A stretch of DNA of 64,000 nucleotides, from positions 64,001 to 128,000 of the IMG/VR virus record IMGVR_UViG_3300045988_151351; one strand, given 5' to 3'. Made by a program: the position numbers and the translations under genes. The DNA comes from a virus. The notes beneath the pieces were generated by a model, which saw only the letters and a list, made by a program, of their open reading frames with translations, ran no database searches and had not been told where the DNA came from. This document shows positions 1 to 64,000 of the stretch, one piece after another. How positions within the stretch are numbered: position 1 is the first letter of the stretch; each line of letters begins with the position of its first letter.

Positions 1-1
1 G

Positions 2-2668
2 CTTGATCCTATCCGCTGGGGTTTACCTTATTGGCGTTTTTTAAATAAAGAACGTGCTGAATTACCTGATATTGATATTGATCTTGCGCCAAGTAAACGT
101 CCTGCTATTTTTAAAGCAATTCGTGATGAACGTGGTGATTTAGGCTTAGTCCAAGTTGCTACATTTGGTACTGAAGGAACTAAATCTGCGGTATTAACAG
201 CTTGCCGTGGATATAGATCAGAAGATTTTCCAGAAGGTATTGATAATGATCAAGCACAATATATGTCTTCTCTAATTCCTCAAGAAAGAGGATTCTTATG
301 GCCAATTCATGATGTTGTTTATGGCAATGAAGAAAAAGACCGCAAGCCAATTCAAGCTTTTATTAGAGAAGTAAATCAATATGATGGCCTGTTAGATATT
401 ATTATTTATATTGAAGGTATTATTAATAAACGTTCTTCTCATGCTTCTGGTGTTATTTTATATGGTGATGATCCATTTGAAACAGCATCTTTTATGCGTA
501 CTCCCAGTGGTGATATTATCACTTGTTATGATTTGCATAAAGCAGAGGCAGCAGGCGATACTAAATATGATTTCCTTGTAACTGAAGCATCTGATAAAAT
601 AATTACTTGTTATCAATTACTATTAAAGGATAATCAAATCCCTGATTTACCTTTAAGAGAATTTTATAATAAATATATTCATCCAGAAGTAATAGACACA
701 ACAGATCAACGTATTTGGGATCACTTGGCGGCTGGCGATGTACTTGATGTATTCCAGTTCTCTACTGGAGTTGGATTAGCAATTGCTAAGAGATTAAAAC
801 CGCAAAATCCTATGGAAATGACGGCAGCAAATGCTATGATGCGTTTAATGTCTGAAAAAGGTAAAGAATCTCAGCAAGATAGATATTATCGAATTCAACA
901 TCAAGGTATTCAAGTATTCGACGCTGAAATGAAGCAAAATCATTTGCCACAAGATTTAATTGATAAATTTCATAAGCATTGTGATAAATATTATGGTTGT
1001 TGCCCTATTCAGGAACAAATGATGGAAATTCTTATGGATATTGCGGGATTTACTTTAGGTGAAGCAAATAGCGCTCGTAAAGTTGTTGCTAAAAAACAAA
1101 TGTCAAAGATTCCACAATTAAAAGAGCAAGTATTTAGTAAATTTGATGATCCTAAAGTTGCTGAATACTTCTGGGAAATTGCGGTTGCTCCACAATTAGG
1201 TTATGCTTTTAGTTTAAATCATTCTTTACCTTATTCTTTTGTAGCAATTCAAATGATTTATTTAGTAATAAATTATAATCCTATTTATTGGGATACCGCT
1301 TGTTTAATTGTTAATAGTGGTTCATTGGAAGATAATACGGAAGAAGAGCTAGTCGATATTTATGCTCCTGAAGGTGACGATTTAGCAAATGGTGTAACAT
1401 TTGAAGATTTACCAGATAAGAGCGCAAAAATTAGAAGAACTGCTTCAACTGATTATGGAAAAATTGCTAAAGCTATTAGTGATATTCAAAAAGCAGGTAT
1501 TGAAGTCGGTTTGCCAGATATTAATAAATCTAAGTTTGGTTTTGCTCCTGATATTGAAAATAATAAAATTCTTTTTGGATTAAAAGGAATGTTGAATGTT
1601 GGTGATGATTTAGTTAATACCATTATTACTAACCGTCCATATATTTCTCCAAAAGATTTTTTATATAGAATTAAGCCTAGTAAACAAGCTATGATATCTC
1701 TTATTAAAGGCGGTGCTTTTGATAATATGATGGATAGAAAATTATTAATGGGCTGGTATATTTGGGAAACTTGTGATAAAAAGAGTCGTATTACTTTACA
1801 GAATATGAGTAGCTTAATTAAATATAAATTATTACCAGAAGATACTGATAAGCAAATTATGGCTCGTCGTGTTTTTGAATTTAATAGATATTTAAAAGCA
1901 GTTTGTAAAGATACAGCAAGTTTTTATAAATTAGACACAAGAGCAATTAATTTCTTAGTTGAAATTGGTGAAGATAATTTAATTGAAGAGGGCACGAAGC
2001 TGGATCAAAAGATATGGGATAAAAAAGTCTATCAACCTTGGATGGATGTATTTCGCGATTGGATTAGCGAAAATAAAACAGAAATTCTTGAAAATTTAAA
2101 CGCAGTTATTTTTAAAGAAGATTGGAATAAATATACTGGTAAAAATAATTTATCAGCCTGGGAAATGGAAGTACTTTGCTTCTATTATCACAGTCACGAA
2201 TTGAAAGACATTAATAATAAAAAATATGGATTTGCAGATTTCTTTGCTCTTCCGCAAGAACCAGAAGTAGATAGAAGCTTCTCCAAAGGTGGTAAGACAA
2301 TTCATATCTATAAATTAAATACAATCTGCGGTACGTGTATTGCTAAAAATAAAACTAAAAGTACTGTTACTATTCTTACTACTACTGGTCCTGTTGAAGT
2401 AAAATTCAGAAAAGAATATTTCAGTTTATTTGATAAACAAATTTCAGAAAAAGGACCGGATGGAGTAAAACATATCGTCGAAAAGTCTTGGTTTAACCGA
2501 GGGAGTATGATTGTAGTTATGGGCGTGCGCCAAGGAGATAATTTTATAGCTAAAAAATATGCTTCTTCTCCTGGTCACCAGTTATATAAAATTGATGAAA
2601 TTTTTGATGATGGAACTATTACATTACGTAATACTCGTTATCAGGGAGGAATAGAAGAAGATGTATAA
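2..2668 (+). CDS. dnaE: DNA polymerase III alpha-subunit-like replicative polymerase, C-terminal part (5' end lies outside the window)
   Basis: The frame is open from base 2 and continues upstream of the track ORF 263..2668. Translation LDPIRWGLPYWRFLNKERAELPDIDIDLAPSKRPAIF...LVQVATFGTEGTKSAVLTACRGY recalls Pol III alpha core motifs (PDIDxD, GTExxKxA). About 890 codons contain no in-frame TAG. Confidence 0.7.
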   Translation, partial: LDPIRWGLPYWRFLNKERAELPDIDIDLAPSKRPAIFKAIRDERGDLGLVQVATFGTEGTKSAVLTACRGYRSEDFPEGIDNDQAQYMSSLIPQERGFLWPIHDVVYGNEEKDRKPIQAFIREVNQYDGLLDIIIYIEGIINKRSSHASGVILYGDDPFETASFMRTPSGDIITCYDLHKAEAAGDTKYDFLVTEASDKIITCYQLLLKDNQIPDLPLREFYNKYIHPEVIDTTDQRIWDHLAAGDVLDVFQFSTGVGLAIAKRLKPQNPMEMTAANAMMRLMSEKGKESQQDRYYRIQHQGIQVFDAEMKQNHLPQDLIDKFHKHCDKYYGCCPIQEQMMEILMDIAGFTLGEANSARKVVAKKQMSKIPQLKEQVFSKFDDPKVAEYFWEIAVAPQLGYAFSLNHSLPYSFVAIQMIYLVINYNPIYWDTACLIVNSGSLEDNTEEELVDIYAPEGDDLANGVTFEDLPDKSAKIRRTASTDYGKIAKAISDIQKAGIEVGLPDINKSKFGFAPDIENNKILFGLKGMLNVGDDLVNTIITNRPYISPKDFLYRIKPSKQAMISLIKGGAFDNMMDRKLLMGWYIWETCDKKSRITLQNMSSLIKYKLLPEDTDKQIMARRVFEFNRYLKAVCKDTASFYKLDTRAINFLVEIGEDNLIEEGTKLDQKIWDKKVYQPWMDVFRDWISENKTEILENLNAVIFKEDWNKYTGKNNLSAWEMEVLCFYYHSHELKDINNKKYGFADFFALPQEPEVDRSFSKGGKTIHIYKLNTICGTCIAKNKTKSTVTILTTTGPVEVKFRKEYFSLFDKQISEKGPDGVKHIVEKSWFNRGSMIVVMGVRQGDNFIAKKYASSPGHQLYKIDEIFDDGTITLRNTRYQGGIEEDV

Positions 2669-3233
2669 AATTGTAGCCATTATGGGCAAAGCAGGAAGCG
2701 GGAAGGATAGTCTTATGAAGGCTATCCTTCACCATGATACCGAAAAAAAATTAAATGAAATAATTAGTTATACTACTCGTCCAATTAGAGAAGGAGAGCA
2801 AGAAGGAATTAATTATCATTATGTTTCTAATGAAGAATTTTCTCAATTAGTATTAGAAAATAAAATGTTAGAAGCGACAGTATTTAACTCTTGGGGATAT
2901 GGTACTGCCATTAATTCATTAAATGAAAACAAAATTAATATTGGAGTATTTAACCCTGCGGGAGTTGAAAGCTTAATGAAAGATTCTCGTATTGATTTAA
3001 AAGTATTCTATATTGAAGCTTCAGACAAAGAAAGATTAATTCGTCAGCTAAGTCGAGAAAGCGATCCTAATATTGAAGAAATATTTAGACGTTTTAAAGC
3101 AGATGAAATTGATTTTTCTGATTTATCAGATTTTAATTATACTACTATTAATAATGAAATTAAAAAAGATTTTTATCCTGCTGTATATGCTATGGGAAGG
3201 CAAATCCGCGATTGGGCAGACGGATTTAATTAA
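2661..3233 (+). CDS. P-loop deoxynucleoside monophosphate (guanylate-like) kinase
   Basis: Walker A motif MGKAGSGKDS at the N-terminus. Size (190 aa) and position beside the polymerase and RNR resemble phage dNMP kinases. The start ATGA overlaps the polymerase stop. No TAG. Confidence 0.55.
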   Translation: MYKIVAIMGKAGSGKDSLMKAILHHDTEKKLNEIISYTTRPIREGEQEGINYHYVSNEEFSQLVLENKMLEATVFNSWGYGTAINSLNENKINIGVFNPAGVESLMKDSRIDLKVFYIEASDKERLIRQLSRESDPNIEEIFRRFKADEIDFSDLSDFNYTTINNEIKKDFYPAVYAMGRQIRDWADGFN

Positions 3234-3301
3234 TCTATAAGAAAAACCATATTTAGTAGACAGCTTAAAATTTTAATACTAAATATAGTGGAGGAATATA
3301 A

Positions 3302-5545
3302 ATGATTTATATTATAAAGCGCAATGGCACAATTGTTTTATTTGATAAAAATAAAATTATTAATGCTATTAATAAAGCATTTATTGAAGTTGATGGATAG
3401 CTTTATGAAAATGATACCGCTCAAGATATCGCTAATGATATTGAACGTCAAGTAAATTATTTCCCTGATGGTAGTGTAGGGGTAGAAGATATCCAAGATT
3501 GGATTGAAGATTATTTGATGCGCTCTGAGCGTCGTGATGTAGCTCGTGCATATATTAGATATAGATATAAAAAAGAAGTTGCTCGTGAAAAGAAAGATGA
3601 TTTTATTCAAGCCATTAGGAAAAAGCTTGATGGTAAAGATATTAAAAATCAAAATGCTAACGTTGATGAAGCATCATTTGGCGGACGTATTGGCGAAGCC
3701 AGCAGTGTAGTAACTAAACAATTAGCTTTAGATTATATCTTATCACCAATGGCAAGAGATAATCATTTAAATAATATGATTTATACTCATGATCTTGATG
3801 CTTATTATGTTGGTTCTCATAATTGTTTAAGTATTCCTTTTGATGATTTACTTGCTAATGGATTTAATACTCGCTAGACAGATGTACGTCCAGCAGGTTC
3901 AGTAAATACAGCTTTTCAATTAGTGGCTGTTATTTTCCAAATTCAAAGTCTTTCTCAATTCGGCGGCGTTAGTGCCACTCATCTTGATTGGACTATGGTT
4001 CCTTATGTAAGAAAAAGTTTTTATAAACATTGGAAAGACGGAATGCGTTATATTGAAAAAGTTGATTCATGTGGGAAAGCATCTAATCCAGAAAATTTAT
4101 CTATTGCTGATAATGGATATTTAGAATTTGAAAAAGCATATAAATATGCTATGGATATGACTATTAAAGAAGTCCATCAAGCAGTAGAAGGTATGTATCA
4201 TAATCTTAATACTTTACAATCTCGTTCAGGAAATTAGTTGCCATTTACCTCTATTAATTATGGTACTTGTACTCTTCCAGAAGGAAGAATGATTACTAAA
4301 GCACTTTTGGATGTATCTATTGAAGGTATTGGCAAATTACATAAAACTTCTATTTTCCCTTGCGGAATTTTTCAATGTATGAAGGGAGTTAACCGTGAAC
4401 CAGGTGACCCAAATTACGATTTGTTTAAACTCGCATTATAGTCCACCGCCCAAAGATTATATCCCAACTACGCGAATGTTGATTGGTCAGGGAATGCTGG
4501 ATATGATATCAATGACCCACGCACCTATTTTTCTACAATGGGATGTAGAACAGCCAATGGATACGATATTAACGGTTTCGGTCAGCTAAAAGATGGTCGT
4601 GGTAATATTTGCCCAGTAACTATTATTATGCCCACTTTAGCTATGGAAGCTAAAGAAATGGCAGATCATCAATATTTTGAAGATGGTTTAGATGCTCAAA
4701 AAGAACAATATCGTTGCAGATGTTTTATGAATTTATTAGATCAAAAAATTAATGAAGCAAGAATTCAATTGATGGAACGTTTTGACTGGATTTGCTCACA
4801 AGACCCAAAATCTGCAAAATTTATGTATGAAAATAATTTAATGGCAGGTTATATTCCAGAAGAAGGAATTAGAAGTGCCCTTAAGCATGGTACATTAGCT
4901 ATAGGATAGATTGGTTTAGCTGAAACTCTTCAAATTCTTATTGGATGCGATCATACTGATCCAAGAGGAATGAAAATGGCAAAAAAGATTGAAGAATTAT
5001 TTAAACAACGTTGTGCTGAATTTAAAGAAGAATATAAACTTAATTTTGGAGTATATTATACGCCAGCTGAAAATTTATGTTATACAGCAATGCAAAAATT
5101 CAAAGAAAAATACGGCATCATACCTAATGTTTCTGATAAAGAATTTTTCACTAATAGTATCCATGTTCCCGTATGGAAGAAAATTTCTCCCTTTGACAAA
5201 ATTGATATTGAAAGTCAGTTAACAGGTTATTCTTCTGCTGGATGTATTACCTATGTAGAATTAGATTCTACTGTAAAGCATAATATTGATGCTCTTGAAC
5301 AAATTGTTAATTATGCTATGGATAAAGATATCCCTTATTTTGCAGTAAATGTGCCTAATGATACTTGCCTTAACTGCGGATATTGTGATGAATTTAATGA
5401 TAAATGTCCTGAATGCGGTAGTACCAATATTCAATAGCTACGTCGTGTGACTGGTTATTTAACTGGAAACTACAAAACTGCTTTTAACTATGGTAAACAA
5501 AAAGAAGTAGAAGCACGAGTAAAACATACGGGGTAGATGGAATGA
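3302..5545 (+). CDS. nrdD: Anaerobic ribonucleoside-triphosphate reductase (class III RNR), read through 7 in-frame TAG codons
   Basis: Track ORFs 3515.., 3923.., 4238.., 4538.., 4970.. all lie in frame 2 and are separated only by TAG. Motifs are continuous: ...GFNTR-TAG-TDVRPAG..., SGN-TAG-LPFTSINYG, MGCRTANGYDINGFGQLKDGRGNICPVTI, and the C-terminal glycine-radical region RRVTGYLTGNYKTAFNYGKQKEVEARVKH. A GGAGG RBS sits 9 nt upstream of the ATG at 3302. The true stop is TGA at 5543-5545. Confidence 0.9.
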
Positions 5546-5889
5546 CACATTCAATTTATGATTTAGCAAACTATTTTAATTAGCAACAAGGAAGAAAATA
5601 TCCTTGTTCTAATTAGATAGTGATATGTGCTTATATAACTGATAATTCGCAAGAAGTTTACAATTATTTAGATAAAAATAATATTATACCAATCAGAATA
5701 TCAAAAACTCGTATAGAATGGCAAGAAAATAATGAGCGATGGATATGGTTACCTATAACTTAGAATACCAGAGGTTATAGATTTTATAAAATAAAAATAT
5801 CTAAAAATTATAATAATGAGGAAATATTAAAAACAATAATTATTCCTTATTGCAGCTTATATTGTTGTTCTTGGGAGGTTATGGAATGA
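5542..5889 (+). CDS. Small hypothetical protein (about 115 aa, 3 TAG codons)
   Basis: Hand translation in frame 1 from an ATG overlapping the nrdD stop gives MTHSIYDLANYFN(Q)QQGRKYP... The ORF ends at TGA 5887-5889. No ORF-track support, so this call is weak. Confidence 0.25.
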
Positions 5890-6563
5890 ATTATTCTAAA
5901 AGACCTTTAAAAAAGCATTAGAAAATAAAAGATAAATTAGAAAAAGCTACTGAAGTATTAAATAAAAAAATTGACTCGGAATTAGAGGCAATTATAAAAA
6001 AAATATTTTCTTGGATAGCTGATGATGAAAAGATTAATACAAAAGAACATCGAGATGATTTAATAAATTTATTTTATAAAGCTTTAGAAAATCTTTATTC
6101 TGAAATTAATATATAGTTAGGAAAGATTTATAAAACCGTAGCTCCTTTTAATTTAAAGGATATAACAGATTTAACTTTTCAAGAAGATGGAAAAACATTA
6201 GATGAGCGAATTACTAAATATTTAGATGATTTAGAAGAAAAAAGATTATCTGGTGATTTTCCAGATAATTTAAAAAGCTTTGGTGCTAATATGTATTCTC
6301 GTCTGTTAAATAATGAAGGTAGATATTTATTTACTCATTTAATGAAAATGAAAATAAAACCTGTAGCTTCAATACTTGTAATTGAAACAGGAACTTGCGA
6401 TGATTTATGCGGTGAATGGAATGGAGAATACCCTGCAGAAGAAGATGTTCCTCTTCCTCCCTACCATACTAATTGTTAGTGTTCTGCTTATTATATTGAA
6501 ACTGATGATGAAGATGATGTTAATGACTTAGATTTAGAAGTGGAGGAAGCAAAAAATATATGA
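5886..6563 (+). CDS. Hypothetical protein (about 225 aa, 3 TAG codons)
   Basis: Frame-0 ORF from ATG 5886: MNYSKRPLKKH-TAG-KIKDKLEKATEVLNKK... It joins track ORF 6291..6479, passes one more TAG and stops at TGA 6561-6563, overlapping the nrdG start as ATGA. Confidence 0.4.
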
Positions 6564-7048
6564 AATATGCAGGAATTATAAAAAATGATATTGCCGCAGC
6601 ACCTGGAGTATGTGTTTCATTCTTTGTTCAAGGTTGTCCTAATCATTGTAAAGGATGCCATAATCCTGAAACATGGGATTTTGATGGTGGTAAAGAATTT
6701 ACGAGTGATATATTTACTGAAATTACTCAAGCATTATAGGCAAATGGTATTCATCGAAATTTTTGTATAATGGGTGGCGAACCATTATGTGAACAAAATC
6801 AATTGCTTACTTTACTTTTGGTCCGTACTATAAAAGAAAAACTTCCTAATACAAAAATTTATGTATGGACTGGATATTATTATGATGATTTAATTAAACA
6901 AAAAGATAATGGAAAACTTCAAGAAATTCTTAGCAGTATTGATGTCTTGATTGATGGTCCATATATCCAAGAGCAAAGAGATGTATCATTGCCTATGCGT
7001 GGAAGTAAAAATTAGCATATTATTAATTTAAATTCAAATAAAAATTGA
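6560..7048 (+). CDS. nrdG: Anaerobic RNR activating protein (radical SAM), 2 TAG codons
   Basis: MKYAGIIKNDIAAAPGVCVSFFVQGCPNHCKGCHNPETWDF carries the CxxxCxxC cluster. The frame continues through TAG at 6737 and joins track ORF 6770..7015 (...CIMGGEPL...). The C-terminus reads RGSKN-TAG-HIINLNSNKN*, which matches the conserved NrdG RGSxNQ motif if TAG encodes Gln. Confidence 0.85.
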
Positions 7049-7073
7049 CGACTTTAAAATTTTTTGTTATAAT
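7045..7073 (+). promoter_or_regulatory. Sigma-70-like promoter with extended -10: TTGACG-17 nt-TGtTATAAT
   Basis: The sequence ttgacg actttaaaattttttgt tataat gives a near-consensus -35, 17-bp spacing, TG at -15/-14 and a consensus -10. It lies about 30 nt upstream of the GGAGG RBS and ATG at 7104. Confidence 0.5.
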
Positions 7074-7103
7074 ATATCTATAAAAAGAAATCGGAGGATT
7101 CAA

Positions 7104-7643
7104 ATGGAAAATTTTAAAGTTAGTTTTGAAGTGAAGAATATTCACGAATTAGAAAATTCTCCTTAGAATTTCTATGCTGGATAGGTTTGCTATGATTAGG
7201 ATAATCAAAAATTAATGGTATATAAAGATTCTAAGTGGATTCCATTAAATAATAATGCTAAATTAAATGCAGAAGGTTCAGGCATTGAGATTAATTTATA
7301 TGATTTAAATAAAAATATTATGTCTCAATTAAAGCCTTTATCAGATGAAAAACTCAAAGAATTAAAGAAATTAATTTTAACCTTTGATGATACAATAGAT
7401 AATACTTACTATATGTTATTATGCCGAGAACGAAATTATTATACAATGTTCGTTAAAAGTGGTTGTATTGGTATTAATGCTATTAATGAAAGTGTTATTG
7501 ATTGCTTACATGATTTAGGTGAAATAGTAAGTGGCGAATTAACTGAAGACAAAATAGCGATTGAATTCTGGATTAAAGCAGATGATACTGCTTATTGCGT
7601 TTATTTCTTTGGTTATGATGCTGGCGTAGTGGAGTGTGTATAA
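7104..7643 (+). CDS. Hypothetical protein (about 179 aa, 3 TAG codons near the N-terminus)
   Basis: A GGAGG RBS at 7094-7098 precedes ATG 7104. Translation MENFKVSFEVKNIHELENSP-TAG-NFYAG-TAG-VCYD-TAG-DNQKLMVYKDSKWIPL is in frame with track ORF 7215..7643. Confidence 0.45.
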
Positions 7644-7912
7644 TGGATACAAAAATTGTTGCTATCATTGATTTATTTGATAGTGAATAGAAAGTATATA
7701 AAATCTCTCCAAGCGAACAATCTCTTTTAGGAAAATATTCTTTAAATGATATTAACTCATTCGCTATGGAGATTTTACACAATTGTTATAATTATAAAAT
7801 TAATGATATTCATTTCTTTGGATAGACAAATTATATTGAAGAAATTGTAGAATCAATTAATAATGTAAATAGAAATAATTATTCTTTAAATTTAAATATA
7901 GAGGTTAATTAA
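7643..7912 (+). CDS. Small hypothetical protein (about 89 aa, TAG codons)
   Basis: ATG at 7643 overlaps the previous stop. Translation MDTKIVAIIDLFDSE-TAG-KVYKISPSEQSLLGKYSLNDINSFAMEILHNCYNYKINDIHFFG-TAG-TNYIEEIVESIN... ends at TAA 7910-7912. Confidence 0.3.
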
Positions 7913-8157
7913 ATGAAATATTTAATCAGTACAACAGATGTTTATAGAGTTCCAACAGTAGCAGAAGTAGAATAGTTACATGAAGAATTAATTAATGATA
8001 CTCATTTTACTTTAAATGCTTTTAGTTATAAGACTAAACAAATTAAGCAGAAGGGCGAAATCATTGATGAATATCAACTAGTTACTGCTAAGAAATTATT
8101 TAATGATGAAAAAGAACCCGGTACAAATATTGATATTAAGTATGAGGTAGAATTTTA
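7913..8157 (+). CDS. Small hypothetical protein (about 81 aa, 2 TAG codons)
   Basis: MKYLISTTDVYRVPTVAEVE-TAG-LHEELINDTHFTLNAFSYKTKQIKQKGEIIDEY-TAG-LVTAKKLFNDEKEPGTNIDIKYEVEF*. The reading is tight against both neighbours. Confidence 0.3.
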
Positions 8158-8688
8158 ATGAATAGATTTGAAAGAGTTTCAAGATTTCCCGACGCAGTTC
8201 TCCCTATTCGTAAGACAGCAAATTCTGCGGGTTATGATTTAACAGTCGCAGAAGATATTGTAATTCCTCCTTTATCTAAGCACATTTAGGCATTAGATGT
8301 TGATTAGGAATATGGTATTACAACGATGGATTTGACTGAAATGGCTGCTTTAACTAAATCTAAGAAAGCTAAACCTACTCTTGTTTCTACTGGAGTTAAA
8401 TGTCAATTAAATCCTGATTGCTATTTGGAATTATCTGTGCGCAGTTCTACTCCTTTAAAATATTGGCTAATTTTAGCTAATAGTGTGGGTATTATTGATT
8501 CTGACTATTATAATAATCCTGATAATGAAGGAGAGATTTTTTTACAATTAATTAATCTCTCTCCATATAATATCCAATTGCATAAAGGTGATGTAATTGG
8601 ACAAGGCATTATTAAAAAGTATGAGATTACTGATGATGATAATGCTACTGGGAATAGACTTGGAGGCTTTGGTTCTACGTCTAAATAA
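8158..8688 (+). CDS. dut: dUTP diphosphatase (dUTPase), 2 TAG codons
   Basis: MNRFERVSRFPDAVLPIRKTANSAGYDLTV...I-TAG-ALDVD-TAG-EYGITT... is then in frame with track ORF 8326..8688. That ORF carries the RSS, GIIDSDYYNNP and GNRLGGFGSTSK dUTPase motifs. Confidence 0.85.
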
Positions 8689-8722
8689 TAAAATTTGTCT
8701 CCTTGTCAGAAAGGAGGTAAAT

Positions 8723-9235
8723 ATGAATATTTTATTTTTAGATTTATCTACTAAATCTACTGGATATTGTATTTCTGATGATGCTGGTAAAATGATTACT
8801 TATGGTTTAATTACAGCATCATCAGAAAATAATATTTCAAGAATTGTTAAAATACAAACTGAAATTACAAAATTAATCCAATAGTATAAGATAGAAAAAA
8901 TTATAGCAGAAGATGTTCATCCCGAAGAATATGGTTACTCAGATACTGCAAGATTATTAATGTGGCTTTAGGGCGCAGTTATGTTAGGTGCGCATTCAGT
9001 TAATTCTAAAGTAAATTCTAAAACTTTAGAATTAATGTAGGCTAACGAATGGCGCCGTCAACTAGGAATTAAAGTAGGCCGTGGTATTAAACGATCAGCT
9101 TTAAAACCTTTAGATATTTAGTATGTAAAAGAACATTATGGTATTGAAGCAAATGATGATGTTTGTGATGCTATATGTTTATTTACTGCTTATTTCCTCG
9201 CGCAGTAGCAGCAAAATGATTATAATTGGGAGTAA
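8723..9235 (+). CDS. ruvC: RuvC-like Holliday junction resolvase, about 5 TAG codons
   Basis: MNILFLDLSTKSTGYCISDDAGKMITYGLITASSE... has the LDLSTKSTGY catalytic Asp motif. It continues EDVHPEEYGYSDTARLLMWL-TAG-GAVMLGAHSV...DDVCDAICLF (second acidic motif). It lies in frame 2, as does track ORF 8597..8884. Confidence 0.75.
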
Positions 9236-9312
9236 ATGATTGGACTTAAATAAGTAATCTTCCTATCTAAATGCTAAAGTATAATAGAAGCTAAAGAAAG
9301 GAGGTTACATAT

Positions 9313-9756
9313 ATGGCCACTTTTATTGCTGAACATTTTATTGAAATTATTTTTGGACTTATTTCTGCTGGACTATTAGCATTTTGTAAATCAATTCATG
9401 GTAAAATGAAAAAGTATCAAGCAATGGTTGAAGAGCAGAAAAATGATGACCTAGATGAAAAAATTGAATCCCATATTGAGCCTATTAAAGAAGAAATAGA
9501 AGATTTGCGAAAATATATTAGAGAAGCAAAGACTATTGAAGAAAGTCATATGGAATTAATTATTGCATCTTACCGTTTTAGACTAACTCAATTGTGTCGT
9601 GCTTATTTAAAAAAGGGATATATGACTTCTAATGAGTATGAACAATTAACAGAGTTTTATAAAGTTTATCATGGGTTAGGCGGCAATGGGCAAGCCAAAA
9701 CTTATTATGATAAAACAATAAAATTACCAATTCAGCATGAAGAGCTTCCAAAATAA
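9313..9756 (+). CDS. Hypothetical protein with an N-terminal transmembrane helix (147 aa, no TAG)
   Basis: Track ORF with an AGGAGG RBS upstream. The hydrophobic N-terminus FIAEHFIEIIFGLISAGLLAF is followed by a charged, coiled-coil-like region. Confidence 0.5.
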   Translation: MATFIAEHFIEIIFGLISAGLLAFCKSIHGKMKKYQAMVEEQKNDDLDEKIESHIEPIKEEIEDLRKYIREAKTIEESHMELIIASYRFRLTQLCRAYLKKGYMTSNEYEQLTEFYKVYHGLGGNGQAKTYYDKTIKLPIQHEELPK

Positions 9757-9762
9757 AAATAA

Positions 9763-9800
9763 GGGATAGAACAATTAAGTTCTATCCCTTATTTTTTTAT
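9763..9800. terminator. Bidirectional intrinsic terminator (hairpin plus T-run)
   Basis: aagggatagaac aattaa gttctatccctt is followed by TTTTTTTAT on the + strand and flanked by A/T runs on both sides. It sits between convergent genes. Confidence 0.6.
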
Positions 9801-10100
9801 CTATTTAAATATTTCATCAGTCTATTGGATTATATCAAATCCATAATCACTAATAATATTAGCAACTAATTCCTACTAATCTAAATTTAATTTAATATTA
9901 TAGCTAAACATAAAAGCATGAGTTATTTCATGACATAAAACATGATATAATTTATCTTCTTCTAATCTTCTATTTATATATATTGTGCTAGTCTTATCAT
10001 CACAAGATCCTAATGCTTTTACCCCATTATGTTTAGATAATTTAGAAAAATTGGAGGGTACTAAAAGCACCCTCCAATTTCTTCCATTTATATTAAACAT
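9789..10100 (-). CDS. Small HExxH-motif protein (putative zinc metallopeptidase-like), extends through 3 TAG codons past the track ORF
   Basis: Track ORF 9876..10100 ends ...VLCHEITHAFMFSYNIKLNLD. The frame continues through TAG to TAA at 9789-9791. It overlaps the 3' end of the gene 10093..10575. Confidence 0.35.
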
Positions 10101-10575
10101 TCATCTAACCAATTTTAGTTGCTAAAGCCGAAATTTTTCTTTCAAGGTAAGACCTTTCATCATTTGAAGCATTTTCAATCATTTCAACTATATCAGAGCT
10201 TAAATCTGAAATATAATTATCTAACTCCTTAAGCTGAATAGCCTTATCTTTATGATTTTGTTGAGCTTCTAAATACGCTTTACGGGCAGAGGGACTACGA
10301 CCTATTTTGTCATCATCCCAAGCTGTTTCCATATGTGTATCAGTCATATATTTACTTGTTTTATTTTTAGGATATTTTTCAGTATAATATAAGATTTCTT
10401 CTTCAGAAGCTTTTTCCATTGCTTCAGTAATTGAACAATAATACTTTGCTTCTTCTAAATCTTTTATCATATCAATGACTTCACCTAATTCATGAGCATC
10501 AACACAGGCTAAATTAGACATTTGGCATTCGACTTGCGCCATTAATTGTTCTCTTACACTTTCATAATCGCACAT
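10093..10575 (-). CDS. Hypothetical acidic protein (about 160 aa)
   Basis: Track ORF 10105..10575 extends through one TAG to TAA at 10093. A GGGGG RBS lies upstream of ATG 10575. Confidence 0.45.
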
Positions 10576-10589
10576 TCTAATTTACCCCC

Positions 10590-11015
10590 TTAAGCTACTC
10601 GTTCAATAATTAAATTAGCATTTTGTAAAGAGATAGCCTAAGTACCAGTGTTTTCAACACTAACCTAAGTGCAGCAACCTCCAATTACATCTAAGAATAA
10701 AGAACAAGAAATATTATTAAATTGTTCTACTGCGGTAGGAGTAGAAATCATAGTTGTTGTTTCTACCGGTTCCCCATTTATGGCAACTGCTAAAGAAATT
10801 GCTCCAGGAGTTCCACCAGTAGGAACTGCTATATTACCACCAAATAATATACGGAATCGAGCTTTTCGCTGATTCGCAGAAGTGATACCACGTAATGTTA
10901 CTAAGCCACTTCCTTCACGATGTATCATAGAACAATTGCCAGCAACAGCGGTATTAGTAAATACTACATTACTATTGGCATTAACCGTTTGTAAAGCATT
11001 TGCTGTTATTTCCAT
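10590..11015 (-). CDS. Hypothetical protein (about 141 aa, 2 TAG codons)
   Basis: Track ORF 10665..11015 (MEITANALQTVNANSNVVFTNTAVAGNCSMIHREGSGLVTLRGI...CSLFLDVIGGCCT) extends through TAG to TAA at 10590. An AAGAGG RBS lies upstream. Confidence 0.45.
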
Positions 11016-11036
11016 TTAGAAAACCTCTTTTCTTTA

Positions 11037-11912
11037 TTAAGCAGTATACTAACATCCACATCCAGTATAATTAGTTCCCACATAAGGATTTTGGACAACA
11101 TAGGCTGGAATAGGAGCTTTATTACTTAATTGTTCTACTAAATAAGCATTCTATAAATTTTGAGAAATTTGGCCCTTAAGAGTAGCATTTTCAGCAGTAA
11201 GAGTTTCAATCTTATCTTTGACAAGGAAATCAAGGATAGAGCGCATACTAGCATTAGTATTATCAATAATATCTCTTACTCCTTCATTAACTGCTTGACG
11301 GTTTTGGCAAGCTTGACTTGCTAAATTATAATTTAAATCAGCAAAGCTTGATGTAATAAGATTTCTATTCTCGCAGCAGCACTGAGCATTCGTTGCTGCC
11401 ATATTATTTAATTGCTGAATGATATTATTAGTATTCTACATACCAGCGACAGTATCAGCATTAATAGCCTAAGTAATGCCGAAGGTATTTTGCATATTGT
11501 TAATGCCCATATTACAAATATCTTGTGATAAAGAACGAGCATTGCTATTAATAGTCTCAGTAACATTACCAAAACCAGAAAGTAAATTATTATTTACATT
11601 AGCGAAACCATTACATAAGCCAGTCTGTAAAGAATTAATTCCAGATTTAAGATCGCTTATATCAAATCCATAAGTTAATTCTTCTCTCGTAGTAGTGCCT
11701 TGATAACCAGTATTACCATTATTACCCCAGCCGTTATTACCCCAGCCATTAAAGCAGAATAAGAATAGGATAATAATCCACCAAGCGCCGTCGCCCCACA
11801 TACCATTATCGCCATTGCGATAACCGTTACCAGAAGCAGCAGCAATATCAGATAAAGAATATTGCTGAGTTGGAAAACCACCATAATTAAACATACAAAT
11901 AACCCCTTTCAA
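11037..11912 (-). CDS. Membrane protein rich in Gly-Trp and cysteine (about 291 aa)
   Basis: Track ORFs 11469..11912 and 11151..11402 are in one frame and joined by 3 TAG codons. They include a TM helix (WWIIILFLFCF), GWGNNGWGNNG repeats and the cysteine clusters QCCCENRN...GCGC. The ORF ends at TAA 11037. Confidence 0.4.
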
Positions 11913-11931
11913 AAGTTATAATATTTTATTT

Positions 11932-12175
11932 AAATCCCTAATTGAGATTTAAATTTCGCAAATTCAGTATCAAAATTCATTCCTTTTGATTCAAAAAAAT
12001 TCCTCGCAAACTTTTCAATGTCCGCGGTTTGGCCCCCGCGTGCCATTTTTATCAGATTATCTCCCATAGGCGTTCCGCCCATATTTTTTTCCAGAAGAGA
12101 CATCATCAAAGTTTGAGGATTCTAGCCGTTTTTAATCATACCTATTATCTACAATGGATTTATTCCCTACATCAT
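11932..12175 (-). CDS. Small hypothetical protein (about 81 aa)
   Basis: A GGAGG RBS lies immediately upstream of ATGATG at 12175. Translation MMQGINPLQIIGMIKNGQNPQTLMMSLLEKNMGGTPMGDNLIKMARGGQTADIEKF... includes an unusually GC-rich stretch. Confidence 0.3.
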
Positions 12176-12186
12176 TTCTTACCTCC

Positions 12187-12642
12187 TTAAAAGTTAAACT
12201 GCGGTTTGCTATCAGTTATTTGCTCTGTCGAAGATTGAGTATTCTATTGTTGTTGTGGATTAATATTAGCCTAGGCCTATTGTGTTAATTGAGAAAAGGC
12301 TTCTTTAATCTATGATAAAGCATTATTAAATTCATTCCGTGTTATAAAATCTACATTATTACCTTGTGAATTGCTTGGAAGTTCTTTTAGCTCATACATA
12401 TTGATTGAAGCAGTTCCATCCATATTAATCTATTTTGTATATATTCTTCTATTGGCATAGTCAGGAAAATAGAATACTGAACCATCAAAATCTACACTCA
12501 TCGCCCGTACTTCATCTAATGAAGAGACTGGTCTAACTCTTGGAGTAGTATTTTGATTTGATGCCGGCATAATAGGTTGAGTGTTATAAATTGGCCGATT
12601 TATAGCACTAAACTATTGTGGATAACCATAATTATTATTCAT
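12187..12642 (-). CDS. Hypothetical protein (about 151 aa, about 5 TAG codons)
   Basis: A GGAGG RBS lies 8 nt upstream of ATG 12642. Translation MNNNYGYPQ(Q)FSAINRPIYNTQPIMPASNQ...VDFDGSVFYFPDYANRRIYTK... has a Gln-rich C-terminus and ends at TAA 12187. Confidence 0.35.
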
Positions 12643-12781
12643 AATTTTTACCTCCGGAGTTTTAAAGTAGAAGAATTTTATCTTTTTCTTCCATAGATAT
12701 ATAAAATTTAGATTATAAATATCATTAGGAAATACTCACACTTTTTTAAATGGAAATCTCTTCCGCACCAAAATAAATAAA

Positions 12782-12816
12782 AATATCGTCATGAATAGAC
12801 TTTTATAAAAATTTTT
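12782..12816 (+). promoter_or_regulatory. Putative promoter with extended -10 (TAGACT-17 nt-TGGTATAAT) for the response-regulator gene
   Basis: An AT-rich divergent intergenic region separates the minus gene ending at 12642 from the plus gene at about 12865. It contains tagacttttataaaaatttttggtataat. Confidence 0.35.
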
Positions 12817-12864
12817 GGTATAATTATAAATAGAGAAAGATAAAAATATTAATGAAAGGAGGAG

Positions 12865-13569
12865 ATTATCATAGTTTCAATATGTATTTGTGATAGAGAT
12901 GATTCACATGGATAGTCAATGATTACTATTATTAAAGATTATTTGTTTAAACATAATGTAATGGGAAGTATAAATTATTTTAATAATGCTAAAGATTTAT
13001 TAAGACAACCAATCTATGACGTCTATTTCTTAGATATTTTAATTAGAGATATGAATGGCATTGAGCTTGGAAAAATATTAAAACAAAAAAATGAAAAATG
13101 CGAAATAATTTATATAACTGATTAGCGTAATTATGGACCACAAACCTATGAAGTAAAGGCATTTAATTATTTATTAAAACCTATAAATATAGAAGAAATA
13201 AATGATACTTTAGATAGATTATTTGAAAAAATTAAAAGTGAATATAGATATTTAAGAACTAAAGATGGGGAAGAAAGAATTCCACTTAAAGAATTATTAT
13301 ATGCTGATATTATAGGAAGAAATTTAACTTGTCATTTCTATGATGGTGAATTAATTCAAAGTACAACTTTAAAAAAATCTTTTGAAAAAATGATAGGTCC
13401 TTTAAAAGATAATCCAGATTTTGTCTTTGTTGCACCGAGTTTATTAATTAATTTAAATTATATTAGTTCAATGAACTTAAACTATTTAACTTTTACTACT
13501 GGTGAAGTATTATATTTCCCAAAGAGCGCGTATAAATTAATTTGTGAAAGATGGAAGCAATATAGTTAA
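12865..13569 (+). CDS. LytTR-family (AgrA/LytR-like) response regulator: receiver domain plus LytTR DNA-binding domain
   Basis: Translation ...IIIVSICICDRDDSHG-TAG-SMITIIKDYLF...YDVYFLDILIRDMNGIELGK (receiver with a phospho-acceptor Asp) runs through TAG 13123 into ...IPLKELLYADIIGRNLTCHFYDGELIQSTTLKKSFEKMIGPL...FVFVAPSLLINLNYI (LytTR fold). An AAAGGAGGAG RBS at 12855 is followed by no in-frame ATG, so the gene needs a non-canonical start (ATT/ATC/ATA near 12865). Confidence 0.6.
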
Positions 13570-13578
13570 ATAGAAATA

Positions 13579-13612
13579 AGGGGAACACTCGATAATTGAG
13601 TGTTCCCCATTT
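13579..13612. terminator. Bidirectional intrinsic terminator
   Basis: ggggaacactc gataatt gagtgttcccc followed by TTTTTTTAT. It lies between the convergent response-regulator and holin genes. Confidence 0.6.
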
Positions 13613-13614
13613 TT

Positions 13615-14031
13615 TTATGATTTATTAATATTAACACTTGCTTCTATCTTTTCAGAAATATATTTATCTAAATCACCATAAATATTAGCAAGATAATCTT
13701 TTGCTTCTTGGCTAAGAATTGTTAATACTGCTTGCGTAGTTTGTTCAAATGCTTGCTTTTGAGCTTCTGCATCAAATTTGCCTTGTTTCTTTAGACTTTC
13801 TACATAAGTCTAATTCGTAGCAATAACACAACTATTAATTGTGTCAGTTAGCATTTGAATATATTTATTTGCTAATGCATTATCATTATTCTTTTGAATT
13901 TGATTACTTTTTACATTAATCCATTTAATAATAAAAGTAGTCAATACTCCTAATAATGGAATAATACATACTTGAAAAATTTGAGTTAGTAATTCACTAG
14001 TCATTATTATTTCCTCCTTAAGGTGTTCCAT
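13615..14031 (-). CDS. Putative holin (Phage_holin_1-like), 1 TAG codon
   Basis: Track ORF 13810..14031 has a TM segment (LLTQIFQVCIIPLLGVLTTFIIKWI) followed by ...SCVIATN-TAG-TYVESLKKQGKFDAEAQKQAFEQTTQAVLTILSQEAKDYLANIYGDLDKYISEKIEASVNINKS*, resembling Gram-positive phage holins (NQTYV...LKK.GKFD motif). It is the last gene of the minus-strand late region. Confidence 0.5.
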
Positions 14032-15088
14032 AAATAGTACAAGTCATATCATATCTAGCGCTTGGACTATTATTTAATAAAATTAATTCACAAAATTTTT
14101 GTGATGAAGTACTTGATTCATAACATCTACCAACAGCATAAATTCTCATTGTTCCTCCTGTTTGAGAATAATTTAATAATTCTAAGGTAGATATACCATA
14201 TAGGGTAGTTCTAGAACTATTTTCACAAACACAATATCCTTCAAAACCTTTTGATTTAATCTGTGCTAAAGTTACTCCGGAGGGATCCCCTCCTTTAAAA
14301 GATAACATATGATATGTTCCAGAGTTATAATCTGTATTAACTTTAATTGCAATAGAATAAATAGTAGAAGGTAATGCTCCTCCAAATGAAAAATTCAAAT
14401 ATCCTCCGTTACCATTACCTTCATTATAAAAGCTTGATACAGTTCCAGTATATAATTTAGCACTAGATAAAGTTCCAGTTACTCCAAAAATATTTACTCC
14501 TGATTTAATATTACTAGCAATTAAATTGCTGCTTCCAGATACAGTAATATTTCCAGTAGCATAAGAACCAGAAGCAATAGCAGTCTAAGAACTTGTGCTT
14601 GGAGTAATAGTTCTACCATTAACAGAAGGTATTGTTCCTGTTACTTTTACTCCAGAAGCAGAAGTAAATGTTTTGCCAGTAAGTACATCGGCGGCAGTTG
14701 CATTACCAAAATCTGACTTTGGAAAAACACATCTTGTATGCGCTCCTGCTCTATATAATTTTGGATTATTAAAAGGATATTTAACATAATAATATGTTGA
14801 ATCCTAAGTTCTTAAATAATCAGATAATGAACCAGATTTTTGTTCATATCCTGTTACAATTGGTATTGTACCTGTTATTTTTTCACCATTCACATAGGCT
14901 GTTTTACCTTGTCCAATATCTTCTGCAATGGCAGTTGCATCTGAAGTATCTATGCCTGTTTCAATATTTTGTATCAAATTAGGCATATCTTGAGCATTAA
15001 TTTTATTAGACGTATTAGTTTTTTCTCTAATAGCATCTCCAATTCCTGTTAACAATTCAGGGACTGTACTATAACTCATTATTTCCAT
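14018..15088 (-). CDS. Tail-fibre-like protein (about 356 aa)
   Basis: Track ORFs 14804..15088 and 14018..14398 share a frame and are joined by TAG codons. Gly/Ser/Thr-rich beta-type sequence (GTIPSVNGRTITPSTSS..., NFSFGGALPSTIYSIAIKV...). The start overlaps the upstream gene stop. Confidence 0.45.
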
Positions 15089-16812
15089 TTACCTCCTATC
15101 GCTGTAAATAATTCTATTTCTTTCCATTCATTATTTACTCCATAATATAATTTACATTCTTTCCACTCTTTATCTTTTCCAAAATAAATTTTTTTCTTAA
15201 AAACAGGATATAAATAAAGGTTACTCGGTTCGGTTCTAGTATATGTTGTATTAACTTTATAAGTTACTGTACTACTTCCTTTAGCTGTTGAATATCCTAA
15301 AAATTCACAACCTTCTAAATACTATTCATTTGGATAAATAGTAAAAGTTGCTGAAGAATAACAAGCATTATTAGTATTAGATGACCATTTAGCATATAGC
15401 TAAGTAGCACCATTAGACATAATAAAATTAGTATCTGAAGTTGAATAACTACCTCCTGGAGTAAAATTTACTCCACTTCCTGTATTTGTAGTATTCCAAC
15501 TGGATAAAGTATAAGTAGTTTTAGGTTTATACTAAACATAATTAGTATGCAAAGGAGTAGTATTATCTGACTTATATCTAATTATGGAATAGGTTGTTGT
15601 TTCCGATCCCCATACTGGTGATTTTGTAATAGAAGAAGATGATGGCATAGTAATAGTCTAAGCAATATTGTTATAATATGTTAAAGCATTAGCTGTACCA
15701 CTACCTCCATTAAGATTAAATGATAAAGAAAAATACCAAATTCCATATAAACTTAAAGAATCCTAATCAGTAGATATCGTAGCTCCTTTAGCATATTTAG
15801 GAGTTGTTGCGTTTTTATTAGTACTCCATCCTTTGAATATAAAATTAGTAGGATTGGACCAAGTAGGTGGAGTCATTGTATTTGCTCCTGTATTTGTATA
15901 AGTCCCTAAAAGAGTGCCAGTATTATTATAAAATGACATAGTCCCTTTATAAGGGGTAAATGTTAATGTATAAGGAATATAAGTAGATCCACTACCACTA
16001 AAAGCTAAATTAAGTGCTACATAATAAGTTCGACTACCTAAGAATTTTTCACTATATTTTACTTCACAGTCATATGATACGCTAGGATCCTTATCATCAT
16101 TTTTCTCAGTATCATTATTATCATATACAAAAGATGCATCACGTGATTGCCCTGGAGCTCCTTGACTTGGTTCAGTTTTAGTAATATAGCCATAGGGATC
16201 TGGACTTTTACTTCCAATAGTAGTTGTAAAAGTAAGAGTTCCTCCACAAGGAACTGTTACATTAAAATAAGATGCTCTATAATAATATACTTGTATAGAC
16301 CCACTATAACTTGAAGTATTTTCCGTATTTGTTATTCTTCGATCCGCAGAATAATGATAAGGAGCAATCCAAGAAGTATAAGTATCATTATAATCTCCAT
16401 AAGGTGTATCATAATAATCTCTATAAGGTGTATCATCATAATCTCTATAAGGTGTATCATCATAATCTCTATAAGGTGTATCATTATAATCATTATATGA
16501 AGCAGGTGGATACTAAATATGGTCCTAATCAATGTCACCACCTATACCGTCCTATACAGAAGCTCCATAGGTAGTAGTGGTTGAAAGATTACGTCCTGAG
16601 AATGTAATAGTAACAGAACCAGAATTAGAATAAAATATTAATCCATTACGCCCACTAGTTAGAGAACCGCTAGACGCAGTAAAATTCGTAGTAGCACCTT
16701 GGTTAATTTTTGGATAAATATATATTTGACCACTAGAACAATTTCGCCATGATGCAAGAATTGTAATTGAACTTCCACTAGCTGACTATAAAGATACAGA
16801 AATTGAAGCCAT
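15078..16812 (-). CDS. Tail-fibre / receptor-binding-like protein (about 578 aa) with internal DYDDTPYR tandem repeats
   Basis: An AGGAGG RBS precedes ATG 16812. Continuous hand translation MASISVSL(Q)SASGSSITILASWRN...PYRDYDDTPYRDYDDTPYRDYYDTPYGDYNDTYTSW...TFTTTIGSKSPDPYGY... contains about 12 TAG codons. It ends at TAA 15078-15080. Confidence 0.5.
16385..16480 (-). repeat. In-frame 24-bp tandem repeat (about 4 copies) encoding (D-Y-D/N-D-T-P-Y-R/G)n
   Basis: Visible on the + strand as tctctataaggtgtatcatcataa repeated with minor variants. It lies inside the fibre gene 15078..16812. Confidence 0.7.
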
Positions 16813-16815
16813 ATA

Positions 16816-17778
16816 TTATCCTCCTTCCTTATTTATAGAACTAAAAGCTAAACACCCGCCCTAACAAGATAAATTATTAAATTTTTTACAATTTTTACAT
16901 TTATCATTTTGTCCGTTAGCTTCTCTTTTAGGATAGATTGTTTTAAATAAAAAATAATTTGAAACTTCATTAATATTATCAAACTAATGCAAATCTATTA
17001 AACCATAAGCGCCAAAACAACAAGTTGCTTTAAAATCCGGAGTAATATCTATAACTGGTTTACATAAAGTTTTCCAATGAATTACATTTTTTTTTAAAAA
17101 AGCTAAATCATCTTCTTTAAAATAACAAGCAGGTATCATATTACAATCAATGCGCAATTCAATATTATTTTTATAGGCTAACTAATTTAATTCTAATAAT
17201 TGTGGGATACCATTATTGTAATATTCATCTTTATCTACTTGACTATATTGGCAAGTAGGAGCAGCATAACTAATTCTTAAATTATTTTTTTTATATTTTT
17301 TACATAATTCAATTATATAATTAAAATCCTATAAATCTGGGTATATATTAATACCAAAATTAATTTGATTTAATAGCTAATTTTTTTCAAAATTATTTAA
17401 AGTTTCTATAATACTATTATAATTACTTTCTGACATAGTATTTGGAGCATTCAAATTTATTAAACTAGATAAAGCAGAATGATTTTTAAAACTATTTAAA
17501 TATTTGTCTAAATAAATCCCATTAGAAAAAATAGTAACATTTTTTAAATCATATAATTTATCAAAACAAATATCTATATATTCTGCTAGGCAGGGATGTA
17601 AAGTAGGTTCTCCTCCTATAATACCAATTCTATTACAAGGAGTCTAATCTAAAAAATCTAATATAGTTAATAACTATTCCTTTGTTATAAGCTATTTTTC
17701 TTCCTCTGTAATAAATTTATTAGCAAAACAATATGGACACTATAAATTACAATAATTTAAAAATGCAATATTAGGCAT
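16816..17778 (-). CDS. Radical SAM enzyme with a SPASM/twitch-type C-terminal Cys cluster (about 320 aa, about 8 TAG codons)
   Basis: MPNIAFLNYCNL-TAG-CPYCFANK gives CX3CX2C if TAG encodes Gln. GIIGGEPTLHP is the GGE(P) SAM motif. The C-terminus ...NDKCKNCKKFNNLSC-TAG-GGCLAFS* is SPASM-like. The RBS lies within the upstream gene, which ends TAATATTGC over this ATG. Confidence 0.7.
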
Positions 17779-19045
17779 TATTTATTTTATCTCCTTCTAA
17801 TTTTTTTATTTCTTTTAAATTAAAAAAATTATTTTCTATTAAAATTTGCTTTAAAATAGGATTTATATTATCATATTTTAAATTAATATTTTTAATTAGA
17901 TCGTATAAAATATCATATAATTTTTTATTAAAAATGCAATAATCTTCATTGAAAGATAATTTTCCTGTAGAAAAATATTCTTTTATACATCCACCATAAC
18001 AAATATCATAATAATCACATTTTCCTTTACAATGTGTTAAAATTATATCATCAATTTTATTAATATAATCCTAATAAGTTGGTAAAGATATTAATTCTTC
18101 AAAAGAATTAATATCTCTAATATTACAAAAAATATTTTCTTTATTAACATATCCACAATGAGTAATATCACCATTAGGTAAAATTACTATCCATTTACCA
18201 ACACAATAAGTTGTATAGCATTTCCCTCTACGGCCTAATAGACATTTAATACGATTTGTAATTCCTTGATCTTCAATAGGATTGTCTGTATCATATATCC
18301 AATACCTAAAATATTCTGTAATTAATTCTAAATCTTCTTCATTATCAATATCTATTAGCATATTATTTGAATTACTATCTAATAATTTTATATCTTTAAT
18401 AAAATTCCCCTAAAAGCCATGAACATTTAATGTTTTTAAATATTCATAATTTTCAATTAAATCTTTTAAATGGGGTTTATCATACACACATATAAAACCT
18501 TTATGAGTATTTTTTAAAATAGGTTCCATGGCTAAAGTAGATTGTAGTCCTCTAGTCTCAGTATTATATATACCATTATATGAAAGTCCATATTTTATAT
18601 GATATTTTTCAAGTAATGGTAATTTATCTTCTAATAAAATTCCATTACTTTGTAAAGAAATAGGAAAATTTAAATTATATTTTTGTTTTTGCTCAGATAA
18701 ATATATTAATAAATCTTCTGGCAATAATAAAGGTTCTCCACCATGCCAAGTAATTTCTCGAATATGAGAACCAAATTTAGTAAGAATCTAATCTAATAGT
18801 TCTTTAGTTATAATCTAATCTTTATATTCATATCTAATAAACTAATTTTCACAATAAGGACAATTAGCATTGCATTCATAAGAAGCATGTAATAAAATTA
18901 ATACATTATCTATAGTATGAAATGACATATCATCTACTAACTATAAATCATCTAATTTAGATAATAATTCATTTTTATATTTAACTTTATAGGGCTAAAT
19001 ATGATTATACTTTAACCATAATTTTTTTTCTTCTTCGTATGTCAT
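17771..19045 (-). CDS. Radical SAM / SPASM-domain enzyme (about 424 aa, about 7 TAG codons)
   Basis: Start MTYEEEKK at 19045. Motifs ...LHASYECNANCPYCEN (CX3CX2C), ITWHGGEPLLLP, ...HCGYVNKENIFCNIRD...CKGKCDYYDICYGGCIKEY (auxiliary-cluster cysteines). Track ORFs 18410..18724 and 18071..18361 are in one frame joined by TAG. It ends at TAA 17771. Confidence 0.7.
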
Positions 19046-19050
19046 AATTT

Positions 19051-19272
19051 TTATCCCTCATATCGAATCAAAATTTTTCCATTCACAACAGAAGGCATAG
19101 ATTCAGAAGTTGGAGAAAAAATAAACATATCATTAGTTATAACTTCATTAGCTGATGTACCATTTGTGACAGATTTTATTTTAGGGTTAGAGCTATTAAT
19201 AGCACTTTTAAATAAATCAACACTATTATCATCATCAACATAAATTGCTCTTAATAATTTAGGCTCACTCAT
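19051..19272 (-). CDS. Small hypothetical protein (73 aa, no TAG)
   Basis: Track ORF with an AGGAGG RBS, located immediately upstream of the radical-SAM pair: MSEPKLLRAIYVDDDNSVDLFKSAINSSNPKIKSVTNGTSANEVITNDMFIFSPTSESMPSVVNGKILIRYEG. Confidence 0.45.
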   Translation of the reverse strand: MSEPKLLRAIYVDDDNSVDLFKSAINSSNPKIKSVTNGTSANEVITNDMFIFSPTSESMPSVVNGKILIRYEG

Positions 19273-19285
19273 TTAATTTACCTCC

Positions 19286-19828
19286 TTAATAACTGTTATT
19301 CACTAAACCATTAACATAAGTATAAACTGCTCTTGCCGTTGGAACTTGACTATCTCCAGAACTTGAATTTATTACTGTGACTACTGGAAATGTAGTTCCT
19401 CCCGAGGATGATGAATCTCCATTATTATTACTAAGAGATAAATAAGGAAAACAAATAAAATTAAAAATATCTCCAATTCTAGTCTTATAATTACTTCCCA
19501 CTAAATTAATTTCAGTTTTATTTGTATTTAAAGTATAATTTTCCATTTTATTTAATAATAAACCATTCTAAAATACTAATAATTGTTTTTCATCAATTAT
19601 TTCTATTGTATTAGGAATGGGAATAGTCTAAGTTATCTCTGATATAATTACTGTTTCATTTATTAAACTTTTATAAAATAATCCTTGAGAAATAGCTGTT
19701 TGTAGATCATAAGTAGAGCCGTTTATATCAATATAAACGGCTCTACCAAGAGTCTACGGGAAAATAGGATTTTTATCATTATCATGCTATTCTGTGGTCT
19801 ATAACAATTTAATATATTCTTCATTCAT
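19286..19828 (-). CDS. Hypothetical structural-module protein (about 180 aa)
   Basis: Track ORF 19286..19546 extends upstream through 4 TAG codons to ATG 19828 (MNEEYIKLL(Q)TTE(Q)HDNDKNPIFP...). Its start overlaps the stop of the giant glycine-rich gene. Confidence 0.4.
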
Positions 19829-22800
19829 TTTGTGTTAGCCACCTTCCATTATAATTAACTTGAAAATCTTTAATTAATTTCCATTCATTATTTATTTTAA
19901 CATAAGTATCTTTAATACGATACCATTCACCATTATCTTTTATATATTCATCAGTTGGGCCATCTAAAACAGTAATAATTATAACTCCATCTCCATAATT
20001 ACCAATTCGTGTATTTAACTAATCTGGCTATAGAATTTTTTCCTAACCAGTTTTAGAAATAGTATCTGATAAATAATAATTTGGTGTTAATAAGCATCCA
20101 GAAGGATAATTAACCGCAGTAGAAGAAGTATAAACATAATTTGAACCGCCTCCACCGCCGCTACCCAATTGGCTTGTATCAGTAGTGTAAGTTCCAGCAC
20201 CGCCATACCAGCCACCACCACCAGCGCCAGAAACAACACCAATTCCAATAGCTCCACTTTTTATAGTTATACCATTTCCACCAAATCCAAAGCCACCATA
20301 ACAGTCTAATTGAGTAGAATAACTATTTGACTAAGTATCTTTTATCCAATTATTATTTACACCAGTTTGATTTCCACCATAACCACCACTAGTAGTACCA
20401 CTATTATATAAAGTAGCATTTAAACCTCCACCAGCACCGCCTTGGTATCCTTTATATCCACCTTCTGAACCGCCACCGCCAGCGACTATTACTCTAGCAT
20501 AAAGAGAATTAGAACCAATTCTTATATCAGTTCCTCCACCACCAGCAGGATAATTTTGACGTTTTCCACCGCCATTGAATCCTCCAGCAATACCAGATCC
20601 TCCTACTCCAAACCATATAGGAGTAGTTTTAGTTAAAGTTAATACGCCAGATGTATAACCACCTCTATTATTTCCAGTACTATTATCGCTATAATAATTT
20701 CCAGAAGCAATTCCACCTTGAGCACCCCAGCATTCTAGTTTATAACGTCCAGGAGGAAATGAAAATGGTCCTATTACTGCGCCATTTGGCGTTTCAAAAT
20801 TGCCCATAAAAGTACTAGTCTAAGGAATAATAATCTATTTTCCCTTTTTAATAACACAATTATAAGGAGATGAAATTACTTTAACTACGATACTTTTTGA
20901 GATATGCGCATAATTGCTATCATTATTATTATTTACAGTAATCGTAGCACGACCAATTTTATTAGCTTGTACAGTAATCCCTCGACCTTGATTATCACCA
21001 GCAATTAAATCTCCTATTGATACTATTGTATTATCATCTGATGCAAATGATAAGTTACTATAATTACCATTATACAATACTGCTAAATTAACAGAATTTT
21101 CAACAACAATATAATGAGGATCCTAAATCTATAAATATGAAGTAGCAGGATTTATCTGCCACTCTATAGTTTTATTGCTAGTTGTTCCATCTGACCATTT
21201 AGTATTTGTAGTATCTATTAAAGAAAGAACCGTTGTATAATTTCCTGCATTAGAAGCTGAAGTTGTTCCACCATTTATTGAATAAAGAATATCATAATCA
21301 GAATTATCATATAATATATCGCTAGCAAAATACCATGTATTTCCATTATATTGAATAGTTGTCTAAGGTTCAGGGATTAACACTGGAGTATATGATAAAT
21401 TCTCATAAGTCATTGTAAAATATGGAATTCGTTTTGTTAAGCCAGAAATCTAAGTCTAATCTGGACTATAACAATACATATATATTAAATCTCCAGCTTT
21501 TAAAGCAACCTCAAAAGATACAGTTCTTTGTTCCTAAGTAATATAATAATACTAAAAATTATTTCCATTTATCTATATACTAAATTGACTCATCCAATAA
21601 GAACCTATATCATCAAGATTTACTTCTGCCCCAAAAGTAAATTTAATTTTTACATTTTTCTTTACTCTGCCTCGATAATAAGCATAAAAACCAGTAAGAG
21701 GAGTTTTATTAGTTTCATATCTAGATGTATTAGAATTATAATAAAAACAATTATCATAATCACTAATATTTTCAACACCTTCATCAACATTTAACTAAGT
21801 AATACGCACATAACCAGTACCATTATGTCCCGTTTCAGATGAACCTGTTGGAGAAGTAAATGAAACATTTCCTCCGATAGTCTAAGCATTTTCAAGATAA
21901 TATTTACTATCTAATAAACATCCAGATGGATAACTAGTAGCAGTTGATGAAGTATATACATAACCGCTACCTCCTCCGCCGCCTTGATTATCAGCTCCAG
22001 TTCCAGAAGAAGGTGGAGAAGTTAAATTGGAAACAGTTAAACCACCATACCAGCCGCCGCCACCGCCACCACCATCATAAGCATGACGTCCTTGACCAAA
22101 ACCTCCTCCTGAAGTTTGACTTCCTCCAGCAGCACCACCAGTACCACCTGATAGTCCTCCGCCATAACCGACTGAATCACCACTATCTTCTCCGCCACCT
22201 CCGCCGCCACCGGCCACAATCACACGAGCATAAAGAGAAGTAGAATTGATACGAATATCAGAAGCACCACCACCGCCACATCCTGGTTCTGAGCTACCAG
22301 ATCCCCAAGCTGATCCACCACCATTATATCCTCCTGAAGACAAAGATCCATATCCAACAGCTCCAATTCCACCACTATAGCAATGTAATGTAGTAGGTCT
22401 TAATAAAGTAAGATTACCATAAGAATACCCTCCTAGTCCTCCAAGACCTGCGGCTGAATTACCATCTTGTTGTCCTCCTCCTCGAGCACCCCAACATTCT
22501 AATTTATATTTACCAGGATTAAATTTTTTGCTATAAGATCCTGAACCGGAAATATTTAAATCATTAGAAACATATCCAATTGATAAAACAGTAATGCGTA
22601 CATAGCCATTACCACTATGACCAGTTTCAGAAGCACCAGTAGGTGAAGTGAATGATGTATTACCAGCAATAGTATTTCCACTTGTTAAATCGTATTCATT
22701 TTGGTATACGTTAAAGCTATAATATCCGCTGCCGCCTGCATTTTGTTCTCGATAAGTACTATCATTATCATTATAGCCAGTCTAGGCACCACCGCCATAC

Positions 22801-23855
22801 CAGCCACCGCCGCCTCCTCCAGCTCCGTATCTATAATTAGTGCCCTAAGTAGTACTTGCTCCTTGACCAAATGCTCCTCCACTACCTGCTTCATATCGAG
22901 TAGAACGATATGTACTATTATTACAATAGCCAGTCGCTCCTCCACCATATTTTAAATCATCATGTAATCCTGCGGCTCCACCACCACCGCCAGCAACAAC
23001 TACTCGCTAATTATAAGAATCTGTTCCAATACGAATATCAGAAGCGCCACCACCACCGCCGCCAGAAGTATAAATATCCTACCACCAACGACGTCCGCCA
23101 GATCCGCCACCATTAAATCCACCAGCATTAGTTCCTCTATCAGTACTGTGAGATGATTGTCCTTGGCCGCCAGCATAACAATATAAAGTAGTATGAGCCT
23201 ACTTTAAAATAGCTATCTAATAACTGTATCCGCCTTTGCCACCATCATAAGTTGGAAAAACACTAAAATTAGCCTAATCATATGACGGAGAACCTCTAGT
23301 AATTGTAACTGCAACACTTTCGCCAGAAACAGAAGCACTGCTATCTTTAGTATAGGTCATCATTACTTCATCATCTACATTTAAATACTTAGAATAAGTA
23401 CCATTATTAGTACCGCTTACAGCACTTACGACTGTAGTTCCACCCACTGTTAAAGTAAATTTATCAAAATTCTATTCTGTTGTATATGAATATACAAACT
23501 AATAATAACCCGCTGTTACACAAGTTAAAATTGTCTGAGCAGTACTACTATCCACAGCTAGATTATTAGCAGACCAAGTTCCATTAGTATCTGGAACAAA
23601 ATGATAACTTGAAATAGCTCTAGAAAAATAAGTAGAAAAATTATTAGAAGTAATATTTGTATTATAATTTATACTACTTGGATTATTGGTACTAGTATAA
23701 CCAGTTCCTCCTTGAGCACCCCAGCATTCAAATTTATACTATCCAGCAGGTAATTGAACAATTTTTTTGTTTCCGCTATAAGGACAATTTAATATGTCTC
23801 CTGCTCTTAAAAGATAATACTTTGGAATCGAAGAAGTTAAATCATATGTTGCCAT
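19821..23855 (-). CDS. Giant glycine-rich fibre-like protein (about 1344 aa) built from three paralogous modules
   Basis: A GGGAG RBS precedes ATG 23855 (MATYDLTSSIPKYYLLRAGDILNCPYSGNKKIVQLPAG(Q)YKFECWGAQGG...). Track ORFs 21882..22343, 20835..21077 and 20331..20807 lie in the same frame. The gap 20808-21881 was checked and holds only TAG stops. The module Y-K-[LF]-E-C-W-G-A-x-G-G ... D-I-R-I-[GN] ... Y-A-R-V-[IV]-V-A-G-G-G-G occurs three times. The gene ends at TGA 19821-19823. Confidence 0.5.
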
Positions 23856-23858
23856 AAA

Positions 23859-24467
23859 TCAATTCTCCCTTACTATCCAAATATCTCCATTTTTGCCTTC
23901 ATTATTAGTAGGAGCTGAAGTAGATACTAATATTGGGCGATAATATCTATTAGTAGAACTTATTGGAGTAGTACCAGCCGTATATTCAATTGGATTATTA
24001 ACCATTTTAACTACACCAGTTATTTCATTGTTACCGTTTTTAGTAATATAATTATTTAATTGTGTTGGTAAATCATTAATTAATAAATATCTACTTAAAA
24101 TAGTATTTAATTCTGCTTTACTCACATACTCACCATCATTTAAAATTTCACTAAACTACTCTATTGGATTAGTCTATAATACTCCTTTTTCAGGCTAGAT
24201 TTCATAAATACCAGCGTTATCTGTCTCTTTTAATAAAAAATCTGCCTTATTAGCATTCAACTATATGCGGTATTCTTTAATATTTTCTTTAGTTAAAGTC
24301 GCTCCATCTTTAAGTGGACTATCAATAAAAAAATTACCCGTATCAGGTGAAAAATAAGCCCATCCAGGGTTGAAAGGGACTGCTAATTCTTCCTGCTAAG
24401 TACTTTCATTAATTTTATATTTAAATAGATCCTCTTCATTTCCAGAATTTATTTTAAATAATGCCAT
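23859..24467 (-). CDS. Hypothetical structural-module protein (about 202 aa)
   Basis: An AAGGAG RBS precedes ATG 24467 (MALFKINSGNEEDLFKYKINEST...). It passes 4 TAG codons into track ORF 23859..24125 and ends at TGA, overlapping the next RBS. Confidence 0.45.
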
Positions 24468-24487
24468 AAAGAATCTCCTTTCAATTT

Positions 24488-24590
24488 TATTTATATAACA
24501 AAAAAAATGGGAGAGGATATACCTCTCCCATTTTATTTATATAACAAAAAAATGGGAGAGGATATACCTACCTCTCCCATATAATATATG
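24488..24590. terminator. Tandemly duplicated intrinsic terminator (two copies of hairpin GGGAGAGG-n5-CCTCTCCC plus a U-run) inside the late region
   Basis: The unit tttatttatataacaaaaaaatgggagaggatatacctctccca occurs twice (about 50-bp period). On the minus strand each hairpin is followed by ATTTTTTTGTT. It separates the upstream gene (ending at 24677) from the downstream unit. Confidence 0.55.
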
Positions 24591-24676
24591 AAAATTATTA
24601 AAATATTAAATTGAGAAAAGTATCTTACCTTTCATAATAACTGAAAAAATAAAATACTTTCTTAATTTATTTTGTC

Positions 24677-25298
24677 CTTATAATACCAACCAATAAACAT
24701 CTAATCCACCATCATTACCAACATATCCTTCTAGGCGAGATAGACGTTCCCAAATCTACTAAACAACCTAATCATCATCAACTACATAATAATCTTCTTC
24801 TTGTGAAATATTATCATAATTTAAACGATTATAAACCTTAATTACATCAGGCTAAGTATTTAAATTAAACATAAGATTATTTGTGTTTTTTTCAATATGA
24901 TAAAAAGTAATCATATATTTCAATAATCCGGTCTTTTTAGTAGCACTATAATTTAAAACCCAAGGAAAAATAATTTTATCTTTCTTTGTAACTAAATCAT
25001 AATAAGGAACTGGATAAATACGCTTTTCATTATCAGCATTAATATAACTTACAATACACATCATATTACTTAAATCAACTAAGCCATGATACCTATTTAC
25101 TTCAAAATAAAGTGTCTCAGCAGCATGATCGCCTTCAATAGTAACATAATTATTAGTATTCTCAATTTTTTTAGTCTAAAGATTAATTTTTATTAATGCT
25201 TCATCTTCTGGGCTTGGTAAAGATGGATATTTAATTGGAAAATTTTCATCTTCTAATTGGTATAATAACTGTTGATAATCGGCAGGATTAGTTATCAT
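24677..25298 (-). CDS. Hypothetical protein (about 207 aa)
   Basis: A GAGGTGA RBS precedes ATG 25298 (MITNPADYQQLLYQLEDENFPIKYPSLPSPEDEALIKINL...). It includes track ORF 24852..25064 and ends at TAA 24677. Confidence 0.45.
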
Positions 25299-25311
25299 AC
25301 AATCTCACCTC

Positions 25312-27033
25312 TTATCCAAGACTAACTTTATTAGTACTCTTAGATTTTATTGCGCCCTTCTTAATAGTTACTGTATAAGCAATAGCATTATTAGTATTAG
25401 CGATAGGAACTATAATAGTATTATTAGTAATTGCTTGAGATATACTATAAACGTTCTTACTGGTATCATCATAGAAATCAACAATAAATTCACCAATAGA
25501 ACCCAACTCATTAGTAGTATTTCCAACAGTAATAACATAATTAGTACCATCAATAGCACAAGAAGCGTTAATATTTATATTAGATATATCTAAGCAATGA
25601 GTAAATGGATAAATAGAGTTAAATTCTTTACTATCTCTATTCTTTACAGCAACAACCTTTGGTTTATAAACTCCTTCATCAGAAGTTAATACCAATGTAT
25701 TTGTATTATTCTCAATTAATGTACTATCTTTATACCAACTATAAGTAAATTCAATACCAGCATCTATATTAGGTTTCAACTAAATAGTCTTTTCACCGTA
25801 ATAATAAGCACCACTTTCATCATTAGAATCTGGGGCTGGACTATAATTAAATGATAAATCACTTGGTAAGCCAGTAACAATAACAGATAACTCATTATTA
25901 TTTATAATTTGACTCTTATCATTTGCGGTTTTACCATAGGCAGAAACTGTATAAGTACCTTTTTCAGTAATTTCGCAATAAGCAACTTTCAAATACAGAT
26001 TATCTTTTTTCTCTTCAAAGCTGGCCGCATCTAAAATACCACTTACGTTATTATAATCAGTACCATTAGCTTCATAATAACTTAATTTACCATTATAAGT
26101 TGTATCAGTAAAAATACTATTTTCACCAGTGAGTTTCATATAATTATACTTTTGTGCCTCACTAATTGGATATGCAGTTCCATTATCAGTGCGAACCCAA
26201 TCATATATAATATTGGTACTTTCAATATTATTCTATGTATCATTATATGCTAAAGCATAAATTTTATCACCAGTGATATATGCTTCTTTTTCATTCTTAA
26301 TACCAGATAAGAAAGCAATAGTATCTGCTACGCCGCTACCAATACTCTTAGTAGAATCAATTAAAGATTTTAAATAATTATTCATATAATCAACTGGCTC
26401 TGCAGTTAATATATTTTCATCAATATCTAAACCTTTACTAATTGTCATTTGAGCTGGTAAAGTATTTAACATATATTCATACTCTCTATCATTCTTCTTT
26501 TTAAAGAATACAATAGAAAAATATACTGTACCAGGTTGTGCGGTTATTGAATTATCAATAGGCCACTCAAAAATAATTTTTCCACTTTCACTAGTGATAT
26601 CTCTAAAACGAGATTCAGAGAAACCTTTTATACTATCATCAACATACCATTGAACGAAAATACGGATTCCATTTTCAGCTAAATCCTATATATCAAAATA
26701 TCTATCTATTCTAAACCAAATAGTTTCAGCCATATGATCTTTAGCGACATTTAAAAATACTGTCTTACCAAAATCATTACCCAACTTAATACGTCTTGTA
26801 TTCGCATCTATATCTATAATTTGCTCATCTACTGGAACACGAATTACAAATGGATTAGTTGCGGCCATCTTTACAATACCAGTTATATTTTCAAAATAAT
26901 CAGATATACTATTAACTTCTACAAGTTTACCTTTGTCATTAGTAACATTATTATCTTTAGCCAATTTATTGATAGTATTAAAAAAAGTATCCCAATTACC
27001 ATGCTCTTTATTCGTATCAATTCTAGTAATCAA
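25312..27033 (-). CDS. Large structural protein (about 573 aa)
   Basis: Track ORFs 26686..27033, 26233..26472, 25780..26139 and 25312..25779 all share one frame (coordinates congruent to 0 mod 3) and are joined by TAG. An AAGGAAG RBS precedes ATG 27033 (MITRIDTNKEHGNWDTFF...). Confidence 0.45.
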
Positions 27034-27057
27034 AACTTATCTCTTCCTTTCTAAAAA

Positions 27058-27100
27058 AATTAGGGTAGATAGATTTTACCTTCTATCTACCCTAATTTTT
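27058..27100. terminator. Intrinsic terminator hairpin (agggtagatag ... ctatctaccct plus a T-run on both strands)
   Basis: Inverted repeat ttagggtagatagattttaccttctatctaccctaatttttaatt. It follows the 66-aa gene on the minus strand. Confidence 0.5.
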
Positions 27101-27130
27101 AATTAAATTAAATAATCAACATTTGGCCGA

Positions 27131-27331
27131 TTATTCTTCATACCATTCTTCTAATTCATCTTCTGGAACAAGAGGAGATACAGTATAATATTCTTTACCA
27201 TCTTTAGTAACTCGTTTACCATAATCAGCATATAATCTATACATTTTCATAGCAGTAACCCCAGGTAAATGAACACCAGTCTCAATCGTTCCATTAGTAC
27301 CTACATATCTATAAATTGTATCTTTTTCCAT
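27131..27331 (-). CDS. Small protein (66 aa, no TAG)
   Basis: Track ORF with an AAGGAG RBS, followed by a terminator. MEKDTIYRYVGTNGTIETGVHLPGVTAMKMYRLYADYGKRVTKDGKEYYTVSPLVPEDELEEWYEE. Confidence 0.5.
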   Translation of the reverse strand: MEKDTIYRYVGTNGTIETGVHLPGVTAMKMYRLYADYGKRVTKDGKEYYTVSPLVPEDELEEWYEE

Positions 27332-27342
27332 AAAAATTCTCC

Positions 27343-30300
27343 TTATCTTACAATTGGATCAAAAGTATATTGACAACCACTATTCTAAATATTAGAAATT
27401 ACTTCATTCATTGCTGCCATAACAGAACTTTCAAATTGAGCACGATAATAATATCTAATAGTACCAGTATACTTATTGCCCTTAGTTGGACCAAATGCAG
27501 TAGATTGAGTTAAAGAATTTGGCATACAAGCAAACTAACTTAATGGATATTTATTAGTACCTAACTGAATTAATAAAGCACCAGTTATTGGATATACATT
27601 ATCAACTTTGCTGCCAATAATATGCATACGACCAAAAGAATTACTATTTAAATTAAGTACTCCGTCTTTACATCCTTCTAAAACGAAAGATTTAGTTTTT
27701 CCACCAATTTGTGTTTCCTAAAAAGCATAACTACCAATATATAAACCTTTTAAGGAAGAGGAATAAGGAATACGTTCAACCTAATTTAAATTAGTTTTAT
27801 AGAATGTATAATCACCTATTTTTTCTAAACAATCACTAAATTCAAAATACTATAAATTAGTTGCACCAAAAAATGTTCTACTATCTATTGAAGAAATTTT
27901 ATTACTCAATTTTGGACTAAAATAAATACCAGTAACATTAGTATTCATAATAAAAGCTGTTGCACTTTGACTGCCACTAGTATTTTCAATACGAGTAATA
28001 GATTGTCCATTATAAGTTGATGGTAATGTAATTTTTCCTCCTAAATACTTACACATATCAAAGAAATGTATATAGTAAGTATTATTAGAAGTATCTTTTC
28101 TTATTTCATAATATTGATGATTATCATCATTTTCTAAGATATTATCATAAACATTAACTAATTCTCCAATAGCATAGAAGGTACGATCAGCATATGCTAA
28201 CTGTTTATTTAAATCAATTCTTACGCCATCTGGACTATCAGCAGCCCAGCCTGTTTGTTTCCAAGTTGTTTCAAAAGAAATCAATCCTTGCGCTGGACGT
28301 GTTTCATCCGTATTAAAATCATCTACGCTGTTCTTATAGTAATAGAAATTATTAGGAACGGTGATTCTAGTACCGTATAAATAAGTTCCAGTTACCTTAG
28401 AAATACCATCACCATTCACAAAAGTAATTTCATATGATTTACGCTCAAATCCTGCTGTAAATACATAATCTAATTTATTTGGATTTAATGTTAAAGTATT
28501 CCAATTATTTGAAGTAATCTAATCCTTCTTATTTTCGTCTTTATCAACTGTAATTATGAAATTATTATTTTCATCTTTCCAGCCTTTAAAATCATCAATA
28601 GGACGCTTTTCCTACAAAGTACCAAATGAAATATAATTATTCTTTGTTTTATCTGTAGGATCATCAAAGAAGGTTTGAGAAGAAGAACCATCAGAATTCT
28701 TAATTAACTTCTAAGTTTTTAAGATTTCTTGAGCAATAACATTTCCATCTTCATCTGTTTCTTCAACAATAAATTTTACAGAGTATTCCTTATTAACATT
28801 TTTTACAAAAATTGTTAAATTAGGATAAATGGATTGAAGTTCATTTTGAATAATATGCTCATCAATAGCTTCATTATTTTCAATATATACAATACCTGTA
28901 ATATTAGGATTTTTCTAGTTTATACCTTTAAAAGTATTATCTTTATTGTAAATCTAAGATTCATCATAAATTTTCTTTAGTAAGTCAGTGTAATTTACTA
29001 TTTTACTATGGATTTCTTCGTAGCCATTTACCGTTTCATCAAGGTAGTAAATTAATCCATTCTTAATATCTAACGTAGTAATTTTACTAACTTCATTATA
29101 TGGGATTACATCTAATTGAAAATGTCCGTTATCTTTAAAGTATTGAACATTATCAGGATCTAATTCAATTTTATCATCATTCAATAATCTATATGGACTC
29201 CATTGGACATCAACAAAATTAATTTCACAATCTTTTAAATTACTCTTTTTACATCCAAGATAATAGCGTCTTAATAATTCATAACTATAATATCCAAGAT
29301 TGCCGCCTTCAATATCCATAGTTTTGATTTTAGTTTCAATTTGGTCATCATCTTTATCTGTCAGATTCTAAATATATAATCCTTTATTTTCATCTGCTAC
29401 AACTAATCGTCCTGTCGTCGGATTAAGTGTAGGATTAACATAAGTAGTAATTAATTTATTCAATAAATTTGCTTCAATTAAAGTTAAATAATTAGTTTCA
29501 CTAGTTAAATAAAGCGTATCTAATGCTACGCCTTTTGCAAATTCTACTCTTGGAATATTAGATCCAGTATTTCTAAAGTTTTCTAGCTTTTCACTCTTAG
29601 TTAAATTTAATGCTGGCTAATCTTTCTTAAAAGTAATATTACATAGATTCATTTCTTTTAATAAAGGCATACCAGTTTTAGGATAAGACCAATCATTAAC
29701 ATCTTTATTAAAATAAGCATATGGCTAACCATCTTCGATAGCAAGACCATCATAACCCAATAATAAATCTGTCATTTTATCTGCTTTACCTTCCATAGCA
29801 AATTCTTGGAAATATAATTTACTTAAATCTCCTAAAGATTTCATCTAATCAGTACCATAAATATAATATAACTATTCACGATAATTACCACTAGACATAA
29901 TACCTTTCTTTAAATCAGGAGCTGTAAATTTAACTGGACTTAATCCATTATATTTCTAAGAAGCAAAATTTGCTCCATCAGTACCAACAGTAACATATGA
30001 ATTACGTGCTGGCGACATTTCAATCCAATATTCGCCGTCAAAAATATGATTCTTTTCACCATATTCAATATTATCTTTCCAATATTGAGCATTAGTAACT
30101 AAATTAGTCATACCTTGAGTATTAGTACCTTCAATCCATTTATCAGAAGTATTCTTTGGGTTATTCGCAGAAATACGACTTCTAATAAAATTACCACCAC
30201 TACCACTAGCATAACCATCAACAGTTAACCAAGAATCAATATAGTTAAGACGATTAGATAAAAATTGCGCGCGATATAAGTTACGGTCACCCTATAAAGC

Positions 30301-33300
30301 ATAAAAATATTGGTCAGTTTCTACCGCATATTTGCCTTCATTAGTTAAACGACCAAATATAGTATTTTCAGCGGCTGAATTAGTAGGAATAATATATTTA
30401 TATTCTTCATCTAAATTTAATGCCAATAATGGGCGGTCACCCTTCACAGCATAACTATCAGGGAACACTGAAGGATCAGTTTTATACCATTTATCAACAA
30501 TCGCACTTTTATCACTATTGGTATCAGAGTCTTTAGCAAAAATCTAAGTGACTTTAGATGGAGTATAAGATCCATTACTAAATCCCATTAATTGCTTATA
30601 TTTATCTACAATTTTGCTCTTAAAAAATTGATAAAAATTATTCCACAATACACTATCATTAGTAGAAAAACTTCCATCAATAGTGGCATCAACGTAATAT
30701 TCAAATGATGGAATACCAGTATTATTAATACCTAATTGAGTATCAATATCATAGAAAATTGGATACCAAATATAATGTTGAATTCCAGTCGCTTTTTCGA
30801 TATTATTCTTTTGTGGACCCCACGAAGCAAACATCGCATTTTTACCACGAGAGTCATAACATTCAAAAATTTCAGTCATTAAGAAATAAGTTGCTAAATA
30901 TTCAATATTAAAATAATTACTTAACTCATTCTTAAATTTTGCTTGACGATATTCTTTACAATCTTTAGTATATGTTACTCCACCATAAGTAACAGGAGCC
31001 GGTAATAACCATCTATCATCAATATTAGCTTCATTCTGAATTAACTAATAATAAGATTCATTGGCATTAAATCTATCATTACTAATAGTATAAATATTAT
31101 TTTTTTCATCTTGTAAAATATAGTATATACCAGTCTTATAAACTTTATTTTCATTATTAGTTAAAGTAATTAAATTATAATCTATTCCATTTAATTTATA
31201 ATACTTTATTTCAGAATTAAATTCATCATTAGAAATTCCATATATATCATTACCCGCATCATTAGTTCCGGTAACTACATAATATTTTCCTCTTTCGTAT
31301 AAAGCTTCTGCTAATCCATCTACTAAATTATATTGACCAATAGAAGGAATTTCATATAAAATTCCATCAAAATCAATACTACAATCTAAACAAGTACTCC
31401 AAACCCAACTAACAGCATCCTCCCAGTTAGACATTAATGCTAGTAATAATTCACGAGAGGTATTAGCATTAGTACTATCAAATTTAACAGATTCCTAACC
31501 TGGATTTGTAATAATTATTTCAGTAGATTTTTGACCTGTAGTTTCATCAGTAATTTTATTAACTTGGATTCTGTCTGGAGCTGTATTAGCTATACCATTA
31601 ACCCAGTCAGGTAAATCATCAGCGTAACTACCTGAAGCAGTATCTTTACATTCGAATAAAGCTTTTGAAATTAAATCATCATTAGCATTATATCTAACTT
31701 CAAAAGAATCGGCTACCATTGGAGCACCATGAGTAGTTACCCCATTATTATTATCCATAATTGGAGGTCTAAATGATAACTTATAACGATTCCAAGGATC
31801 GCGGAAAGAACAATAAGTTCTTGAGTTATTCTAGAACTCCCAACATTCAGCAATATCTCTTACTTTTGGTTTTCCTTCAATCTAATTCTATAAAACTTTT
31901 TTATTGGGCTTAAATCCAAAACATTCATCAGAGCCTTTGTCCAATAACATATTATATTTACCAATATATATAATATCACTTTCATTATTATATTGATTAT
32001 TATTATCTGAAGGCCAATGGAAAGCTAAAACAGGGAATCCTTTCATGGAAGTTCTATAGTCATCAGTATTTCCATATAAATCATAGTTATCAAAAGAATC
32101 TTTATAATCACAAATCGGATGCTATGAATAAGTTTCATTAACCAAATTAGCAAAACCTCGGTTATAATCACCAGAAGATTCCATAAAATCTATTTTTAAT
32201 GTAAATTTAGTTGTACCAACTGTCTCATTATCCATATAGAAAAATTCAATAAAGCATTTGCTATTTTTATTTAAAGTATTATTAGTTTTATCTTCTTCAT
32301 ATAATTTTTCAAATGGACCTTTATTCATAAACATTACATTTTTACATTTAGCTTTATAATTACGACGAGGATAATTTCTAGAAGAAGTTCCCTAAACCTA
32401 AAAAGTACATCCATCAATAGTAGTAGTAAAACTAGGACAATGATGCATATAATAATTTTGGACAGGAGTGTAAATAACTTCTTTAGTTACACTATCCAAA
32501 ATCGGAGGCCATTTTACAGGATCTAAATTTACTATATTATCTAGTTCACCACGAGCATAGGCAGCATCCAAAGGTACATTTATAAATTCTAAAGTACCCG
32601 CTTGCGCGCCTTTATCTTTAGAATAAGGCAATCTATTCTAAGTATTTTCATTATTATTAGCAGTAGTTCGCAAAATAATATATGGCATCAAAGGCTCATC
32701 TTGATGAGCGCTATTATAAGCTTTCATTCGCTGATAAGAAAAAACTTCATCTTGAATATCAGCTCGAGATTCATATAAATCTTTCTAATCCCAATACTTA
32801 ATATTTTTTTTATCAAAAGCATAATTCTATACAACTTCATGAATAGATAAATCTGTGTCATATACTCTAATACTATACAAATCAATATCACAAGTATTAG
32901 ACATAAATTTAATTACATCAGAATTAATACTCCACATTGAAGAACTACTACGACGAGCAACGCTAGTTAAAACACCATTCATAAAAATTTCTAATAACTT
33001 AGAGTTGCCACCAACCATGCCCTCTTTTGCCTTTGTATAAACAAAAGTTAAATTTAACATCTTATCTTCAACAAAATCAACAGATACAGTTTCTTCTTTA
33101 CCATTTGCAGTAAATGTAGCGTCCTATGGACTAAAATAAATACCCAATGGATCTTCTTCTGAGCCATAAGCGCAAATTAAATTATTTTTTAAATCAAAAA
33201 TCTACTCTAATCTATCATAAGTTAATTCATCATAAGTTGGAGCTTCTGGATGTTTAGGTAAATATTCCTAAGTTAAGAAAGTATCATAATTTAAATATGT

Positions 33301-35118
33301 ACTCTGATTTCGGAATTCTTTCCAAGCATCATCATCAGTCCAATCCTATTTAGAAGAATCTGCTTCATCACTGGCTTTATAACGAGTATATTTAGTAATA
33401 ACCTTAGTATAATTCTAAGGATTTCTAATTTTAAATTGAATTTCAATAGTATGCGTAGAGGTAGCACTACCATTATCAAACTCCAATGAACCAATAGGAA
33501 TAGAAATTTCAGCACCATTACTAATTCTTAAACAAGTTACATTATTTTCATCAAATAGCCAACCATTATTATACCAGTTAAAATTCTTAAACGTTGCACG
33601 CTTACCATTAATTTCAAGAGTTTCTCTGCTTAATTTACTTTCTGAATTTGAACGTCCAGTAGCAACAAAATTAACTTTTAAATCACTTTCACGCGCTAAC
33701 TTCATATCACGTAATGGATCAACTGAAATATCAAAAGTAAAATTACGAGAATAATCATACGGTTCTGTACCAACTTTAATAGTATAATAAGCGCTATCAT
33801 TTACAGCAAGATTAGTAATTTCCCAATATTCCCATTCAGCATTATTAGAAGTAATTTGTCTTGTACCAATTAATACACCATTTTTATATAAATAGACTGT
33901 GGCAATTTGATTATTTGGATCTAATACTTTAAAAGGAATTCTAATTGTTTCATAAGTATAGTATTCTGTTTTAAAATTACCAGTCCAAATTAAAGGAATT
34001 AAGCTCGTTCTATCTCTAATAGCAATTTCTTTAGTAATAAATGGCGTTCCATTACCTTTTATTCCATTCTAAGATAAATATAATTTTGCTTTAATAGTAT
34101 GTTCTCCATGAGTAAAAACATCTTTTAAAGTAGTCGCTTTAGTTGAATTTAAAATAACTGTATCAGCAGTAATAGTAAAATCATCATTAGCTTGATTAAT
34201 GTTATCTCCTTTATATTCTCTATTCAAAACTAGATAATCATCAAAATATACTTCTATGGTACGTTCTACTCCACTTGACATTAACCATGCTGTTCTCACT
34301 GAACCATCATCAAAAGGATAAATATTAGAAAAATTATCTTCCTTCCAAGATAAATCCAAAGCATGTTTTGTAATAAATACAGTACGCTTAGTTGGCGCTA
34401 AAAATTTATTATTTTCAGGGTCTGGATTGTTAGTAATATCAAAAGTAATTTGATGAGTAGTTGAATCTCTTAATACTTCTGTTAAATCAAATGTTTGAGC
34501 AACATTATGATTGAATACAACTCTATCACTTTGCCAAATTACTTCATATCCTTCACCAGATTTATTTTGCTAACTAACTGTTATTTGACCTTCTACAGAC
34601 TCTGCTTGCGGCACGTTATCTATAGTACGGCACTTAACTAAAACAGTCACACTAGCCTATTCATTATTTAAAATATCTTGTGTACAATTTAAAGTTAAAG
34701 AAGTAGAACCTAGTACTTTTTTTTCAGAGCTTTCGTCACTTCCTCCACCCATTGTTAATTTTTCACATTTTGCACATTCTTCTCGATCTTCATTTAATCC
34801 AGTTCCTATAATGCGATAAAAGCATCCATCTGAATTTAAAATTAAATCATTTATATGATAATTTGTTGTCGATAACTTACCAATCTCAATTAAATAATCA
34901 ATAGGATTCTCATCTATATCATATTCAATTTCTGCGTTATCATCAGTACCATATATTACCTATACGCCACTAGAACCAATGGGTAATTTATTCTCGTCGG
35001 CAGTATCTAAATAAATGCGGCCAGTATCAGTGGCAACATAAAAATATCCTTCAGTCTAAGGAAAATTTTTAATCTTTTCTTCTAGGCCTTGTACTGGACG
35101 GAAATGAATTTTAGACAT
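27343..35118 (-). CDS. Giant virion-associated protein (about 2591 aa) with C-terminal BspA-type leucine-rich repeats
   Basis: An AAGGAG RBS precedes ATG 35118 (MSKIHFRPVQGLEEKIKNFPQTEGYFYVATDTGRIYLDTADENK...). Every minus-strand track ORF from 27850 to 34359 (ten ORFs) is in the same frame. Each gap from 27343 to 35118 was checked codon by codon and holds only TAG (more than 50 of them), never TAA or TGA. The C-terminus (...YFEFSDCLEKIGDYTFYKTNLN(Q)VERIPYSSSLKGLYIGSYAF(Q)ETQIGGKTKSFVLEGCKD...) is LRR-like. The gene ends at TAA 27343-27345. Confidence 0.5.
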
Positions 35119-35238
35119 ATTTTACTCCTTTCTATCCTATAAAAAAATTATGGGGAAAGAAGAACACCTTCTTTCCCCATAAAAACATTCTTCTATATAA
35201 GAAGAAAAAATTATAAGCAAAATTAATTTATATTGGCC

Positions 35239-36924
35239 TTAAAAGCTACCCCATTGTAATTCAACATTAATTTTAGCAGCTTCTGTACTACTACCATTAA
35301 CACACTCAACAGCTAATGTGTTACTATTAATTGTAATAGGAGCTAATTCTGTATCTACTTGATCTACTTTAACTACTGGAGTTAAAATATTACCATTACC
35401 AGCATGAGGAGCAGCTTCAATTATAGCATGAGTATCTTTTAATGTATAAGTTTTAGGAGTAACTTGTAAAATATGACCATTACTATCAATTTCAGTAGGA
35501 TCTTGAATAGTAATTTCTAAACTACCATTTGAACCATATTCAAGAGTTTTAGAAATAGCAGTAGCATTTGATTTCTTTGTTGCTACATGTTTTAAGGTAA
35601 CTACTTTTGTTTTATTAGTAGTAGCTGCTTCAACTCGCAAACTATCATCGGTAGCAATTTCGAAAGTAAGAAGTTCATCACTTAATCCTCTAAAAATTGA
35701 GAAATTAGGATTAGATTTATTAGCTCCTAATGTATCACCAATTTCAACTAAAGGTTCATCCGCCGAAGGCACATAGACCCAAGTTAATTGATCGCTAGGA
35801 ATTAAACCATTTGCCCCTTCTTCACCAGAAGCAATAAATAAATCTCCTTGACGTACCTTATAACCATTATATAAACTCTCATTGGCATCATTATAAATAA
35901 ATACATCACCATTATGCAAATTAGAAGTAGTATAATTTGTATTTTCAAACGTAAATACTCCATCAGCAATTCTAGTAATGGCTCCACGATAAACCATTGC
36001 ATTTAATGTACGATTAAGATTATTAATTTCCTCTTTTGTATATACATCTAAAGTAGCCGCTCCATCTGTAAAATGGACAGAAACTGGATTATCAACACCA
36101 TAAGTAATAAGAGGATTAATGGTCTAAGAAATTTGTTGGCCTTCAACGGCACTACCAGTAACAGTAAATTGAAAACCTTCTCCTGCATTATCAACAGTAA
36201 AATCTTCAACTTTATTCTTTAAAGTTAATTTATACTAATTAGATTCTGCATTAACAGTTTCAAAATTTAAATTATCATCTGGAATAATAGCAACAGTAGT
36301 GCCGCTATCATTTTCAACACCAATATTTTTTAAAGTAATATTTAATTTTTGATGAGTTGTATCTTCAGCAGAAACATTTTCAATAGAACTCTATAATTTA
36401 TAATCAATACCATCTAATTTAAAAGTTACGATATTATTAATAGTATCTACATCAAGAGTAATATGTTCTCCACCGACAAGAGTATGAACTTGAGTAATTG
36501 AATTTCCAGCAGTATCAGTAATAGTCTAAGTAATTGTCGCTTTATCTGCTTCCGGATAACCTACTTCAATTGAACTAGTTTCACTACTTAGCGTAGTGTC
36601 AACATTAGTCTAAACCCAATTTTTACCATTACTAATACAAAGAATATTATCCTTACTAACATAGTAAAAATTACCTGCATTTAATGCATTAGGAGTTGGT
36701 AAGTTTGCGGTAGTTTCAACATTCGTAATACCCTAATTAACAGGGGCAATATTAGTCGAATTAACACCATAATATAATCTACCTGGTTTGCCTAACGAAT
36801 CAGCAGTTGCTCCAGCAGTATCATCAATTACTAAATAAAAAGCACCAGGCTAATATTGACCAGCTGCACATAAAGCTTCAAATTGGGCTTGAGTGCCTTT
36901 TAAAAATTTTACAGCTTCACTCAT
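35239..36924 (-). CDS. Tail-fibre protein (about 561 aa) with the conserved fibre N-terminal motif
   Basis: An AAAGGAG RBS precedes ATG 36924. The N-terminus MSEAVKFLKGTQAQFEALCAAGQY(Q)PGAFYLVIDD...GKPGRLYYG matches the widespread (K/R)GTxAQxxAL...LYFxxD...GxLYxG fibre N-terminal motif. About 8 TAG codons join it to track ORF 35239..35997. It ends at TAA 35239. Confidence 0.55.
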
Positions 36925-36932
36925 TTATTATT

Positions 36933-37625
36933 TCACTCTCCTTTAATATCTTTCCAAGTTAAAGTATTTTCAAGAGCACTTACACGATTAGTTAAATCAG
37001 TAGAAGTCTCTAAGAATGTATTAACTTGACTTATAGTTTCCTCAGATAATGTACCAACAACTTTTTTCCAAATACCATCAGCTGCTAAAAATCTATCAGC
37101 AGGACCCTTAGTTGGCACAGGAACTAAACCGCTAGTACCATCTTCAGTTTCAGTAGCTCCTGTCATTATTGTGCCAACAGGAATTGACATCCATGCACCG
37201 TTGTCAGTTAGAACTTTTCCTTCAATGCCATTTGGATTAACTGGGATAAGTCCATTTTCAGTACCATTAAAAACAGGAACATATCTAACAACATTTTCTT
37301 TTGTTAAAATTCTATCAACCAATGAACTAATTAAAGTTTCATTATTAGTTAATTGAGTATTAACCCAACGAGTACCATTATAAATTAATACATCATCAGT
37401 ATTTAAATTATTGATAACTATATCAGCTAATTCTGATAGTTTACCAGCAGTATTTAAACCACTACTAATTAAACGAGTACCTAAATATAATTTACCTGAA
37501 TTATCTTCAGCGCTAGTAATAAAATATAAAGTATCTTCATCCTTAATCTTTAAAGAATCATAAGCGACTTGAGAACCTCTTTGGAATTTAACATATTTTT
37601 GGGTAATATCTGGCAATTTAATCAC
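36933..37625 (-). CDS. Tail-fibre protein (230 aa, no TAG)
   Basis: Track ORF. The N-terminus VKFQRGSQVAYDSLKIKDEDTLYFITSAEDNSGKLYLGTRLIS carries the same motif. Repeats GTENGLIPVNPNG...GKVLTDNGAWMSIP and GTSGLVPVPTKGPADRFLAADGIWKKV are typical phage-fibre collar repeats. Confidence 0.6.
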   Translation of the reverse strand: MIKLPDITQKYVKFQRGSQVAYDSLKIKDEDTLYFITSAEDNSGKLYLGTRLISSGLNTAGKLSELADIVINNLNTDDVLIYNGTRWVNTQLTNNETLISSLVDRILTKENVVRYVPVFNGTENGLIPVNPNGIEGKVLTDNGAWMSIPVGTIMTGATETEDGTSGLVPVPTKGPADRFLAADGIWKKVVGTLSEETISQVNTFLETSTDLTNRVSALENTLTWKDIKGE

Positions 37626-37664
37626 TCCTTTTTCTGTTTCTTCCTTTTATTTATAAAAGTTATC

Positions 37665-37700
37665 TCAATAAATTTATAAAAGCTTGGCCTATTAGACCAA
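37665..37700. terminator. Intrinsic terminator hairpin
   Basis: aaagcttggcc tatta gaccaagcctt with A/T runs on both sides. It lies downstream of the gene ending at 37711 (minus strand). Confidence 0.45.
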
Positions 37701-37710
37701 GCCTTTATTA

Positions 37711-39822
37711 TTAACTAGTTGTTGTAGAATTATCTTCTAATATTTTAATTCTTTCTGCTAATGTATCAATATATGCACATAATTGTTGAATAGTTTTACT
37801 GTCGTTATTTACAGTAAATTTATCAGTTGTCTAAATATATGTATTTGGAATTGAATCTAATTTCGCATTCCATGCAGTTCTCTCTTCTGGAGTAATATGG
37901 ATATTACTATTAGTATGAGTGTCTAAAGCGCTCTATAAAGCACGACTATTAATATTAGTAGTTAAATTAGTTTCTAAAGTAGATAATTTATTAGTAACTT
38001 CTGTATCCCAATCACTAATTTTAGCATGGGTTAATGATGGGATATCATCTGCTTTTAATGATGTTCTTGTTACTTTAATTTTACCTTTTTCTTCTGACAC
38101 AGCAGTAACAAATTCTTTACTTATCGCCTAATCTTCAACTTTTAATGTATCAATCTTATTATTTACATAATTTTCTGCCGCGCTTAAATTCGAAGCTAAT
38201 TTAGTTGAAATTGCGTTAATACTATCTTTTAAGGTAGAAGTACTATTAAGCCCCAAATCAGCATTTGTATAATCTTCAACACCGATTTGTAAATTACCTA
38301 AATAATCTTTTATTTCAACAAATTTTCCGTTTTCTGGAGTAAAAGTTAAGCTTGTAATTACATTACCAGTATCATCTGATTGATAAGAGCCTTTTGGGAT
38401 AGTAATATTTCTAGTCTCGCTCTAAGATATTACATGTCCACAATCATCTACAGTAAAGCTTGGAATTTCTATTGTTTCACCAAATTTAGGAGTCTAATTT
38501 GCATTTGGTGCTATTGTTTTATTATCTAACTTAATGGAAGTATGGAATAATTTAAACTATGTTAATTTATTATCAGCATTAGGAATAGCTTTATAATTAA
38601 TCCAACTATCTCCAAGAATTTCTGCCGATTTAATAATTTTATCTCCAGTATCAGCATCTTCTTCTGGAGAAGCATATAATAATTTACTAGCTTCTAAATT
38701 AACATTATTAAACTTTTTATTTAATCTATTTAAAGCGCCAGAAACATTATTAGGATTATAATTTAATTCTCTTTCTTCACCATAAAGTAAGTCATAAACG
38801 CGACAAGCAGCATTTCCAAGACCAGGTAATTTAATTACAAGATTTTTAATATCATTAGTTTTATATTCACCTGTTATACCGTCCTATTCAACATCATAAT
38901 AATAAGGATAATTAGTAGTACCTAAAGTATAAGTAATACTATTTTCTTCATTACTAAGATGATGAATTTTTTCATCAAATCCAGCAGCATTAAAATCAAT
39001 ATTCTAAGGATCTAAATTTAATAAAAAATTAGTAGGCACTTGAATACGATAATTAATATTTGTACTATTAATTTCATCAATAGAAACATACGGAGGCCAA
39101 TAAGGAGTTCCATCAGGATTAGTATAAACAGAATAATATTTTCTATCAGCTACAAAAGGTCCAGTGTCTTGTACATAAGATGTTCCATTAAAATAATAAT
39201 ACTTATTAGGCTAATAAGTATCTTCGTTTAAATCTATTAGAGTGTAAATATCTTGTGGTGCTTGAGGTAAAATTTCAAATACTGGAACTATAGTATTTAA
39301 TTCAGCAATCTATACATATTTTTCTTCATTATTAATAAATTGTTTAATCCAAACTGTTGAATCATATCCACGTCCATATTTTTGGTAATCAATATCATAA
39401 TTTAATTTATAGGCTTCGTCATCTGGGGTATTTTCTATTACACTATATCCAGATAATTTTTTCCATATTTGATTACGTGAACTATTTTCTAATACGCCTT
39501 GATAATAATCATATCGAGAACCAGAACTAAAATTTACTCTTGCTTTTACTATTTTACGTTCAACCCAAGGAACAATATATATACTGTCTCTTTTAGTAGG
39601 ATCACTATAAAAAGTATTAATACGAGTAGTTAAAGAACCATCAGTATAAACTTCTTGAATATCATTTAAAACAGTAGCACCATATTCAACTAACACATAA
39701 CGTCCTAAAAATACACCATCACCAAGGGCACAATCAGCATCCATATCACGTCTATTTGCATAAATTTTATCAAAGGAGAATGTAGTCTTTGATGTATTTG
39801 TTATATTACCATAAAAACCCAT
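37711..39822 (-). CDS. Structural protein (about 703 aa), baseplate- or fibre-like with a coiled-coil C-terminal half
   Basis: A GGAGG RBS precedes ATG 39822 (MGFYGNITNTSKTTFSFDKIYANRRDMDADC...). Track ORF 39310..39852 is in the same frame as the TAA at 37711-37713. The C-terminal half contains heptad-like ...KLSTLETNLTTNINSRALQSALDTHTNSNIHITPEERTAWNAKLDS... Confidence 0.4.
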
Positions 39823-39823
39823 A

Positions 39824-40170
39824 TTATCCCTCCTCGTATAAAATATCCACAATTAAATAAGCATTGGTATTTTGATTAATTAAATTCATGGAAGCTTTAT
39901 CAAATTTAATAGAAGTTATATAAGAAATTCCTTCTAAATCTAATTCATAAATACCAGTACTTCCAACCATAACACTATTATCACTTTCATTTAAATAAAA
40001 CTTAACTCCAGGTACTGTCTAAATACCTAACTAAGTAATTAATACATTATTACCATTAATTTTAAATGCGGAACCATTAATTAATTTAGTCATACCTAAA
40101 GAAGTTCCACCGGGATAATTTTTTACATTATTTTCATTGTAATAACGAATCTATTTAATTCGCTTTGCCA
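39824..40170 (-). CDS. Hypothetical protein (about 115 aa, 3 TAG codons)
   Basis: A GGAGG RBS precedes ATG 40170: MAKRIK(Q)IRYYNENNVKNYPGGTSLGMTKLINGSAFKINGNNVLIT(Q)LGI(Q)TVPGVKFYLNESDNSVMVGSTGIYELDLEGISYITSIKFDKASMNLINQNTNAYLIVDILYEEG*. Confidence 0.4.
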
Positions 40171-40183
40171 TTTAGTGTTCCTC

Positions 40184-41338
40184 CTTAATATACTTTTGAT
40201 ATAGCTTTGGTGGCACTAATAGACATTGTTCCATTATAACTTAACGGAATAGTTAATTTATTAACTAAATATTCTCCTTCTACGCCACTTTTTTTATCTT
40301 CAATATAAATTCTAGTATTTGGTTCTAAATAATAAACTGGTAAAGTAGTTATTGTACTACTTTCAGTACAATAAGCAGTTGTCTATAATAAATCTTCCAT
40401 TTCATCAATGGCACTTTTACCCATAGAACTAATACTAAAATAATTATCATAATTTTTAGGGACATTTACCCAAACATATCCAGTTTCTTGAGGATAATTA
40501 TTTTCAACAATTCGATCATAGTCTCCTTGATTTAAAAATAACACTTCAGGTACATCTCTATAACTTATAACTTTTATATTAGTATCATTAACTGCTTTTG
40601 TTCTATCACCAATTAACTTTATTGAATACTTGCTAATATCACTATTTTCTTCTCCAATAAAATCAAACCAAAAATCTAAATTTTCTGGATATTGCTTAAC
40701 ATTATCATAGAATGTACGATGTTCAAAATCATAAATCTAACGCCAAAATGAAAAAATATCAGCATAATATGTTTCATATCCAGTTACTCCAGAAGGATAG
40801 AGAGTAGGGTTGGCGGCTGCTACTTTATGGAGAAAATCATCACCATAATTATATTGATAATAATCAACAGCCATACGATATATAATTTCGCGCCAATCAC
40901 AATAAATTATACCTGCCGGATCTCCATCTTCAGGGTAAGCTTTAAATGTTTGCTATTTTAGCTATAAATTCATTGTTTGAAATATTTCATTATTATAAGT
41001 TAAAGTTTTATATCTATTAATATCATCTTGAGTAACTATAATAGTTGTATATTGAACAGGCTTTGTGTCAATAGCATAACGCATATGGATTGGAAGTTCT
41101 TCTCCACTTGCGGATTTGCGCTATCCCCAAATTGAAAAATCATTTCTTAATATATTAATCTAAGGATTATTAGCGAACTAAGTTACTATCTAACTATCCT
41201 TAAATGAATAAGTATAAGAAGAAGAATAAACTGCCGGTTTAATATAACTTTCTCCTTCTGATTTTTTAACTATATTATTCCATGATTTAAAATCGTAAAA
41301 TTTTTTGCGCTAAAAAATAAACCTACCATCAATATCAT
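40184..41338 (-). CDS. Structural protein (about 384 aa from the first Met)
   Basis: Hand translation checked between 40187 and 41280 finds only TAG stops. It ends ...LTIPLSYNGTMSISATKAISKVY* at TAA 40184. This frame is +1 relative to the upstream gene, with which it overlaps by about 60 nt, and its start lacks an RBS (see findings). Confidence 0.35.
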
Positions 41339-42500
41339 AAAAATATTCAAAACAACTTAACATATTCTTAATTTTGTCTAAGACTGATGTTAAAGTATCA
41401 CCAACATTAGTTATTAAATCTCCAGCATATACTAAATCACAAATTCGATAACCGACTGGTTCTCCATACGATTTTTTAGCAATAGTATAAACTGTAGGAT
41501 TAGGCGTATCTAAAGATAAAATAATTCTAGTTGGCTAATTTTCTTCTCCTAATAACTTATAAGAATCTAGCTAATCAAATATAATCTATTCAAGAGGAAT
41601 TGGTCCATGACTTATTTCTTCATATAAATTAGGAAGATTATCTCCAATTACTACATTCACTACACGACCTGTCTCAGCATCTCTAAAGAAATACATATCA
41701 GCATCACATTTATTTTGTAATAATTCATAACCATATTCATCTAAATCATTAATAACAATATTAGATTCTAATTCTTTACCATAAACCATCAAGGCTTTTT
41801 TAATAATAGTCTTAATAGGTACTTTAACTAAATCTAAAATACGTTCACGATAATAATAAGTTCTATTTTCTGTTTTAATTTCATTTTCGTCTAAAACATA
41901 ATATATTTTCTCATTGCCATTAGTAGCAATATAATAATTATTATACTTTTTTGCTTCTTCTTCACTATTCACTCTAAAACAGTAATGTCCAGCATCATAG
42001 TTAAAATCATTATCTTGAACAATATAATTATATTTAATAACTTCTTCCTAACCAAAGTCAATAGAAGCAGGTAAACTTCCTCCAAGGTCACCGTTTAATA
42101 AACACATTTTATCTTTACCTTGAATAGAAATTGTATAATTACTAGCGCTTTGAGAAGTATTAAAAGAAGTTATTAAATAAATACCTTCATTAAACCAAAT
42201 AATATCAGGGTAATTTGAATCAATAGTATTTTTTAAACCAACAGCAAGATTAAATTTAGATTTTAGTCCCCACATATATTGCTTATATAACTAATCATTT
42301 GTTACCATAGTCAAAGAACAAGATCTGCGGACAGCAGATGACCCATCAATATTAATAGATCCAGTCGTTATCTTGCCTTCAATCGTTTCTATTGGTAATT
42401 CATCAAAAGTCATTAACTCAATACGTGCATAAACTTCACGTTCATGGAGACTATCTAATTTTCTTAAAAATTCTTTATCAAGATTCTATTGATGTCTCAT
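41274..42500 (-). CDS. Structural protein (about 408 aa)
   Basis: A GAAAGAGG RBS precedes ATG 42500 (MRHQQNLDKEFLRKLDSLHEREVYARIELMTFDELPIETIEGKITTG...). It runs through track ORFs 42048..42275 and 41586..41972 (same frame, joined by TAG) and ends ...FQRKKFYDFKSWE* at TAA 41274-41276. Confidence 0.4.
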
Positions 42501-45357
42501 AATTATTTATAGCCTCTTTCAAATATTTAATAAATAAATTATATTTATTATTTACATCAGCTTGCTTAGTTTTTATCATATCATTATAAGTTCTTAACTA
42601 CGATTCATACAGAGAAGCGTTGATTGAATTTGGAGTAAATGGTAACATATAGACTCCATCATCTGAATTATCATCTTCTCCGCGCTTTAGTCCCTGATAT
42701 ACCTATAAATCATTATAAGCTTTTTGCCATTCAGTTTTTAACTAATAAATAGTCTTTTCAACATAAGTGTTTCCAGTAAAAACTTTATATTTAGTACTAT
42801 TATCGTTTTCAAAAGAAAATACTTTCTCTTGACGTTGAATAGATAATTCACATAAAATCCCAGGATCAATTTCTACTGAAGTAATATCACTTAAATCAGT
42901 AACGAAATATTCATTTTTATGAGTAATATCAATTAATTCTTTATCATCATTATTAAAACGAATTTTATAATCCCATTCATCTTCTGTAACTAATCGGCCA
43001 TTATAAGTGATTGGCTTCTAAGTATTACCATCATAAAAATAAGGCACAGAATCAGTAGGAGGATTATTCATTTCTGTTGATAAATTATAAACCTTATAAA
43101 TTAAAGATCTATCAAAAGAAGTTAATAAATCATTTGATTTTTGTTCACGAGCGCCACCAGGAGATAAATAGAATTTCTTTCCATCTAAAGTATAAATAGT
43201 CTATAATTCTCGTTTAGTAAAACGCATAAAATAAATCTTTAATACAGTATATTTTAAGTCATCCTAATACTAATCTAAAATATTGCCGCCATCCACACTA
43301 TAGCATTGCTCTAATGGTAAATCAGCGATTTTAACATCTTCTATAATATCAAATTTGCTTTCTTGAGTTCCCATAAATGAATACTCGATAGTTCCTTGCT
43401 AAATACCCTAATCAGAAATGTTTACAATTTCTAATGTATATACTGGCATTGAATGGTCAATTAAATAAGCACCAGTAACACCAATAACTACTTCTTCATT
43501 ATTAATTTTAAATTTGTCTCCTGCGCTAAATCCTTGTAAGCGCAATGTTATCGCAGGCCCATTAAAGATTAAATTTTCTGTATATAATCTTTTATGAGTG
43601 GGATTTAATGAATCATTTTCTACTTTACAAAATTGATAAGTAGCTAGTAATGATTCAATATTAACCTCTAATTCTCTTTTAGTTTGATTTAACTTATTAA
43701 TAGATTCAGTATTTGTTTCCGTTGTTAATCTATCAATACAATCATTATAACTTTTAAGGCAACTATTTAATTTATAAATCCCATAAAGAGATAAACTATT
43801 CCATTTAAGAATTTCACTATTAGGTTCATCAGCATCAACAAATCCATAAGAATTAAGATTATCAAAAGTAACCTTATCAATCTCATAAGCTGTTCCTTTA
43901 AATGAATGTAACATACGTCCTAATGTATCTTGCGGAGTTAATGTAACATTTAAAAGTCTAACAATAAAATTGCCTTCTGCCGGAGATTTAAACAATTTAG
44001 GCTTTCCGTTAGTTAAAAATTCTAAAACTTTAGTTTTAAATTGACGCTCTATATTATAATTATAATCTGTTAAATCAGTGCTAGTAAAATCCTTTATTTC
44101 ATCATTTCCTAATTTATTTATAAATAAATGACTTTCATCTTGTAAATAAGAAATTAGCCCACCAATAGGAAATTCATGATAATAAGTATTTCCATTACGG
44201 AAAATATAAGGATATTGACTTCCTATAGTATCCATTTTAGTTTCTAAAGTATTAATTTTAAAACTTTCTACTTTAGGATTAAATCTAATTTTTAACAATC
44301 TACCATTTTCATATAAAAAGCTATCTTCAAATATACTATAAATTATATTAGATAAAATTTTATTTGAACGCAAAGAAGTTGCATCACTATACTATTGAAT
44401 AGCATACTGATAAGAAAATCCATGCTCAACAGTAAAGTCTTTATATAATACACGACTAGGCGCTTCACCAGTTAATTTAAATTTAAGAATAGGATTCCAA
44501 GAACTATAGTTATCTTCACTACTAGCTCTTAAAAGAATAAAAGCTCCAGTAGCAGGAATCTCTGATTTAGTAGCAGCATCTTTAATACCTTTTAAATTAA
44601 TTTGCGCAAATCCATTATTTTCATCCATGACTGCTTGTAAAGTAGCACGAATTTCAGGGTCAATCGTTTCTCTATTAATAATACGATATTCAGGACTAGT
44701 CGCCTCATAATTATTAATTGTAGTAACTTTATACTAAATATAATAATTTTTACCTTTAATTAATTCTTTATTTAACTCAAAACTATCATATGACTCATAT
44801 AACTGTTCATCATTGATAGTGTTATGTAGCTATTCTCCAGAAGTAGCAAATACATTATGGTATTCATCATATACAATAAATTGATAAGAATAAACTCTTT
44901 CAGTTACATCACCATTATATTGACTATAATGACCAATAAAATTAGTTTTATTAATACCAATACCACCTGACTCCAATCCTTCAATTTCTACTTTTGGATC
45001 TGTAGTATATTTAACAATACCAACTGTAGAATAATATCCTATAACTTTATTATTATCAATATAAGCTAATTGAACCTTATAAGACTACCCTAAATTTAAT
45101 TGAAAAGCATTGCCATTAATTTGTTTAAACTTTAATTGGAAAGTAATTGAACCACTATTAATAGCATCTTGTGCTTGAGATGAAACAATCTAACCTTGCG
45201 CAATTACTACATTACTTTGTATAGTTTTAAATATATAAGCGAATCCACTAACTTCTGCCGCACTTACAGTTTGATTCATCTGGAACGGAATAGTTAATTC
45301 CGTTCCAGTAAATGCAGGTAGCGTTCCACTTATATAAGGCGGATATAATTTATTCAT
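42478..45357 (-). CDS. Large baseplate/tail-like structural protein (about 959 aa)
   Basis: A GAGGAGG RBS precedes ATG 45357 (MNKLYPPYISGTLPAFTGTELTIPFQMNQ...). Track ORFs 44392..44628 and 43408..44373 share its frame. The region 42478-43410 was checked and holds only TAG stops. It ends at TGA 42478-42480, overlapping the next gene start. Confidence 0.45.
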
Positions 45358-45360
45358 AAA

Positions 45361-45522
45361 TTATTCCTCCTCTTGTTTTTGTTGTGTATTATTCTAACGA
45401 TAAATGAATTCTTTTAAACTTTTAATACATTCTCCCATTAAAATAGTATCTTCACCTTTCGTAGAAATACAAATTAATGTGTTATATAAAGCATTTAAAT
45501 AATTTAAATCCTCTTTATTCAT
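45361..45522 (-). CDS. Small hypothetical protein (about 53 aa)
   Basis: A GGAGG RBS precedes ATG 45522: MNKEDLNYLNALYNTLICISTKGEDTILMGECIKSLKEFIYR(Q)NNTQQKQEEE*. Confidence 0.3.
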
Positions 45523-45524
45523 TA

Positions 45525-48500
45525 GTTTTTTTCCTCCTTTAACTCTTTCACTTGAAGCTTTAATTCTTCAATCTCTTTCATTAAATCTTGTGTGACTGCA
45601 ATATTTAATGTAAATAAACTATTATAATTTAATGATAATAATTGTTTTTCATCTTTTTTTATTAAACTATTATCATTTAAATTATTTTCCTGTAAAATAT
45701 TTTCAATATCCTAAGCAATAAAACCTAAATAAGTTCTATCAGATAATTTATATTTATAACTAACAGGTTTTAATTCACTAAATAATTTTTTATAATCATT
45801 AATATGATTATAACTAATATTAGTTTTTAATCGTTTATCAGATTTTACACTAATTTCTTCGCTAGAGAAACACCCTGAACCTGTTACATAAATCTAATTA
45901 CCATAATAATACATAGAAGCACCACTATTAGAAGCAGCAACATATCCTCCATTAGCAGCATACATCTAAATACCTCTTGTACTTCCTGCTCCACTACTAC
46001 CTACATAAGAATACTCAATTCCACCATAGCCACTACGAGAAGAATCTAATTTTGAAGCTAAACCATTAATTGCACTCTATGCCTAAGAAGCAGCACTCTA
46101 TGCCTATTGAGCTGCGCTAGCAGCAGCATTAGCAGCCTCTTTAGCATCTTCAGCTGTCGTCTATAAATATGTTAAAATTGAATTTAATGAAGTAGTATCA
46201 TTATTATCAAACCAACTTAAACGCCCATTTTTATATTTAATATAAATATCTCCATTGAATGTTCCTGTATTAGCCCACACATACCCATTATTTAAATCAA
46301 TCTTCATACCAATTTTACCATTATCAGCATAATTTTTTGATTGTAAATAATAACTATTATTACCAACATTCATTAAAGTATCATATCCAACTGGATCTCG
46401 AATAGTCAAATAATTTGTGCTATTAGCACCGCTATTAATTGTAAAAACTGAACTGCCTTTTATTTTACAATCTAATAAATTACTCTCTAAATTAAGTAAC
46501 ATACCATTACCATTAGTAATATCATAAGTAGCAGATTTTAAAAGACATTGATTACCATCTAATATAATACGACCTTTACCATCTTTACCAAAAAATGCCG
46601 TACCATCTTCTCTTAAAGCGAATGACTATTCTCCTTGATGGAATCCATATATGCCACACTAACCACTAATACTATTATCTGATATTGATTCACCATTAGG
46701 GCTCCAATCGCCCATCAATACACCAGAAAAAGTATTATCATCATTTTTCTTACCGGCAGCAATCTAACTAGCTAAAATGCTTCCGCTTGCTTCATTTAAT
46801 ACTAAAGACTTACCATCCCATTTATTTATCATAGATGAAGGATACTTATTCTATAATATTAAAATAGGCTAAGTCCATAAAATATTTCCCTAAGCATTTT
46901 TACACTGTACCGCATACTAGGGAGCACCATTTACATATATTGCTAAAGGATATAAATATGATTTATTATTAATTACTTTAATAATTCCATAAAAATCAGA
47001 TTCAGCAGTAGAAGTTCTTCTATAATAAGTTCTAGAGCCAGAACTGCTATATACTTTTTCATAATAATTAATTGTTCTATAAGTAGTAGAAATTAAATTA
47101 TTATTACTATCCTTTATATAATAACTTTCTCCATCAATCGGATTTCCTACAATATCAGTCCCTAAAGTTTTTTTATAATAATTTAATTTATTAAATATAG
47201 AATATACATAATTATTATTATTTCCACTCCTAATATAACAATTACTGTAATCAATAATATCACCATTAGGAATTACTTTATAACTATCTTTACTTGCATC
47301 TAATGAATATAGTGATGGTCCAGTATATATAAATTTATACATAATATTATTTTGTTTAAAATAATAAGTAGATAACCGTACTAAATCATTAAAAGTACAA
47401 GTAGTAGTCGCACCATCAGAACTTTCATCTATTTCAGAAACATAGTATTCTTTAAAATCATAAGAAATTATTGTATTATTTTTAAAAATATAATAGGTGG
47501 TATTATATTTCCATGAATTTTTATTAACAGACTAATATTTTGTAAAATATAATTCTTCAAAATCAAAAGGATAAATTGCACTATACTAAAACTAAGAATC
47601 ACTAGCTAAAAATCTATATTCTTTTCCAGATTCTAAATCACTTATAGAAGTAATTTTTTCTCCATTAGTATCATAAAGATTATTTATTAATTTATTATAA
47701 CTAATAATAGAAGTCTAATTATAAGGTCCGCTACTATTAGTACGCTTAGTATTTTTTATAGTATATCTTTTATCAGGAATTTTCTAAATATCAATAATAG
47801 ATAAATCACTTATTTTAGAATTTTTATCATAACTAATATCTTTATAAATTCCCTAAAGAGTGCTATAATCTTCATTGGAAACATCATAATAAGCATAATA
47901 TGGAAATTTATCAATTAAATTATTAATAGAAACAATTACTTTATTAGTTGCTAAATTATAAAATGTTTGAGCATCATAATAAGCAGAAATATAATTGCCT
48001 GTAGCTTCATCCTTCTAAAAATATAATGTTCCATCTATTAAATTATTAGGAGGAACTAAAGTATATTTTATATCCTAACTACTTTGATAAAAAACAGTAC
48101 TATCTATTGGCAAATAAAAATTCAACTAATCAATATCATTTGAACTAGCACTTACGTATAAATATTTACCATTATCATCGCGTATATATCCGCTCGATAC
48201 TTTTTTATATAAATCCTAATATTTAAAAAGATAAGAAATTGAACCATTTGAATTATAATAAGTTTCATTATTAATTAAATCCCAATAGCTATCAACTAAA
48301 GTATATTTATTTTTGCTAGGATTTAATCTATAATAAGTCTAAGAAATTCCACTATATACAACTTCTGTTACTCTATCTTCAAGATAATATTTTTTTCCTA
48401 TGGTTGGATTAGAAACTAATCTAAAAGTCATATTAGAAGATAAAGTAGTTGGAATATAAATATCTTCTCCATTACTATTTTGTTCTTTATAATAATAAGT

Positions 48501-50768
48501 TTTATATTTTAATTCTTCAGATGTTGGATTACATACCGTATATTGATAACCATTAGAAGCTGGATAAATATCCCAATAAACATCTTGAATCTAAGTTAAT
48601 TGTTTATCATTACCATATAATTGATAAGGTTCTTTAGAAAAAACAGCTTCACCATCACTTAAATAAATTACCTAAGTGGGTCCATTAATATAGCTTCCTT
48701 GTCCAGAAGTAATCGGAATAGGATAATAAGCAGTTAATAAATAATTACCCCAATTCTATAATGTTACTGATAAAATATACATTTTATTCATTAATGAATT
48801 TTTATTTAATACTGCGAATGTGATTTCATTAGATTTACCAGCTATAGTCTTTAAATTTACATTAGGATCATCTACATTTAAAGACCATATACAATTATAA
48901 CCACTTAAATCTATTTCTTTACCAGTATTATCATATAAAGAAGCTCTAAATTTATAATCTTTAACTTCTCCAGAAGTAATAGCAACAATTGGGTTACCAA
49001 CTTGATCATCAACTAAATCAATAACTAAAGTACAATCAGTACCATTCGTGCCAGCTTGCCCAAATGTAAATTCTTTTTTAGCTGTATATTCAACATTATC
49101 GCGTTTAATTTTCGCAATAACTATATTATTTGATTTATTCGCACTATAAAAATTATTTACTTTATATTTAACTATAAAATCTTTATCATTAGGATTATTA
49201 GATTTTATCTAATAATAATTATTATCATAATCTGTTAAAGTCTATCCTTCTAAAGCAAAAGACATCATACTATTTTTTGGCAACAACCATAATACTTCTT
49301 GCGCTTCAGTTAATTGACTTTCATTTTCACTATTATTTTCCGTCCCATAAGTTTTAGAATTAAAATATAACTACATAGAACGAACAATTTTATTATCGAC
49401 AGTATTTAATAAATAATTTGCCTAATCATAAATTAAATAATTACCATTAGTACCATCAATGCAATGAATAGATAAAGCATTTAAAACATCAACTGTTGCA
49501 TCATTAGGTACTAGCATATCATTATTAAAAGTAATTATATTGCTGTAATAATATTTATTATTATATCTAATAATAACTTTATATCGCTCATCCTGCTTTT
49601 CCGTCCGAGGAGTAAATTCATAATTAAACTAATTAGTATTATCTACGAATGTCCAATAAACACCACAGCGTTCATCCGCAGATGGCGCTCCAAAATCATA
49701 TCTATACCATAGAATTTCTGCGCCCGCAGGCAATCTACTAATTTGAGATTTATTATTATCATCATCAAAATGAATCCATTTTAAATGAATAGATTTTTTA
49801 CTAACCTAACCATTAATAACTTTATAATTTAATCCATCATTGGTATAAAGTCTTAAAAATTCTCCATTTATTTCATCTAAACCAATACCAAGACTAAAAT
49901 AAATATTTTTTACAAATATATTATTTGGCAAAACAGAGGTAATACCAGTAGTTCCCTCCGTTAATTGAGTAGGTATTTTCTTATTATTTTTATCATAAAA
50001 ATTATCATCTTGATATAAAAACACCTAAACTTTGTCTATGCGTGCAAGAGCGCTAATATCAATAACTATTTCCTAAGAATAATATCCTTCAAAATTATAT
50101 GGATTACCATACATATCTGAAGTATCTAATCTTACTTTATAAGTGCTAGTGGTAGAATTAAATTTTTCCGCAGTAGTTTCTTTTACTCCAGTAATAGCAA
50201 TTTCTAAACCATAGTTACCTTGAACAGTACCTAACTCTTGAAGCCATGCTCTAAAATCTGCGCGCAATCCTAACCGTGTAAAACCTTGACAACTAGATGA
50301 AATTTTTATTCCATTATTATTCGAATCCTCTTCGTCTATTGGAGTAATTTCAATAAATCTTTCATCGCCATTAGCAAGAATACTCCATAAAGGTTTATTA
50401 TTCTAACCAGCAATAAACATATTACCAGTTAAATCAACAAAAGTATTAAAAGGATTTACATAATTATATGGCTTATCCTAATCTTTATCTTCTTTTTTAC
50501 CAACTATAAATTTAGTATTATTAAAATCACCTTTAGGGATTTGAACATATACTCTGTTATTTTTATTATAAGTAGTAATTTGGGAGAAAGCATCAAATTC
50601 AGAATATGATTCATTCTTTACTCTATATTGCCCTTTTAATTTATTACTATCATCAATAATCGTACATTCAATAGTATTATCATAAGTAATCTTATCAACT
50701 GCCGATTTGGCAATAATAGATATAGCTTCGCATATATTTTCCTGAATATTTGTAGCATTATCAGCCAA
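45525..50768 (-). CDS. Giant tail fibre / tail spike (about 1747 aa) with a C-terminal intramolecular-chaperone autoprocessing domain (peptidase S74-like)
   Basis: A GGAGG RBS precedes a TTG start at 50768 (MADNATNIQEN...). Track ORFs 50478..50768, 50073..50267, 49806..50024, 46917..47342 and 46161..46502 all share one frame. Gaps 50025-50477 were checked and hold only TAG. The C-terminus ...GSGCFSSEEISVKSDKRLKTNISYNH...YKYKLSDRTYLGFIAQDIENIL...LMKEIEELKLQVKELKEEKN* carries the S-D-x-R-L-K-x-N-I ... G-F-I-A-Q-(E/D) signature of the endosialidase-type chaperone domain. Confidence 0.5.
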
Positions 50769-50851
50769 AATAATCCCTCCTTTTACTCATTATTCTATAA
50801 ATTAGTGAAAAATTGTCCTACTTTATTAAATATATCTACCCAAAAAGAAAA

Positions 50852-50886
50852 AGGTGAGATCCATTAAGAATCTCACCTTCATTTTA
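50852..50886. terminator. Intrinsic terminator hairpin downstream of the tape-measure gene
   Basis: aaggtgagat ccattaag aatctcacctt. On the minus strand it is followed by TTTTCTTTTTGGG. Confidence 0.5.
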
Positions 50887-53800
50887 TTTACGATTAGCAT
50901 ATTGCGAAGCTACATTAATTAATGTGTTAAATGCTTCTTGAATTTCATTCCTATCAGTTACGTTCGGGAAGCTAGCATCAATATGAACCTATTGTTCTAA
51001 TATATCATTACCAGTTCCAAAAGTGCTATAAATTGGATTAATTGGCATTGTAGTATATCTACTGCGCAAATCAATCTCAGAAGCAATTTCACGAACCATC
51101 TTAATAGAACTTAGCATATTCTAAGTATCTTCTTTATTAAGAACTAATTCTTTTTCATGAAGCATTGCTAATTTACCACTATCGCCCCATTGACCAGTGT
51201 AACCACCAGTTCTAAAAGTCTTTCCTACAGTTTCTTCCCATAGCCAATCAGGAATTTGAGTAAAGTTAGTATATCCTGCAAATTTGCCTTCGCCTAATTT
51301 ATATCCTTTTTCATAGAAAGCATTAACACGAGCAGTAGATGCCATATCATTATAATTACCTTCTGACATCTTTCTATCACGATATGCTTTATATTTATTA
51401 TAAAGTTCCGATCCAACAGGTACAGTACCCATTAAAGCAGAATAGTCAACACTTGGATCATAATCATCATAATCAGAAGAAGAACTGTTGGAACCCGCAT
51501 CCATAGACGCTTGCGCGGCAATAGCCTATTGAATCTTACTAATAAGCTATTCATAATAAGAAATTAAATTCATAATTTCCTATCTCTAACGAGCATAGGC
51601 CTCAGTAGCATTACGAACAGCCTATAACTCTTGAGTTAAAGCAGGAACAACTTTATTTATAACTTCATCCTTCAGTTGGTCACTGGCATTAGTAACATCA
51701 TTAACTTTATTCTTAGTATCAACTAAATCTTTACCTACTAAATCAGTAAGTCTATCAGTTTCAGCTTGCCATTCTTGGAAAGCATTATTAATCTAACCAG
51801 TATAATCAATAATTGCTGTTTTCCATTGATCACCACTATCAATGATTTCATCATAAGCATTAACCCAAGCATCTTGAACTACACGAGAATCTTCTTCTTG
51901 TGCAATTCTATATAAATCACTAGAAGCTTGAATTAATTGAGTATATTCATCAATAATTCTCTGGCGGTCAGCTTGATAATTACCTTCACGATAAAGAGCG
52001 TCTTCATTAGCCTTTTCATCAATTTCTTTTAATTTTTCAGCTAATTCTTGTTCATATTGTAATTTCTATTGACCATATTTATTAGTAGCATCAAGGCGAA
52101 TATTATATAAATCATTCTCAGCATCAGCTAAAGCTTGCTAAGCATCATCTATCTTATCCTAATCCGCAGTATAAACATAACCAAAATTACCTTCATTATC
52201 GCGCTGTAAGCGGACCTTGCCCATCGCATTTTGAGCTTCATCTAGGGCAATCTAAGCTTGAAGAACTTTATATTTAGCTTGAGCAATATCCAACTCTAAC
52301 TAACTTAATTTATCTTTTTCTCTTAACTATTCGATTTCTTTAGAAAATTGATAATATTTATCTTTTGCTGCTTGATTATTAGTTTTATTACTAGCCTTAT
52401 TAACATCATTAAGTAATTTATTCATCTCATAAATTTGGTTAGTCTTTGTTAAATATTCGTCTTGGTATTTAGACAATCTATCCAAAGAATCATTTAAAGC
52501 ATCCCAACCCATACCATCAGTCATTGCTTTATTCATATTCTCTGCGGCTTGTTCCATTTTAGTAGTTAAAACTTCCTTAATGGCTTCACCATATGCTTCA
52601 GCATCTGATAGCATTTGTTCTTCTGCCTCATTAAATTTTGCTACAATAGCATCATAATTTTTTTGTAACAATTCTCTTTCAGCATCATCACTAGCCTAAG
52701 CGAGTGCCGCAGCCGCAGCATCTCTTTCAGCTTTAAGAGATTCATACCAAGCTTTAGAAGTATCAAACTTATTGCGTTTTGTCTAGGCATTACCTTCTAA
52801 TACAGTTAATACTCTTGTATAATCTGTATCTCTTCCCAATAGAGAAAGAATAGAACGATAATGATCTAATACGCTAGTAAGGTGCTCCATCTAATCAGTA
52901 TATTTAGATAACTCTTCTTCAGCTAAATCTAAAGTATTACCATAGTATTCAAGCATTTGTTTATCCAAATCTTGAACAGCTTCCAAATTATCTATTATAC
53001 TGTCATAAGCATCTTGTAAACCTTCTACATATGCTGCTTGTGAAATTTCTCCATTAGCATAAGAACTTTCAAGACTGTTATAATAATCTTCATAAGATTT
53101 CATCTTTCCAAAAGTAGGATCAATCTAACCTTGTAAATATCCTAATGCTTCAGCAGCCTTATATATATTATCTGATAATTTATTAAAGAAATAATCTAAT
53201 TTCTTTAGTTCATTATCATCTAATGTAATTTTAACTTCCAACTCGTGATTGAGAATTTCAAAATTATTATCCTACCACTCGTAGAATTTTTCTTCTGCCT
53301 AATCCTCTAAATCTTCAATTAAACTCTTAGTCTCTTCATATTGAGAAAGCGCAGATTTTAATTCAGCAATCTTATCTTCAATGGCTTTTAGAACACTTTC
53401 TTCATATTCATCCTGCGCTTCTTTAGTCTTTAAACTATTAATATGCTCTTCTGCGGCATGGAGTTCATCATAAAGACGAGTCATTTCCTAAGTATAATTA
53501 CTAATGTCACCATCTTCATCAAATTGGAAATTAACTCCTGCCTTTTTTGCAGCAAGTAAAAGTTCTTGTTTATCTAATGCTAAATACTTTTTAGCTTCTT
53601 CTGCTTTTTTATTGAGTAATCCAATTTCATCTTGAAGCATCTTATTATTTGCTTTCATCGCTGAAATTCTGGATCTACCCCACATGCGATCGGCAGCTTT
53701 ATTACCTTTATCTAAAGAGCGAGTTAAATCATGAATAGAATCATCTATTTCTTTATATCTATCTACTACATCAGATTTTTTAGTTAAATCTTTTTTACTG

Positions 53801-56800
53801 GCTTTAGATTTAGACCCTCCGCCTCCGCCACCTTGCTTAGCAGACGATGAAACATTTCCTCTATTTGAAGAATAAGTAGCAGCAGGTGTATTACCACCTT
53901 TTACAGTAGAACTAGTCACTTCTGGAGTTAAAGGATTATCTTCAGTTGAAATCTAAGCTACAGCAGCATATCCTTCAACTTCCATTGGAGGGCCAGGGAC
54001 AGAATACTTTTTAATTGGAGTATAACTTACAGTATGAGGAGTTCCATCTGCTTCTTCACCTTGTACAACAGTCTGTTCTGCTAATGGAATAATATGTTCC
54101 TCATAAGTAGGTACTTCCATAGGCTATTTGACGTAAGTTGTATCAACTTTAGCTCGTACCCCAAGAGATCCTAAGAAACCATTCATGTCCTCAACAGACA
54201 TACCAGTTTCTAAAGCCATTCTATTTACAGCAGCAATCCAATCGCCGCTCATAGCATCTCCAGATTTAATTAATCCATTCTAGATATCTTCTATCCCTTG
54301 TAATACAGTCGCTTTATCTGCCTCAAATTGTTCAGAATTTAATGAAAATCCAAATTCTACATCAGGTAAATTATTTACTTCATTAATTAAATCAGCAAAT
54401 CCCTAATTAAATTCTAAAGTTTTTACAGTTTCTATAGCAACCGCTTGACCTAATTGATTTATCGCAGCTATATCACCCTACATAGCTTTTTCAATCAATT
54501 TCATATTTTTTGTATTGAAAAATTCATCAGGTAATTTTAGATCATCACTGGCTCCGACTAAATCTGCGATAGCTTTTGTACAATCAACTACAGCATCTGC
54601 ATAATCTTCAGTTAATTTATCAGTAGAATTTAAAGCTTTCTTCCAAGTTTTCCAATTATCTACTAATGAAGAAACTCCTCTATTCATGCGCTAATTTTTA
54701 ACTGCTAATTTAGCGGCTTCTTCACCAGTAATTCCATAAGCTTTAGCCATTCTGCTGGCTTGAACTTCTAATGTATCTGCTTCAAGTCCATACTTATCTG
54801 CCGCCTATCCAATAATTACAGCAGCTCTTAAGTTATCTTCTGCAGCCTATTTGGATGCTTCATCATTAGATAATAAAGCTCTCTAATATTTTTCAATTTC
54901 CTCAGTACAATTATTATAAGCAGAAGCCAAATTAATTAATCCATTAGCATAGGATTGATAATCATCTGGATTCTCTTCTCTAATGGCATCTAATTCATTT
55001 AAAGAACTAGCATTTAAAGCTAAAACACTTAACTACTAATTATAAGCTGCTAAACCTACAGTTCCATTATTATATAATTCTTGTAATTCTCCTAAATTAT
55101 TCGTCATAGAAGCAATGACTTGTTCAGCCATTTCGCCATCATAATTACCATCTAAATAATTCTATCGAATATCTCCCAATTGAGTGTAAAAATTTTGCGC
55201 ATATTGTAGATAAGAATTATATTTTTCCTCACTAAATCCTGTTTTATTTTTTAAAATTTCTCCAGTTTCTTCATTGGTATAATCTAAAATATACTATGCT
55301 GCTTCCTATAAGCTATCTTTAGAAACTCCCATTAAAGCTAAAGAAGCATCTAAGCTACTATCATCGCTGGCAAAATTAGCAACAGAAGCAATATCTCTAT
55401 CTTTAGTAAATTTTCTATTGCCATTATCATCAAACCAATTAGTTTTATTAATAATGGCGCCTTCTTTATTTAAATTAGCAAATTCTGTCTTAATACCTTC
55501 AATACTTTCTTTGCTAGTACCACCTAATAACTAATCTAATGTTTTCTATTGTCCTAAGAATCTATAACCTTCTGAAGTTATCATAAATAATTCTTTTATA
55601 GCTGGATTAATTTCTAACAATTTTTTATAATCATCATCAGAAATTATATCATTAGTTTTTAAATCCTTAGTAATTGAAGATACATCTGAAATAGTTTTTC
55701 TAAAATTTTCTAACTATGTCTAAGCCTTAACTGTAGCTTTACCAGCCTAAGACATAAGAGTTATATAATACTACCAGTTTGCATTTGTAGTATCTAAATT
55801 TATACCCTAATCTATTATTAAATCATTTAATTTAGCTATGGTATTTGGGTCTCCCCAATCTATCGTTGATAATACATTAGATAATTTTTCAGCATCCTTG
55901 CCCGCGGTTTCAAATATTGATTCTAATAAATTAGCTGTATCAGTGCCTGACATATTAAAAGCTTTTTGTAAATTATCAGCCATTGATTGCGCGCCTGATA
56001 AAGTTAAATCAGAATTTTCTAAAAATCCCTTATTAATAGAACTTGATAAATTATTACCAATTGCAGTAAACTTATCATTATAACCATCTATAGCAGATAT
56101 TAAAGAATTAACATAGGCCTAGGCATTATCATAACCCATATTCTGAGCATCTTCGTCAGATATAATATCAGTAGCATTTTTCTTTCTAATATTACTTTCT
56201 AAGTCAATTACATTTTGTCTAGTAGCATTAGATAAATCAGCACTGGCTCCACCCGCCATACCAATCATAAAATTACCTAATCCTTTACCAAATGTTTCCC
56301 CAGTTTTCTCTACTCTTAAAAGAGTTTGATTATATTCTTCAACACTTCCATTAAGAGCATCAAAAGCTTCTTTTTGAGCTAAAGCTCTACGCGCTGTTTC
56401 GTCACTTAATGTAAAATCAGCTGATCCATCGCCTTTAGAATATACTCCAATATTTCCAGATTTATTTGCTACCCAAGTATATCCCATCATTTCAGCATAA
56501 GCTTTTTGTGCTGCTTCATCGCTCATCTAATGAGCATCATTGCTATATTTTTCATCATATAATCTTTTAGTTTCATCTGTTAAATTTTTTGCTAATAAAG
56601 TATTTAATTCATCTTTATGATTACTATTTTTATAAATTGAATTATCCTAAAAATTATTATTAACTAATTCTTTATTATTCTATAAAATAGCGGCAGTATT
56701 AGTAGAAACTTCAGAACATAAATTTTCTAATTGGGTAGCAGTCATACCCAAAGAAGAAATTAAAGATTTATTAGTGTCATCTAAACTATTATAAGCCTAG

Positions 56801-59800
56801 TCATAATTACCACCATTAGTAATATAAGCTTTTTCAAGAGCTTCTAAAGCATCTGACTATTGTTTGTCATTCTATCTTTGCTGCACATCTTGAGCAATAG
56901 CATCTGTCATTGCAATAATCAAAGCTGCTAAATTTGCTACAGCTGTTGGTAATGCTCCAACTCCACTAGCATATCCTGCTATAGTAAGAGCAGAACCTAC
57001 GCCAGCTCCGAAAGTTAAATTCTTTGATACTCGAGATCCAAAAGAGACATTATCTTTTTCGACAGCTTTACTGTTACTTAAGCTATTTGAAGCCATTGTT
57101 TTATTAGACTAAGCAGCTACATTATTCATTCTAGCATTTTCTAATTTTTGCTAATTATTTGCTATAGCCTTATCTAAATCTTCCTAATTAATTTCAATTA
57201 ATCCAGATTCAGCATTATAATGGCTAATTACACCATAAGTTTCAATCAAAGTTCTCGCTGCTTTATTAGCTTCAATAACTGCCTATTTAAATTCTTCTGT
57301 TCCTTTAGTTAATGTATCTATATTGTCCTATATTTCAGAATACTGATTTATAGTTTCCTATAAATTTTTATAAGCATTTTCTGCTTCAGATAATTTATCA
57401 GCAGCATCTTTAGCATCATTAGACATCTAATCAAAATGTTTCTAAGCTTTTTCAGAAATAGTATCTAAATTAGCTACAACTACTGCTATAACTGCTATTA
57501 AGGCTGTTAAAGCTAAAGATACCCATCCTATTGGACCTAAAGCCGCATTAAAAGCTGCTCCAAATCCTGCTACAGCGGGTGTAGCCCCTGCGGCGCTCGC
57601 TCCAGTTTTTATAATAGCACCAGACAATAACTAAAAAGTAGGAGCTAAAGTAGTGATCATCATTAATACTGTTCCAGCAATACTTAAAAATTTTTCCCAT
57701 CCTGACATATCAGGATCTTCTATAGTATTAACAATACCACCTATCATCTATAAAGCACTTACTACTGATAAGGCACTATTGGCACAAGTAACTAAATTAT
57801 CTGACCAAATTTTTTGTTTCCCCTATGCTTCAGCAAGAGCATCTCCTACACCCTTTATTCTACCCTATAAAGTGTCACTTTCCTATTTTAAACGCTATTC
57901 TGCGTTTGCTGTTTCTACTACGCTATTAGCATAATCTCTCATTTCTTTTTCACTAGACTAAGTAGCTTGAGCGGCAGATCCTATTACACTATCATTTATA
58001 TGAGTGAAAAGACCCAGTATAGACTAAAGCGTTTCTTCTAAATCTTCTGCTTTAATATCTCCGTTAGACAATTCCTAGGGTAATTTTTGCAATGAAGCAA
58101 TATCCTCATCAGAAATAATATCAATTCCTTCATTTTCTTTCATTGATGATAAAATTGTTGCAAACTATTCTAATTTATTTGTAACGTTAGTACTATCTTT
58201 ACCAATATCTTGAATAACTTTTCTTGCTTTGTCTAATCCCATTGTAGATGCACGAACTTTTTTTAACTATTCACTAGTTGCTCCTGCACTTTGACCTGGT
58301 GCGATATTGGGATTAGAAGCATTATTAGCATATATCTAAACCGCAGCATTAGCTTTTTTCTATTTGGCAATATCTAAAGCTTTAGCTGTTTCAATAGTCT
58401 ATTTTCCCTAAACATCAAGTTGATCCATCATTTGTTGAGTGACCTATTTTTCTAACTCACTCATTTGACCAACCTTATCTATCATCTTATCCTAAAGATT
58501 TAATTTCTAAATATAAAATTCACTAGCTGTACTATTAGCTGTAGTATCAGGAGTTGTATCATCATTGGCTAATACTTCAGCAGCATTTCTAATAAAGTTC
58601 TATTTTTCTGTTCTTACTTGTTGCTATCCTTGAGGAGTCATCATTTTTAAGTTATAAGCAATATTACTAATAGATTGAGCAATCTAATTTGAAAATACTT
58701 TAGTTAAAATAGCTCCTAAAGTAGTTAATACTCCTCCAAGGCCTCCAACAGTATCAATTAAATTATCAAAATAAGTGAGAAGTTTTTCAATAATATTTAA
58801 AGCTTTAATAAATGCTTTATCATCAACTAAATTAGCATAAATTCCTTCCCAAGCCGCGCGAACACGATTACGAGCAGCTTCCCAAGATTCAGCATAAATA
58901 TCAGCCTATTCCTATAAAGAACCATCGGCATTTTTAGCACGTTTAGCATTCTCTTTATAGAAATCATAATTATTCATTAAAGTCATTAATTGAGTGTATT
59001 GACGCACACCAGCTACAGTCTATGCCAAAGCCACCTAAGTATCTCTACTCCAAGTATTCCACTTAGTACCCATTTCATCTAAGATAACATCCATATCTTT
59101 TAATTGGCCATCAGTATCCTTAACTTCAATACCAACTTTATGTAAGGCAGTAGAATATTTATTTAAATCAGTACCATCATCTAGTGTCTCCCCTAACTTT
59201 AAACCTTGAATACGAGAGAATAAAGTTTTTAAAGCAGTACCAACTATATCAGCACTTTCACGAGTTGTAGCTGTAATCGTAGCTAAAGCTGCTGCCGCAT
59301 TATCAAAACTTAAACCAATAGTACTAGCAACAGAGGAGAACTTCTATAAACCTTCTGAAATTTCACTACTACTAGATGCAGTATCCGCGCCTAAACGTAC
59401 CATCGCATCAGCATAATGTTCCAAAGATTCAGAACCATCATAAAAGTTATTCCATACAGAAGTTAATTGATCAGAAATAGTGGTAGCACTTTCATTTGCT
59501 ACATTAGCCATTTTTAAAGTAATCGCTGTTCTATCTTCTACCTCTTTATCACTTAAACCCTATTGATAGTAAATCAAAGAAGCATTAGTATAATCTAATG
59601 TAGTTGCACTTAACGCTTTCGCAGCTTTATTTGCTCTTTCAGCAAATTTATCCATATAATCAATATTATGTCCAGTGACTATACGGATTTTATTTAAAGA
59701 TTCATTTAAATCTTTAGCATATCCATAAGCCGACTAAATAGCTCCTATAAATCCATGAAGCATACTAGATGACATCTGCCAACGAGCAGTATTCTTCAAT

Positions 59801-60216
59801 GAAACCCATAACTCCTATACAGCAGCATTAGAACGCTTAATTGGAATTTCAGCATTGGTAATAGATTGCGCTAATTGCTAAAATGCTTTTTGTCCGTCTG
59901 GACCTAATTTCTATAATTGTTCACCATATGCAGATAATGTCTTACCACTACGTTTTAATGATTCATTTAATTTAGAAAAATCTAAATTACCAGTATTTAC
60001 ATTAACAGCCTAATCTAAATGCGCTTTTAATTCAGCTACCGCAGTAGTAGCATCATTTAATTCTTTTGTTAAACCTAAGCCGGTTGATTGCTTAGTAGAA
60101 GTATTTACCAAACGAGTTAAAGAATTCTACAATTCTTGTAACTAACTTCGTGCGGTTCCGGTGTCCGCAGTAAAAGCTAGATTAACTGTATATTCTTTAT
60201 TCAAACCTTTTGCCAT
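50884..60216 (-). CDS. Tail tape-measure protein (about 3110 aa, many TAG codons)
   Basis: An AAGGAG RBS precedes ATG 60216 (MAKGLNKEYTVNLAFTADTGTARS...), a TMP-core-like N-terminal region. Nine track ORFs between 51121 and 57627 all share one frame (coordinates congruent to 0 mod 3). Gaps 52672-52890, 53485-53490 and 57097-57441 were checked and hold only TAG. The protein is long and alpha-helical/coiled-coil, with hydrophobic segments near 56872-57627 (GAGVGSALTIAGYASGVGALP..., LALTALIAVIAVVVANL). It ends ...QYANRK* at TAA 50884-50886. Confidence 0.5.
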
Positions 60217-60261
60217 TGATATAACTCCTTTCTCTCTTGTCGTTTTTATCTTACGTAAAAT

Positions 60262-60300
60262 AAAAAAATCGCCTGAGAATAATCATATATTCTCAGGCGA
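60262..60300. terminator. Intrinsic terminator hairpin
   Basis: cgcctgagaat aatcatat attctcaggcg. On the minus strand it is followed by ATTTTTTTATTTT. It lies between the chaperone-like gene and the TMP gene. Confidence 0.5.
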
Positions 60301-60345
60301 CTATTCCTATTTAATTTTAAAATAAAAATAAATATATTAACTTAA

Positions 60346-60879
60346 TTAACCCAATTTCTCAACAACGTTCTTCAATAAAGTAAGATTCTCTGGATCAGCT
60401 AATTTCTTTTGAATTTCAGTAGCATCAAGATTCAAATTACTATAATCACGTCCAATAGAATCAAGAATACCAAGCGCGGAATTGCGATAAGTATAAATCG
60501 CGGTTGCCAATTCATGAGTCACTTTTGTTAAATAATAAAATTCGCTTTCAGGAACTAAGCCAATAATTAAGTTAAGTAATTTATTACTACTTAATAAATC
60601 ATATAACTTCATTGGGTCTGACTTTTGCTTTTCTGTAAAACTAATATTAGAATAAGCATAGACAATCTCTAAAGCAAGCCACATATCTAATTTAAGATTA
60701 TTATAATATCCAGCATCATCATCAACTGAATTATTTAATACTCTTGAAATTAATTCTGCTTTTTCCGCAATTGGAAGATATTGCTTTACTTCAACTGTCT
60801 GATCATTAAATTCTACAGTTTGAAATTCATCTAATTTGTCTTTAGTTAAACCTAATTTTGAAAATGCTATCTTTGCCAT
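60346..60879 (-). CDS. Tail assembly chaperone-like protein (177 aa, no TAG), immediately upstream of the TMP gene
   Basis: Track ORF MAKIAFSKLGLTKDKLDEFQTVEFNDQTVEVKQYLPIAEKAELISRVL... Its position relative to the TMP gene and its size fit a gpG-like chaperone. Confidence 0.4.
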   Translation of the reverse strand: MAKIAFSKLGLTKDKLDEFQTVEFNDQTVEVKQYLPIAEKAELISRVLNNSVDDDAGYYNNLKLDMWLALEIVYAYSNISFTEKQKSDPMKLYDLLSSNKLLNLIIGLVPESEFYYLTKVTHELATAIYTYRNSALGILDSIGRDYSNLNLDATEIQKKLADPENLTLLKNVVEKLG

Positions 60880-60945
60880 AACATATTCCTCCTTTTACTC
60901 TTTATATAATTATACAAAAATTTTTGTGATTCGTCAAATTTAAAA

Positions 60946-61992
60946 TTAAATCTAAAATTTTACTCCGATTTTTTTATCTTCATAATCTTTTAGCAAATTA
61001 TCTAAATCTTTCTCCAAATATTTGGATAAATTTGTAGTAACTTGTTTTACTTTACCAGGTTGAGTTACTTTTTCTTTAAAAGCTGATAAAAATTCAGTTT
61101 CATTAGCATTTTTGAAATCTTTTTTAATCTACTAGATATATTTATTAATCTAATACATACCCATTAAACCAGCGCGCTATGTTTTTACTGCATATTGTAC
61201 ACTCTATTCATTATCCGCCGTTACGTCTCCTAAAAAGAAACCTAAAGTATTATCAACACTTAACATACCATTTTTACTATCTGTAATATAAAAACCGACT
61301 CGATTTTCTAATCCGCCAATCCCAGTAAAAGGAATTTTATTTATATAAAAATTAGCATAAGCTTCAGCAATAGTACCTCTATTATTAATTTTTGCTCTCC
61401 CCCATTCACCATCATCTTTTCGCCAGAAAATAGGTAAACCTACGCTCTTTTTAAATCTCGCTTTCGCAATTTCCCATCTATCATATACTGAATTAGCAGT
61501 TTCATCTAATAGAGTACTATCATATTCTTCAGCTTCTAATTTCAGCATATCTTCTATTCCATTTATAGAATATTCTAAAGACTAGTACTAATTTTCTACT
61601 ACATGAGATAAATCATTGTCTGATAATCCAATCTAAAAACTACCATTTTCATCATGATATACATAGGTCATCACAATCTTTTGACCATAATAGGCATTAA
61701 ATAAATTCTAAAAATTAAAAAATTTTTCATATAATTCTCTTTCCATAGAATAAATTTCTTGCCGTATAGAACTTATATCCTATTTATTCTTTTTTAAAGA
61801 CCTTTTAATTTTAATTAATTCATGATATTTAGTATATTCTTTTTCAAATATCTCTAATGCTTCCATAACTTGAGTAGTAGTAACTGCTAACTCAGAATTT
61901 AAAGATTGCTATACTATCTGAGCTAACTCTTTTGTACTAATGCTGACCATCTCTTGAGCAACATCAGTTAAATTAAAATTTTCGATAGCCAC
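60946..61992 (-). CDS. Hypothetical tail-module protein (about 348 aa), GTG start
   Basis: An AAGGAGG RBS lies 9 nt upstream of GTG 61992 (VAIENFNLTDVAQEMVSISTKELAQ...). It runs through track ORF 61204..61548 and two TAG codons into a 74-codon C-terminal extension (...MGMYQINKYIQQIKKDFKNANETEF...) ending at TAA 60946. Confidence 0.4.
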
Positions 61993-62007
61993 TTATTATT
62001 TCCTCCT

Positions 62008-62050
62008 TTTTCTCAATATAATAAAATAAAGGGAGAGGAATAAATCCTCT
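62008..62050. terminator. Intrinsic terminator hairpin (AAGGGAGAGG-n6-CCTCTCCCTT)
   Basis: aagggagaggaataaatcctctccctt. On the minus strand it is followed by TTATTTTATT. It shares the GGGAGAGG/CCTCTCCC stem with the hairpins at 24509 and 24558. Confidence 0.5.
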
Positions 62051-62062
62051 CCCTTATATTAT

Positions 62063-63244
62063 TTACTTGTTTTCTTTATCAAGTTTAGATAAAAGTTCAT
62101 CTAGTTCGTTCTTTTCTTCAACTACTGTTGTTTCTTTCGGAACTTCTTTGATTACCCTTTTTTCTGCTTTCTTAATTACTTCAGGTTTCTTTTCAGCACT
62201 GGGTTCAGACTTTACAACCCAATGTTTACCTTTAATAATCATAAATTAATCAGTGAAACGAGCGTTGTGACTGGCATCATGAACAGTCTGAGTTCTATGA
62301 ATGTCACTAGCGCCGCCTTCCTCAATAATCTGAATAGCAGCAAGGACTTTCTTACTGTGGTCGAAACGAGTATAATCAGGGAATGCGTCCATAGTAAATG
62401 TGAAAGTAGAAGGATCGCCAGAAGAAGCCATTGTGAAAGTAAAGTTAGACTGAATCTTGCAGTTAGGAATTATAAATTCAGCAGGCATATCAACACCATT
62501 TTGATCACGGAATAAGGTAGAAGCTTCAAGATAATAGTTACCACCGAATTTATCAGCAGTAATTTCAATCTGTTGAGCACCACTAGCTTTTTCAGTATAA
62601 TAATCAACAATAGCACTATCATATGCTGCAGCTGCTGGAAGACCATTATGTTCATCAAAAGTATAATCACCTGTACCAGCAACATAATCATCATGTGGAG
62701 TTTTAACAACTAAATCAAAATATTCATTGCCATTAGTATCCTTTTTAGCAGTTAACTCCTCATGGACAGGAATAAAAGGTTCAGAAATAATTTCGCCATC
62801 TTTGACAAACATAACATAAGCGAAATTCTCTTGATTACCAGTTGGAAGATAAGGCTTTTTAGAAACACGAATAGTAACTTGTCCTTCAGTAGTTGTACTA
62901 TCAATTTGTGCCTTATCTACAGTTTCAGTGATATGCTGTTTAATAGTACTATCAGCACTTGCTTCAATTAAACCGGCACCAGAAAGAATCATAAAACCTT
63001 CTGGAGAAATAAGAGCATCTTCCATTGTGAAAGTAACAGTTCTTTCACCTTCCCAAGCTACTAAACGAGCATTACCACGGCCACCTTGAGCATATACAGT
63101 GGTAGCTGCGCCTTCCATGCTAGAAGTCTTTAATGTATCGAAATAGATAACTGGTTCATTCTTATAGAAGATTTTATTACCGATCTTTTGAGCTGCTTTA
63201 GCCTTCAAAACAACATCGCAAATCTCACGAACACCAAATTTCAT
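62063..63244 (-). CDS. Major structural protein (about 393 aa; major tail tube/sheath or other abundant virion protein) with a Lys-rich C-terminal extension after a single TAG
   Basis: Track ORF 62246..63244 (332 aa, AAGGAGG RBS, MKFGVREICDVVLKAKAAQKIGNKIFYKNEPVIYFDTLK...) has no internal TAG. Its TAG at 62246 is followed in frame by FMIIKGKHWVVKSEPSAEKKPEVIKKAEKRVIKEVPKETTVVEEKNELDELLSKLDKENK* (TAA 62063). It is bracketed by terminators and sits two genes upstream of the chaperone/TMP. Confidence 0.5.
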
Positions 63245-63267
63245 AGGTTATTTTCCTCCTTATAAAT

Positions 63268-63999
63268 TTAATGGATATTTTTCATCCAATTCTCCGGCTT
63301 GTTATCTGACTTAGCGCCAGCCAACCTAGACCGGATATCAATATCCCAATTAATATAAAGCTAATATCTCTCAACAAGGTCAAAAAGTTGGAACATTGTT
63401 AAATCCATTAAATCCTGTAGAGACATAGAGTTCAAACCTACAGTAAGCATTGAAAGATACTAACTAAATATACTAGCATTAGCGTTACCATTTAATTCAG
63501 CAACGCGCTAGCGCCCACGCATTAATTTATCAGCAATTTTTTTAGCTGTCTCATTAGCAGGATTAAATCCCAATTCTTGCGAAGCACTAGATTTAGCACA
63601 AAAGATTTCTCTAGTAAGAGATTGTAATATCTCAAAACTACTTTCATCAATCATACTTGTATTATCTTCTCCCTAAAGCATAATACTTCTAGGAGTAAAT
63701 AATATTTTTTTATTTGGAAATAATAATGTAAGAAATTGACGAGTAGCATATTTTTTATCTGCCATTTCCTTTTCCTACATCATTGTCATAAATATCTAAA
63801 AATTACTTGTATTTCTTAAAAGACTTTCGCCCTCGTTTATATGTAAATTATCTTTGTTAATACAAAAACACTACATTCCTATAAAAAAGTCTTGTTCTCC
63901 AACATAAGCAATTTCACGGATTTTAGGCTAATGAATAATTGATTGTATTTCAGGAACTGGAATATCAGTTCCGCACATAAGCGCCAATCGTATATCCAT
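63268..63999 (-). CDS. Hypothetical structural-module protein (at least 243 aa; may start beyond the window end)
   Basis: MDIRLALMCGTDIPVPEIQSIIH(Q)PKIREIAYVGEQDFFIGM(Q)CFCINK... has about 8 TAG codons and ends ...KPENWMKNIH* at TAA about 63268. Confidence 0.35.
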
Positions 64000-64000
64000 T

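Follow-up and report, generated by a model that had tools for sequence, protein, structure and literature searches.

In the window analysed here (64 kb of the viral record IMGVR_UViG_3300045988_151351), TAG probably behaves in most genes as a near-neutral synonym of CAA, and selection appears to have removed it from two sets of genes, the core replication proteins and the most abundant virion proteins. The phage, a large siphovirus-like one of which the window covers about half the genome, belongs to a clade with phAss-1 and, at a greater distance, Enterococcus phage EF1. In this sequence TAG encodes glutamine (genetic code 15). Genes were called with only TAA and TGA as stops and TAG as sense, and the resulting 45 genes cover 97.1% of the window and end, by construction of the gene model, in 37 TAA and 8 TGA codons. 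Open frames of at least 100 codons, summed over six frames and divided by window length (a rough measure that may rise above 1), gave 1.07 when TAG was read as sense but 0.49 under the standard code. At 5,699 aligned window TAG positions the residues in relatives were Gln (29%), TAG (8.5%), Glu (11%) and Lys (8%), and the CAA and CAG codons of the window gave the same residue spectrum.

A total of 360 in-frame TAGs were counted in 20,694 codons (1 per 57), which is 40.5% of all TAG, CAA and CAG codons, and 37 of the 45 genes (82%) carried at least one. The initial annotation had described TAG use as uneven, and this held after gene boundaries were corrected, with significant heterogeneity of TAG versus CAA/CAG across genes (chi-square P = 5e-8) that remained when the polymerase and the virion gene g44 were left out (Monte Carlo P = 4e-4). 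Six Gln-containing genes lacked TAG where 1.5 were expected (P = 0.002), and the TAG fraction was negatively correlated with C-ending codon bias (Spearman rho = -0.45, P = 0.005). The relative positions of TAG within genes matched those of CAA/CAG (KS P = 0.24), and this comparison showed no enrichment of TAG near gene 5' ends. The +4 base context of TAG differed from that of CAA (P = 6e-5) and was similar to that of CAG, which gives no clear word on release factor 1.

Long structural genes contained from 1 TAG per 34 to 1 per 80 codons, plus one gene at 1 per 191, a wider range than the 1 per 40-60 first proposed. The 2591-aa tail-region ORF g32 (27343..35118, minus strand), previously credited with more than 50 TAGs, has 39 among 93 Gln codons (1 per 66 codons); the higher count belongs to the 3110-aa ORF g41 (50884..60216, minus strand), with 91 TAGs among 189 Gln codons (1 per 34 codons). 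The size and position of g41 suggest a tape-measure-like protein, although no match was found in family or phage databases; its counterparts in relatives carry 50-94 TAGs, and the tape measure protein of phAss-1 has 3149 aa (PMC10607447). TAG was also abundant in the 1748-aa ORF g40 (45522..50768, minus strand; 39 TAG in 72 Gln codons) and in the 348-aa gene g43 (60946..61992, minus strand; 12 in 21), which is missing from a 99%-identical relative.

The clearest absence of TAG was in g01, a DnaE-type DNA polymerase III alpha-like gene (Pol; 2..2668, plus strand; PHROG DNA polymerase, 5e-166) with Pfam matches to the DNA_pol3_alpha, finger and HHH_6 domains. The gene begins beyond the window edge, and the 888 visible codons include 30 CAA, 6 CAG and no TAG in an otherwise ordinary codon usage (Poisson P = 2e-7; binomial on Gln codons 7.7e-9, or about 3e-7 after correction for 43 genes). 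The earlier statement that this ORF of about 890 codons is TAG-free for reasons other than chance is therefore well founded (P about 1e-8). Across 57 relatives Pol had no TAG or almost none, also in recoded ones with TAG in the neighbouring genes; 1 TAG in 364 Gln codons was found across 12 lineages, and 2 in 52 in the full-length Pol of the 99%-identical relative. Nineteen conserved-Gln columns of Pol held 122 CAA, 61 CAG and 1 TAG (184 codons), and CAA/CAG turnover was seen in 18 of the 19.

Besides Pol, the strongest conserved avoidance of TAG was found in g44 and, in relatives, in a capsid-like gene and two of its neighbours. The 332-aa product of g44 (62246..63244, minus strand) is a virion structural protein (PHROG 2729, 2e-55) and, from its gene position, probably the major tail protein; its AlphaFold model was poor and a fold search with it gave no match. 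The gene has 7 CAA, 5 CAG and no TAG (P about 0.002; 0.09 corrected within the window). The first 332 codons of the major structural protein had been reported to lack TAG, which is correct, but these 332 codons are the whole gene, and a consensus scan placed a terminator-like hairpin (62029..62055, minus strand) directly downstream of it. Over 23 recoded lineages, TAG made up 4 of 239 Gln codons in g44, 2 of 311 in the capsid-like gene (observed in the 99%-identical relative, outside the window) and 5 of 310 in h304; h198 was likewise TAG-free across lineages. As a TAG-permissive comparison we used g45, directly upstream of g44 (63268..63999, minus strand; 8 TAG in 15 Gln codons), which had 178 of 363 over the same 23 lineages, together with the portal (163 of 519) and the giant ORF (905 of 2466). 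The difference between these two groups of three genes was extreme (Fisher P = 1e-134), and genes neighbouring the TAG-free Pol, g44 and capsid-like genes in recoded relatives were at 31-49% TAG.

Conserved glutamine sites provided the most direct evidence of selection. The conserved-Gln columns of g44 held 46 CAA, 60 CAG and 1 TAG, as against 59 CAA, 5 CAG and 82 TAG in g45. More generally, CAA and CAG were exchanged in almost every conserved Gln column of Pol, g44 and the capsid-like gene while TAG almost never appeared, whereas TAG occurred in every or nearly every such column of g45, the portal and c355. Since synonymous swapping without TAG at conserved sites indicates selection rather than chance or recent transfer, this turnover separates selection from a lack of time or of mutational opportunity. 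It also bears on the idea that Pol and g44 came recently from a standard-code source, or evolve too slowly for TAG to have arisen in them, which we regard as very unlikely. Pol, g44 and the capsid-like gene are indeed among the best conserved genes (85-93% identity to the nearest group), and DnaE-type polymerases also occur in standard-code SPbeta-like phages (39% identity). However, the GC and GC3 of Pol match the remaining genome, its synteny is kept across the 57 relatives, a third of its conserved-column codons are CAG, one transition away from TAG, and h304, only 69% identical to its relatives and thus as divergent as the portal, is nevertheless TAG-free. Conserved genes also tend in general to be TAG-poor, so that protein conservation is a partial confounder, one that h304 counters.

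The remaining TAG-free genes of the window are short and poor in glutamine, and most of them would lack TAG by chance. The initial annotation listed a dNMP kinase (190 codons), a tail fibre (227 codons by our count) and a chaperone-like gene (177 codons) as lacking TAG, which we confirmed. The guanylate/dNMP kinase g02 (2661..3233, plus strand; PHROG guanylate kinase, 1e-34) has no TAG in 4 Gln codons (P = 0.04-0.13), and this state is not conserved, with 4/6 and 5/5 TAG in relatives. Similarly, g12 (9313..9756, plus strand; 147 codons, function not assigned) has 0 of 6 and its relatives 3/9-5/10. The tail-tip/fibre-like gene g34 (36933..37616, minus strand; 227 aa, Pfam Phage_tail_C) has 0 of 5 (P = 0.02-0.075), as does the gene in the chaperone position, g42 (60346..60879, minus strand; 177 aa), which is moderately TAG-depleted over 21 lineages (20/129) and has a promoter-like site 30 nt upstream and a terminator-like hairpin downstream. 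With 4-6 Gln codons each (P 0.04-0.13 for the four), they are individually compatible with chance. The 73-aa gene g25 (19051..19272, minus strand) and the 66-aa gene g31 (27131..27331, minus strand) do lack TAG as noted earlier, but they contain neither CAA nor CAG and are therefore uninformative on TAG avoidance. Shortness or scarcity of glutamine, under a uniform TAG density, thus accounts for g25 and g31 and plausibly for g02, g12, g34 and g42, of which g02 and g12 are TAG-rich in relatives. As an explanation of the whole pattern it is exceedingly improbable given the values for Pol, the heterogeneity that persists without Pol and g44, the excess of zero-TAG genes and the conservation of the pattern across lineages; for Pol and g44 it is refuted by the window counts, the lineage counts and the conserved-column turnover.

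The core replisome as a whole was TAG-poor (11 of 145 Gln codons), and the pattern of Pol recurs in a close relative in GyrA, GyrB, ligase, an SSB-like protein, DnaB and primase. Accessory nucleases and homing endonucleases were at 50 of 93 (P = 2e-15 against the core replisome), and TAG-rich replication-associated genes included a RecJ-like gene (14/18), a Dda/RecD-like gene (6/17) and homing-endonuclease-like genes. The RuvC-like resolvase g11 (8723..9235, plus strand; PHROG resolvase; 5 TAG in 11 Gln codons) was TAG-rich in every recoded relative (39/95 over 10 lineages), even in those whose remaining module has no TAG. The initial annotation used nrdD, with 7 TAGs, as a counter-case to a simple division between early and late genes. 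The count is correct for g03 (3302..5545, plus strand; 747 codons, 7 TAG in 35 Gln codons), a putative NrdD anaerobic ribonucleotide reductase labelled after the phAss-1 record's annotation of its homologue (41% identical), but the argument needs qualification, as the gene is itself TAG-depleted (20% versus 40%, P = 0.009) and is almost TAG-free in relatives (13/329 over 12 lineages). Its TAG positions align mostly with Gln, and it behaves like a TAG-poor gene that has gained TAGs recently in the lineage of the window.

A suppressor tRNA, on which the initial annotation suggested that late-gene translation might depend, was located in relatives. No tRNA was found in the 64-kb window by ARAGORN and Rfam, and for the 99%-identical relative, whose 125.8-kb contig stops just short of the tRNA array, the 96.1 kb that was read contained no suppressor tRNA. 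In this relative a block of some 22 kb, made up of small, probably early genes on one strand, is essentially TAG-free: about 27 of its 29 genes supported by ribosome-binding sites lack TAG, with 1-3 TAG in about 110 Gln codons. In relatives of 93%, 83% and 73% identity, the block leads directly, on that strand, into a tRNA array. For the 93% and 83% relatives the array breaks off with no CUA tRNA seen up to that point, and the one array read to its end closes with a tRNA that has a CUA anticodon and tRNA-Gln features. The tRNA(CUA) at the array end of relative L295 has an unpaired 1:72 position and G73, and tRNA(CUA) is present in L291 and phAss-1 as well.

The small-gene block, the tRNA array and the TAG-poor replisome fit an infection that starts in the standard code and then switches code (Borges et al.). 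A published model of this kind (10.1101/2021.08.26.457843), in which TAG-free genes are early and TAG-containing genes wait for the suppressor tRNA, is to this extent consistent with our data, as was the late-gene gating suggested initially. That timing alone suffices is unlikely. The most consistently TAG-free genes besides Pol are the late virion genes g44, capsid-like and h304; the primase, RecJ-like, RuvC-like, Dda-like, NrdD, NrdG and dUTPase genes carry TAG; and the TAGs are not concentrated near 5' ends. The holin g20 (13615..14004, minus strand; PHROG holin, 5e-35) is TAG-poor, with 1 TAG in 12 Gln codons (binomial P = 0.018) and 1/23 in relatives, which runs opposite to the published claim that recoding favours lysis genes.

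We therefore favour selection acting on two sets of genes. In permissive genes TAG would settle at about 40-50% of Gln codons. The first set, core replication proteins with Pol as the clearest case, has ordinary codon usage and may be needed as infection begins, while UAG would still cause termination in the cell and suppressor tRNA would be scarce. The second set would comprise the most abundant virion proteins, g44 and in relatives also the capsid-like gene and its neighbours, which have the codon bias of heavily translated genes with CAG preferred; Pol lacks this expression-type bias, which g44 and the head genes show. Here a phage tRNA that competes with release factor 1 may decode UAG more slowly or with more leakage, at a cost that would matter only at very high expression. 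The decoder would be the tRNA-Gln-like CUA tRNA encoded outside the window, at the end of the tRNA array past the TAG-free block. We infer the early, late and abundant classes from gene order, homology and codon bias. The initial remark on highly expressed genes was thus right for g44, but the force at work would differ from gating. Translation of the 3110-aa ORF requires 91 consecutive read-throughs, which implies that late suppression is very efficient and weakens the argument from cost.

A further alternative is that TAG number is an adaptive dose, setting protein yield through leaky read-through so that low-copy virion parts such as the giant ORF product, portal and connectors are TAG-rich and those made in many copies lack TAG. 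The TAG fraction does drop as expression-type codon bias rises, and the giant ORF has 91 TAGs versus none in g44 just upstream in the same gene block and strand. Even so, dosing has a low probability, somewhat below that of gating alone: permissive genes are at roughly 40-50% TAG regardless of copy number, which looks like mutational equilibrium, and the seven TAGs of the portal cannot yield a capsid:portal ratio of roughly 50-fold. A broader reading, somewhat less probable than not, is that in this clade a reassigned stop stays costly throughout infection and that genes are sorted on two independent axes, time of need for the core replisome and product amount for the capsid, tail-tube and decoration proteins. 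If so, the expression class of genes in uncultured recoded phages could be read from their TAG content, and release factor 1 would never be fully neutralised.

Code-15 (TAG to Gln) phages have been studied before, reportedly also by Ivanova in 2014. Uneven use of recoded stops has been described in crAss-like, Lak, Garnet, Topaz and other code-15 phages (Yutin 2021, PMC7886860; 10.1101/2021.08.26.457843; Peters 2022, PMC9523058); this kind of pattern is already published (Borges et al.; Babkin et al.), and the window is a further member. As in those phages, in-frame TAG aligns with Gln and stops are TAA and TGA, structural genes are rich in TAG and DNA replication genes, here mainly those of the core replisome, are poor in it, a suppressor tRNA(CUA) is encoded (here in clade relatives), and the replication module contains heavily recoded homing-endonuclease genes. 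Unlike them, the window phage comes from another clade, siphovirus-like and akin to phAss-1 and EF1; many replication-associated genes have acquired TAG, and abundant virion proteins form conserved TAG-free islands in the late module. In crAss-like phages the lysis genes and a tail-tube family are preferentially recoded (10.1101/2021.08.26.457843), whereas here the holin is TAG-poor and the gene in the tail-tube position, g44, is TAG-free. Probably early genes free of the recoded stop, as in the code-switch model, were found in relatives only; replication genes were divided between the TAG-poor core replisome and the RecJ-like, Dda-like, RuvC-like and NrdD (7/35) genes; and preferential recoding of structural and lysis genes was not the pattern found for the holin, g44, the capsid-like gene, h304 and h198, though other structural genes do use TAG.

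The proposed Phassvirus group of phAss-1 (Babkin et al. 2023; PMC10607447; OQ749652) shares homologous Pol (37%), NrdD (41%) and g44-like genes, TAG as Gln, a tRNA(CUA) of the tRNA-Gln-like type (here in clade relatives) and a giant tape measure gene, some 3100 aa long. In phAss-1, TAG is missing from Pol, NrdD and the homologue of g44. Protein identity is only 37-50%, with no nucleotide-level match, TAG occurs in 28% of phAss-1 ORFs versus 82% of window genes, and the phAss-1 suppressor tRNAs adjoin nrdD, while none lies within the 64-kb window. The close relative, with a standard-code-compatible block and a recoded remainder, resembles the block-wise dual coding reported with Mgcod (10.1101/2022.06.29.495998), but the TAG-free Pol, g44 and capsid-like genes are scattered single genes in the recoded part. 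A crAss-like capsid gene without TAG has been remarked on in a single genome (10.64898/2026.08.21.746148); here the avoidance is conserved over 23 lineages and is accompanied by a synonymous-turnover control. As in other cases of translational selection on phage structural genes, g44 and the head genes pair expression-type bias with codon avoidance, except that the avoided codon is a reassigned stop. The MAGs in which relatives of the window phage turn up carry labels from many different phyla, probably through binning noise.

The window has a G+C content of 29.6%, and a crude open-frame index (summed open frames of at least 100 codons in six frames, divided by window length) rose from 0.49 with the standard code to 1.07 with TAG as sense. 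When only TAA and TGA were taken as stops, 45 genes were called, covering 97% of the window. The plus-strand genes occupy positions 1-9,756 and encode a DnaE-type polymerase (2-2668), a guanylate/dNMP kinase, NrdD (labeled from its phAss-1 homologue, 41% identical), NrdG, a probable dUTPase and a RuvC-like resolvase. Nearly all of the remaining genes, after 9,756, are on the minus strand; their products include a virion structural protein, a holin and two radical SAM enzymes, along with those of a series of very large tail-region ORFs (1344, 2591, 1748 and 3110 aa). GenBank phages gave no nucleotide match for 25 kb of the window, and no close relative was found there. Protein matches were to phAss-1 (OQ749652), which is listed under the "Caudoviricetes code 15 clade", to Enterococcus phage EF1 and its relatives and, for the polymerase, to SPbeta; a crAss-like origin, our initial guess, was dropped because the proteins match EF1, phAss-1 and SPbeta-type phages. 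Phage phAss-1 reads TAG as Gln, carries three tRNA(CUA) genes and has a tape measure protein of 3149 aa (Babkin et al., PMC10607447).

For the giant ORFs, PHROG gave no function and the phage database no match. The 3110-aa ORF, g41 (50884-60216, minus strand), appears to be tape-measure-like from its size and position. If g41 is a tape measure and the usual scaling of 1.5 Å per residue holds, the implied tail would be ~450 nm long. A solved-structure sequence search, Pfam, an AlphaFold model (pLDDT 54) and Foldseek gave no result for the 332-codon gene g44 (62246-63244, minus strand), whose putative role is suggested by its position and its "virion structural protein" family.

Opposite the in-frame TAGs of the window, relatives of no more than 90% identity carried Gln (29%), Glu (11%), TAG (8.5%) and Lys (8%), and CAA and CAG codons showed the same residue spectrum; TAG is thus decoded as Gln in this phage. 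The 20,694 codons of the 45 genes include 360 TAG, 474 CAA and 55 CAG, so that TAG occurs once every 57 codons and accounts for 40.5% of Gln-type codons. The initial annotation had described TAG usage as strongly uneven, and the per-gene count under the TAG-sense gene model bore this out: density was not uniform (heterogeneity P = 5e-8; P = 4e-4 without the polymerase and g44), and six genes with Gln codons had no TAG where 1.5 were expected (P = 0.002). The polymerase, also described there as free of TAG, indeed had none against 36 CAA/CAG in its 888 visible codons (Poisson P = 2e-7, binomial P = 8e-9), which remained significant after correction for gene number. For g44 the count was 0/12 (P about 0.002), marginal once corrected within the window alone. 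The other TAG-free genes, most of them likewise reported there, have 0-6 Gln codons each and are of slight weight as signal: the probability of zero TAG was 0.04-0.13 for the kinase g02 (4 Gln codons), g12 (6), g34 (5) and g42 (5), and the 66-aa g31 and 73-aa g25, with no Gln codons, are uninformative. The more than 50 TAGs attributed to the 2591-aa ORF proved to be 39, with 91 belonging to the 3110-aa ORF. The seven TAGs reported for nrdD were found, yet this is half the average rate (20% vs 40%, P = 0.009).

The TAG fraction was 21% in the plus-strand module (30% without the polymerase), 39% in the middle block and 45% in the tail/structural block. No 5' clustering of TAG within genes was found, and the +4 base context, checked as a sign of release-factor competition, gave nothing usable. 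Sigma-70-like promoters, taken as a marker of expression class, had no relation to TAG content; sites matching at 11/12 positions numbered 5, vs 6.6 expected.

To ask whether selection is at work, 57 loci around relatives of the polymerase and 80 around relatives of g44 were fetched. The polymerase was TAG-free in nearly all of the 57 loci, including recoded ones with TAG in neighboring genes, and across 12 lineages it had one TAG among 364 Gln codons; the counts in relatives were 13/329 for NrdD and 39/95 for the RuvC-like gene. Avoidance is not absolute, as the full-length polymerase of a 99%-identical relative (1331 aa) has 2/52 TAG. Relatives are rich in TAG in both the kinase gene and g12, so the lack of TAG in these two genes in the window is due to chance. 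The head module lies just beyond the window and was read in the 99%-identical relative, where the gene in the capsid position (369 aa) and its neighbors of 304 and 198 aa lack TAG and the portal and connector genes contain it. Among 23 recoded lineages the counts of TAG per Gln codons were 2/311 for the capsid-like gene, 5/310 for the 304-aa head gene and 4/239 for g44, and 163/519 for the portal, 178/363 for g45 (the gene upstream of g44) and 905/2466 for the giant ORF g41 (pooled TAG-free set vs others, Fisher P = 1e-134).

The decisive control was to count codons at alignment columns with conserved Gln. These columns held 122 CAA, 61 CAG and 1 TAG in the polymerase, with turnover between CAA and CAG in 18 of 19 columns; 46 CAA, 60 CAG and 1 TAG in g44; 47 CAA, 102 CAG and 2 TAG in the capsid-like gene; and 59 CAA, 5 CAG and 82 TAG in g45. 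Slow evolution, a lack of time since recoding or recent transfer might leave a gene without TAG, but they cannot explain columns with abundant CAG and almost no TAG. Since CAG is one transition from TAG and is plentiful where TAG is nearly nil, TAG must have been purged by selection. For the polymerase, recent horizontal transfer was also ruled out by composition, synteny and synonymous turnover. TAG avoidance in the polymerase and in presumably abundant virion proteins is thus actively maintained by selection, and the uneven use of TAG is real.

The TAG-poor genes differ in their other codon preferences. The gene g44 and three head genes have the bias typical of heavily translated genes, of which the polymerase shows none: the C-ending share in two-fold families is 11-25% vs about 8% elsewhere, the G-ending share of Lys/Glu codons is 33-60% vs about 15% elsewhere, and CAG is at least as frequent as CAA, the window's own g44 (7 CAA, 5 CAG) being the exception. 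Among genes, a stronger C-ending bias goes with a lower TAG fraction (rho = -0.45, P = 0.005). The core replisome of the 99%-identical relative (GyrA, GyrB, ligase, an SSB-like protein, an ATPase, DnaB, primase and the polymerase) has 11/145 TAG in total, vs 50/93 for RecJ-like, Dda/RecD-like, RuvC-like and homing-endonuclease-like genes jointly (P = 2e-15). These data suggest two classes, with replisome genes sorted by when they are presumably needed and the putatively abundant virion proteins by their presumed translational load. A simple early versus late split does not describe the pattern, and simple gating of late genes is insufficient.

Both stop-codon recoding in phages and its uneven use across genes are known, and the cause of the unevenness has so far been hypothesis. 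Recoded stops have been reported to concentrate in structural and lysis genes (in crAss-like phages, preferentially in a tail-tube family and lysis genes), to be used variably in replication genes and to be heavy in intron endonucleases within early genes, and recoding has been proposed to gate late and lytic genes (Borges et al., 10.1101/2021.08.26.457843). The present phage resembles those in its general unevenness and recoded endonucleases, but differs in that its holin has 1/12 TAG and the gene in the tail-tube position is TAG-free. One crAss-like genome has a capsid gene without TAG (2026 preprint, 10.64898/2026.08.21.746148); we found no systematic account in the literature of TAG-free islands that are conserved at genes for abundant virion proteins. 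The feature exemplifies a phenomenon already in print, within a clade known to be recoded, and reveals no new kind of system; what is added is the two-class picture and the evidence against the sufficiency of simple late-gene gating. The window and its ~150 relatives form a clean natural data set, with the same orthologues in unrecoded, lightly and heavily recoded lineages, that refines the published gating model, yields testable predictions on read-through efficiency, release factor 1 and protein abundance, and is of practical value for annotating such recoded genomes.

No tRNA (ARAGORN) or Rfam match was found in the window, nor any tRNA by either program in the 96.1 kb read of the 99%-identical relative's contig of 125,780 bp (eight overlapping loci covering 1-40,509 and 70,182-125,780, the other 29.7 kb being the counterpart of sequence inside the window); relaxed ARAGORN settings gave only noise in coding regions. 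The ends of this contig do not overlap, and it stops just short of the tRNA array. Its 97.5-122 kb portion consists of small same-strand genes essentially without TAG, with CAG as common as CAA and a G+C content of 0.38-0.47 vs about 30% elsewhere. In relatives of 93% and 83% identity the array begins about 6 kb beyond the point matching the contig end, and the parts read hold at least 11 and at least 17 tRNAs, none with a CUA anticodon. The array of a 73% relative has 24 tRNAs, the final one with anticodon CUA, an unpaired 1:72 and G73, both features of tRNA-Gln; it resembles the phAss-1 suppressor, and a more distant relative also has a tRNA(CUA) within the homologous array. A TAG-free block of small genes followed by an array with a CUA suppressor, as seen in relatives, is compatible with a standard-code start and a later code switch.

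Several further observations were made. Paralogous pairs of genes occur in the small-gene block (L282:10000-20225, L283 and L289), as does an AbrB-like gene. A relative of 55% polymerase identity has a tRNA whose anticodon is TCA (L042:20872-20943); it might be an opal suppressor, in which case some members of the clade may be TGA-recoded. One tRNA in the array of a relative (L295:13937-14009, also L297:5269-5341) has the ochre-type anticodon TTA, though TAA is the main stop of these phages. Labels of prophage or MAG context were too mixed to indicate a host; the occurrence of relatives in MAGs labeled Tenericutes, Bacteroidales, Bacilli, Clostridium, Gastranaerophilales and others (L155-L186) most probably reflects mis-binning of phage contigs. 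Between the polymerase and g44 the window is ~10 kb longer than the contig of the 99%-identical relative, from which g43 (60946-61992, minus strand; 348 aa, 12 TAG) is absent. In that relative a GIY-YIG endonuclease gene (898-1608) interrupts a DnaB-like helicase gene (L029:2-2304), leaving one part at 2-805 and another at 1765-2304. The polymerase match in the relatives L024, L025, L044, L046, L051-L054 and L058 spans about 3.7 kb vs 2.67 kb, and the ~1.08 kb extra inside the gene may represent an intein, or else an intron carrying a homing endonuclease.

Within the window, the radical SAM/4Fe-4S enzymes g23 and g24 lie beside the 73-aa g25 and the repeat-rich g22 (DTPYRDY repeats) at 15079-19272 (minus strand), a group that may form a phage-borne cluster for peptide modification. 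A protein with a response-regulator receiver and a LytTR DNA-binding domain (12919-13569) is alone on the plus strand amid minus-strand genes. Terminator-like hairpins follow g44 (62055-62029, minus strand) and g42 (60302-60267, minus strand), the latter immediately preceding the giant ORF. Two promoter-like sites that are identical and close to the consensus (TTGACG, 17 nt, TATAAT), at 7045-7073 (plus strand) and 60937-60909 (minus strand), sit 30 nt upstream of g07 and g42.

Follow-up and report, generated by a model that had tools for sequence, protein, structure and literature searches.

Recoded gut phages and the 64-kb window

Gut phages that recode TAG from stop to glutamine ("code 15") have been described before, among them crAss-like phages, Lak phages and phAss-1, and NCBI has a taxon, "Caudoviricetes code 15 clade", for code-15 phages. 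In crAss-like phages the insertion of Gln at TAG was proven by mass spectrometry (PMC9523058). The DNA considered here is a window of 64 kb (the whole stretch that was analyzed). It resembles crAss-like and Lak phages (PMC9523058; bioRxiv 10.1101/2021.08.26.457843) in having in-frame TAG aligned to Gln, terminators that are TAA or TGA, a low G+C content (about 30%), a phage-encoded tRNA(CUA) (here seen in clade relatives) and a subset of genes compatible with the standard code. Its lineage differs from Crassvirales and Lak: virion and replication genes are like those of the large Bacillota siphoviruses Enterococcus EF1 and Lactococcus 949, TAG is frequent in nucleotide-metabolism genes, and a partial search saw no gene for a release factor or a synthetase, neither RF2 nor the glutaminyl-tRNA synthetase that a first-pass annotation of this DNA had proposed to look for.

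phAss-1 (proposed genus Phassvirus; PMC10607447; OQ749652), a distant relative, has in common with the window phage TAG recoding, a Sup-CTA tRNA that shares one long-arm family with that of the clade, genes for NrdD (40.7% amino acid identity), NrdG, DnaE, primase, RecJ and gyrase, a virion protein (~46-50%) and a tape-measure gene of ~3,100 aa. There is no match at the nucleotide level, however, gene order is partly shuffled, and phAss-1 is the smaller of the two, with 136 kb compared with ~190-200 kb for the window phage. In phAss-1, nrdD is immediately preceded by two suppressor tRNAs, whereas the corresponding gap in the window is 68 nt and tRNA-free. The Jade and Sapphire clades of Borges et al. 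(~150-210 kb) are alike in genome size, in the co-occurrence of codes 11, 15 and 4 within one clade, and in having recoded structural and lysis genes with variable use in replication genes. Those clades were defined on a terminase tree and the 64-kb window has no terminase gene, so the likeness is one of size and code traits; TAG-bearing genes make up ~80% in the window, whereas Sapphire is reported to average 26%. The E. coli suppressor supE (tRNA-Gln CUA) offers the familiar precedent of a CUA-anticodon tRNA with a Gln-like acceptor end that competes with RF1 at UAG and inserts Gln there. Here, in contrast, suppression is the normal decoding of hundreds of codons, and the phages of the clade encode a tRNA of unusual structure, with an extra arm or an atypical T-loop.

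The source genome looks to be that of a tailed phage of ~190-200 kb with siphovirus-like tail genes, and from the nearest cultured relatives we infer a Bacillota host. Close relatives mix codes 11, 15 and 4 (standard, TAG-sense and TGA-sense), and protein database translations of close relatives already read TAG as Gln. The reading preferred here, with a probability of about 0.9, is of an uncultivated tailed phage in which TAG is Gln (translation table 15) and termination occurs at TAA and TGA only.

TAG as a sense codon

The TAG-bearing genes in the first part of the window, and the block that follows them, are these:

3302..5545, plus strand: NrdD, anaerobic ribonucleotide reductase, 747 codons, 7 in-frame TAGs, ends TGA
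4235..4237, plus strand: diagnostic TAG at NrdD residue 312, SGN-TAG-LPFTS, Gln in homologues
5542-5889 and 5886-6563, plus strand: two genes of unknown function, 3 in-frame TAGs each, both end TGA
6560..7048, plus strand: NrdG activating enzyme (radical SAM), 162 codons, 2 in-frame TAGs, ends TGA
7013..7015, plus strand: diagnostic TAG in the NrdG motif RGSKN-TAG, Gln in homologues
7104-7643, 7643-7912 and 7913-8158, plus strand: three small genes of unknown function with 3, 2 and 1 in-frame TAGs
8158..8688, plus strand: dUTPase, 2 in-frame TAGs (8287-8289, 8305-8307), ends TAA
8723..9235, plus strand: RuvC-like resolvase candidate, 5 in-frame TAGs, ends TAA
9789..64000, minus strand: virion, tail and lysis block, heavily TAG-recoded, with ORFs of 1,344, 2,591 and 1,632 aa and further genes
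12919-13569, plus strand: opposite-strand gene inside that block
13615-14031, minus strand: holin, 1 TAG
50884..60216, minus strand: tape-measure candidate, 3,110 codons, 91 in-frame TAG, 0 TAA, 0 TGA
62246..63244, minus strand: virion structural protein, 332 aa, TAG-free (PHROGs phrog_2729 "virion structural protein", E = 1.6e-55)
63268..63999, minus strand: structural-module gene, 243 codons, complete from ATG to TAA, 8 in-frame TAGs

That TAG is a sense codon in the 64-kb window is confirmed. The proposed comparison of table 15 with table 11 came out clearly: in a greedy gene set, coding density was 36.5% with TAG as stop and 94.1% with TAG as sense, and mean gene length rose from 120 to 467 aa (maximum 3,110 aa), which bears out the claim that the standard-code ORF track cuts real genes into short pieces. 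When stop-to-stop ORFs of 100 aa or more were counted, coverage of the window rose from 46% under table 11 to 96% once TAG was read through, while 20 composition-preserving shuffles averaged 8% and reached at most 12%; the longest ORF grew from 888 to 3,132 codons. Across 45 genes the in-frame stop triplets number 358 TAG, 0 TAA and 0 TGA, whereas the two non-coding frames of the same genes hold 2,474 TAA and 1,522 TGA. In-frame TAG occurs in 36 of the 45, and all 45 end at TAA (37) or TGA (8). GC skew changes sign at ~9.7 kb.

Individual genes tell the same story. The TAGs of NrdD are exactly the seven first reported (nt 3398, 3875, 4235, 4439, 4907, 5435 and 5534), including those in FNTR-TAG-TDVRPAG and SGN-TAG-LPFTSINYG. 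The protein aligns to Pfam NRDD (model 2-562 of 562, E = 6e-142) in a single stretch over all of them, with additional matches to ATP-cone and Gly_radical, and its database relatives (84-98% identity), which are also full length, carry Q where it has TAG. NrdG likewise runs through its TAGs along the whole of Fer4_12 (model 4-137 of 137, E = 4.8e-38). The two genes between nrdD and nrdG have no Pfam match; their orthologues in relative L001 are single genes of 115 and 225 aa, and those of the three small genes at 7104..8158 are intact in relatives L001 and L005. The dUTPase (Pfam dUTPase, E = 3.8e-13; PDB 3h6x, E = 7e-30) is interrupted by TAG alone, as claimed, although both codons lie inside a lineage-specific insert and are therefore uninformative on the amino acid. 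The five TAGs and the TAA end of the adjacent gene also stood, but its assignment to RuvC is weak (E = 2.5e-4, 21.4 bits against a Pfam cut-off of 22.2). The 3,110-codon product is probably the tape-measure protein, judging by homology to the phAss-1 region bearing that phage's tape-measure gene, which encodes 3,149 aa (PMC10607447). The virion protein at 62246..63244, with 315 relatives in IMG/VR, is probably the major tail protein, from its position upstream of chaperone-like and tape-measure genes.

Glutamine and the suppressor tRNA

Among possible meanings Gln is clearly the best supported by sequence comparison, as the first-pass annotation had supposed, and tabulating the residues opposite TAG showed Gln to dominate at conserved positions. 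NrdD residue 312 was compared with distant homologues: with one representative per 50%-identity cluster, Gln stands opposite it in 127 of 133, and among the alignments that fall below 45% identity, in 82 of 88. The RGSKN-TAG-HIIN noted in NrdG is present, and opposite its TAG all 8 homologues compared have Gln: seven standard-code phage NrdGs (T4, a C. difficile phage, Vibrio, Salmonella, Campylobacter and two E. coli phages) and phAss-1. In an alignment with 27 relatives from the same clade that use the standard code, TAG faces much the same residues as CAA/CAG do, and at sites at least 80% conserved the residue is Gln in 10 of 12, with 0 Glu and 0 Ser. Four TAG sites of the gene at 63268..63999 are Gln in 27/27 of these relatives and a fifth in 23/27; sites 25, 219 and 437 of the tape-measure candidate are invariant Gln in standard-code relatives. 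A BLOSUM62 ranking that recovered the right residue for 10/10 control codon sets gave Q 83.9, E 61.0, K 30.2 and S 14.2, Glu being only moderately below Gln because many TAG sites are poorly conserved. Where TAG-using relatives replace TAG, CAA is the commonest codon and CAA/CAG exceed any other, and counting TAG raises Gln content from 2.5% (CAA/CAG only) to 4.3%.

A tRNA search of the 64-kb window found none, in keeping with the annotated absence of a suppressor there; of the phage- or host-encoded tRNA(CUA) postulated at the same time, a phage-encoded one is present, at the level of the clade, in 20 of 20 related contigs with a readable tRNA cluster. It occupies a fixed slot between tRNA-Val(UAC) and tRNA-Tyr(GUA), in a cluster that sits elsewhere in the ~190-200 kb genome, outside the region covered by the window. 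IMG/VR contig 110853 carries both tRNA(CUA) and orthologues of window genes; where tRNA-bearing contigs share genes with the window, these are ~77-85% identical in nucleotide sequence, and the other contigs have no direct link to it. The isotype is not readable from sequence, and the acceptor end is Gln-like (U1, G2-C71, G73). One of the two forms has a long, conserved and unusual extra arm together with G73, an architecture otherwise of Ser type, and the other has an ordinary variable loop. The window's own genome would carry the same suppressor as its clade relatives, a host enzyme would charge it and so deliver Gln, and the tRNA would outcompete host release factor 1 at UAG.

Genes avoiding TAG and alternative readings

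The annotation extended TAG recoding to the whole genome, which holds for most genes of the window, but some avoid the codon non-randomly. Besides the virion protein already listed, the TAG-free genes include:

2..2668, plus strand: DnaE-type DNA polymerase III alpha subunit, C-terminal 888 codons, no TAG, standard-code readable
2661..3233, plus strand: guanylate-kinase-like (dNMP kinase) gene, TAG-free, ends TAA; orthologue matches Pfam Guanylate_kin
9313..9756, plus strand: TAG-free gene, 147 aa, N-terminal hydrophobic segment, PHROGs families of unknown function

In two cases the avoidance is significant: DnaE has 0 TAG against 36 CAA/CAG (binomial P = 5.9e-9), and a major virion protein, that of 62246..63244, has 0 against 12 (P = 0.0018). 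Orthologues of DnaE in L001 and L005 match Pfam PHP, DNA_pol3_alpha, DNA_pol3_finger and HHH_6, and full-length ones have 1 TAG per ~1,330 codons; the three TAGs in the stop-to-stop ORF of the kinase are all upstream of its start codon. In relatives, the genes of an early-looking upstream block are mostly TAG-free.

Damage (pseudogenes, a decaying prophage, or errors of sequencing or assembly) would also make genes appear fragmented under table 11. It has practically no chance of being correct, since the in-frame counts, confined to one stop type, already refute it; protein conservation continues across TAGs, window genes have no frameshifts, and 199 TAG positions are common to relatives assembled independently from other samples. 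Quite improbable is a sense meaning other than Gln: Glu, were a non-discriminating GluRS to charge the tRNA with amidation absent; Ser, were the long variable arm and G73 to attract SerRS; Tyr, by way of a supF-like tRNA-Tyr derivative; or pyrrolysine. The second rank of Glu, the type-II-like extra arm with G73 in one tRNA form, the "Pyl" label that ARAGORN gives CUA tRNAs by default, and two conserved TAG sites, one Tyr in 13/15 relatives and one Lys in 12/14, all point that way; they are set against the conserved-site tally, the near-invariant Gln at NrdD 312 and in NrdG, the scarcity of Tyr opposite TAG (17 of 1,368 residues) and the ordinary variable loop of the second, allelic suppressor form. 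tRNA-Pyl is compact with a very short variable loop, an architecture that the clade tRNA(CUA) does not have, and an unsystematic look saw no pyl genes. That the host itself reads TAG as Gln, the phage merely matching its code, is most improbable: close relatives are standard-code or TGA-sense, the clade has its own tRNA(CUA), DnaE and the genes upstream avoid TAG, and we know of no bacterium in which TAG is Gln. A match between recoded phage and recoded host does occur in some cases; Borges et al. give the example of code 25 phages that infect Absconditabacteria.

A dual meaning, with TAG a stop early or in some contexts and partial late read-through yielding truncated and full-length products, is unlikely, and is compatible with the main explanation rather than an alternative to the sense meaning of TAG. 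Since the clade includes standard-code relatives, the host probably uses the standard code and has RF1; several genes significantly avoid TAG, and Borges et al. (bioRxiv 10.1101/2021.08.26.457843) proposed a code switch during infection; TAG also stands 2-4 codons ahead of the true stop in 5/45 genes, but chance would give ~4.6/45, and without efficient read-through neither the essential enzymes nor the product of the 3,110-codon gene, with its 91 TAGs, could be made. Under the timing model of Borges et al., the TAG-avoiding genes (DnaE, the kinase and the upstream block of relatives) would be translated by unmodified host machinery before the suppressor builds up, and TAG-bearing genes would be fully expressed only after it accumulates. 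The model is not cleanly supported in this phage: nucleotide-metabolism genes contain TAG just as late genes do, and a highly expressed late gene is TAG-free, as is that for the small hydrophobic product of 9313-9756. Read with TAG as Gln, the window is one more example of the well-documented recoding of gut phages.

TAG as a sense codon

The plus-strand genes at 3302-9235 encode NrdD, two unknown products, NrdG, three small proteins, a dUTPase and a RuvC-like protein. Those that the first-pass annotation had described as interrupted by TAG alone, together with a very long reading frame elsewhere in the window, are:

3302-5545, plus strand: NrdD, exactly seven in-frame TAGs, ending at TGA
6560-7048, plus strand: NrdG, two TAGs, ending at TGA
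8158-8688, plus strand: dUTPase, two TAGs, ending at TAA
8723-9235, plus strand: RuvC-like gene, five TAGs, ending at TAA
50884-60216: ORF of 3,110 codons, 91 TAGs in frame and no other stop

The seven TAGs of NrdD and the peptides quoted around them are present as that annotation had given them, and the TAG in RGSKN-TAG-HIIN is one of the two in NrdG. The Pfam NRDD model aligns across the NrdD TAGs in one stretch (model positions 2-562 of 562, E = 6e-142), and the whole Fer4_12 model likewise aligns to NrdG in one stretch that spans its TAGs. An ATP-cone, an NRDD core, a glycyl-radical domain and an adjoining radical-SAM activase (Pfam PF03477, PF13597, PF01228 and PF13353) identify a class III anaerobic ribonucleotide reductase, while the RuvC assignment of 8723-9235 is weak (21.4 bits against a Pfam cut-off of 22.2). 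As had been claimed, the ORF track fragments these genes: the standard bacterial code (table 11) yields pieces of 30-155 aa in 3302-9235, where reading TAG as sense yields single ORFs.

The same holds for the window as a whole. When stop-to-stop ORFs no shorter than 100 aa are counted, its coverage is 46% under table 11, 49% if TGA is read as sense and 96% if TAG is, and in the last case the longest ORF grows from 888 codons under table 11 to 3,132. Reading TAA as sense gives 87%, made up of 213 overlapping ORFs; in 20 composition-preserving shuffles of the window, TAA-sense coverage is already 52%, so the 87% is an artefact of base composition (30% G+C), while TAG-sense coverage of the shuffles averages 8% (maximum 12%). 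The suggested comparison of table 15 (TAG as Gln) with table 11 gives a coding density of 94.1% against 36.5% in non-overlapping gene sets, with 43 genes averaging 467 aa in place of 65 averaging 120 aa. The corresponding densities are 40.4% with TGA and 65.7% with TAA as sense; only translation of TAG restores both density and gene length.

In-frame stops within the 45 genes examined are exclusively TAG (358, distributed over 36 genes), with no TAA and no TGA; the other two frames of the same genes contain 2,474 TAA and 1,522 TGA. The genes terminate at TAA (37) or TGA (8), and TAG is never needed as a terminator. No long non-coding tails follow the genes, and TAGs just 5' of the real stops, looked for as relic terminators, occur in five of the 45, no more than chance. 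Sequence damage or assembly error is excluded by the frame-specific counts, the shuffle controls and the long TAG-bearing ORFs, and 199 TAG positions are common to the window and independently assembled relatives. TAG is near certain to be a sense codon here, and the recoding is real and was correctly read at first pass; in every test defining a code-15 genome that could be run, the window behaves as one.

The residue inserted at TAG

Four independent lines of comparative evidence point to glutamine, which is very likely the amino acid inserted. It had been proposed that alignment of NrdG, NrdD and dUTPase to their families would place Gln opposite most TAGs, and this is borne out at one site in each of the first two. 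The window NrdD was aligned with 150 proteins that represent 50%-identity clusters. Gln stands opposite the TAG of site 312 (SGN-TAG-LPF) in 127 of 133 and, among alignments below 45% identity, in 82 of 88; the other six TAG sites are variable (H/Q/N, K/E/R, F/Q/Y, R etc.). The Gln of the NrdG motif RGSxNQ, described as invariant, is present in all eight homologues sampled, namely those of seven standard-code phages (T4, C. difficile, Vibrio, Salmonella, Campylobacter and two of E. coli) and of phAss-1, a TAG-recoded phage of the human gut. A search of the PDB with NrdG returned only matches to the N-terminal part of PFL activase, with the TAG sites outside the matched part, and the dUTPase TAGs are uninformative because they lie inside a lineage-specific insert.

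The cleanest test of TAG meaning is provided by 27 standard-code members of the clade to which the window phage belongs. Twelve of the window's TAG sites reach 80% conservation in 10 or more of these members; the opposing residue is Gln at 10 of the twelve, Tyr at one and Lys at one. Overall, TAG faces Q most often, followed by E, S, K, A and D, and this profile mirrors that opposite CAA and CAG. A BLOSUM62 ranking, correct for all ten control codon sets, places Q first (83.9), followed by E (61.0), K (30.2) and S (14.2). Among relatives that use TAG, the codon is replaced most often by CAA, two substitutions away, and then by AAA and GAA. Counting TAG raises the Gln content from 2.5% to 4.3%, a normal value.

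Glutamate is the only residue not far behind Gln in the bulk score, yet it is never the conserved residue at a TAG site. Decoding of UAG as pyrrolysine, which would call for a tRNA-Pyl architecture, pylS/pylBCD genes and UAGs restricted to a few genes, was rejected: the window has 358 UAGs in 36 genes, aligned to Gln, and the variable region of the clade's tRNA(CUA) is of normal or enlarged size; no pyl genes turned up in a partial search. Mass-spectrometric confirmation that UAG directs insertion of Gln exists for crAss-like phages only (PMC9523058).

Placement of the phage, TAG avoidance and code diversity

Close relatives of the window NrdD (84-98% identity) lie on metagenomic contigs of 185-201 kb. 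Their protein database entries are full length with Q at the TAG sites, and must have been called with code 15, since table 11 translation of their loci fails to reproduce them. The 198-kb ENA contig XIAO16-1 scaffold_16 is 95.7% identical over 16 kb, and SRR24139529 is one of the samples in which the phage occurs. Besides NrdDG and a tape-measure gene of about 3,100 aa, the gene content comprises DnaE, primase, DnaB, RecJ, gyrase and ligase, along with SPbeta-type YomU/YonG domains. Among cultured phages the closest are Enterococcus EF1-like, Lactococcus 949-like and C. difficile phages, and these, together with a Thomasclavelia phage NrdD of 68.5% identity, indicate that the window phage is probably a large siphovirus-like phage of Bacillota. 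phAss-1, published as TAG-recoded with three Sup-CTA tRNAs (PMC10607447), is a distant relative, with 25-50% protein identity and a partly conserved gene order. Membership in its proposed genus, Phassvirus, was rejected on that identity, on the rearranged order and on the lack of any match when 9 kb were compared with GenBank phages by megablast; the two are related at a higher rank only. TAG-to-Gln recoding has been reported repeatedly in gut phages, among them crAss-like, Lak and the "gemstone" clades (Borges et al., bioRxiv 10.1101/2021.08.26.457843), of which Jade and Sapphire are defined by large-terminase phylogeny with at least 95% bootstrap; the window contains no terminase gene. An NCBI taxon, "Caudoviricetes code 15 clade", exists.

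The proposal that TAG is sense throughout the genome stands for 36 of the 45 genes, but DnaE and a virion protein avoid the codon significantly. TAG makes up 41% of the Gln-type codons (TAG, CAA and CAG) overall and is unevenly distributed among genes. It accounts for none of 36 in DnaE (2-2668; P = 5.9e-9), whose full-length orthologues have one TAG per about 1,330 codons, and none of 12 in the virion protein (62246-63244; P = 0.002). TAG use is low in NrdD (7 of 35) and high in a 1,632-aa protein; it is likewise absent from a kinase (2661-3233), a chaperone-like gene (60346-60879) and a small hydrophobic protein (9313-9756), and genes further upstream in relatives are mostly without it. This pattern partly fits the idea that early genes remain readable in the host code (Borges et al., bioRxiv 10.1101/2021.08.26.457843). 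Since a highly expressed late virion protein also avoids TAG, we infer that suppression efficiency shapes TAG usage as well. Genes that avoid TAG, such as those for the DNA polymerase and a major virion protein, could be used to test the proposed switch of code during infection.

With the TAG-free virion protein (62246-63244) as query, IMG/VR yielded 315 relatives, and members of this single clade use the standard code, TAG as sense or TGA as sense:

TGA-sense relatives (database loci): L016, L022, L067, L080, L083
Standard-code relatives (database loci): L017, L023, L024, L026-L046, L048, L060, L084

Relatives with these three different codes share 58-73% identity in this protein, from which it follows that the genetic code has switched repeatedly within the clade. 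Several "gemstone" clades similarly mix codes 11, 15 and 4. A SAM-synthetase-like gene of the related locus L001 was rejected as a probe for the clade, as it is an accessory insertion common to unrelated small phages.

Relatives also differ by mobile insertions (L001:42-833, L192:6838-7548, L269:6214-6957 and L477:5388-5894), which include the SAM-synthetase-like accessory gene, GIY-YIG homing endonucleases that split DnaB and GyrB, and an HNH endonuclease that splits NrdD of Thomasclavelia phage TR-TP1. In the 50%-identity library, many homologues of NrdD reach 900-1,400 aa.

Elsewhere in the window, a lone plus-strand gene (12919-13569) lies within a minus-strand structural and lysis block. 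Its L001 orthologue matches Pfam Response_reg, and the phage may thus encode a response-regulator-like protein. Two adjoining minus-strand radical-SAM genes recognized by PHROGs (16816-17778 and 17771-19045) are flanked by Gly/Ser-rich giant proteins (15079-16812 and 19821-23855) and may form a protein or peptide modification module. A PHROGs holin in the window (13615-14031) has one TAG. Relatives have a lysis cassette (L269:1738-3526) upstream of their replication genes, in which an endolysin with seven TAGs precedes a TAG-free holin-like gene.

With the default bacterial code about 60% of the phage's coding capacity is lost or fragmented, so annotation, host prediction and protein clustering must use TAG = Gln, and the practical lesson is to annotate this genome accordingly. 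The window is an instance of a well-described recoding, and public pipelines already translate the lineage with code 15. Knowledge of the phenomenon itself is unchanged; what is added to the code-15 phages is a large lineage, probably infecting Bacillota.

The suppressor tRNA of the clade

The window contains no tRNA detectable by ARAGORN or Rfam, in line with the earlier remark that no suppressor tRNA(CUA) lies in it. In relatives, the region upstream encodes primase, DnaB, ligase, gyrase, endolysin and holin, and a PhoH-like protein, followed by a mostly TAG-free block, with no tRNA; nor is there one in the stretch just past the window end, as read in loci of the virion-protein relatives. 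The nrdD gene of phAss-1 is immediately preceded by two suppressor tRNAs, whose anticodon and T arms were used to construct a DNA pattern. It matched 118 IMG/VR stretches, and five contigs among these also bear orthologues of window genes. One of the five, the 196-kb contig 110853, shares genes with the window at about 77-85% nucleotide identity (the virion protein is 93% identical in amino acids) and encodes a tRNA(CUA) in a tRNA cluster, between tRNA-Val(UAC) and tRNA-Tyr(GUA), roughly 55-75 kb from the window-equivalent region. Fifteen more contigs from ENA, Logan and NCBI, most of 180-198 kb, were fetched through the small ORF adjoining tRNA(CUA), and all have it in the same slot. The recommended search for this tRNA, run on relatives, thus succeeded in 20 of the 20 contigs readable at the cluster, and a phage-encoded amber suppressor is therefore constant across the clade. 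The window's own genome would be expected to carry one as well; the link is indirect, as the nearest contig (IMG/VR 3300026522_000023, 99% identity) stops short of the cluster.

ORFs around the tRNA cluster, judged by eye and by precomputed Pfam labels of the orthologous genes in L484-L498, showed no noticeable release-factor or synthetase gene. ARAGORN calls a "tRNA-SeC(tca)" at L385:7726-7805, L491:4046-4125 and L497:4046-4125, but its acceptor stem is poor and it falls within an ORF of 676 aa, so the call is probably false and does not represent an opal suppressor. A member of protein cluster P0295, the small ORF adjoining tRNA(CUA), appears in RefSeq as "hypothetical protein [Dialister succinatiphilus]" (WP_444210097.1), which either points to the host or reflects a bacterial assembly that includes a misplaced phage contig.

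Two forms of tRNA(CUA) occupy the slot between tRNA-Val(UAC) and tRNA-Tyr(GUA) in different members of the clade:

90-nt form, extra stem-loop in the variable region: L385:9078-9167 (minus strand), L407:3369-3458, L381:7965-8054, L492-L495, L498; also phAss-1 62445-62532
73-nt form, ordinary variable loop and atypical T-loop (ATCGACA): L484:9694-9766, L485-L491, L496, L497

As either is found in the same genomic position, they behave like alternative alleles of the suppressor. The loop motif YCTGAAG of the 90-nt form is conserved in 17 distinct aligned sequences from many phages, including phAss-1, and RNAalifold predicts for this family a cloverleaf with a 3-bp extra helix, with some compensatory changes. 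The family also occurs in many unrelated IMG/VR phages. Both forms have a Gln-like acceptor end, with U1 unpaired or paired with A72, G2-C71 and G73; at 3-70 the closest form has C-G where others have G-C. The identity set of E. coli GlnRS consists of a U1-A72 or unpaired first pair, G2-C71, G3-C70, G73 and an ordinary short variable loop. A long variable arm with G73 is otherwise typical of tRNA-Ser, and the architecture of the 90-nt form is type-II-like. No isotype for the tRNA(CUA) emerged clearly from comparison with 451 other phage tRNAs.

A tentative proposal, to which we would give roughly one chance in four, is that the clade suppressor belongs to a widespread and not previously characterized phage tRNA(CUA) family, marked by the conserved extra stem-loop (YCTGAAG) and the Gln-like acceptor end and alternating in its slot with the 73-nt form with atypical T-loop. 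The arm, if it is a dedicated identity or anti-determinant element, could permit anticodon-independent charging with Gln or shield the tRNA from host defences. If true, this would explain how phages of Bacillota that lack GlnRS make UAG mean Gln, and a clade with standard, TAG-sense and TGA-sense members would offer a natural series in which to reconstruct how a change of code is acquired.

Follow-up and report, generated by a model that had tools for sequence, protein, structure and literature searches.

A probable receiver-LytTR regulator gene with a predicted AUA start codon in a large TAG-recoded phage

The window analysed in this study is a 64,000-nucleotide stretch of a phage genome of approximately 200 kb. 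The + strand locus at 12871-13569 of this window is probably an intact, selected gene for a phage-specific transcription factor with a receiver and a LytTR domain. On the basis of sequence comparison, its most likely role is that of a kinase-independent transcription factor, maintained at a low level and acting on candidate CAC(A/G)A boxes upstream of the gene. The features of the gene and its immediate surroundings are as follows.

12796-12824, + strand: promoter, with -35 TAGACT, a 17-nt spacer and an extended -10 TGgTATAAT (promoter scan: 10 of 12 matches, with the TG)
12854-12866, + strand: extended Shine-Dalgarno sequence GAAAGGAGGAGAT, predicted anti-Shine-Dalgarno pairing -18.6 kcal/mol
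12871-12873, + strand: predicted start codon ATA, 8 nt past GGAGG
12871-13569, + strand: regulator coding sequence, 232 codons plus TAA, receiver and LytTR domains
12880-13212, + strand: receiver (REC) domain, Pfam PF00072 (Response_reg) scoring 48.2 bits (cutoff 30.2) and covering positions 1-110 of the 111 in the profile
12913-12915, + strand: in-frame TAG, codon 15, read as Gln and kept in all clade members
12919-12921, + strand: in-frame ATG used by public gene callers, ATA in L002-L004, lacking a strong Shine-Dalgarno sequence and giving a product lacking beta-1
13033-13035, + strand: phospho-acceptor position Asp55 (GAT) in FLDILIRD, aligned with the AgrA/ComE-type YFLDI
13123-13125, + strand: in-frame TAG, codon 85, read as Gln and kept in the clade
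13276-13548, + strand: divergent LytTR DNA-binding domain, PSLLIN in place of HRSxxVN, dN/dS 0.074
13580-13608, both strands: bidirectional intrinsic terminator, 13-bp stem, 7 of its pairs G-C, with a T-rich tail on each strand
13615-14004, - strand: holin gene (phrog_13712 match, 6e-35)

The phage reads TAG as glutamine (genetic code 15). In-frame TAG codons were present in 37 of the 42 window ORFs (88%), and when TAG was treated as a sense codon the summed ORF length rose from 10,440 to 22,771 aa, the coding density of the window was 96%, and the longest ORF was extended from 888 to 3,132 codons. Glutamine, mostly encoded by CAA, was found opposite TAG at 97 of 341 aligned homologue sites (28% versus a background of 3.3%, an 8.6-fold enrichment), and among the regulator homologues one site alternates between TAG and CAA/CAG. 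An earlier note on this sequence had drawn attention to a single in-frame TAG in the gene. The codon is present and translation with table 15 is needed; however, there are two such codons and both are ordinary, because 37 of the 42 ORFs carry TAG. A tRNA search that included suppressor tRNA(CUA) and covered the 64-kb window, 15 related loci and the fetched flanks returned none. Close relatives were found on contigs of about 200 kb, with gut or other metagenomes as the source.

An extended -10 promoter of the sigma-70 type serves the gene, which is followed by a strong bidirectional terminator, both as originally proposed. A TTGAyT-17-TGnTATAAT promoter was present about 40 nt 5' of the start in every family locus examined. 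Because the promoter fits the host-type extended -10 consensus, transcription of the regulator by the host RNA polymerase in its unmodified form is possible. The terminator scan gave 2 matches at 13580-13608 where 0.2 were expected, and this terminator is common to the regulator and the convergent holin gene. The only Rfam matches in 12100-14100 were two that fell below threshold and are attributed to chance, both at the terminator hairpin.

The genes on both sides of the regulator are on the minus strand, and the neighbours encode the holin, a small protein resembling a metalloprotease, and products of unknown function. The description of the gene as an orphan was borne out, with no kinase or agr gene within approximately 10 kb in the window or in five annotated related loci (L002, L005, L006, L007 and L008), and no AgrB, AgrD or AgrC beside the regulator among the scanned window neighbours.

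Receiver and LytTR domains

The receiver domain is complete, as had been claimed. The Response_reg match opens at ICICD, which is 5' of ATG 12919, and it needs both an upstream start and TAG read as glutamine. In the AlphaFold model of a full-length homologue (P0012), five strand-helix pairs form a (beta-alpha)5 fold in which beta-1 comprises residues 2-7, and these residues align with VSICIC of the window protein (12874-12891). In the model of P0001, which is 99% identical and lacks the N-terminus, the pLDDT was 90.8 and beta-1 was absent.

The LytTR domain fell below threshold by sequence and was confirmed by fold, as judged from a structural model. The Pfam profile PF04397 scored 18.8 bits over this region, under the cutoff of 22.6 (E 0.0019), and most family members have no precomputed LytTR match. 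Foldseek searches with the AlphaFold model (pLDDT 90.8) returned full-length ComE (4cbv, E 2e-12) as the top PDB match, and the LytTR domain of AgrA (4g4k) was matched with a TM score of 0.78 and an rmsd of 2.4; a further match was 3d6w, with a TM score of 0.72. The original LytTR assignment is thus upheld by the fold and not by the Pfam profile.

At residue 55, the phospho-acceptor position, 105 of the 109 distant homologues have Asp; 6 of the 10 close protein clusters have Gly (P0004, with 219 members, P0005, P0006, P0008, P0009 and P0011). Gly55 was also found in L001, L002, L005 and L015, the 77%-identical relative among them. Asp and Gly alternate at this residue among strains that are 95-99% identical, and the window copy has Asp. 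The window copy also has Thr83 in beta-4 and Lys103-Pro104 in beta-5; in the distant homologues, Lys103 is present in 106 of 109 and Pro104 in all 109. After beta-1, the window protein reads C7-D8-R9 followed by D10-D11, and the wider family Y-S-D/N; the Mg2+-binding acidic pair has at most one acid at the canonical positions. The receiver half has evolved at about four times the rate of the LytTR half (dN/dS 0.32 versus 0.074). A diversity-generating retroelement was considered as the source of a cluster of substitutions at 12919-13070 relative to L001, and was rejected since the changes are mostly transitions and are not adenine-specific. Atypical or aspartate-less receiver domains can act without phosphorylation.

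The earlier note had raised the possibility that such regulators sense host quorum signals or hijack host two-component systems. A classical phosphorylation-dependent AgrA-like regulator, which would take its input from a host kinase or from quorum sensing and time lysis or late transcription, is possible but unlikely. In its favour, the window copy has Asp55, Thr83 and Lys103-Pro104, with Asp55 and Lys103 also prevalent in the distant homologues; the gene adjoins the holin gene; and agr genes or LytTR proteins are known in phage genomes (PMC11945551), as in the C. difficile phages LIBA2945 and LIBA6276. However, Asp55 is replaced by Gly in most close relatives while purifying selection persists, the acidic pair appears degenerate both here and in the wider family, and no kinase, AgrB or AgrD was found within 10 kb on either side in related loci or among the scanned window neighbours. 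The check proposed in the earlier note, a search for LytTR boxes ahead of the late operons, also gave nothing above chance: in all 15 window intergenic regions, LytTR-type 9-bp direct repeats with 20-23 bp spacing were found at one site only (27193-27222), which is at chance level (2 overlapping matches versus 1.0 +/- 1.4 in shuffled sequences). The notion of a phage listening to host quorum sensing is therefore not supported; Gly55, the degenerate acidic pair and the faster receiver speak against it, and positive support for it was nil. Phosphorylation by a host kinase or by a small-molecule donor may nevertheless occur, given Asp55, Thr83 and Lys103 in the window copy and the prevalence of Asp55 in the distant homologues.

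Start codon and conservation of the gene

The + strand frame is open from 12856 to the TAA at 13567-13569, with in-frame TAA TGA just before it at 12850-12855. Between 12856 and 12918 this frame holds no ATG, GTG or TTG. The previously proposed start at a non-canonical codon just past AAAGGAGGAG could be refined to ATA 12871. ATG 12882 is out of frame, as had been stated. An in-frame ATG does occur at 12919, past the first TAG, but it is not a conserved start.

At the position of ATA 12871, distant homologues have ATG (nine loci), TTG (eight) or CTG (one), and L002-L004 have ATT. In about 20 loci the aligned starts are followed by the motif x-[VL]-S-I-[CA]-[IV]-[CY] and lie at a constant distance from the Shine-Dalgarno sequence. 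The ATA start was seen in at least five independent assemblies, and ATT in three more. ATT is the start in the 77%-identical relative, in which the first canonical ATG lies 31 codons past the Shine-Dalgarno sequence and the frame, the TAG at codon 15 and the Shine-Dalgarno sequence are still kept. The Shine-Dalgarno pairing of the regulator ranked first among 36 window gene starts, for an anti-Shine-Dalgarno sequence assumed to be of the Firmicutes type, which may not be that of the host; AAGGAGGAG of this region is kept in the clade. No other window ORF with 70 or more codons has a non-canonical start linked to a Shine-Dalgarno sequence. The 16 codons 5' of ATG 12919, which correspond to receiver strand beta-1, are under purifying selection, with three synonymous and no non-synonymous changes relative to L005, and five and six, respectively, relative to L002. 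This comparative evidence places the start of translation at AUA 12871 and not at ATG 12919. The ATGs at 12882 and 12899, both out of frame, were also considered as sources of a frameshift or of coupling, which is unnecessary, as the ATG and TTG starts of the homologues align with 12871.

Initiation at the canonical ATG 12919, giving a protein of 216 aa and leaving the upstream receiver-like codons as an untranslated relic, is very unlikely. This ATG is the first canonical in-frame start, all database entries of close relatives begin at it, and a short ORF in another frame (12899-12922) overlaps it by an ATGA at its end, by which translational coupling is conceivable. It is nonetheless ATA in L002-L004, where use of the next ATG would remove both beta-1 and alpha-1, and the strong Shine-Dalgarno sequence is placed for 12871 and not for 12919. 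The codons upstream of it show coding-type substitutions and no indels, fit the receiver profile from position 1 and correspond in alignment to the first strand in the model of the full-length homologue, whereas in the model that starts at 12919 beta-1 is absent and beta-2 is not formed.

With initiation at the AUA, the predicted N-terminus is (M/I)VSICICDRDDSHGQSM, and the peptide segment specific to this product relative to that from ATG 12919 is VSICICDRDDSHGQ. Public predictions for close relatives (216, 211, 203 and 172 aa) would accordingly begin at the wrong codon and omit the first strand of the receiver, because the real start appears to be AUA or AUU and the genome uses code 15. The gene may thus serve as a clean comparative case of a near-cognate start with an extended Shine-Dalgarno sequence in a phage regulator, an arrangement that was recently mapped experimentally in Firmicutes (PMC13009471).

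The regulator was found at the same place in all family loci, including those of relatives with 30-35% identity on contigs of 125-330 kb. The gene order runs from PolIII-alpha, Gmk, NrdD, NrdG and dUTPase through the small minus-strand genes to the regulator, and then to the holin and structural genes. This recurrence in one place marks the regulator as belonging to the gene core of a family of large phages that recode TAG. A profile search of 185,579 species genomes with a phage-only alignment gave one match only, on a Clostridium sp. MAG contig, and a nucleotide search of the phage collection with 9000-20000 gave none. Selection on the gene was evident from a dN/dS of 0.17 against the 77%-identical relative and 0.09 against a 92%-identical relative, with no indels in either comparison. 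A decaying pseudogene, lacking a canonical start and containing two standard-code stops, is hardly credible: table 11 does split the frame into ORFs of 68 and 59 aa, the phospho-acceptor is polymorphic and the substitutions relative to L001 are concentrated in the receiver half, but TAG is a sense codon genome-wide, these dN/dS values were obtained over 232 indel-free codons at up to 23% protein divergence, the position of the gene is kept across a family diverged to 30% identity, and the promoter, Shine-Dalgarno sequence and terminator are all kept.

Divergent intergenic region and proposed role

Three further elements were located in the intergenic region upstream of the regulator.

12689-12706, - strand: -10-like element of the divergent minus-strand operon, a putative promoter element (plus strand TTCCATAGATATATAAAA; minus strand TTTTATATATCTATGGAA)
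12734-12741, + strand: candidate operator box ACTCACAC, the best conserved, a presumptive binding site of the regulator
12763-12768, + strand: candidate second box CCGCAC, whose CGCAC core (12764-12768) starts 27 nt past the CACAC core of the first box

The -10-like element is kept in the window clade and, as TCCATTAyTATAT, in 15 distant loci, and it resembles the TATA-rich boxes ahead of other minus-strand late genes. In the window, as in all 15 distant loci, the ACTCACAC box begins exactly 42 nt past the CAT of this element; its distance to the regulator start is variable, from 130 to 218 nt. The ACTCACRNNTTTT pattern occurs once in the 64-kb window, versus 0.11 occurrences expected. The CCGCAC element is kept in L005 and degenerate in L002, and its 27-nt spacing fits the period of 27-29 nt in the distant relatives; it is weakly indicated as a second box.

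A leave-one-out weight matrix was applied to loci of 14-20 kb, and 8 of 10, 4 of 7 and 5 of 8 of the box matches fell within 300 nt upstream of the regulator, all of them on the same strand. The boxes of the distant relatives are phased at -13, -34, -61, -88, -116 and -143 with respect to the -10 of the regulator. In these relatives a TTTTmTCrCAAA pair spaced by 21 bp overlaps the regulator's own promoter, and more boxes follow at 27-29 nt. A weight matrix of the family boxes gave 29 scattered matches in the 64-kb window, of which one was in the region upstream of the regulator; it is therefore the distant relatives, and not the window clade, that have the rich CAC(A/G)A array. The window clade has one clear box (12734-12741), one weak box and none in the regulator's own promoter. 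Most of the box spacing is 27-29 nt, versus the 21-22 nt usual for LytTR dimers, and the boxes may belong to another factor rather than to this regulator.

A replication origin, with the phased array acting as iterons and the protein as initiator, can be given almost no weight: up to eight same-orientation repeats do lie in a 200-nt A/T-rich intergenic region beside the replication module, but the cumulative GC skew turns at about 9.8 kb, with the flip in gene orientation, and not at 12.7 kb, the boxes hold a fixed geometry to promoter elements, and the LytTR fold is a known transcription-factor domain.

For the favoured kinase-independent transcription factor, the following mechanism is proposed. 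A weak start offset by the extended Shine-Dalgarno sequence would keep the regulator at low copy, as for ccpN and infC of Firmicutes, and synthesis of the full-length protein would require the TAG-suppressing state of the infected cell. The regulator would bind DNA without a dedicated kinase, and in the window clade probably without phosphorylation. Its likeliest target would be the divergent intergenic region 5' of the gene (12643-12870), which spans 228 nt between the two start codons. The same-orientation CAC(A/G)A boxes there could act on the small-gene operon of the minus strand (12642 to 9789), their distance to its -10-like element being fixed. Since the boxes lie near the divergent -10-like element and, in distant relatives, over the regulator's own promoter, activation of the divergent operon with autoregulation is possible.

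It is distinctly unlikely, though worth stating, that the regulator acts as a master switch for timing in a widespread family of large phages with recoded TAG, independent of a kinase and combining gated synthesis with a switch at the box array. The host-type promoter, the AUA start with its extended Shine-Dalgarno sequence, and the amber codons that need the code switch would then be three gates on its synthesis. Occupancy of the array would silence the regulator's own early promoter and activate the divergent operon, of late type, next to the lysis cassette. In the window clade, a change from an ATG or TTG start to ATA or ATT may then have compensated for the loss of the promoter-proximal boxes. 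If true, this would couple the change in genetic code to the transcriptional programme. As a conserved core gene with an operator-like array near the holin gene, the regulator is in any case an obvious first candidate for how uncultured recoded phages time their expression.

Comparison with known systems

TAG-recoded gut phages that use code 15 include crAss-like, Lak, Sapphire/Agate and other phages (Borges et al., 10.1101/2021.08.26.457843) as well as phAss-1 (PMC10607447). The window phage is large, as these phages are, and as in them many of its genes, including structural and lysis genes, contain in-frame TAG. The proportion of ORFs bearing TAG was 88% in the window, compared with per-clade means of 26-71% reported for phages of standard-code hosts.

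The regulator has the same two-domain architecture of receiver plus LytTR as the AgrA/ComE/LytR class, and shares with it the YFLDI motif, Thr83 and Lys-Pro103-104. It differs from that class in that partner kinase or peptide genes are absent nearby, the phospho-acceptor varies between Asp and Gly, and the acidic pocket appears degenerate. The regulator carries the LytTR signature FV(A/P)PSLLIN and LYFPK, in contrast to the F-R-x-H-R-S-x-x-V-N and vpvSR of the AgrA/ComE class, and the direct repeats of 9+12 bp associated with that class were not found above chance in the window's intergenic regions. The Clostridioides phages LIBA2945 and LIBA6276 encode receiver-LytTR proteins of similar length, annotated as 'two-component response regulator', and the tblastn alignment covers 98% of the query. 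However, the proteins share only 26% identity and come from unrelated phage backbones; the regulator family described here, unlike the LIBA2945 and LIBA6276 regulators, belongs to the core genes of TAG-recoded phages and keeps its position among them.

In aspartate-less receivers the fold is kept and the phospho-acceptor or metal-binding acids are replaced, and the regulator family seems to follow the same pattern. The output domain of the regulator is more constrained than its receiver, as in atypical receivers. In contrast to aspartate-less receivers, Asp and Gly alternate among near-identical strains of the regulator, and the window copy keeps Asp.

The closest parallel for the start codon is found in infC, ccpN, cvfC1 and citZ of S. 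aureus, which likewise combine a near-cognate AUA or AUU start with an unusually long Shine-Dalgarno sequence (PMC13009471). AUA and AUU starts with extended Shine-Dalgarno sequences reach approximately 10-30% of AUG in S. aureus (PMC13009471), and in E. coli the main assay put AUA and AUU starts at 1-2% of AUG, with a range of 0.02-3% across assays (10.1101/063800). In the Firmicutes genes and in the phage regulator alike, the weak start is kept among relatives and the product is regulatory. The phage regulator differs in being phage-encoded, in that its initiation site is predicted from comparative sequence, and in that the start drifts among ATG, TTG, CTG, ATA and ATT within its family.

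Genetic code and start codon of the regulator

On sequence evidence, the window belongs to a phage using code 15 (TAG read as Gln), because reading TAG as sense extended its ORFs and because TAG aligned with Gln in related proteins. With TAG as sense, ORFs of at least 100 codons added up to 22,771 aa instead of 10,440, the longest ORF grew from 888 to 3,132 codons, and the gene map covered 96% of the window (G+C 29.6%). When window ORFs were aligned with orthologues from related loci, 97 of 341 TAG sites (28%, against a background of 3.3%) had Gln opposite, mostly CAA, and within the regulator family TAG interchanged with CAA or CAG at one aligned site. Neither the window nor 15 related loci contained a tRNA gene. 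TAG recoding in gut phages is already well described (10.1101/2021.08.26.457843; PMC10607447). An in-frame TAG was present in 37 of the 42 window ORFs (88%), including nucleotide-metabolism genes (seven in NrdD), which exceeds the per-clade means of 26-71% published for recoded phages whose hosts use the standard code (10.1101/2021.08.26.457843).

12871-13569 (+), regulator with receiver and LytTR domains, 232 codons and TAA
263-2668, 9313-9756, 36933-37625, 60346-60879 and 62246-63244, the five TAG-free ORFs

The regulator frame (+) was open from 12856, just after an in-frame TAA TGA (12850-12855), to the TAA at 13567-13569. Under table 11 it was split into short ORFs by TAG at 12913-12915 and at 13123-13125. 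The earlier note had singled out one in-frame TAG; it is present, but there are two, and they are ordinary in this window.

No ATG, GTG or TTG occurs in the regulator frame within 12856-12918. ATG 12882 and ATG 12899 are out of frame; the earlier note had mentioned a single upstream ATG, out of frame, but an in-frame ATG lies at 12919. This ATG is chosen by public gene callers, giving 216-aa products, and is not the conserved start. Five lines of evidence point to ATA 12871 as the probable true start, which refines the proposal of a non-canonical start just past the Shine-Dalgarno (SD) sequence. Across about 20 more distantly related loci, the codon at the start position lies 6-9 nt past GGAGG and ahead of x-[VL]-S-I-[CA]-[IV]-[CY], and is ATG in nine, TTG in eight and CTG in one (L008, 9914, contig ERZ28633683 scaffold_16); the window clade has ATA there, and the 77%-identical lineage L002-L004 has ATT. 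The CTG of L008 indicates that weak starts arose more than once in the family. Loci L002-L004 have ATA at the 12919 position and a first canonical ATG 31 codons past the SD, and still keep the regulator frame, TAG-15, SD and promoter. Over the 16 codons of 12871-12918, three synonymous and no non-synonymous changes were counted against the 92% relative (L005), and five synonymous and six non-synonymous (omega ~0.2) against L002, with zero indels in both comparisons. Independent assemblies of close relatives (IMG/VR 3300026522, ERZ779981, Logan ERR10687447 and a Clostridium sp. MAG) are identical here. A model of P0012, a full-length homologue, shows residues 2-7, aligned with VSICIC of the window, as beta-1 of a complete (beta-alpha)5 receiver, whereas the ATG-started model (P0001, 99% identical) is without beta-1. 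The regulator SD, GAAAGGAGGAGAT, had the strongest predicted anti-SD pairing of 36 gene starts (-18.6 kcal/mol, a Firmicutes-type anti-SD being assumed). Among window ORFs of at least 70 codons, the regulator alone has a perfect SD and a near-cognate codon without an SD-linked canonical start. The observation in the earlier note was thus confirmed, and the gene structure was refined to 232 aa with two Gln-TAGs and a predicted AUA start at 12871.

Domain fold and the quorum-sensing question

Translated with TAG as Gln from just past the SD, the regulator scored 48.2 bits against Pfam Response_reg (cutoff 30.2), covering profile positions 1-110 of 111 and starting at ICICD, 5' of the first ATG; the complete receiver read by eye was recovered. 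The LytTR match was sub-threshold (18.8 against 22.6 bits, E 0.0019), because the C-terminal signature, FV(A/P)PSLLIN ... LYFPK, departs from the usual LytTR F-R-x-H-R-S-x-x-V-N. The predicted receiver plus LytTR fold was settled by the AlphaFold model of P0001 (pLDDT 90.8), for which the top PDB match was full-length ComE (4cbv, E 2e-12); its C-terminal half fits the AgrA LytTR domain 4g4k (TM 0.78, rmsd 2.4 A), and also 3d6w.

The window copy has Thr83, Lys103-Pro104 and the phospho-acceptor Asp55 that had been noted, a residue also present in 105 of 109 distant homologues. The earlier suggestion of sensing host quorum signals or hijacking a host two-component system has no support, although it keeps a low probability for this Asp-bearing copy. 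Asp55 is replaced by Gly in L001, L002, L005 and L015, and Gly occupies the position in 6 of 10 close protein clusters (one with 219 members). After beta-1, at the place of the acidic pair, the window has C-D-R and the wider family Y-S-D/N. As the earlier note had reported, no partner is visible: no kinase, AgrB or AgrD was found in the window or within 10 kb on either side in five annotated loci. Over its 232 codons the regulator is under selection (dN/dS 0.17 against L002 and 0.09 against L005), with constraint much tighter on the LytTR half (0.074) than on the relaxed receiver half (0.32). Together, these features argue that the window clade is independent of a phospho-relay.

Between the window and its 98% relative (L001/L014), 11 of 14 in-gene differences, including the Asp/Gly change, fall within 150 nt of the receiver half (12919-13070). 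Such clustering resembles a segment acquired by recombination from an Asp-bearing lineage.

Transcription signals and candidate DNA targets

12796-12824 (+), promoter TAGACT-17-TGgTATAAT, extended -10 type
13580-13608 (both strands), hairpin terminator, 13-bp stem with T-rich tails on each side
13615-14004 (-), holin convergent with the regulator (phrog_13712, E 6e-35)
12642 to 9789 (-), divergent operon for six small proteins, five of unknown function and one metalloprotease-like
9789-10100 (-), last gene of this cluster, 103-aa HExxH protein with weak IrrE/M78-type and SprT-like metallopeptidase matches
12734-12741, surviving clear box of the window clade, unique in the window

Both the regulator's own promoter and the strong bidirectional terminator held up. 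The promoter recurs as TTGAyT-17-TGnTATAAT at the corresponding site of every relative examined, and host RNA polymerase could therefore transcribe the regulator without phage factors. The hairpin lies between the regulator and the holin, whose SD-linked start is ATG 14004 and not the first ATG, 14031; a holin-sized gene (128-202 aa) adjoins the regulator at the equivalent position in related loci. In L001, the inner 13 nt of the hairpin, CTCGATAATTGAG in the window, are the exact reverse complement, CTCAATTATCGAG; the centre is inverted between the two and the stem retained.

LytTR-box direct repeats (9 bp, spacing 20-23 bp), a search for which had been suggested, were at chance level in the window's 15 intergenic regions. 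Family comparison of the divergent intergenic region revealed same-orientation CAC(A/G)A boxes (consensus yTCACAAAAwT) at about -13, -34, -61, -88, -116, -143 and -172 relative to the regulator's -10. In a leave-one-out weight-matrix scan of 14-20 kb loci, 8 of 10, 4 of 7 and 5 of 8 matches per locus fell in the 300 nt upstream of the regulator, on one strand only. In the window (12734 against 12692) and in 15 of 15 loci, an offset of exactly 42 nt separates the CAT of a conserved TCCATTAyTATAT from the start of ACTCAC(A/G), which in most loci is the box lying farthest from the regulator's promoter; the distance from this box to the regulator start varies (130-218 nt). Read on the minus strand, TCCATTAyTATAT is like the TATA-rich boxes ahead of other (-) genes. 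In the window clade the boxes over the regulator's own promoter are absent; a second, weaker window box, CCGCAC, has its core 27 nt beyond that of the first.

The regulator might bind these candidate boxes and so control the divergent operon, which is the least secure part of the proposal, and in distant relatives it may also control its own promoter through them. The box spacing (27-29 nt) differs from the classical 21-22 nt of LytTR dimers; binding of the boxes by another factor is the less likely reading.

Further features were observed in the late region.

15079-16812 (-), 577-aa protein with tandem DTPYRDY repeats, adjoining the radical-SAM genes
16816-17778 (-) and 17771-19045 (-), two radical-SAM genes
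24468, 35119, 37626, 50769, 60880 and 61993, intergenic regions at (-) gene starts with late-type boxes

The syntenic genes of the relative L006 additionally have a SPASM domain, and the radical-SAM pair with the repeat protein may serve to modify a virion protein. Most late genes show a hairpin terminator and then, 10-20 nt ahead of the SD, a TATA(A/G)AATA-like box without a -35. TATAAATA, the T4 late promoter consensus, is present in two of the listed regions, and with these boxes it suggests a dedicated late-promoter class. At 24468-24677, a unit of ~45 nt (a T/A-rich stretch, a GGGAGAGG...CCTCTCCC hairpin and TTATATAAATAAAAT) is tandemly duplicated.

Distribution and relation to known systems

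Homologues at only 30-35% identity hold the equivalent position on contigs of 125-330 kb, with PolIII-alpha, guanylate kinase, NrdD, NrdG and dUTPase (+) on one flank, followed by 5-6 small (-) genes, the regulator (+), and a holin-sized gene and structural genes (-). Among 185,579 species genomes, one contig, from a Clostridium sp. MAG, carries the regulator. Given this synteny and this single contig, the regulator is a phage-specific core gene and not a recent host capture. The MAG label and the low G+C give a weak hint of a clostridial Firmicute host.

Earlier work has noted agr genes and LytTR proteins in phages (PMC11945551), and annotated regulators are known in C. difficile phages. A keyword full-text literature search returned no description of the regulator family, its conserved position or its start codon, which is not proof of novelty. 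The locus is a new phage-specific form among receiver plus LytTR regulators. Near-cognate starts in E. coli gave 1-2% of the AUG level in the main assay, with a range of 0.02-3% over the different assays (10.1101/063800), and the AUA/AUU starts with extended SDs of S. aureus infC, ccpN, cvfC1 and citZ gave ~10-30% (PMC13009471). Like these recently mapped S. aureus genes, the regulator appears to pair an AUA start with an extended SD, here as read from sequence.

Follow-up and report, generated by a model that had tools for sequence, protein, structure and literature searches.

A TAG-recoded phage gene encoding a predicted tail protein with three ALK/LTK-type glycine-rich domains

The recoded gene and its neighbours

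The 64,000-nucleotide stretch of viral DNA analysed in this study (the window) carries a long open reading frame on the minus strand at 19821-23855. The frame starts with the ATG at 23853-23855, is translated over 1344 codons and ends with the TGA at 19821-19823. It contains 26 in-frame TAG codons and neither TAA nor TGA, and the remaining two frames hold 75 and 169 stops. The preliminary description had reported one uninterrupted frame, with TAG as the only codon checked in the gaps. The frame was indeed open across all 1344 codons, but the reason for its openness had been missed, namely that TAG is read as sense. Translation with table 11 gave only small ORFs, each of at most 158 aa, and was unusable for a recoded genome. 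Moreover, the recoding was window-wide. The stretches at 50884-60282 (3133 codons, 91 TAG) and 27343-35121 (2593 codons, 39 TAG) were likewise open except for TAG, and the 32 long ORFs of the window all ended with TAA (26) or TGA (6) and none with TAG.

Comparison with a 73%-identical orthologue gave a dN/dS of 0.31, and 17 of the 26 TAG codons were kept in place. The exchanges between the two genes comprised four with CAA or CAG and five with Ser codons. A further 7 TAG codons occur in the gene for the anaerobic ribonucleotide reductase, which can be aligned over its whole length with homologues of solved structure. Its TAG codon 312 corresponds to a Gln that is strictly conserved in the two homologues; opposite its other TAG sites stand K, E, H or N and, in one case, F/Y. 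TAG is most likely decoded as Gln in this phage. Phages in which TAG encodes Gln are established (PMC9523058; bioRxiv 10.1101/2021.08.26.457843). This precedent, the restriction of the interruptions to TAG, the retention of TAG codons under a low dN/dS, the window-wide pattern and the extension of Pfam domain matches across TAG codons together argue against a read-through artefact of several small genes or a pseudogene. That alternative would account for the fragmentation under table 11 and for a window in which ARAGORN found no tRNA, including a suppressor tRNA with the anticodon CUA. The genome is about 200 kb, so that such a tRNA may be encoded outside the 64-kb window. The artefact reading retains hardly any probability and is effectively refuted already; 19821-23855 is a real single recoded gene under purifying selection. 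The phage itself, a gut-type, TAG-recoded virus of about 200 kb, probably has a low-GC gut host of Clostridia type.

The gene is part of a tail operon with tight junctions between the genes, and the tape-measure gene lies upstream of it. The same-strand genes upstream encode a tape-measure protein (phrog_4211, E=1e-72), a tail protein and a virion structural protein, and the TGA of the adjacent upstream gene is 3 nt ahead of the target ATG. A Shine-Dalgarno-like AAGGGAG was recognised in the sequence at 23865-23871 (minus strand), 9 nt upstream of the ATG. Downstream, the ATG of a 180-aa ORF at 19286-19828 (minus strand) overlaps the target stop by 8 nt. This ORF had no family match in family profile searches, and it is kept beside the glycine-rich domain (GRD) gene in two related contigs (L001 and L006). 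By analogy with Pam3 gp25 and PtsN, it is a candidate fibre chaperone or partner. Two radical SAM ORFs (PF04055) at 17771-19045 and 16816-17778 lie two genes downstream of the target; they score below the cut-offs for specific families, the exception being the generic SPASM domain (TIGR04085, 30.1 bits against a cut-off of 27). These two genes stand between the GRD gene and an ORF at 15079-16815 that contains a Tyr/Asp repeat tract.

Glycine-rich modules and intervening domains

The protein matched the Pfam family PF12810 (ALK_LTK_GRD) in four stretches with 373.2 bits against a gathering cut-off of 24.5, which bears out the earlier view that its module is a glycine-rich-protein domain; NCBIfam contained no family matching it. 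The CWGA motif starts at 23726, 22496 and 20732, in one shared frame, close to the three copies previously placed near 23740, 22500 and 20770. By HMM envelopes, module 1 spans aa 25-426, broken by an insertion at aa 51-204, module 2 spans aa 434-690 and module 3 spans aa 1020-1299. On the minus strand, module 1 consists of part a (aa 25-50, 23706-23783), which holds the first beta-strand with YKFECWGAQGG and matches PF12810 (HMM model positions 1-34), and part b (aa 205-426, 22578-23243), which covers HMM model positions 37-258. Module 2 (21786-22556, minus strand) spans the full PF12810 profile, positions 1-243 of 243. Module 3 (19959-20798, minus strand; model positions 2-257) is a diverged subtype with a GFGFGG motif, and the third modules of the orthologues group together.

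A collinear alignment of the three modules extends over about 255 residues and has 71 invariant columns, which confirms that they are diverged copies of one module. Identity was 49% between modules 1 and 2, 49% between modules 2 and 3 and 37% between modules 1 and 3; over glycine-free columns it was 44%, 40% and 28%, respectively. Furthermore, Smith-Waterman scores between modules exceeded those of composition-preserving shuffles by 12-26 SD. Conservation is highest in the columns of the glycine runs. The ALK signature motifs, YxxxxxGAxGG, strand-GG, GGGGxxD/Y-strand, strand-AGGGG, FGxG and GGGGG(W/Y)xGG, are invariant or nearly so in all three modules and occur in the same order in human ALK (E=7.8e-5). 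A profile of 25 module sequences was needed to reach ALK in the PDB, and ALK chains were its only matches at E<=10; PDB sequence searches with a three-module profile or with module 2 alone found nothing. The structures predicted for the modules have the ALK-like fold, a TNF-like beta-sandwich combined with a glycine-helix lattice; DSSP labelled the glycine-run segments of the model as 'other'. They are also structurally similar to the solved phage domains of Pam3 gp24 and Bxb1 gp33, which gave no sequence match to the 25-sequence profile at E<=10. The earlier contrast of this module with classical fibre folds is thus outdated, since its fold is now known from solved phage tail parts.

The claim that the fibre is composed of three such modules stood in part: three are present, but they make up only about 58% of the protein. 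A 154-aa domain that splits module 1 and about 330 aa of non-glycine, Ig-like domains between modules 2 and 3 had both been missed. The inserted all-beta domain (aa 51-204; 23244-23705, minus strand) sits within the first loop of module 1; it is a CUB/CBM-like jelly-roll and a candidate lectin-like binding domain. A kinship of this insertion to middle domain A had been suspected from sequence and was not detected by BLASTP. In the models, three Ig-like domains fill the spacing between modules 2 and 3. Middle domain A (aa 691-830; 21366-21785, minus strand) is a predicted beta-sandwich with AF2 pLDDT of 80-95, for which Foldseek matched strings of Ig/FN3-like domains. Middle domain C with its linker (aa 906-1019; 20799-21140, minus strand) is likewise a predicted Ig-like beta-sandwich (pLDDT about 70-90) with Ig/FN3-like Foldseek matches. 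Between them, middle domain B (aa 831-905; 21141-21365, minus strand) is the fastest-evolving segment. Its dN/dS against the L001 orthologue was 1.08 over 75 codons, and its identity to the homologue P0006 was 64% against 90% for module 2. Residues 827-982 share 32% identity with a Faecalibacterium phage DUF6273 protein, and PF19789 is present in P0298. A search for homologues of the middle region gave two weak matches and no more.

The N-terminal ~24 aa (23784-23855, minus strand), a candidate virion-attachment peptide, are among the more conserved segments, with 88-100% identity in orthologues that are 73-98% identical overall. The dN/dS of aa 1-50 was 0.06, and aa 1-49/56 are 52-57% identical to P0009 and P0010. 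The C-terminal tail (aa 1300-1344; 19824-19958, minus strand) carries Trp repeats with the pattern (N/G)x(E/R)W(Y/K)xI; within the structural operon, this motif occurs only here and at the C-terminus of the ORF at 15079-16815. Comparable C-terminal tails were found in P0010, in P0103 and in an 813-aa protein of contig L008. No trimerisation element was recognised in the target. The AF2 models had pTM values of 0.50 (modules 1 and 2, with high per-domain pLDDT) and 0.56, and they do not fix the inter-domain geometry. In the model of the C-terminal half, module 3 was of low confidence and was left out of the interpretation.

Homologues, copy number and module exchange

A DNA megablast of the region against phages gave a single 50-nt match, on the CWGA motif. 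A tblastn search of phages with one module gave no match because the low-complexity filter masks glycine runs, and the whole protein matched phages only through aa 827-982. The matching PHROG families, four in number, all bear the label 'unknown function'. The class is large: clustering at 50% identity leaves 3305 representatives. Orthologues from 98% down to 48% identity all have exactly three modules in the same positions. Three modules were also found in 116 of the 120 top-scoring homologues, in a bit-score ranking that favours multi-module proteins. In an exhaustive search, the 150 best representatives contained one (63), two (44), three (21), four to five (17) or seven to eight (5) module-equivalents, and one related phage carries a two-module version (P0022). 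Copy number thus ranges from 1 to about 8 across the family, and three is not special.

The preliminary description had proposed the intragenic repeats as substrates for recombination. This was not borne out: the best inter-module DNA matches are short and of low identity (56 nt at 70-82%, 29 nt at 93%), and orthologues down to 48% identity keep their three modules. Module shuffling, which had been proposed along with it, does take place at the level of the family. In a class of ~879-aa triple-GRD proteins of Clostridia prophages (the P0103 class), the position-2 module of one protein shares 92% identity with the position-1 module of another, whereas modules inside one protein are 55-64% identical; cassette shuffling in this class is clear. 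Orthologues of the target are also mosaic in their divergence. Module 2 is the most diverged region in P0007 (65% identity), and P0004 and P0005 share 71-75% identity with the target in the insertion.

The closest genome match of the P0103 class is Blautia difficilis, and no name or description of the class was found in the literature. Its proteins have three PF12810 modules and a similar short C-terminal tail, and they are encoded in a tail-fibre module, with the gene between an Mtd_N/fibre-repeat gene and the endolysin gene. In contrast to the target, their modules are back to back and shuffled between positions, and they lack both a nested insertion and an Ig-like middle; the genetic code is standard, and a CXXX-repeat radical SAM maturase system is adjacent.

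Several known systems resemble the target in part. The GRD of ALK and LTK (PF12810; human ALK 7LRZ, 7NX3; LTK 7NX1) occurs once in a receptor-kinase ectodomain that binds ALKAL cytokines, whereas the phage protein has three GRDs, one with a nested beta-sandwich, and is encoded in a tail operon. In the C. difficile myophage JD032, the receptor-binding slot is filled by a protein with one GRD (JD032_33), and PtsHN10M is of the same type (PMC9615553). As in the target, where GRD1 begins at aa 25, the PF12810 GRD of these PtsM proteins begins ~15-25 residues from the N-terminus (aa 15-252 in JD032_33), and the gene belongs to the distal tail-fibre region, with a small putative chaperone ORF after it. 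Unlike the target, PtsM has a single GRD and a standard genetic code; in PtsM, cell binding was shown for the C-terminus and not for the GRD. By BLASTP, the similarity between the target and JD032_33 is confined to the GRD, and the C-terminal SlpA-binding region is not shared. No upstream neighbour of the target had a match to Phage_tail_fib or another family that would mark a PtsL (gp105-like) partner. Papers on Gp22 of C. difficile phage CDHS-1 and SlpA were set aside as comparisons, as they involve no GRD. The fibre tip of cyanophage Pam3 is a TNF-like plus glycine-rich domain (PMC9608196); its gp24 (PDB 7YPX) is a short homotrimer with one C-terminal GRD and an N-terminal helical anchor. 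The tail wing brush gp33 of mycobacteriophage Bxb1 (PDB 9D93) is a single domain attached via gp31 and gp30. Both resemble the target modules in structure, not detectably in sequence, and the 'brush' or polyglycine-rich domains of siphophage tail tips are a further likeness.

Proposed role in the tail

A tail or receptor-binding role, suggested earlier for this gene, fits its tail-operon position and the known GRD-bearing phage tail proteins. By gene order and analogy, the protein is probably located in the tail, and a multivalent tail adhesin is the best reading of its predicted function. Virion presence, N-terminal docking, binding and the receptor-contacting domain are all what we infer. 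The conserved N-terminal peptide (~25-50 aa) would dock the protein to the tail or baseplate. The remainder would extend outward as beads on a string, an arrangement suggested by the pTM of 0.50 despite high domain pLDDT, in the order GRD1 with its CUB/CBM-like nested domain, GRD2, three Ig-like spacers, GRD3 and the Trp-repeat tail. Each GRD may be a TNF-like beta-sandwich that continues into a rigid polyglycine-II lattice with variable loops between the runs. Multivalent contacts with host surface polymers, each of them weak, could then be made by the nested lectin-like domain together with the three GRD 'brushes'; this mode of contact has been proposed for mycobacteriophage brush domains and for the fibre tip of Pam3. 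The gp38 adhesin of Salmonella phage S16 (a PGII sandwich, PDB 6F45) reportedly works in the same mode, with a rigid polyglycine-II lattice whose variable distal loops bind the receptor. Host range may be tuned by exchange of whole segments or modules among related phages; the mosaic divergence, the dN/dS of middle domain B and the shuffled cassettes of the nearly GRD-only class point to host-range-like evolution. The role may also be accessory, since the brush-bearing wing of Bxb1 is reportedly dispensable for growth. We hold with moderate confidence that the TAG-recoded phage, in which TAG most likely encodes Gln, carries this protein on its virion as a tail appendage and that the appendage acts by the mechanism proposed here.

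It is possible, though we doubt it, that the GRDs are inert scaffolds, spacers or protein-protein attachment sites and that recognition resides in the insertion, middle domain B or the C-terminal tail. PtsHN10M, the only biochemically tested PF12810 phage protein, is consistent with this, since its GRD alone (1-269) did not bind cells and its unrelated C-terminus (259-570) sufficed (PMC9615553), but the truncation result carries the authors' caveat of misfolding. The lectin-like fold of the insertion, the peak of dN/dS in middle domain B and the conservation of the glycine runs point the same way. On the other side, the abundant 879-aa proteins are nearly all GRD and show cassette shuffling of a specificity type, divergence in P0007 peaks in module 2, and the authors of the Pam3, Bxb1 and LSH1 studies place glycine-rich tips distally as putative antireceptors. 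An intramolecular pseudo-trimer of the three GRDs, mimicking the homotrimeric TNF-like/GRD tip of Pam3, would explain the retention of three copies down to 48% identity and in most top homologues, and TNF-like domains are trimeric. We consider it highly improbable: the bit-score ranking favours multi-module proteins, the 150 best representatives spread over 1-8 module-equivalents, P0022 has two modules, modules 2 and 3 are ~330 aa apart, and no confident packing was predicted (pTM 0.50 for modules 1 and 2).

The nearby radical SAM/SPASM enzymes suggest a further reading, in which the GRD protein is their substrate and is covalently cross-linked after translation. The gene order is kept in contig L001, a TIGR04115 maturase lies near triple-GRD genes in Clostridia prophages, and one prophage protein fuses CXXX repeats to two GRDs. 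An obligatory link is nevertheless ruled out, as the relatives L006 and L007 carry the GRD gene with no adjacent radical SAM genes. Moreover, the target's Cys residues number only 15 and are scattered, and it contains no CXXX, no CxxxC run and no other short repeat, whereas the Tyr/Asp tract of the ORF at 15079-16815 is present or absent together with the enzymes, which makes that ORF the likelier substrate. The GRD protein as substrate is thus very unlikely. The broader proposal that the enzymes cross-link tail proteins encoded in this module, of which the triple-GRD protein may be one, is unlikely; if true, it would mean a chemically reinforced host-binding apparatus.

In conclusion, the multivalent tail adhesin proposed here is a known kind of protein, well built, with a predicted function, and it reveals no new mechanism. 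With this analysis, a large class of phage and prophage tail proteins that lacked annotation can be named and assigned a fold, and the gene serves as a worked example of how stop-codon recoding conceals long structural genes from standard annotation. The mapped domain boundaries would be natural swap points for engineering the host range of Clostridia phages. The ALK-type GRD emerges as a reusable, shuffleable extracellular building block of gut phages, which can host nested domains.

ALK-type glycine-rich modules

The 1344-aa protein encoded at 19821-23855 on the minus strand contained three glycine-rich domain (GRD) modules, as follows: M1 (aa 25-426, with a nested insertion at aa 51-204), M2 (aa 434-690) and M3 (aa 1020-1299). 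The CWGA motifs started at 23726, 22496 and 20732, all in the same frame. The modules aligned collinearly with 71 invariant columns, pairwise Smith-Waterman scores lay 12-26 SD above composition-keeping shuffles, and identity outside the glycine columns was 28-44%, which indicated that the repeat was not a by-product of glycine richness. Thus, the three diverged copies in one frame reported in the preliminary description were borne out, and the module alignment that it proposed revealed real similarity. A Pfam search identified PF12810 (ALK/LTK glycine-rich domain; E=1e-111), with M2 spanning the entire profile, and the four matching PHROG families were all labelled 'unknown function'. Moreover, a sequence profile built from 25 diverse modules matched human ALK (E=7.8e-5), the order of the signature motifs being shared, and the AlphaFold2 model of aa 1-700 (mean pLDDT 80.7) gave 20 ALK and LTK TG-domain entries as top Foldseek matches. 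The earlier suggestion of a likeness to glycine-rich-protein domains was therefore correct.

PF12810-type proteins were present in many copies per Bacteroidota genome, including at least nine loci in Odoribacter lunatus (among the matches L015-L085) and several each in Segatella albensis and S. paludivivens, and also in Holophagaceae and Flavobacteriales MAGs. This occurrence indicates that the domain is not confined to phages but serves more generally as a surface module of bacteria.

Between M2 and M3, three beta-sandwich domains were confidently predicted (aa 691 to ~1010), which resembled the Ig/FN3-like domain strings of surface proteins; part of this region shared 32% identity with Faecalibacterium phage proteins of the DUF6273 type. 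The last 45 residues (19824-19958, minus strand) carried Trp-containing repeats, which in the structural operon were found only here and at the C-terminus of the ORF at 15079-16815 (minus strand). The repeats read NGEWYRI and NNEWKLI in one of these two proteins and DKEWKEC and NNEWKEI in the other, and prophage GRD proteins had similar ends (NGAWTHI, NGSWIKV). As judged from the sequences, this end may be a common docking or wall-binding tail. The pTM values of 0.50 and 0.56 showed that the modelled domains were not confidently packed together, and the M3 model, which was poor because of a shallow alignment, was left uninterpreted.

TAG recoding and genomic setting

Translation of the gene gave 1344 codons followed by a TGA stop. 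Its frame had been described as uninterrupted; it was indeed single and free of TAA and TGA, but it contained 26 interruptions, all of which (26/26) were TAG. The other two frames of the region contained 75 and 169 stops. Since the region splits into ORFs of no more than 158 aa under the standard bacterial code, an open frame requires TAG to be read as sense. TAG was a sense codon throughout the window, where every long frame was open apart from TAG, including those at 50884-60282 (minus strand; 3133 codons, 91 TAG), 27343-35121 (minus strand; 2593 codons, 39 TAG) and 3302-5545 (plus strand). The 32 long ORFs of the window all ended in TAA or TGA and none in TAG, and TAG constituted 14-71% of Gln-like codons (TAG, CAA and CAG) in TAG-containing ORFs. 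The four TAG-free ORFs were a DNA-polymerase-like ORF of 889 codons (2-2668, plus strand), a virion structural protein gene (62246-63247, minus strand) and the ORFs at 60346-60894 (minus strand) and 9295-9756 (plus strand). TAG-to-Gln recoding is established in gut phages (PMC9523058; bioRxiv 10.1101/2021.08.26.457843). In the anaerobic ribonucleotide reductase of the window, one of seven TAG codons coincided with a Gln that both solved homologues share, and the remainder fell mostly at polar residues, with one at F/Y; this comparison is consistent with TAG being read as Gln, short of proof. No tRNA genes were found within the 64-kb window. Furthermore, a dN/dS of 0.31 against a 73%-identical orthologue indicated purifying selection on the glycine-rich gene, and 17 of its 26 TAG codons were kept in place there. 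The gene was preceded by a Shine-Dalgarno sequence, with 3 nt between the upstream stop and its ATG, and its stop was overlapped by the ATG of the downstream gene.

The window is phage DNA, with a replication and nucleotide-metabolism block on the plus strand and a long structural operon on the minus strand. This operon encoded a virion structural protein, the tape-measure protein of 3110 aa (50884-60282; phrog_4211, E=1e-72), a tail protein and several unannotated proteins of very large size, together with the glycine-rich protein and, after it, a conserved 180-aa ORF, two radical SAM enzymes (17771-19045 and 16816-17778) and two further putative tail proteins. Tail length follows a rule of about 0.15 nm per tape-measure residue, so the tail is presumably ~450 nm, which is unusually long. 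The 2591-aa protein upstream of the fibre genes (27343-35121, minus strand) could be a giant tail protein of adhesin-like type; its orthologue on L001, the contig carrying the orthologue of the glycine-rich protein, had a weak LRR_5 match, and its prophage counterpart was a 2407-aa protein with DUF6273. On the opposite strand of the structural region, a 216-aa ORF (12856-13569, plus strand), whose L001 orthologue was called as Pfam Response_reg, may encode a response-regulator-like protein. No close relative was found among deposited phages; metagenomic contigs with near-identical proteins reached ~200 kb.

Copy number and exchange of modules

The copy-number comparison proposed in the preliminary description was performed. 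All full-length orthologues, from 98% down to 48% identity, had three modules and the insertion; the homologues P0009 and P0010 kept the M1-M2-gap-M3 layout without the insertion, and P0022, from a related recoded phage, had two modules. A very abundant class of ~879 aa, encoded by standard-code Clostridia prophages (best genome match, Blautia difficilis) between an Mtd_N/fibre-repeat gene and the endolysin, had three GRDs back to back. Because score ranking favours multi-module proteins, an exhaustive search was run with a single module, yielding 3305 representatives. Among the best 150 of these, there were 1 (63 proteins), 2 (44), 3 (21), 4-5 (17) or 7-8 (5, of 5-7 kaa) module-equivalents, and three is therefore no special number.

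The repeats had been proposed as substrates for recombination and module shuffling. Within the gene, however, DNA matches between modules were short and imperfect (56 nt at 70-82%; 29 nt at 93%) and module number was stable in the lineage, which argues that they are poor substrates for unequal homologous exchange. Modular exchange was nevertheless evident in the prophage class and in mosaic orthologues. In P0007, M2 was 65% identical compared with 79-83% for other GRD segments (M3 and M1b, a part of M1 flanking the insertion); in P0004 and P0005, the insertion was 71-75% identical compared with 95% in the adjacent region; and dS between the gene and its orthologue varied from 0.18 to 0.76 by region. 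On these sequence comparisons, the orthologues evidently diverge as mosaics through modular exchange. In the prophage class, module positions differed between proteins (P0014 module 2 was 92% identical to P0011 module 1), and identity was 55-64% inside one protein and up to 90-98% between proteins. In P0011, P0012, P0014, P0021, P0024 and P0103 (loci L002-L004 and L008), GRD cassettes were combinatorially shuffled between positions, giving the 879-aa class architectures such as [a,b,c], [d,a,c], [a,e,f], [d,e,f] and [d,b,g]. In the lineage studied here the modules were position-specific, which indicates that the triplication is old.

Binding function and neighbouring radical SAM enzymes

The Pam3 fibre gp24 is a homotrimer with a TNF-like and a glycine-rich domain at its distal tip, and receptor binding by this tip was proposed, not demonstrated, by its authors (PMC9608196). 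The idea that the three GRDs of one chain fold together like this tip is weakened, since three modules are not special among the best 150 representatives. PtsHN10M, the receptor-binding protein of a C. difficile prophage, carries a Pfam glycine-rich domain at its N-terminus (PMC9615553), and phage JD032 has the same arrangement in the receptor-binding slot. The Bxb1 brush is located on a dispensable wing (PMC12646305), and an antireceptor role is discussed for brush domains (PMC13243795). By analogy with the Pam3, PtsHN10M/JD032 and Bxb1 cases, we lean towards the view that the protein is a multivalent adhesin of the tail and that its GRDs would serve as rigid display scaffolds. A less probable but live alternative places the binding in the non-GRD domains. 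The C-terminus of PtsHN10M suffices for cell binding and its GRD alone does not bind (PMC9615553). In the glycine-rich protein, middle domain B (aa 831-905; 21141-21365, minus strand) had a dN/dS of 1.08 compared with 0.31 for the whole gene, in a small sample of 75 codons, and could correspond to a contact surface or else to a patch that has recombined.

The radical SAM enzyme of the prophages was confidently assigned to the TIGR04115 CXXX-repeat maturases (528.7 bits; cut-off, 350), and the two enzymes of the window, the first of which (17771-19045, minus strand) has a SPASM domain and the second of which lies at 16816-17778 (minus strand), were assigned at the generic SPASM level only. In Clostridia prophages, TIGR04115 maturases lay near triple-GRD genes (L008 15228-16559; L002 14629-15984). 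An 813-aa protein at L008 11989-14430 had ~230 aa of CXXX repeats (46 CxxxC, 64 Cys) fused to two GRD modules, and a 244-aa gene call at L002 13524-14258 was apparently the wrong frame of a CXXX-repeat gene. Directly downstream of the enzyme pair in the window, the 577-aa putative tail protein (15079-16815, minus strand) contained four DTPYRDY(D/Y)D repeats. The contig L001 kept the enzymes and a YDDYDDYDNYDNYDNYGDY tract, radical SAM enzymes were absent from L006 and L007, and L006 also lacked the Tyr/Asp tract. Enzymes and tract were thus both present or both absent, which makes this Tyr/Asp-repeat neighbour the likelier candidate substrate over the GRD protein. This pattern suggests that a phage-encoded enzyme pair may modify the Tyr/Asp repeats found in a structural protein, perhaps by a cyclophane-type modification.

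In conclusion, the protein is a probable phage tail protein with ALK-type glycine-rich domains, a kind already known. Its architecture, which combines three GRDs with a single nested domain and Ig-like spacers, is notable, and its gene is concealed by TAG recoding.

Follow-up and report, generated by a model that had tools for sequence, protein, structure and literature searches.

A giant reading frame in the tail module

The window analysed here, a 64-kb stretch of viral DNA, carries on its minus strand a reading frame that runs from an ATG at 35118-35116 to a TAA at 27345-27343 and comprises 2,591 sense codons, with zero TAA or TGA codons among them (Table 1). The first-pass annotation had described a single frame of roughly 2591 codons free of both stops, and the recount agreed exactly, no in-frame TAA or TGA having been mis-copied; its figure of more than 50 TAG codons was wrong, the frame holding 39, and where it had listed ten minus-strand ORFs, the standard code (code 11) divides the interval 27343-35118 into 40 pieces. 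The first in-frame stop 5' of the ATG is a TAA at 35124, and most genes of the window are preceded by Shine-Dalgarno matches like the AAAGGAG of the giant gene. The predicted product has a mass of 296.6 kDa and a pI of 4.8. No transmembrane segment was predicted in it and, since it has no strongly hydrophobic segment, the protein appears to be without a membrane anchor.

Table 1. Features of the giant gene and its immediate surroundings (positions in the window; aa, residues of the giant protein)
Feature	Position	Strand	Basis or remark
Single coding sequence	27343..35118	-	2,591 codons + TAA; 39 in-frame TAG as Gln (code 15)
Shine-Dalgarno AAAGGAG	35125..35131	-	6 nt 5' of the giant gene's ATG
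N-terminal domain, aa 1-125	34744..35118	-	separate HSPs, 32-41% identity in P0056-P0083
Beta-rich modules, aa 126-880	32479..34743	-	Big_7, PHROG and chitinase A matches
Proposed N-lobe of CotH-kinase-fold domain, aa 881-1110	31789..32478	-	invariant columns, Pfam CotH in P0087, fold match
N-lobe motif VQGTSSxxYPRRNYK, aa 908-922	within 31789..32478	-	Q909 is a TAG codon
N-lobe motif FTLKIDFMESSG, aa 972-983	within 31789..32478	-	invariant columns
Variable insertion in CotH-like domain, aa 1111-1370	31009..31788	-	alignment gaps, lowest conservation in core
Proposed C-lobe of CotH-kinase-fold domain, aa 1371-1660	30139..31008	-	invariant Asp, homologue Pfam, fold match
Invariant DSRGKN, aa 1422-1427	30838-30855	-	C-lobe
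C-lobe motif YPIFYDIDTQLG, aa 1452-1463	30730-30765	-	C-lobe
Conserved linker modules, core to LRR, aa 1661-2330	28129..30138	-	homologue conservation
BspA-type LRR module, aa 2331-2530, + 61-aa tail	27346..28128	-	LRR_5, 4fs7, divergence
Conserved 66-aa gene	27131..27331	-	own GGAG; starts 11 nt past the giant gene's stop
Hairpin + T-run, TTAGGGTAGATAG...CTATCTACCCTAATTTTTTT	27053..27095	-	read directly from sequence

The giant gene belongs to a tail module in which a 3,110-aa tape-measure gene (50884-60216), carrying PhageMin_Tail, a domain typical of tape-measure proteins, lies six genes upstream of it. A Peptidase_S74 fibre chaperone domain forms the end of the gene next to this 3,110-aa gene, a tail-protein PHROG is matched at 40185-42500, and the same tail synteny was found in the loci of relatives and in two deposited phages. 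Immediately downstream of the giant gene, the 66-aa gene, for which no Pfam family was found, has a syntenic counterpart in each of the four recoded relatives examined (L001-L004, as 65-72-aa ORFs after the giant gene), and its product may serve as a chaperone or assembly partner. It bears no similarity to the small ORF that follows the diversity-generating retroelement (DGR) target of Hankyphage. The hairpin and T-run beyond the 66-aa gene resemble an intrinsic terminator that would end a unit made up of this gene and the giant gene.

The longest contigs carrying close homologues, which may be incomplete, measure 193-196 kb, just under the jumbo-phage threshold of 200 kb or more, and that of the distant member P0049 measures 229 kb. 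The first-pass view that such proteins are typical of jumbo or mega-phages is not supported, relatives also occurring in phages of 42-48 kb (Hankyphage, NatCom_3357). Of the Bacteroidota and Firmicutes hosts that it had offered, a Firmicute is favoured and a Bacteroidota host is less likely, because Shine-Dalgarno sites are strong and the DNA polymerase is SPbeta YorL-like.

TAG as a glutamine codon within one gene

The whole window uses code 15, and TAG behaves as a Gln codon. Table-15 gene calling, proposed as a check in the first-pass annotation, doubles long-ORF coverage (ORFs of at least 100 codons total 68 kb in the window with code 15 vs 31 kb with code 11) and leaves the giant frame intact. 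TAG is present in 30 of the 34 called window genes of at least 140 aa, NrdD included, and lacking from the DNA polymerase gene and from one gene for a virion structural protein, and it is never a terminator, every called gene stopping at TAA or TGA. At the 39 TAG sites, the 87%-identical homologue P0002 has TAG at 25, CAA/CAG at 10 and TAT/AAG/AGT at 4, and P0037 has CAA/CAG at 7 of 33 alignable TAG positions. Of 88 family members, 87 retain the Gln of the QGTSS motif, whose codon is TAG here, CAG in the standard-code ORF P0084 and CAA in P0064; this interchange of TAG with CAA/CAG among homologues bears out the earlier assignment of TAG to Gln, under which the Gln content of the giant protein is a normal 3.6%. 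The TAG-decoding machinery itself was not seen, since ARAGORN detected no suppressor tRNA, or any tRNA, in the 64-kb window or the flanking loci of five relatives (26-28 kb), a search that covered about one third of the phage genome.

The interval 27343-35118 is one real gene with a product of approximately 297 kDa, and not several genes. Colinear with the giant protein from end to end are 88 homologue clusters of approximately 2,100-2,960 aa, among them P0001, which is 99% identical and likewise 2,591 aa, and P0084, a single standard-code ORF of 2,246 aa, and the homologue alignments cross every TAG unbroken. Nor did a search for internal ribosome-binding site and ATG pairs, also proposed at first pass, find one that would split the frame, including after any TAG. 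The one roughly 290-kDa protein envisaged there therefore stands, and its alternative of several genes in the same frame is rejected on the colinear homologues and the lack of internal start sites. That TAG is instead a true stop, the span consisting of short genes or pseudogene fragments that share a frame by chance, would suit the 40 standard-code pieces and the absence of a suppressor tRNA from the window but is scarcely conceivable. The remaining two minus-strand frames over the interval contain 121 and 443 TAA/TGA codons and, even at the lower of these rates (121), the chance of a 2,591-codon frame without either stop is approximately 1e-54; unbroken homologue alignments, the TAG-to-CAA/CAG swaps, the lack of a Shine-Dalgarno site and ATG after a TAG, the single-ORF standard-code relative and the absence of window genes ending in TAG all stand against this reading.

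Domain layout and the proposed CotH-kinase-fold core

In the layout that we propose, the giant protein opens with a conserved N-terminal domain and continues with beta-rich modules, the CotH-kinase-fold core and further conserved modules before a C-terminal BspA-type leucine-rich repeat (LRR) module. Residues 1-125 remain recognisable in P0056-P0083, at the identities given in Table 1, though these carriers have otherwise diverged to approximately 25%, and we infer that this domain anchors the protein to the tail or baseplate. A fibre-docking N-terminus shared with other tail genes was also considered and was dropped because BLAST and per-domain HMMs revealed no paralogue of this or any other domain in the window genes nearby. 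The region matched by phrog_14959 (5e-50, aa 646-1070) and phrog_24896 starts within the beta-rich modules, for which a family-profile PDB search also gave a weak match to the chitinase A N-terminal domain; phmmer of the whole giant protein against PDB returned nothing meaningful. Between the core and the LRR, aa 1661-2040 are 41-55% identical in members whose overall identity is 34-46%, with lower values for aa 2041-2330, and no Pfam match was found in aa 1661-2330. By-eye likenesses to a LamG-like domain (aa 470-870) and to Flg_new (Listeria-Bacteroides) repeats (aa 2140-2330) are not claimed, since Pfam detects neither in the giant protein. Laminin_G_3 motifs have been reported in the DGR relatives (Wu et al.), and the homologue P0031 carries PF09479.

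The C-terminal repeats match Pfam LRR_5 (PF13306) at aa 2403-2469 with 29.5 bits against a cut-off of 27.7 (32.0 bits for the C-terminal fragment), and the family profile matches solved BspA-type LRR structures (4fs7, 2e-35; 4gt6, 5e-35; also PcpA 4cp6 and TpLRR 6mlx), so the BspA-type ending noticed at first pass is real. An Ig-like domain, which had been named beside it for annotation, was not confirmed, the bacterial Ig family Big_7 giving only a weak match below cut-off (aa 389-447, E 0.14).

Residues 881-1660, the most conserved part of the giant protein and one that the first-pass annotation missed, are proposed as a CotH-kinase-fold core common to the family. In a 51-sequence alignment with a mean column identity of only 18%, D1422, K1426, N1427, D1457 and D1459 are invariant. 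The insertion is absent or much shortened in distant members (gaps at aa 1110-1370 in P0048-P0088), and model confidence in it is low here. Pfam CotH (PF08757) has no match in the window protein itself even at E ≤1, and three homologues exceed its cut-off of 23.8 bits (P0084, 38.1; P0068, 25.0; P0087, 24.9), the match falling on the C-lobe stretch and, in P0087, covering profile positions 1-221. The AlphaFold2 model of the window's own core, which includes the 260-aa insertion, was of insufficient quality (pLDDT 53; top match 5jd9 at only E 0.11), and the short-insertion homologue P0050 was therefore modelled in its place (pLDDT 70.9). A Foldseek search with this model matched Bacillus cereus CotH (5jda/5jd9; for 5jda, E 3.9e-6, prob 1.00, TM 0.56), with the next hit at E ~1 (0.9). 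Neither the core profile nor the P0084 core fragment found CotH among PDB sequences, so the link to CotH needed the Pfam hits of homologues and the fold search, and the assignment rests on homologues because the window sequence misses Pfam CotH and its own model is poor. Among the BFVD matches are phage proteins bearing the names CotH kinase, spore coat protein H kinase fold and internalin-like. Two essential aspartates of Bacillus subtilis CotH, D228 and D251, lie 23 positions from each other (PMC7821199); the family core has D-x3-K-N followed by D-x-D approximately 22-37 residues on, which is compatible when compared by spacing alone.

Conservation falls from the core, where it is highest, to the C-terminal LRR end, which is the most divergent and fastest-evolving part. 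Identity to P0002 is 49% in the LRR and 34% in the C-tail, as against 93-98% elsewhere, giving the variable or exchangeable C-terminal end with a conserved N-terminus that marks tail fibres. In other members, the LRR is replaced or accompanied by a C-type lectin with a DGR, DUF6273 or Lcl_C. We infer that the LRR is the host-binding end.

Role on the tail and comparison with known systems

The core profile retrieved 4,588 clusters (50%-identity representatives) at E ≤1e-3 and 1,500 at E ≤1e-30, whilst blastn with the 7.8-kb interval as query gave no match among 50,697 phage records. The sole family member to have been discussed is the DGR target of Hankyphage (Bacteroides phage p00, BK010646), to which the window protein adds a form that is TAG-recoded and ends in an LRR. 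The Hankyphage target, a 2,245-aa protein whose gene follows those of a 'baseplate hub' and a 'minor tail protein', is related through its core (tblastn 3e-10; P0084 6e-12) and has been called a tail fibre by its authors (PMC12135933). Hankyphage tail proteins were found by mass spectrometry in particle preparations, with accessions not mapped to the giant ORF (PMC12135933, supplementary S6). The target is the equivalent of category f1 among the DGR targets of Wu et al. 2018 and of PC_00012 (Roux et al.). In the window no direct repeat of at least 60 nt was found and no reverse transcriptase (RT) was seen; the distant relative L005 has a variable/template repeat (VR/TR) pair with 16 of 17 mismatches at template adenines. 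The best match in deposited phage genomes is a 1,673-aa hypothetical protein of NatCom_3357 (Ca. Heliusvirales, PV036416), with 26% identity over aa 337-1880, whose gene sits after those for the tape-measure protein (TMP), Dit and an 800-aa product and before holin and endolysin.

We consider it likely that the locus is a late gene of a TAG-to-Gln, SPbeta-like phage of approximately 190 kb, probably with a Firmicute host, and encodes a 297-kDa protein of the tail tip or baseplate periphery. A tail-tip, host-binding adhesin is the most likely role. The conserved N-terminal 125 aa would dock the protein on the tail and, because the LRR end would bind a host-surface ligand, the protein would act as an adhesin or receptor-binding protein; translation would need phage TAG suppression, confining synthesis to late infection. 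The tail-module position, the fastest-evolving LRR and relatives that are DGR-diversified or occupy a receptor-binding slot make host adhesion the better of the two first-pass guesses, and no positive evidence emerged for the other, an ejected protein. In its fullest form, that other reading has an internal virion protein whose CotH-type kinase phosphorylates host proteins in takeover, sporulation or division control whilst the LRR binds an intracellular target. It would explain why conservation peaks in the kinase-fold core and the catalytic-loop-like motifs there are invariant, and why a kinase would operate where alone ATP is available, and host-signalling manipulation has been suggested for CotH-like DGR targets (Roux et al., bioRxiv 10.1101/2020.04.01.020958). 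We nevertheless regard it as quite improbable: the locus sits past the tape measure in the company of tail and fibre genes, outside any head or ejection-protein module, the hypervariable C-terminus and the DGR diversification of relatives follow a pattern of surface-ligand recognition, and a 297-kDa protein with many beta-rich modules would be an unlikely passenger through the tail channel.

What the core does on a tail-tip adhesin is a separate matter. ATP is scarce outside the cell, and since an extracellular kinase would have no obvious job, the CotH-like domain may serve in binding or as a structural element, without catalysis. Fungal CotH proteins work as invasins, not kinases, and in oral and gut bacteria BspA-type LRR proteins attach to ligands on host tissue. 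Both observations favour a surface adhesin for mucus glycans or other gut surfaces, or a structural baseplate component with a dead CotH-like fold, and mucus adherence has been proposed for the Hankyphage target by Benler et al. (PMC6199706). This seems rather unlikely, in that D-x3-K-N and D-x-D are strictly invariant despite the low mean column identity, and host recognition is in keeping with the position of the gene among those for the tail tip and with the LRR being a gene of its own in NatCom_3357. The motifs may be retained because the domain still binds nucleotide or transfers phosphate. To our knowledge, no phosphotransferase-type enzymatic activity is known for phage tails, and we raise only tentatively that the core is an active tail-tip phosphotransferase, modifying a host envelope component or a tail protein of the phage itself in the course of adsorption or in triggering DNA ejection.

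Were this true, the activity would be conserved across thousands of giant gut-phage tail proteins and aimed by LRR, C-type-lectin/DGR or other C-terminal modules. Because the core is constant and the binding end variable, the core probably performs an infection step common to many gut phages. The locus links a recoded SPbeta-like phage to a very large family of giant proteins and illustrates how standard-code annotation breaks the largest and most informative phage genes, here into 40 fragments instead of one 297-kDa protein. Knowledge of the role of the CotH fold on the tail and of the LRR ligand would help to predict the hosts of gut Firmicute phages and to engineer their host range.

TAG recoding in gut phages has been described for crAss-like, Lak, Jade, Sapphire and Agate clades (Borges et al., bioRxiv 10.1101/2021.08.26.457843; Peters et al., PMC9523058). 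As in these phages, in-frame TAG here encodes Gln and is concentrated in structural genes, and some replication genes are free of it; unlike in them, nearly all genes contain TAG, NrdD included. The size of approximately 190 kb resembles that of Sapphire (201 ± 22 kb) and Jade (210 ± 35 kb) phages, a similarity of size only. With Bacillus CotH (PDB 5jd9/5jda; PF08757), the family shares a central-domain fold, matched via P0050, and three distant members above the Pfam cut-off, whereas identity is only approximately 11%, the window protein is below the Pfam threshold and the domain here contains a 260-aa insertion. CotH is moreover a spore-coat enzyme of approximately 42 kDa, whilst here the domain sits inside a 297-kDa tail protein. 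Similarly, the C-terminal repeats resemble those of BspA-type LRR surface proteins in matching both LRR_5 and their solved structures, but these are secreted bacterial surface proteins and here the LRR forms the end of a phage protein.

The NatCom_3357 homologue, in its slot between TMP/Dit/Tal-like and lysis genes, is placed like siphovirus receptor-binding proteins; it is shorter, uses the standard code and has LRR_5 not fused but as a separate 179-aa gene immediately downstream. Like the window protein, the Hankyphage target is giant (approximately 2,000-2,300 aa), is encoded just after baseplate and minor-tail genes, and has a CotH-like core at a comparable position with a C-terminal ligand-binding domain. 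It is nonetheless very distant (approximately 25% identity over approximately 250 aa) and belongs to a 43-kb, standard-code, Mu-like Bacteroides phage, compared with a TAG-recoded phage of low GC and approximately 190 kb here, and it ends in a DGR-diversified C-type lectin where the window protein ends in a BspA-type LRR with neither RT nor VR/TR pair.

A single reading frame with TAG as a sense codon

On the minus strand of the window, the giant gene was re-read from an ATG at 35118, with an AAAGGAG ribosome-binding site 6 nt 5' of it, to a TAA at 27345-27343, as 2,591 sense codons. This agrees with the coordinates and length proposed in the first-pass annotation, which had allowed for an overlooked in-frame TAA or TGA; none was found across the whole frame. 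Its count of more than 50 TAG codons was wrong, as the frame contains 39, at which the standard code (code 11) splits the span into 40 pieces. The two other same-strand frames over this interval contained 121 and 443 TAA/TGA codons, and at the lower of these stop rates an open frame of this length would arise by chance with a probability of about 1e-54.

The window as a whole behaves as code 15, in which TAG is read as Gln. ORFs of at least 100 codons amounted to 68 kb with TAG as sense, against 31 kb under code 11, and among the 34 genes encoding 140 aa or more, 30 carried in-frame TAG and all ended in TAA or TGA. TAG is thus a sense codon, and Gln its most likely meaning. In the homologue P0002 (87% identical, locus L001, sample ERZ18707888), the 39 TAG positions were occupied by TAG (n = 25), CAA/CAG (n = 10), TAT (n = 2), AAG (n = 1) and AGT (n = 1), and in P0037 (34% identical, five TAG codons) the codon most often found there was CAA/CAG (7 of the 33 positions that aligned). 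In the QGTSS motif, Gln was kept in 87 of 88 family members, encoded by TAG in the window, P0002 and P0049, by CAG in P0037 and the standard-code P0084, and by CAA in P0064. Counting TAG as Gln gave a normal Gln content of 3.6%. Neither the window nor the loci of five relatives yielded a suppressor tRNA. Recoding of TAG is already established for large gut phages (Borges et al., bioRxiv 10.1101/2021.08.26.457843; Peters et al., PMC9523058).

Four window genes were TAG-free: those for a DnaE-type DNA polymerase (38% identity to SPbeta YorL), two small products and a virion structural protein. The last is odd within a heavily recoded tail module if late genes are the recoded ones.

The span might alternatively comprise several genes sharing one frame, as the first-pass annotation had allowed beside its preferred single protein. 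Within the frame, no ATG in phase was preceded by a Shine-Dalgarno match, and the only two candidate internal starts were weak sites at TTG, lying 40 and 83 codons from the preceding TAG. From 5.8 billion proteins, a search recovered 88 homologue clusters, nearly all of 2,100-2,960 aa and including one 99% identical at 2,591 aa, that were colinear with the giant protein from the N-terminus through the leucine-rich repeats (LRR). One of them, P0084, is a single 2,246-aa ORF on a GC-rich, standard-code phage contig. Separate genes are therefore effectively excluded, and the single-protein claim is borne out.

Location of the giant gene in the tail module

The window is phage DNA of about 30% GC with strong Shine-Dalgarno sites, and its other genes include NrdD, two radical-SAM proteins and a long minus-strand tail module that leads to the giant gene (Table). 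The flanking gene order was the same around the homologues in four recoded relatives (L001-L004). Directly after the giant gene, 11 nt beyond its stop, lies a conserved 66-aa ORF that was present in the window and in 4 of 4 relatives, shares the motif LYxYxGTNGTIxSPVxL, matched no known family and is followed in the window by a hairpin and T-run. Its product may be an assembly chaperone.

Table. Coordinates of features in the window (unless another locus is named)
Feature	Location	Strand	Remarks
YorL-like DNA polymerase	263-2668	+	TAG-free
Small gene	9313-9756	+	TAG-free
577-aa repeat protein	15079-16812		Adjoins radical-SAM pair
Two radical-SAM genes	16816-19045	-	Within late/structural block
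1,344-aa glycine-rich protein	19821-23855	-	PHROGs 1589, 7388, 5811 (unknown function)
66-aa ORF (65-72 aa across loci)	27131-27331	-	Directly after giant gene
Same ORF, L001	17750-17950
Same ORF, L002	17986-18195
Same ORF, L003	17189-17386
Same ORF, L004	16406-16624
Giant gene	27343-35118	-	2,591 aa
Genes of 115, 703, 561 aa		-	After 771-aa gene; followed by giant gene
959-aa, then 771-aa protein		-	After 1,632-aa gene; 771-aa protein matches tail-protein PHROG
1,632-aa fibre-like protein	45522-50420	-	Tail module, after 3,110-aa gene; Peptidase_S74 chaperone domain at end
3,110-aa protein	50884-60216	-	Tail module, after virion structural gene; PhageMin_Tail domain, typical of tape-measure proteins
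Small gene	60346-60879	-	TAG-free
332-aa virion structural protein	62246-63244	-	Tail module, before 3,110-aa gene in transcription order; phrog_2729; TAG-free
Extra N-lobe insertion	against aa 1008-1019 of giant protein		P0003, P0005, P0009, P0023, P0026-P0028, P0030, P0035
179-aa LRR_5 gene, NatCom_3357 (L007)	13173-13712		Directly after CotH-like giant gene
P0084 variable/template repeat pair, L005	16557-16680 and 16907-17030

Several further features of this region were observed. The 3,110-aa ORF (91 in-frame TAG) contains hydrophobic segments as well as long stretches resembling coiled coil, and probably encodes the tape measure. With the usual 1.5 Angstrom of tail length per residue, the tail would be roughly 450 nm, which is unusually long. 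The fibre-like protein encoded directly 3' of it could reach 1,754 aa from an earlier start (the open frame reaches 50786). Its C-terminus is a Peptidase_S74 intramolecular chaperone domain (SDKRLKTNI) of the kind found in tail fibres or spikes of the endosialidase type, so the phage has two or more fibre-like proteins of very large size. The glycine-rich protein contains a module repeated three times (motifs YKFECWGAQGG and GGGGGASDIRI), and its gene accounts for a local rise in GC to 39.5% at 22-24 kb. The radical-SAM pair, which also adjoins a gene for a 356-aa protein, may act as modifying enzymes on a structural protein or peptide. At about 9756-9789, the plus-strand genes for replication and nucleotide metabolism converge with the minus-strand block, and GC skew switches sign there, the cumulative skew peaking near 10 kb.

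CotH-fold and LRR domains with a conservation gradient

Conservation along the giant protein was graded. The N-terminal domain (aa 1-125) retained 32-41% identity in members otherwise about 25% identical, and was followed by beta-rich modules (aa 126-880) with weak Ig-like matches and PHROGs of unknown function only. The core (aa 881-1660) was the best-conserved part (P0002, 96-98% identity; members 34% identical overall, about 50%) and contains a variable insertion at aa 1111-1370. The conserved modules of aa 1661-2330 matched no known family. At aa 2331-2591, the BspA-type LRR end named in the first-pass annotation was recovered with LRR_5 above cut-off, and the family profile matched 4fs7 at 2e-35. 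This end was the most divergent in P0002 (LRR 49%, last 61 aa 34% identity, against 93-98% for the rest). No transmembrane segment was predicted in the protein.

The core carries the motifs VQGTSSxxYPRRNYK, DSRGKN and YPIFYDxDTQLG, and residues D1422, K1426, N1427, D1457 and D1459 were invariant in 51 sequences with a mean column identity of 18%. On the window protein's own sequence, Pfam CotH did not reach its threshold of 23.8 bits; the equivalent regions of distant members scored 38.1 (P0084), 24.9 (P0087) and 25.0 bits (P0068). For the window-type core, AF2 gave a poor model (pLDDT 53) whose top match, B. cereus CotH, was weak (E 0.11). For the model of the short-insertion homologue P0050 (pLDDT 70.9, pTM 0.75), the best hit was CotH 5jda/5jd9 (E 3.9e-6, probability 1.00, TM 0.56), and the next had E about 1. 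Viral models hit by the P0050 model included gp353 of Bacillus phage G and virome proteins bearing the names 'CotH kinase', 'spore coat protein H kinase fold' and 'internalin-like'. CotH of B. subtilis requires D228 and D251 (PMC7821199), and the D-x3-K-N ... D-x-D layout of the core appears compatible with these residues at the level of sequence pattern. In the CotH-like N-lobe, some homologues, close as well as distant, have a further insert of about 95-130 aa at a point where the window protein has none.

In the best-supported interpretation, one late gene, recoded at TAG, specifies a giant tail-tip protein with an N-terminus that would dock on the tail and an LRR end that would bind a host-surface ligand. 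The kinase-like core, with its invariant residues, would have a conserved and possibly catalytic role. Two rival readings, an ejected effector kinase on the one hand and a mucus adhesin or dead-fold structural protein on the other, are less likely.

The wider family and known CotH-type phage proteins

A core profile search recovered 4,588 representative clusters at E <=1e-3 and 1,500 at E <=1e-30 among 1.84 billion; the best 150 of the 4,588 were almost all 2,000-2,900 aa, and in these the domain lay at roughly aa 800-1500. In deposited phage genomes, relatives were distant only, among them gp353 of Bacillus phage G. The NatCom_3357 homologue occupies a receptor-binding-protein slot, with TMP, Dit and Tal-like genes before it and lysis genes after, and is directly followed by a separate LRR_5 gene (E 4.9e-29). 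This split suggests that the LRR end can exist as a detachable subunit.

In Hankyphage p00, the homologue is encoded after genes annotated 'baseplate hub' and 'minor tail protein' and is the target of a diversity-generating retroelement (DGR). At the P0084 locus (L005), the giant gene's 3' end and a copy 350 nt downstream showed 17 mismatches, 16 of them at template-copy adenines, which is the DGR signature. A reverse transcriptase gene adjoins this pair in a Hankyphage-like layout on the 56% GC contig. No repeat of this type was found in the window.

Giant CotH-type phage proteins have been mentioned in earlier papers in passing only: DGR targets that carry CotH and Laminin_G_3 motifs and are about 2,000 aa long (Wu et al. 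2018), a viral target of 2,284 aa bearing a CotH-like kinase (Roux et al., bioRxiv 10.1101/2020.04.01.020958), CotH-family kinase domains in phages that 'are currently unstudied' (Benler et al. 2021) and the Hankyphage target, named a tail fibre in a 2025 study that showed the DGR to be active. CotH-like proteins in phages, very large tail proteins and the recoding of TAG are all known; the present protein is an LRR-ended, DGR-less, TAG-recoded variant from an SPbeta-like phage whose genome is about 190 kb.
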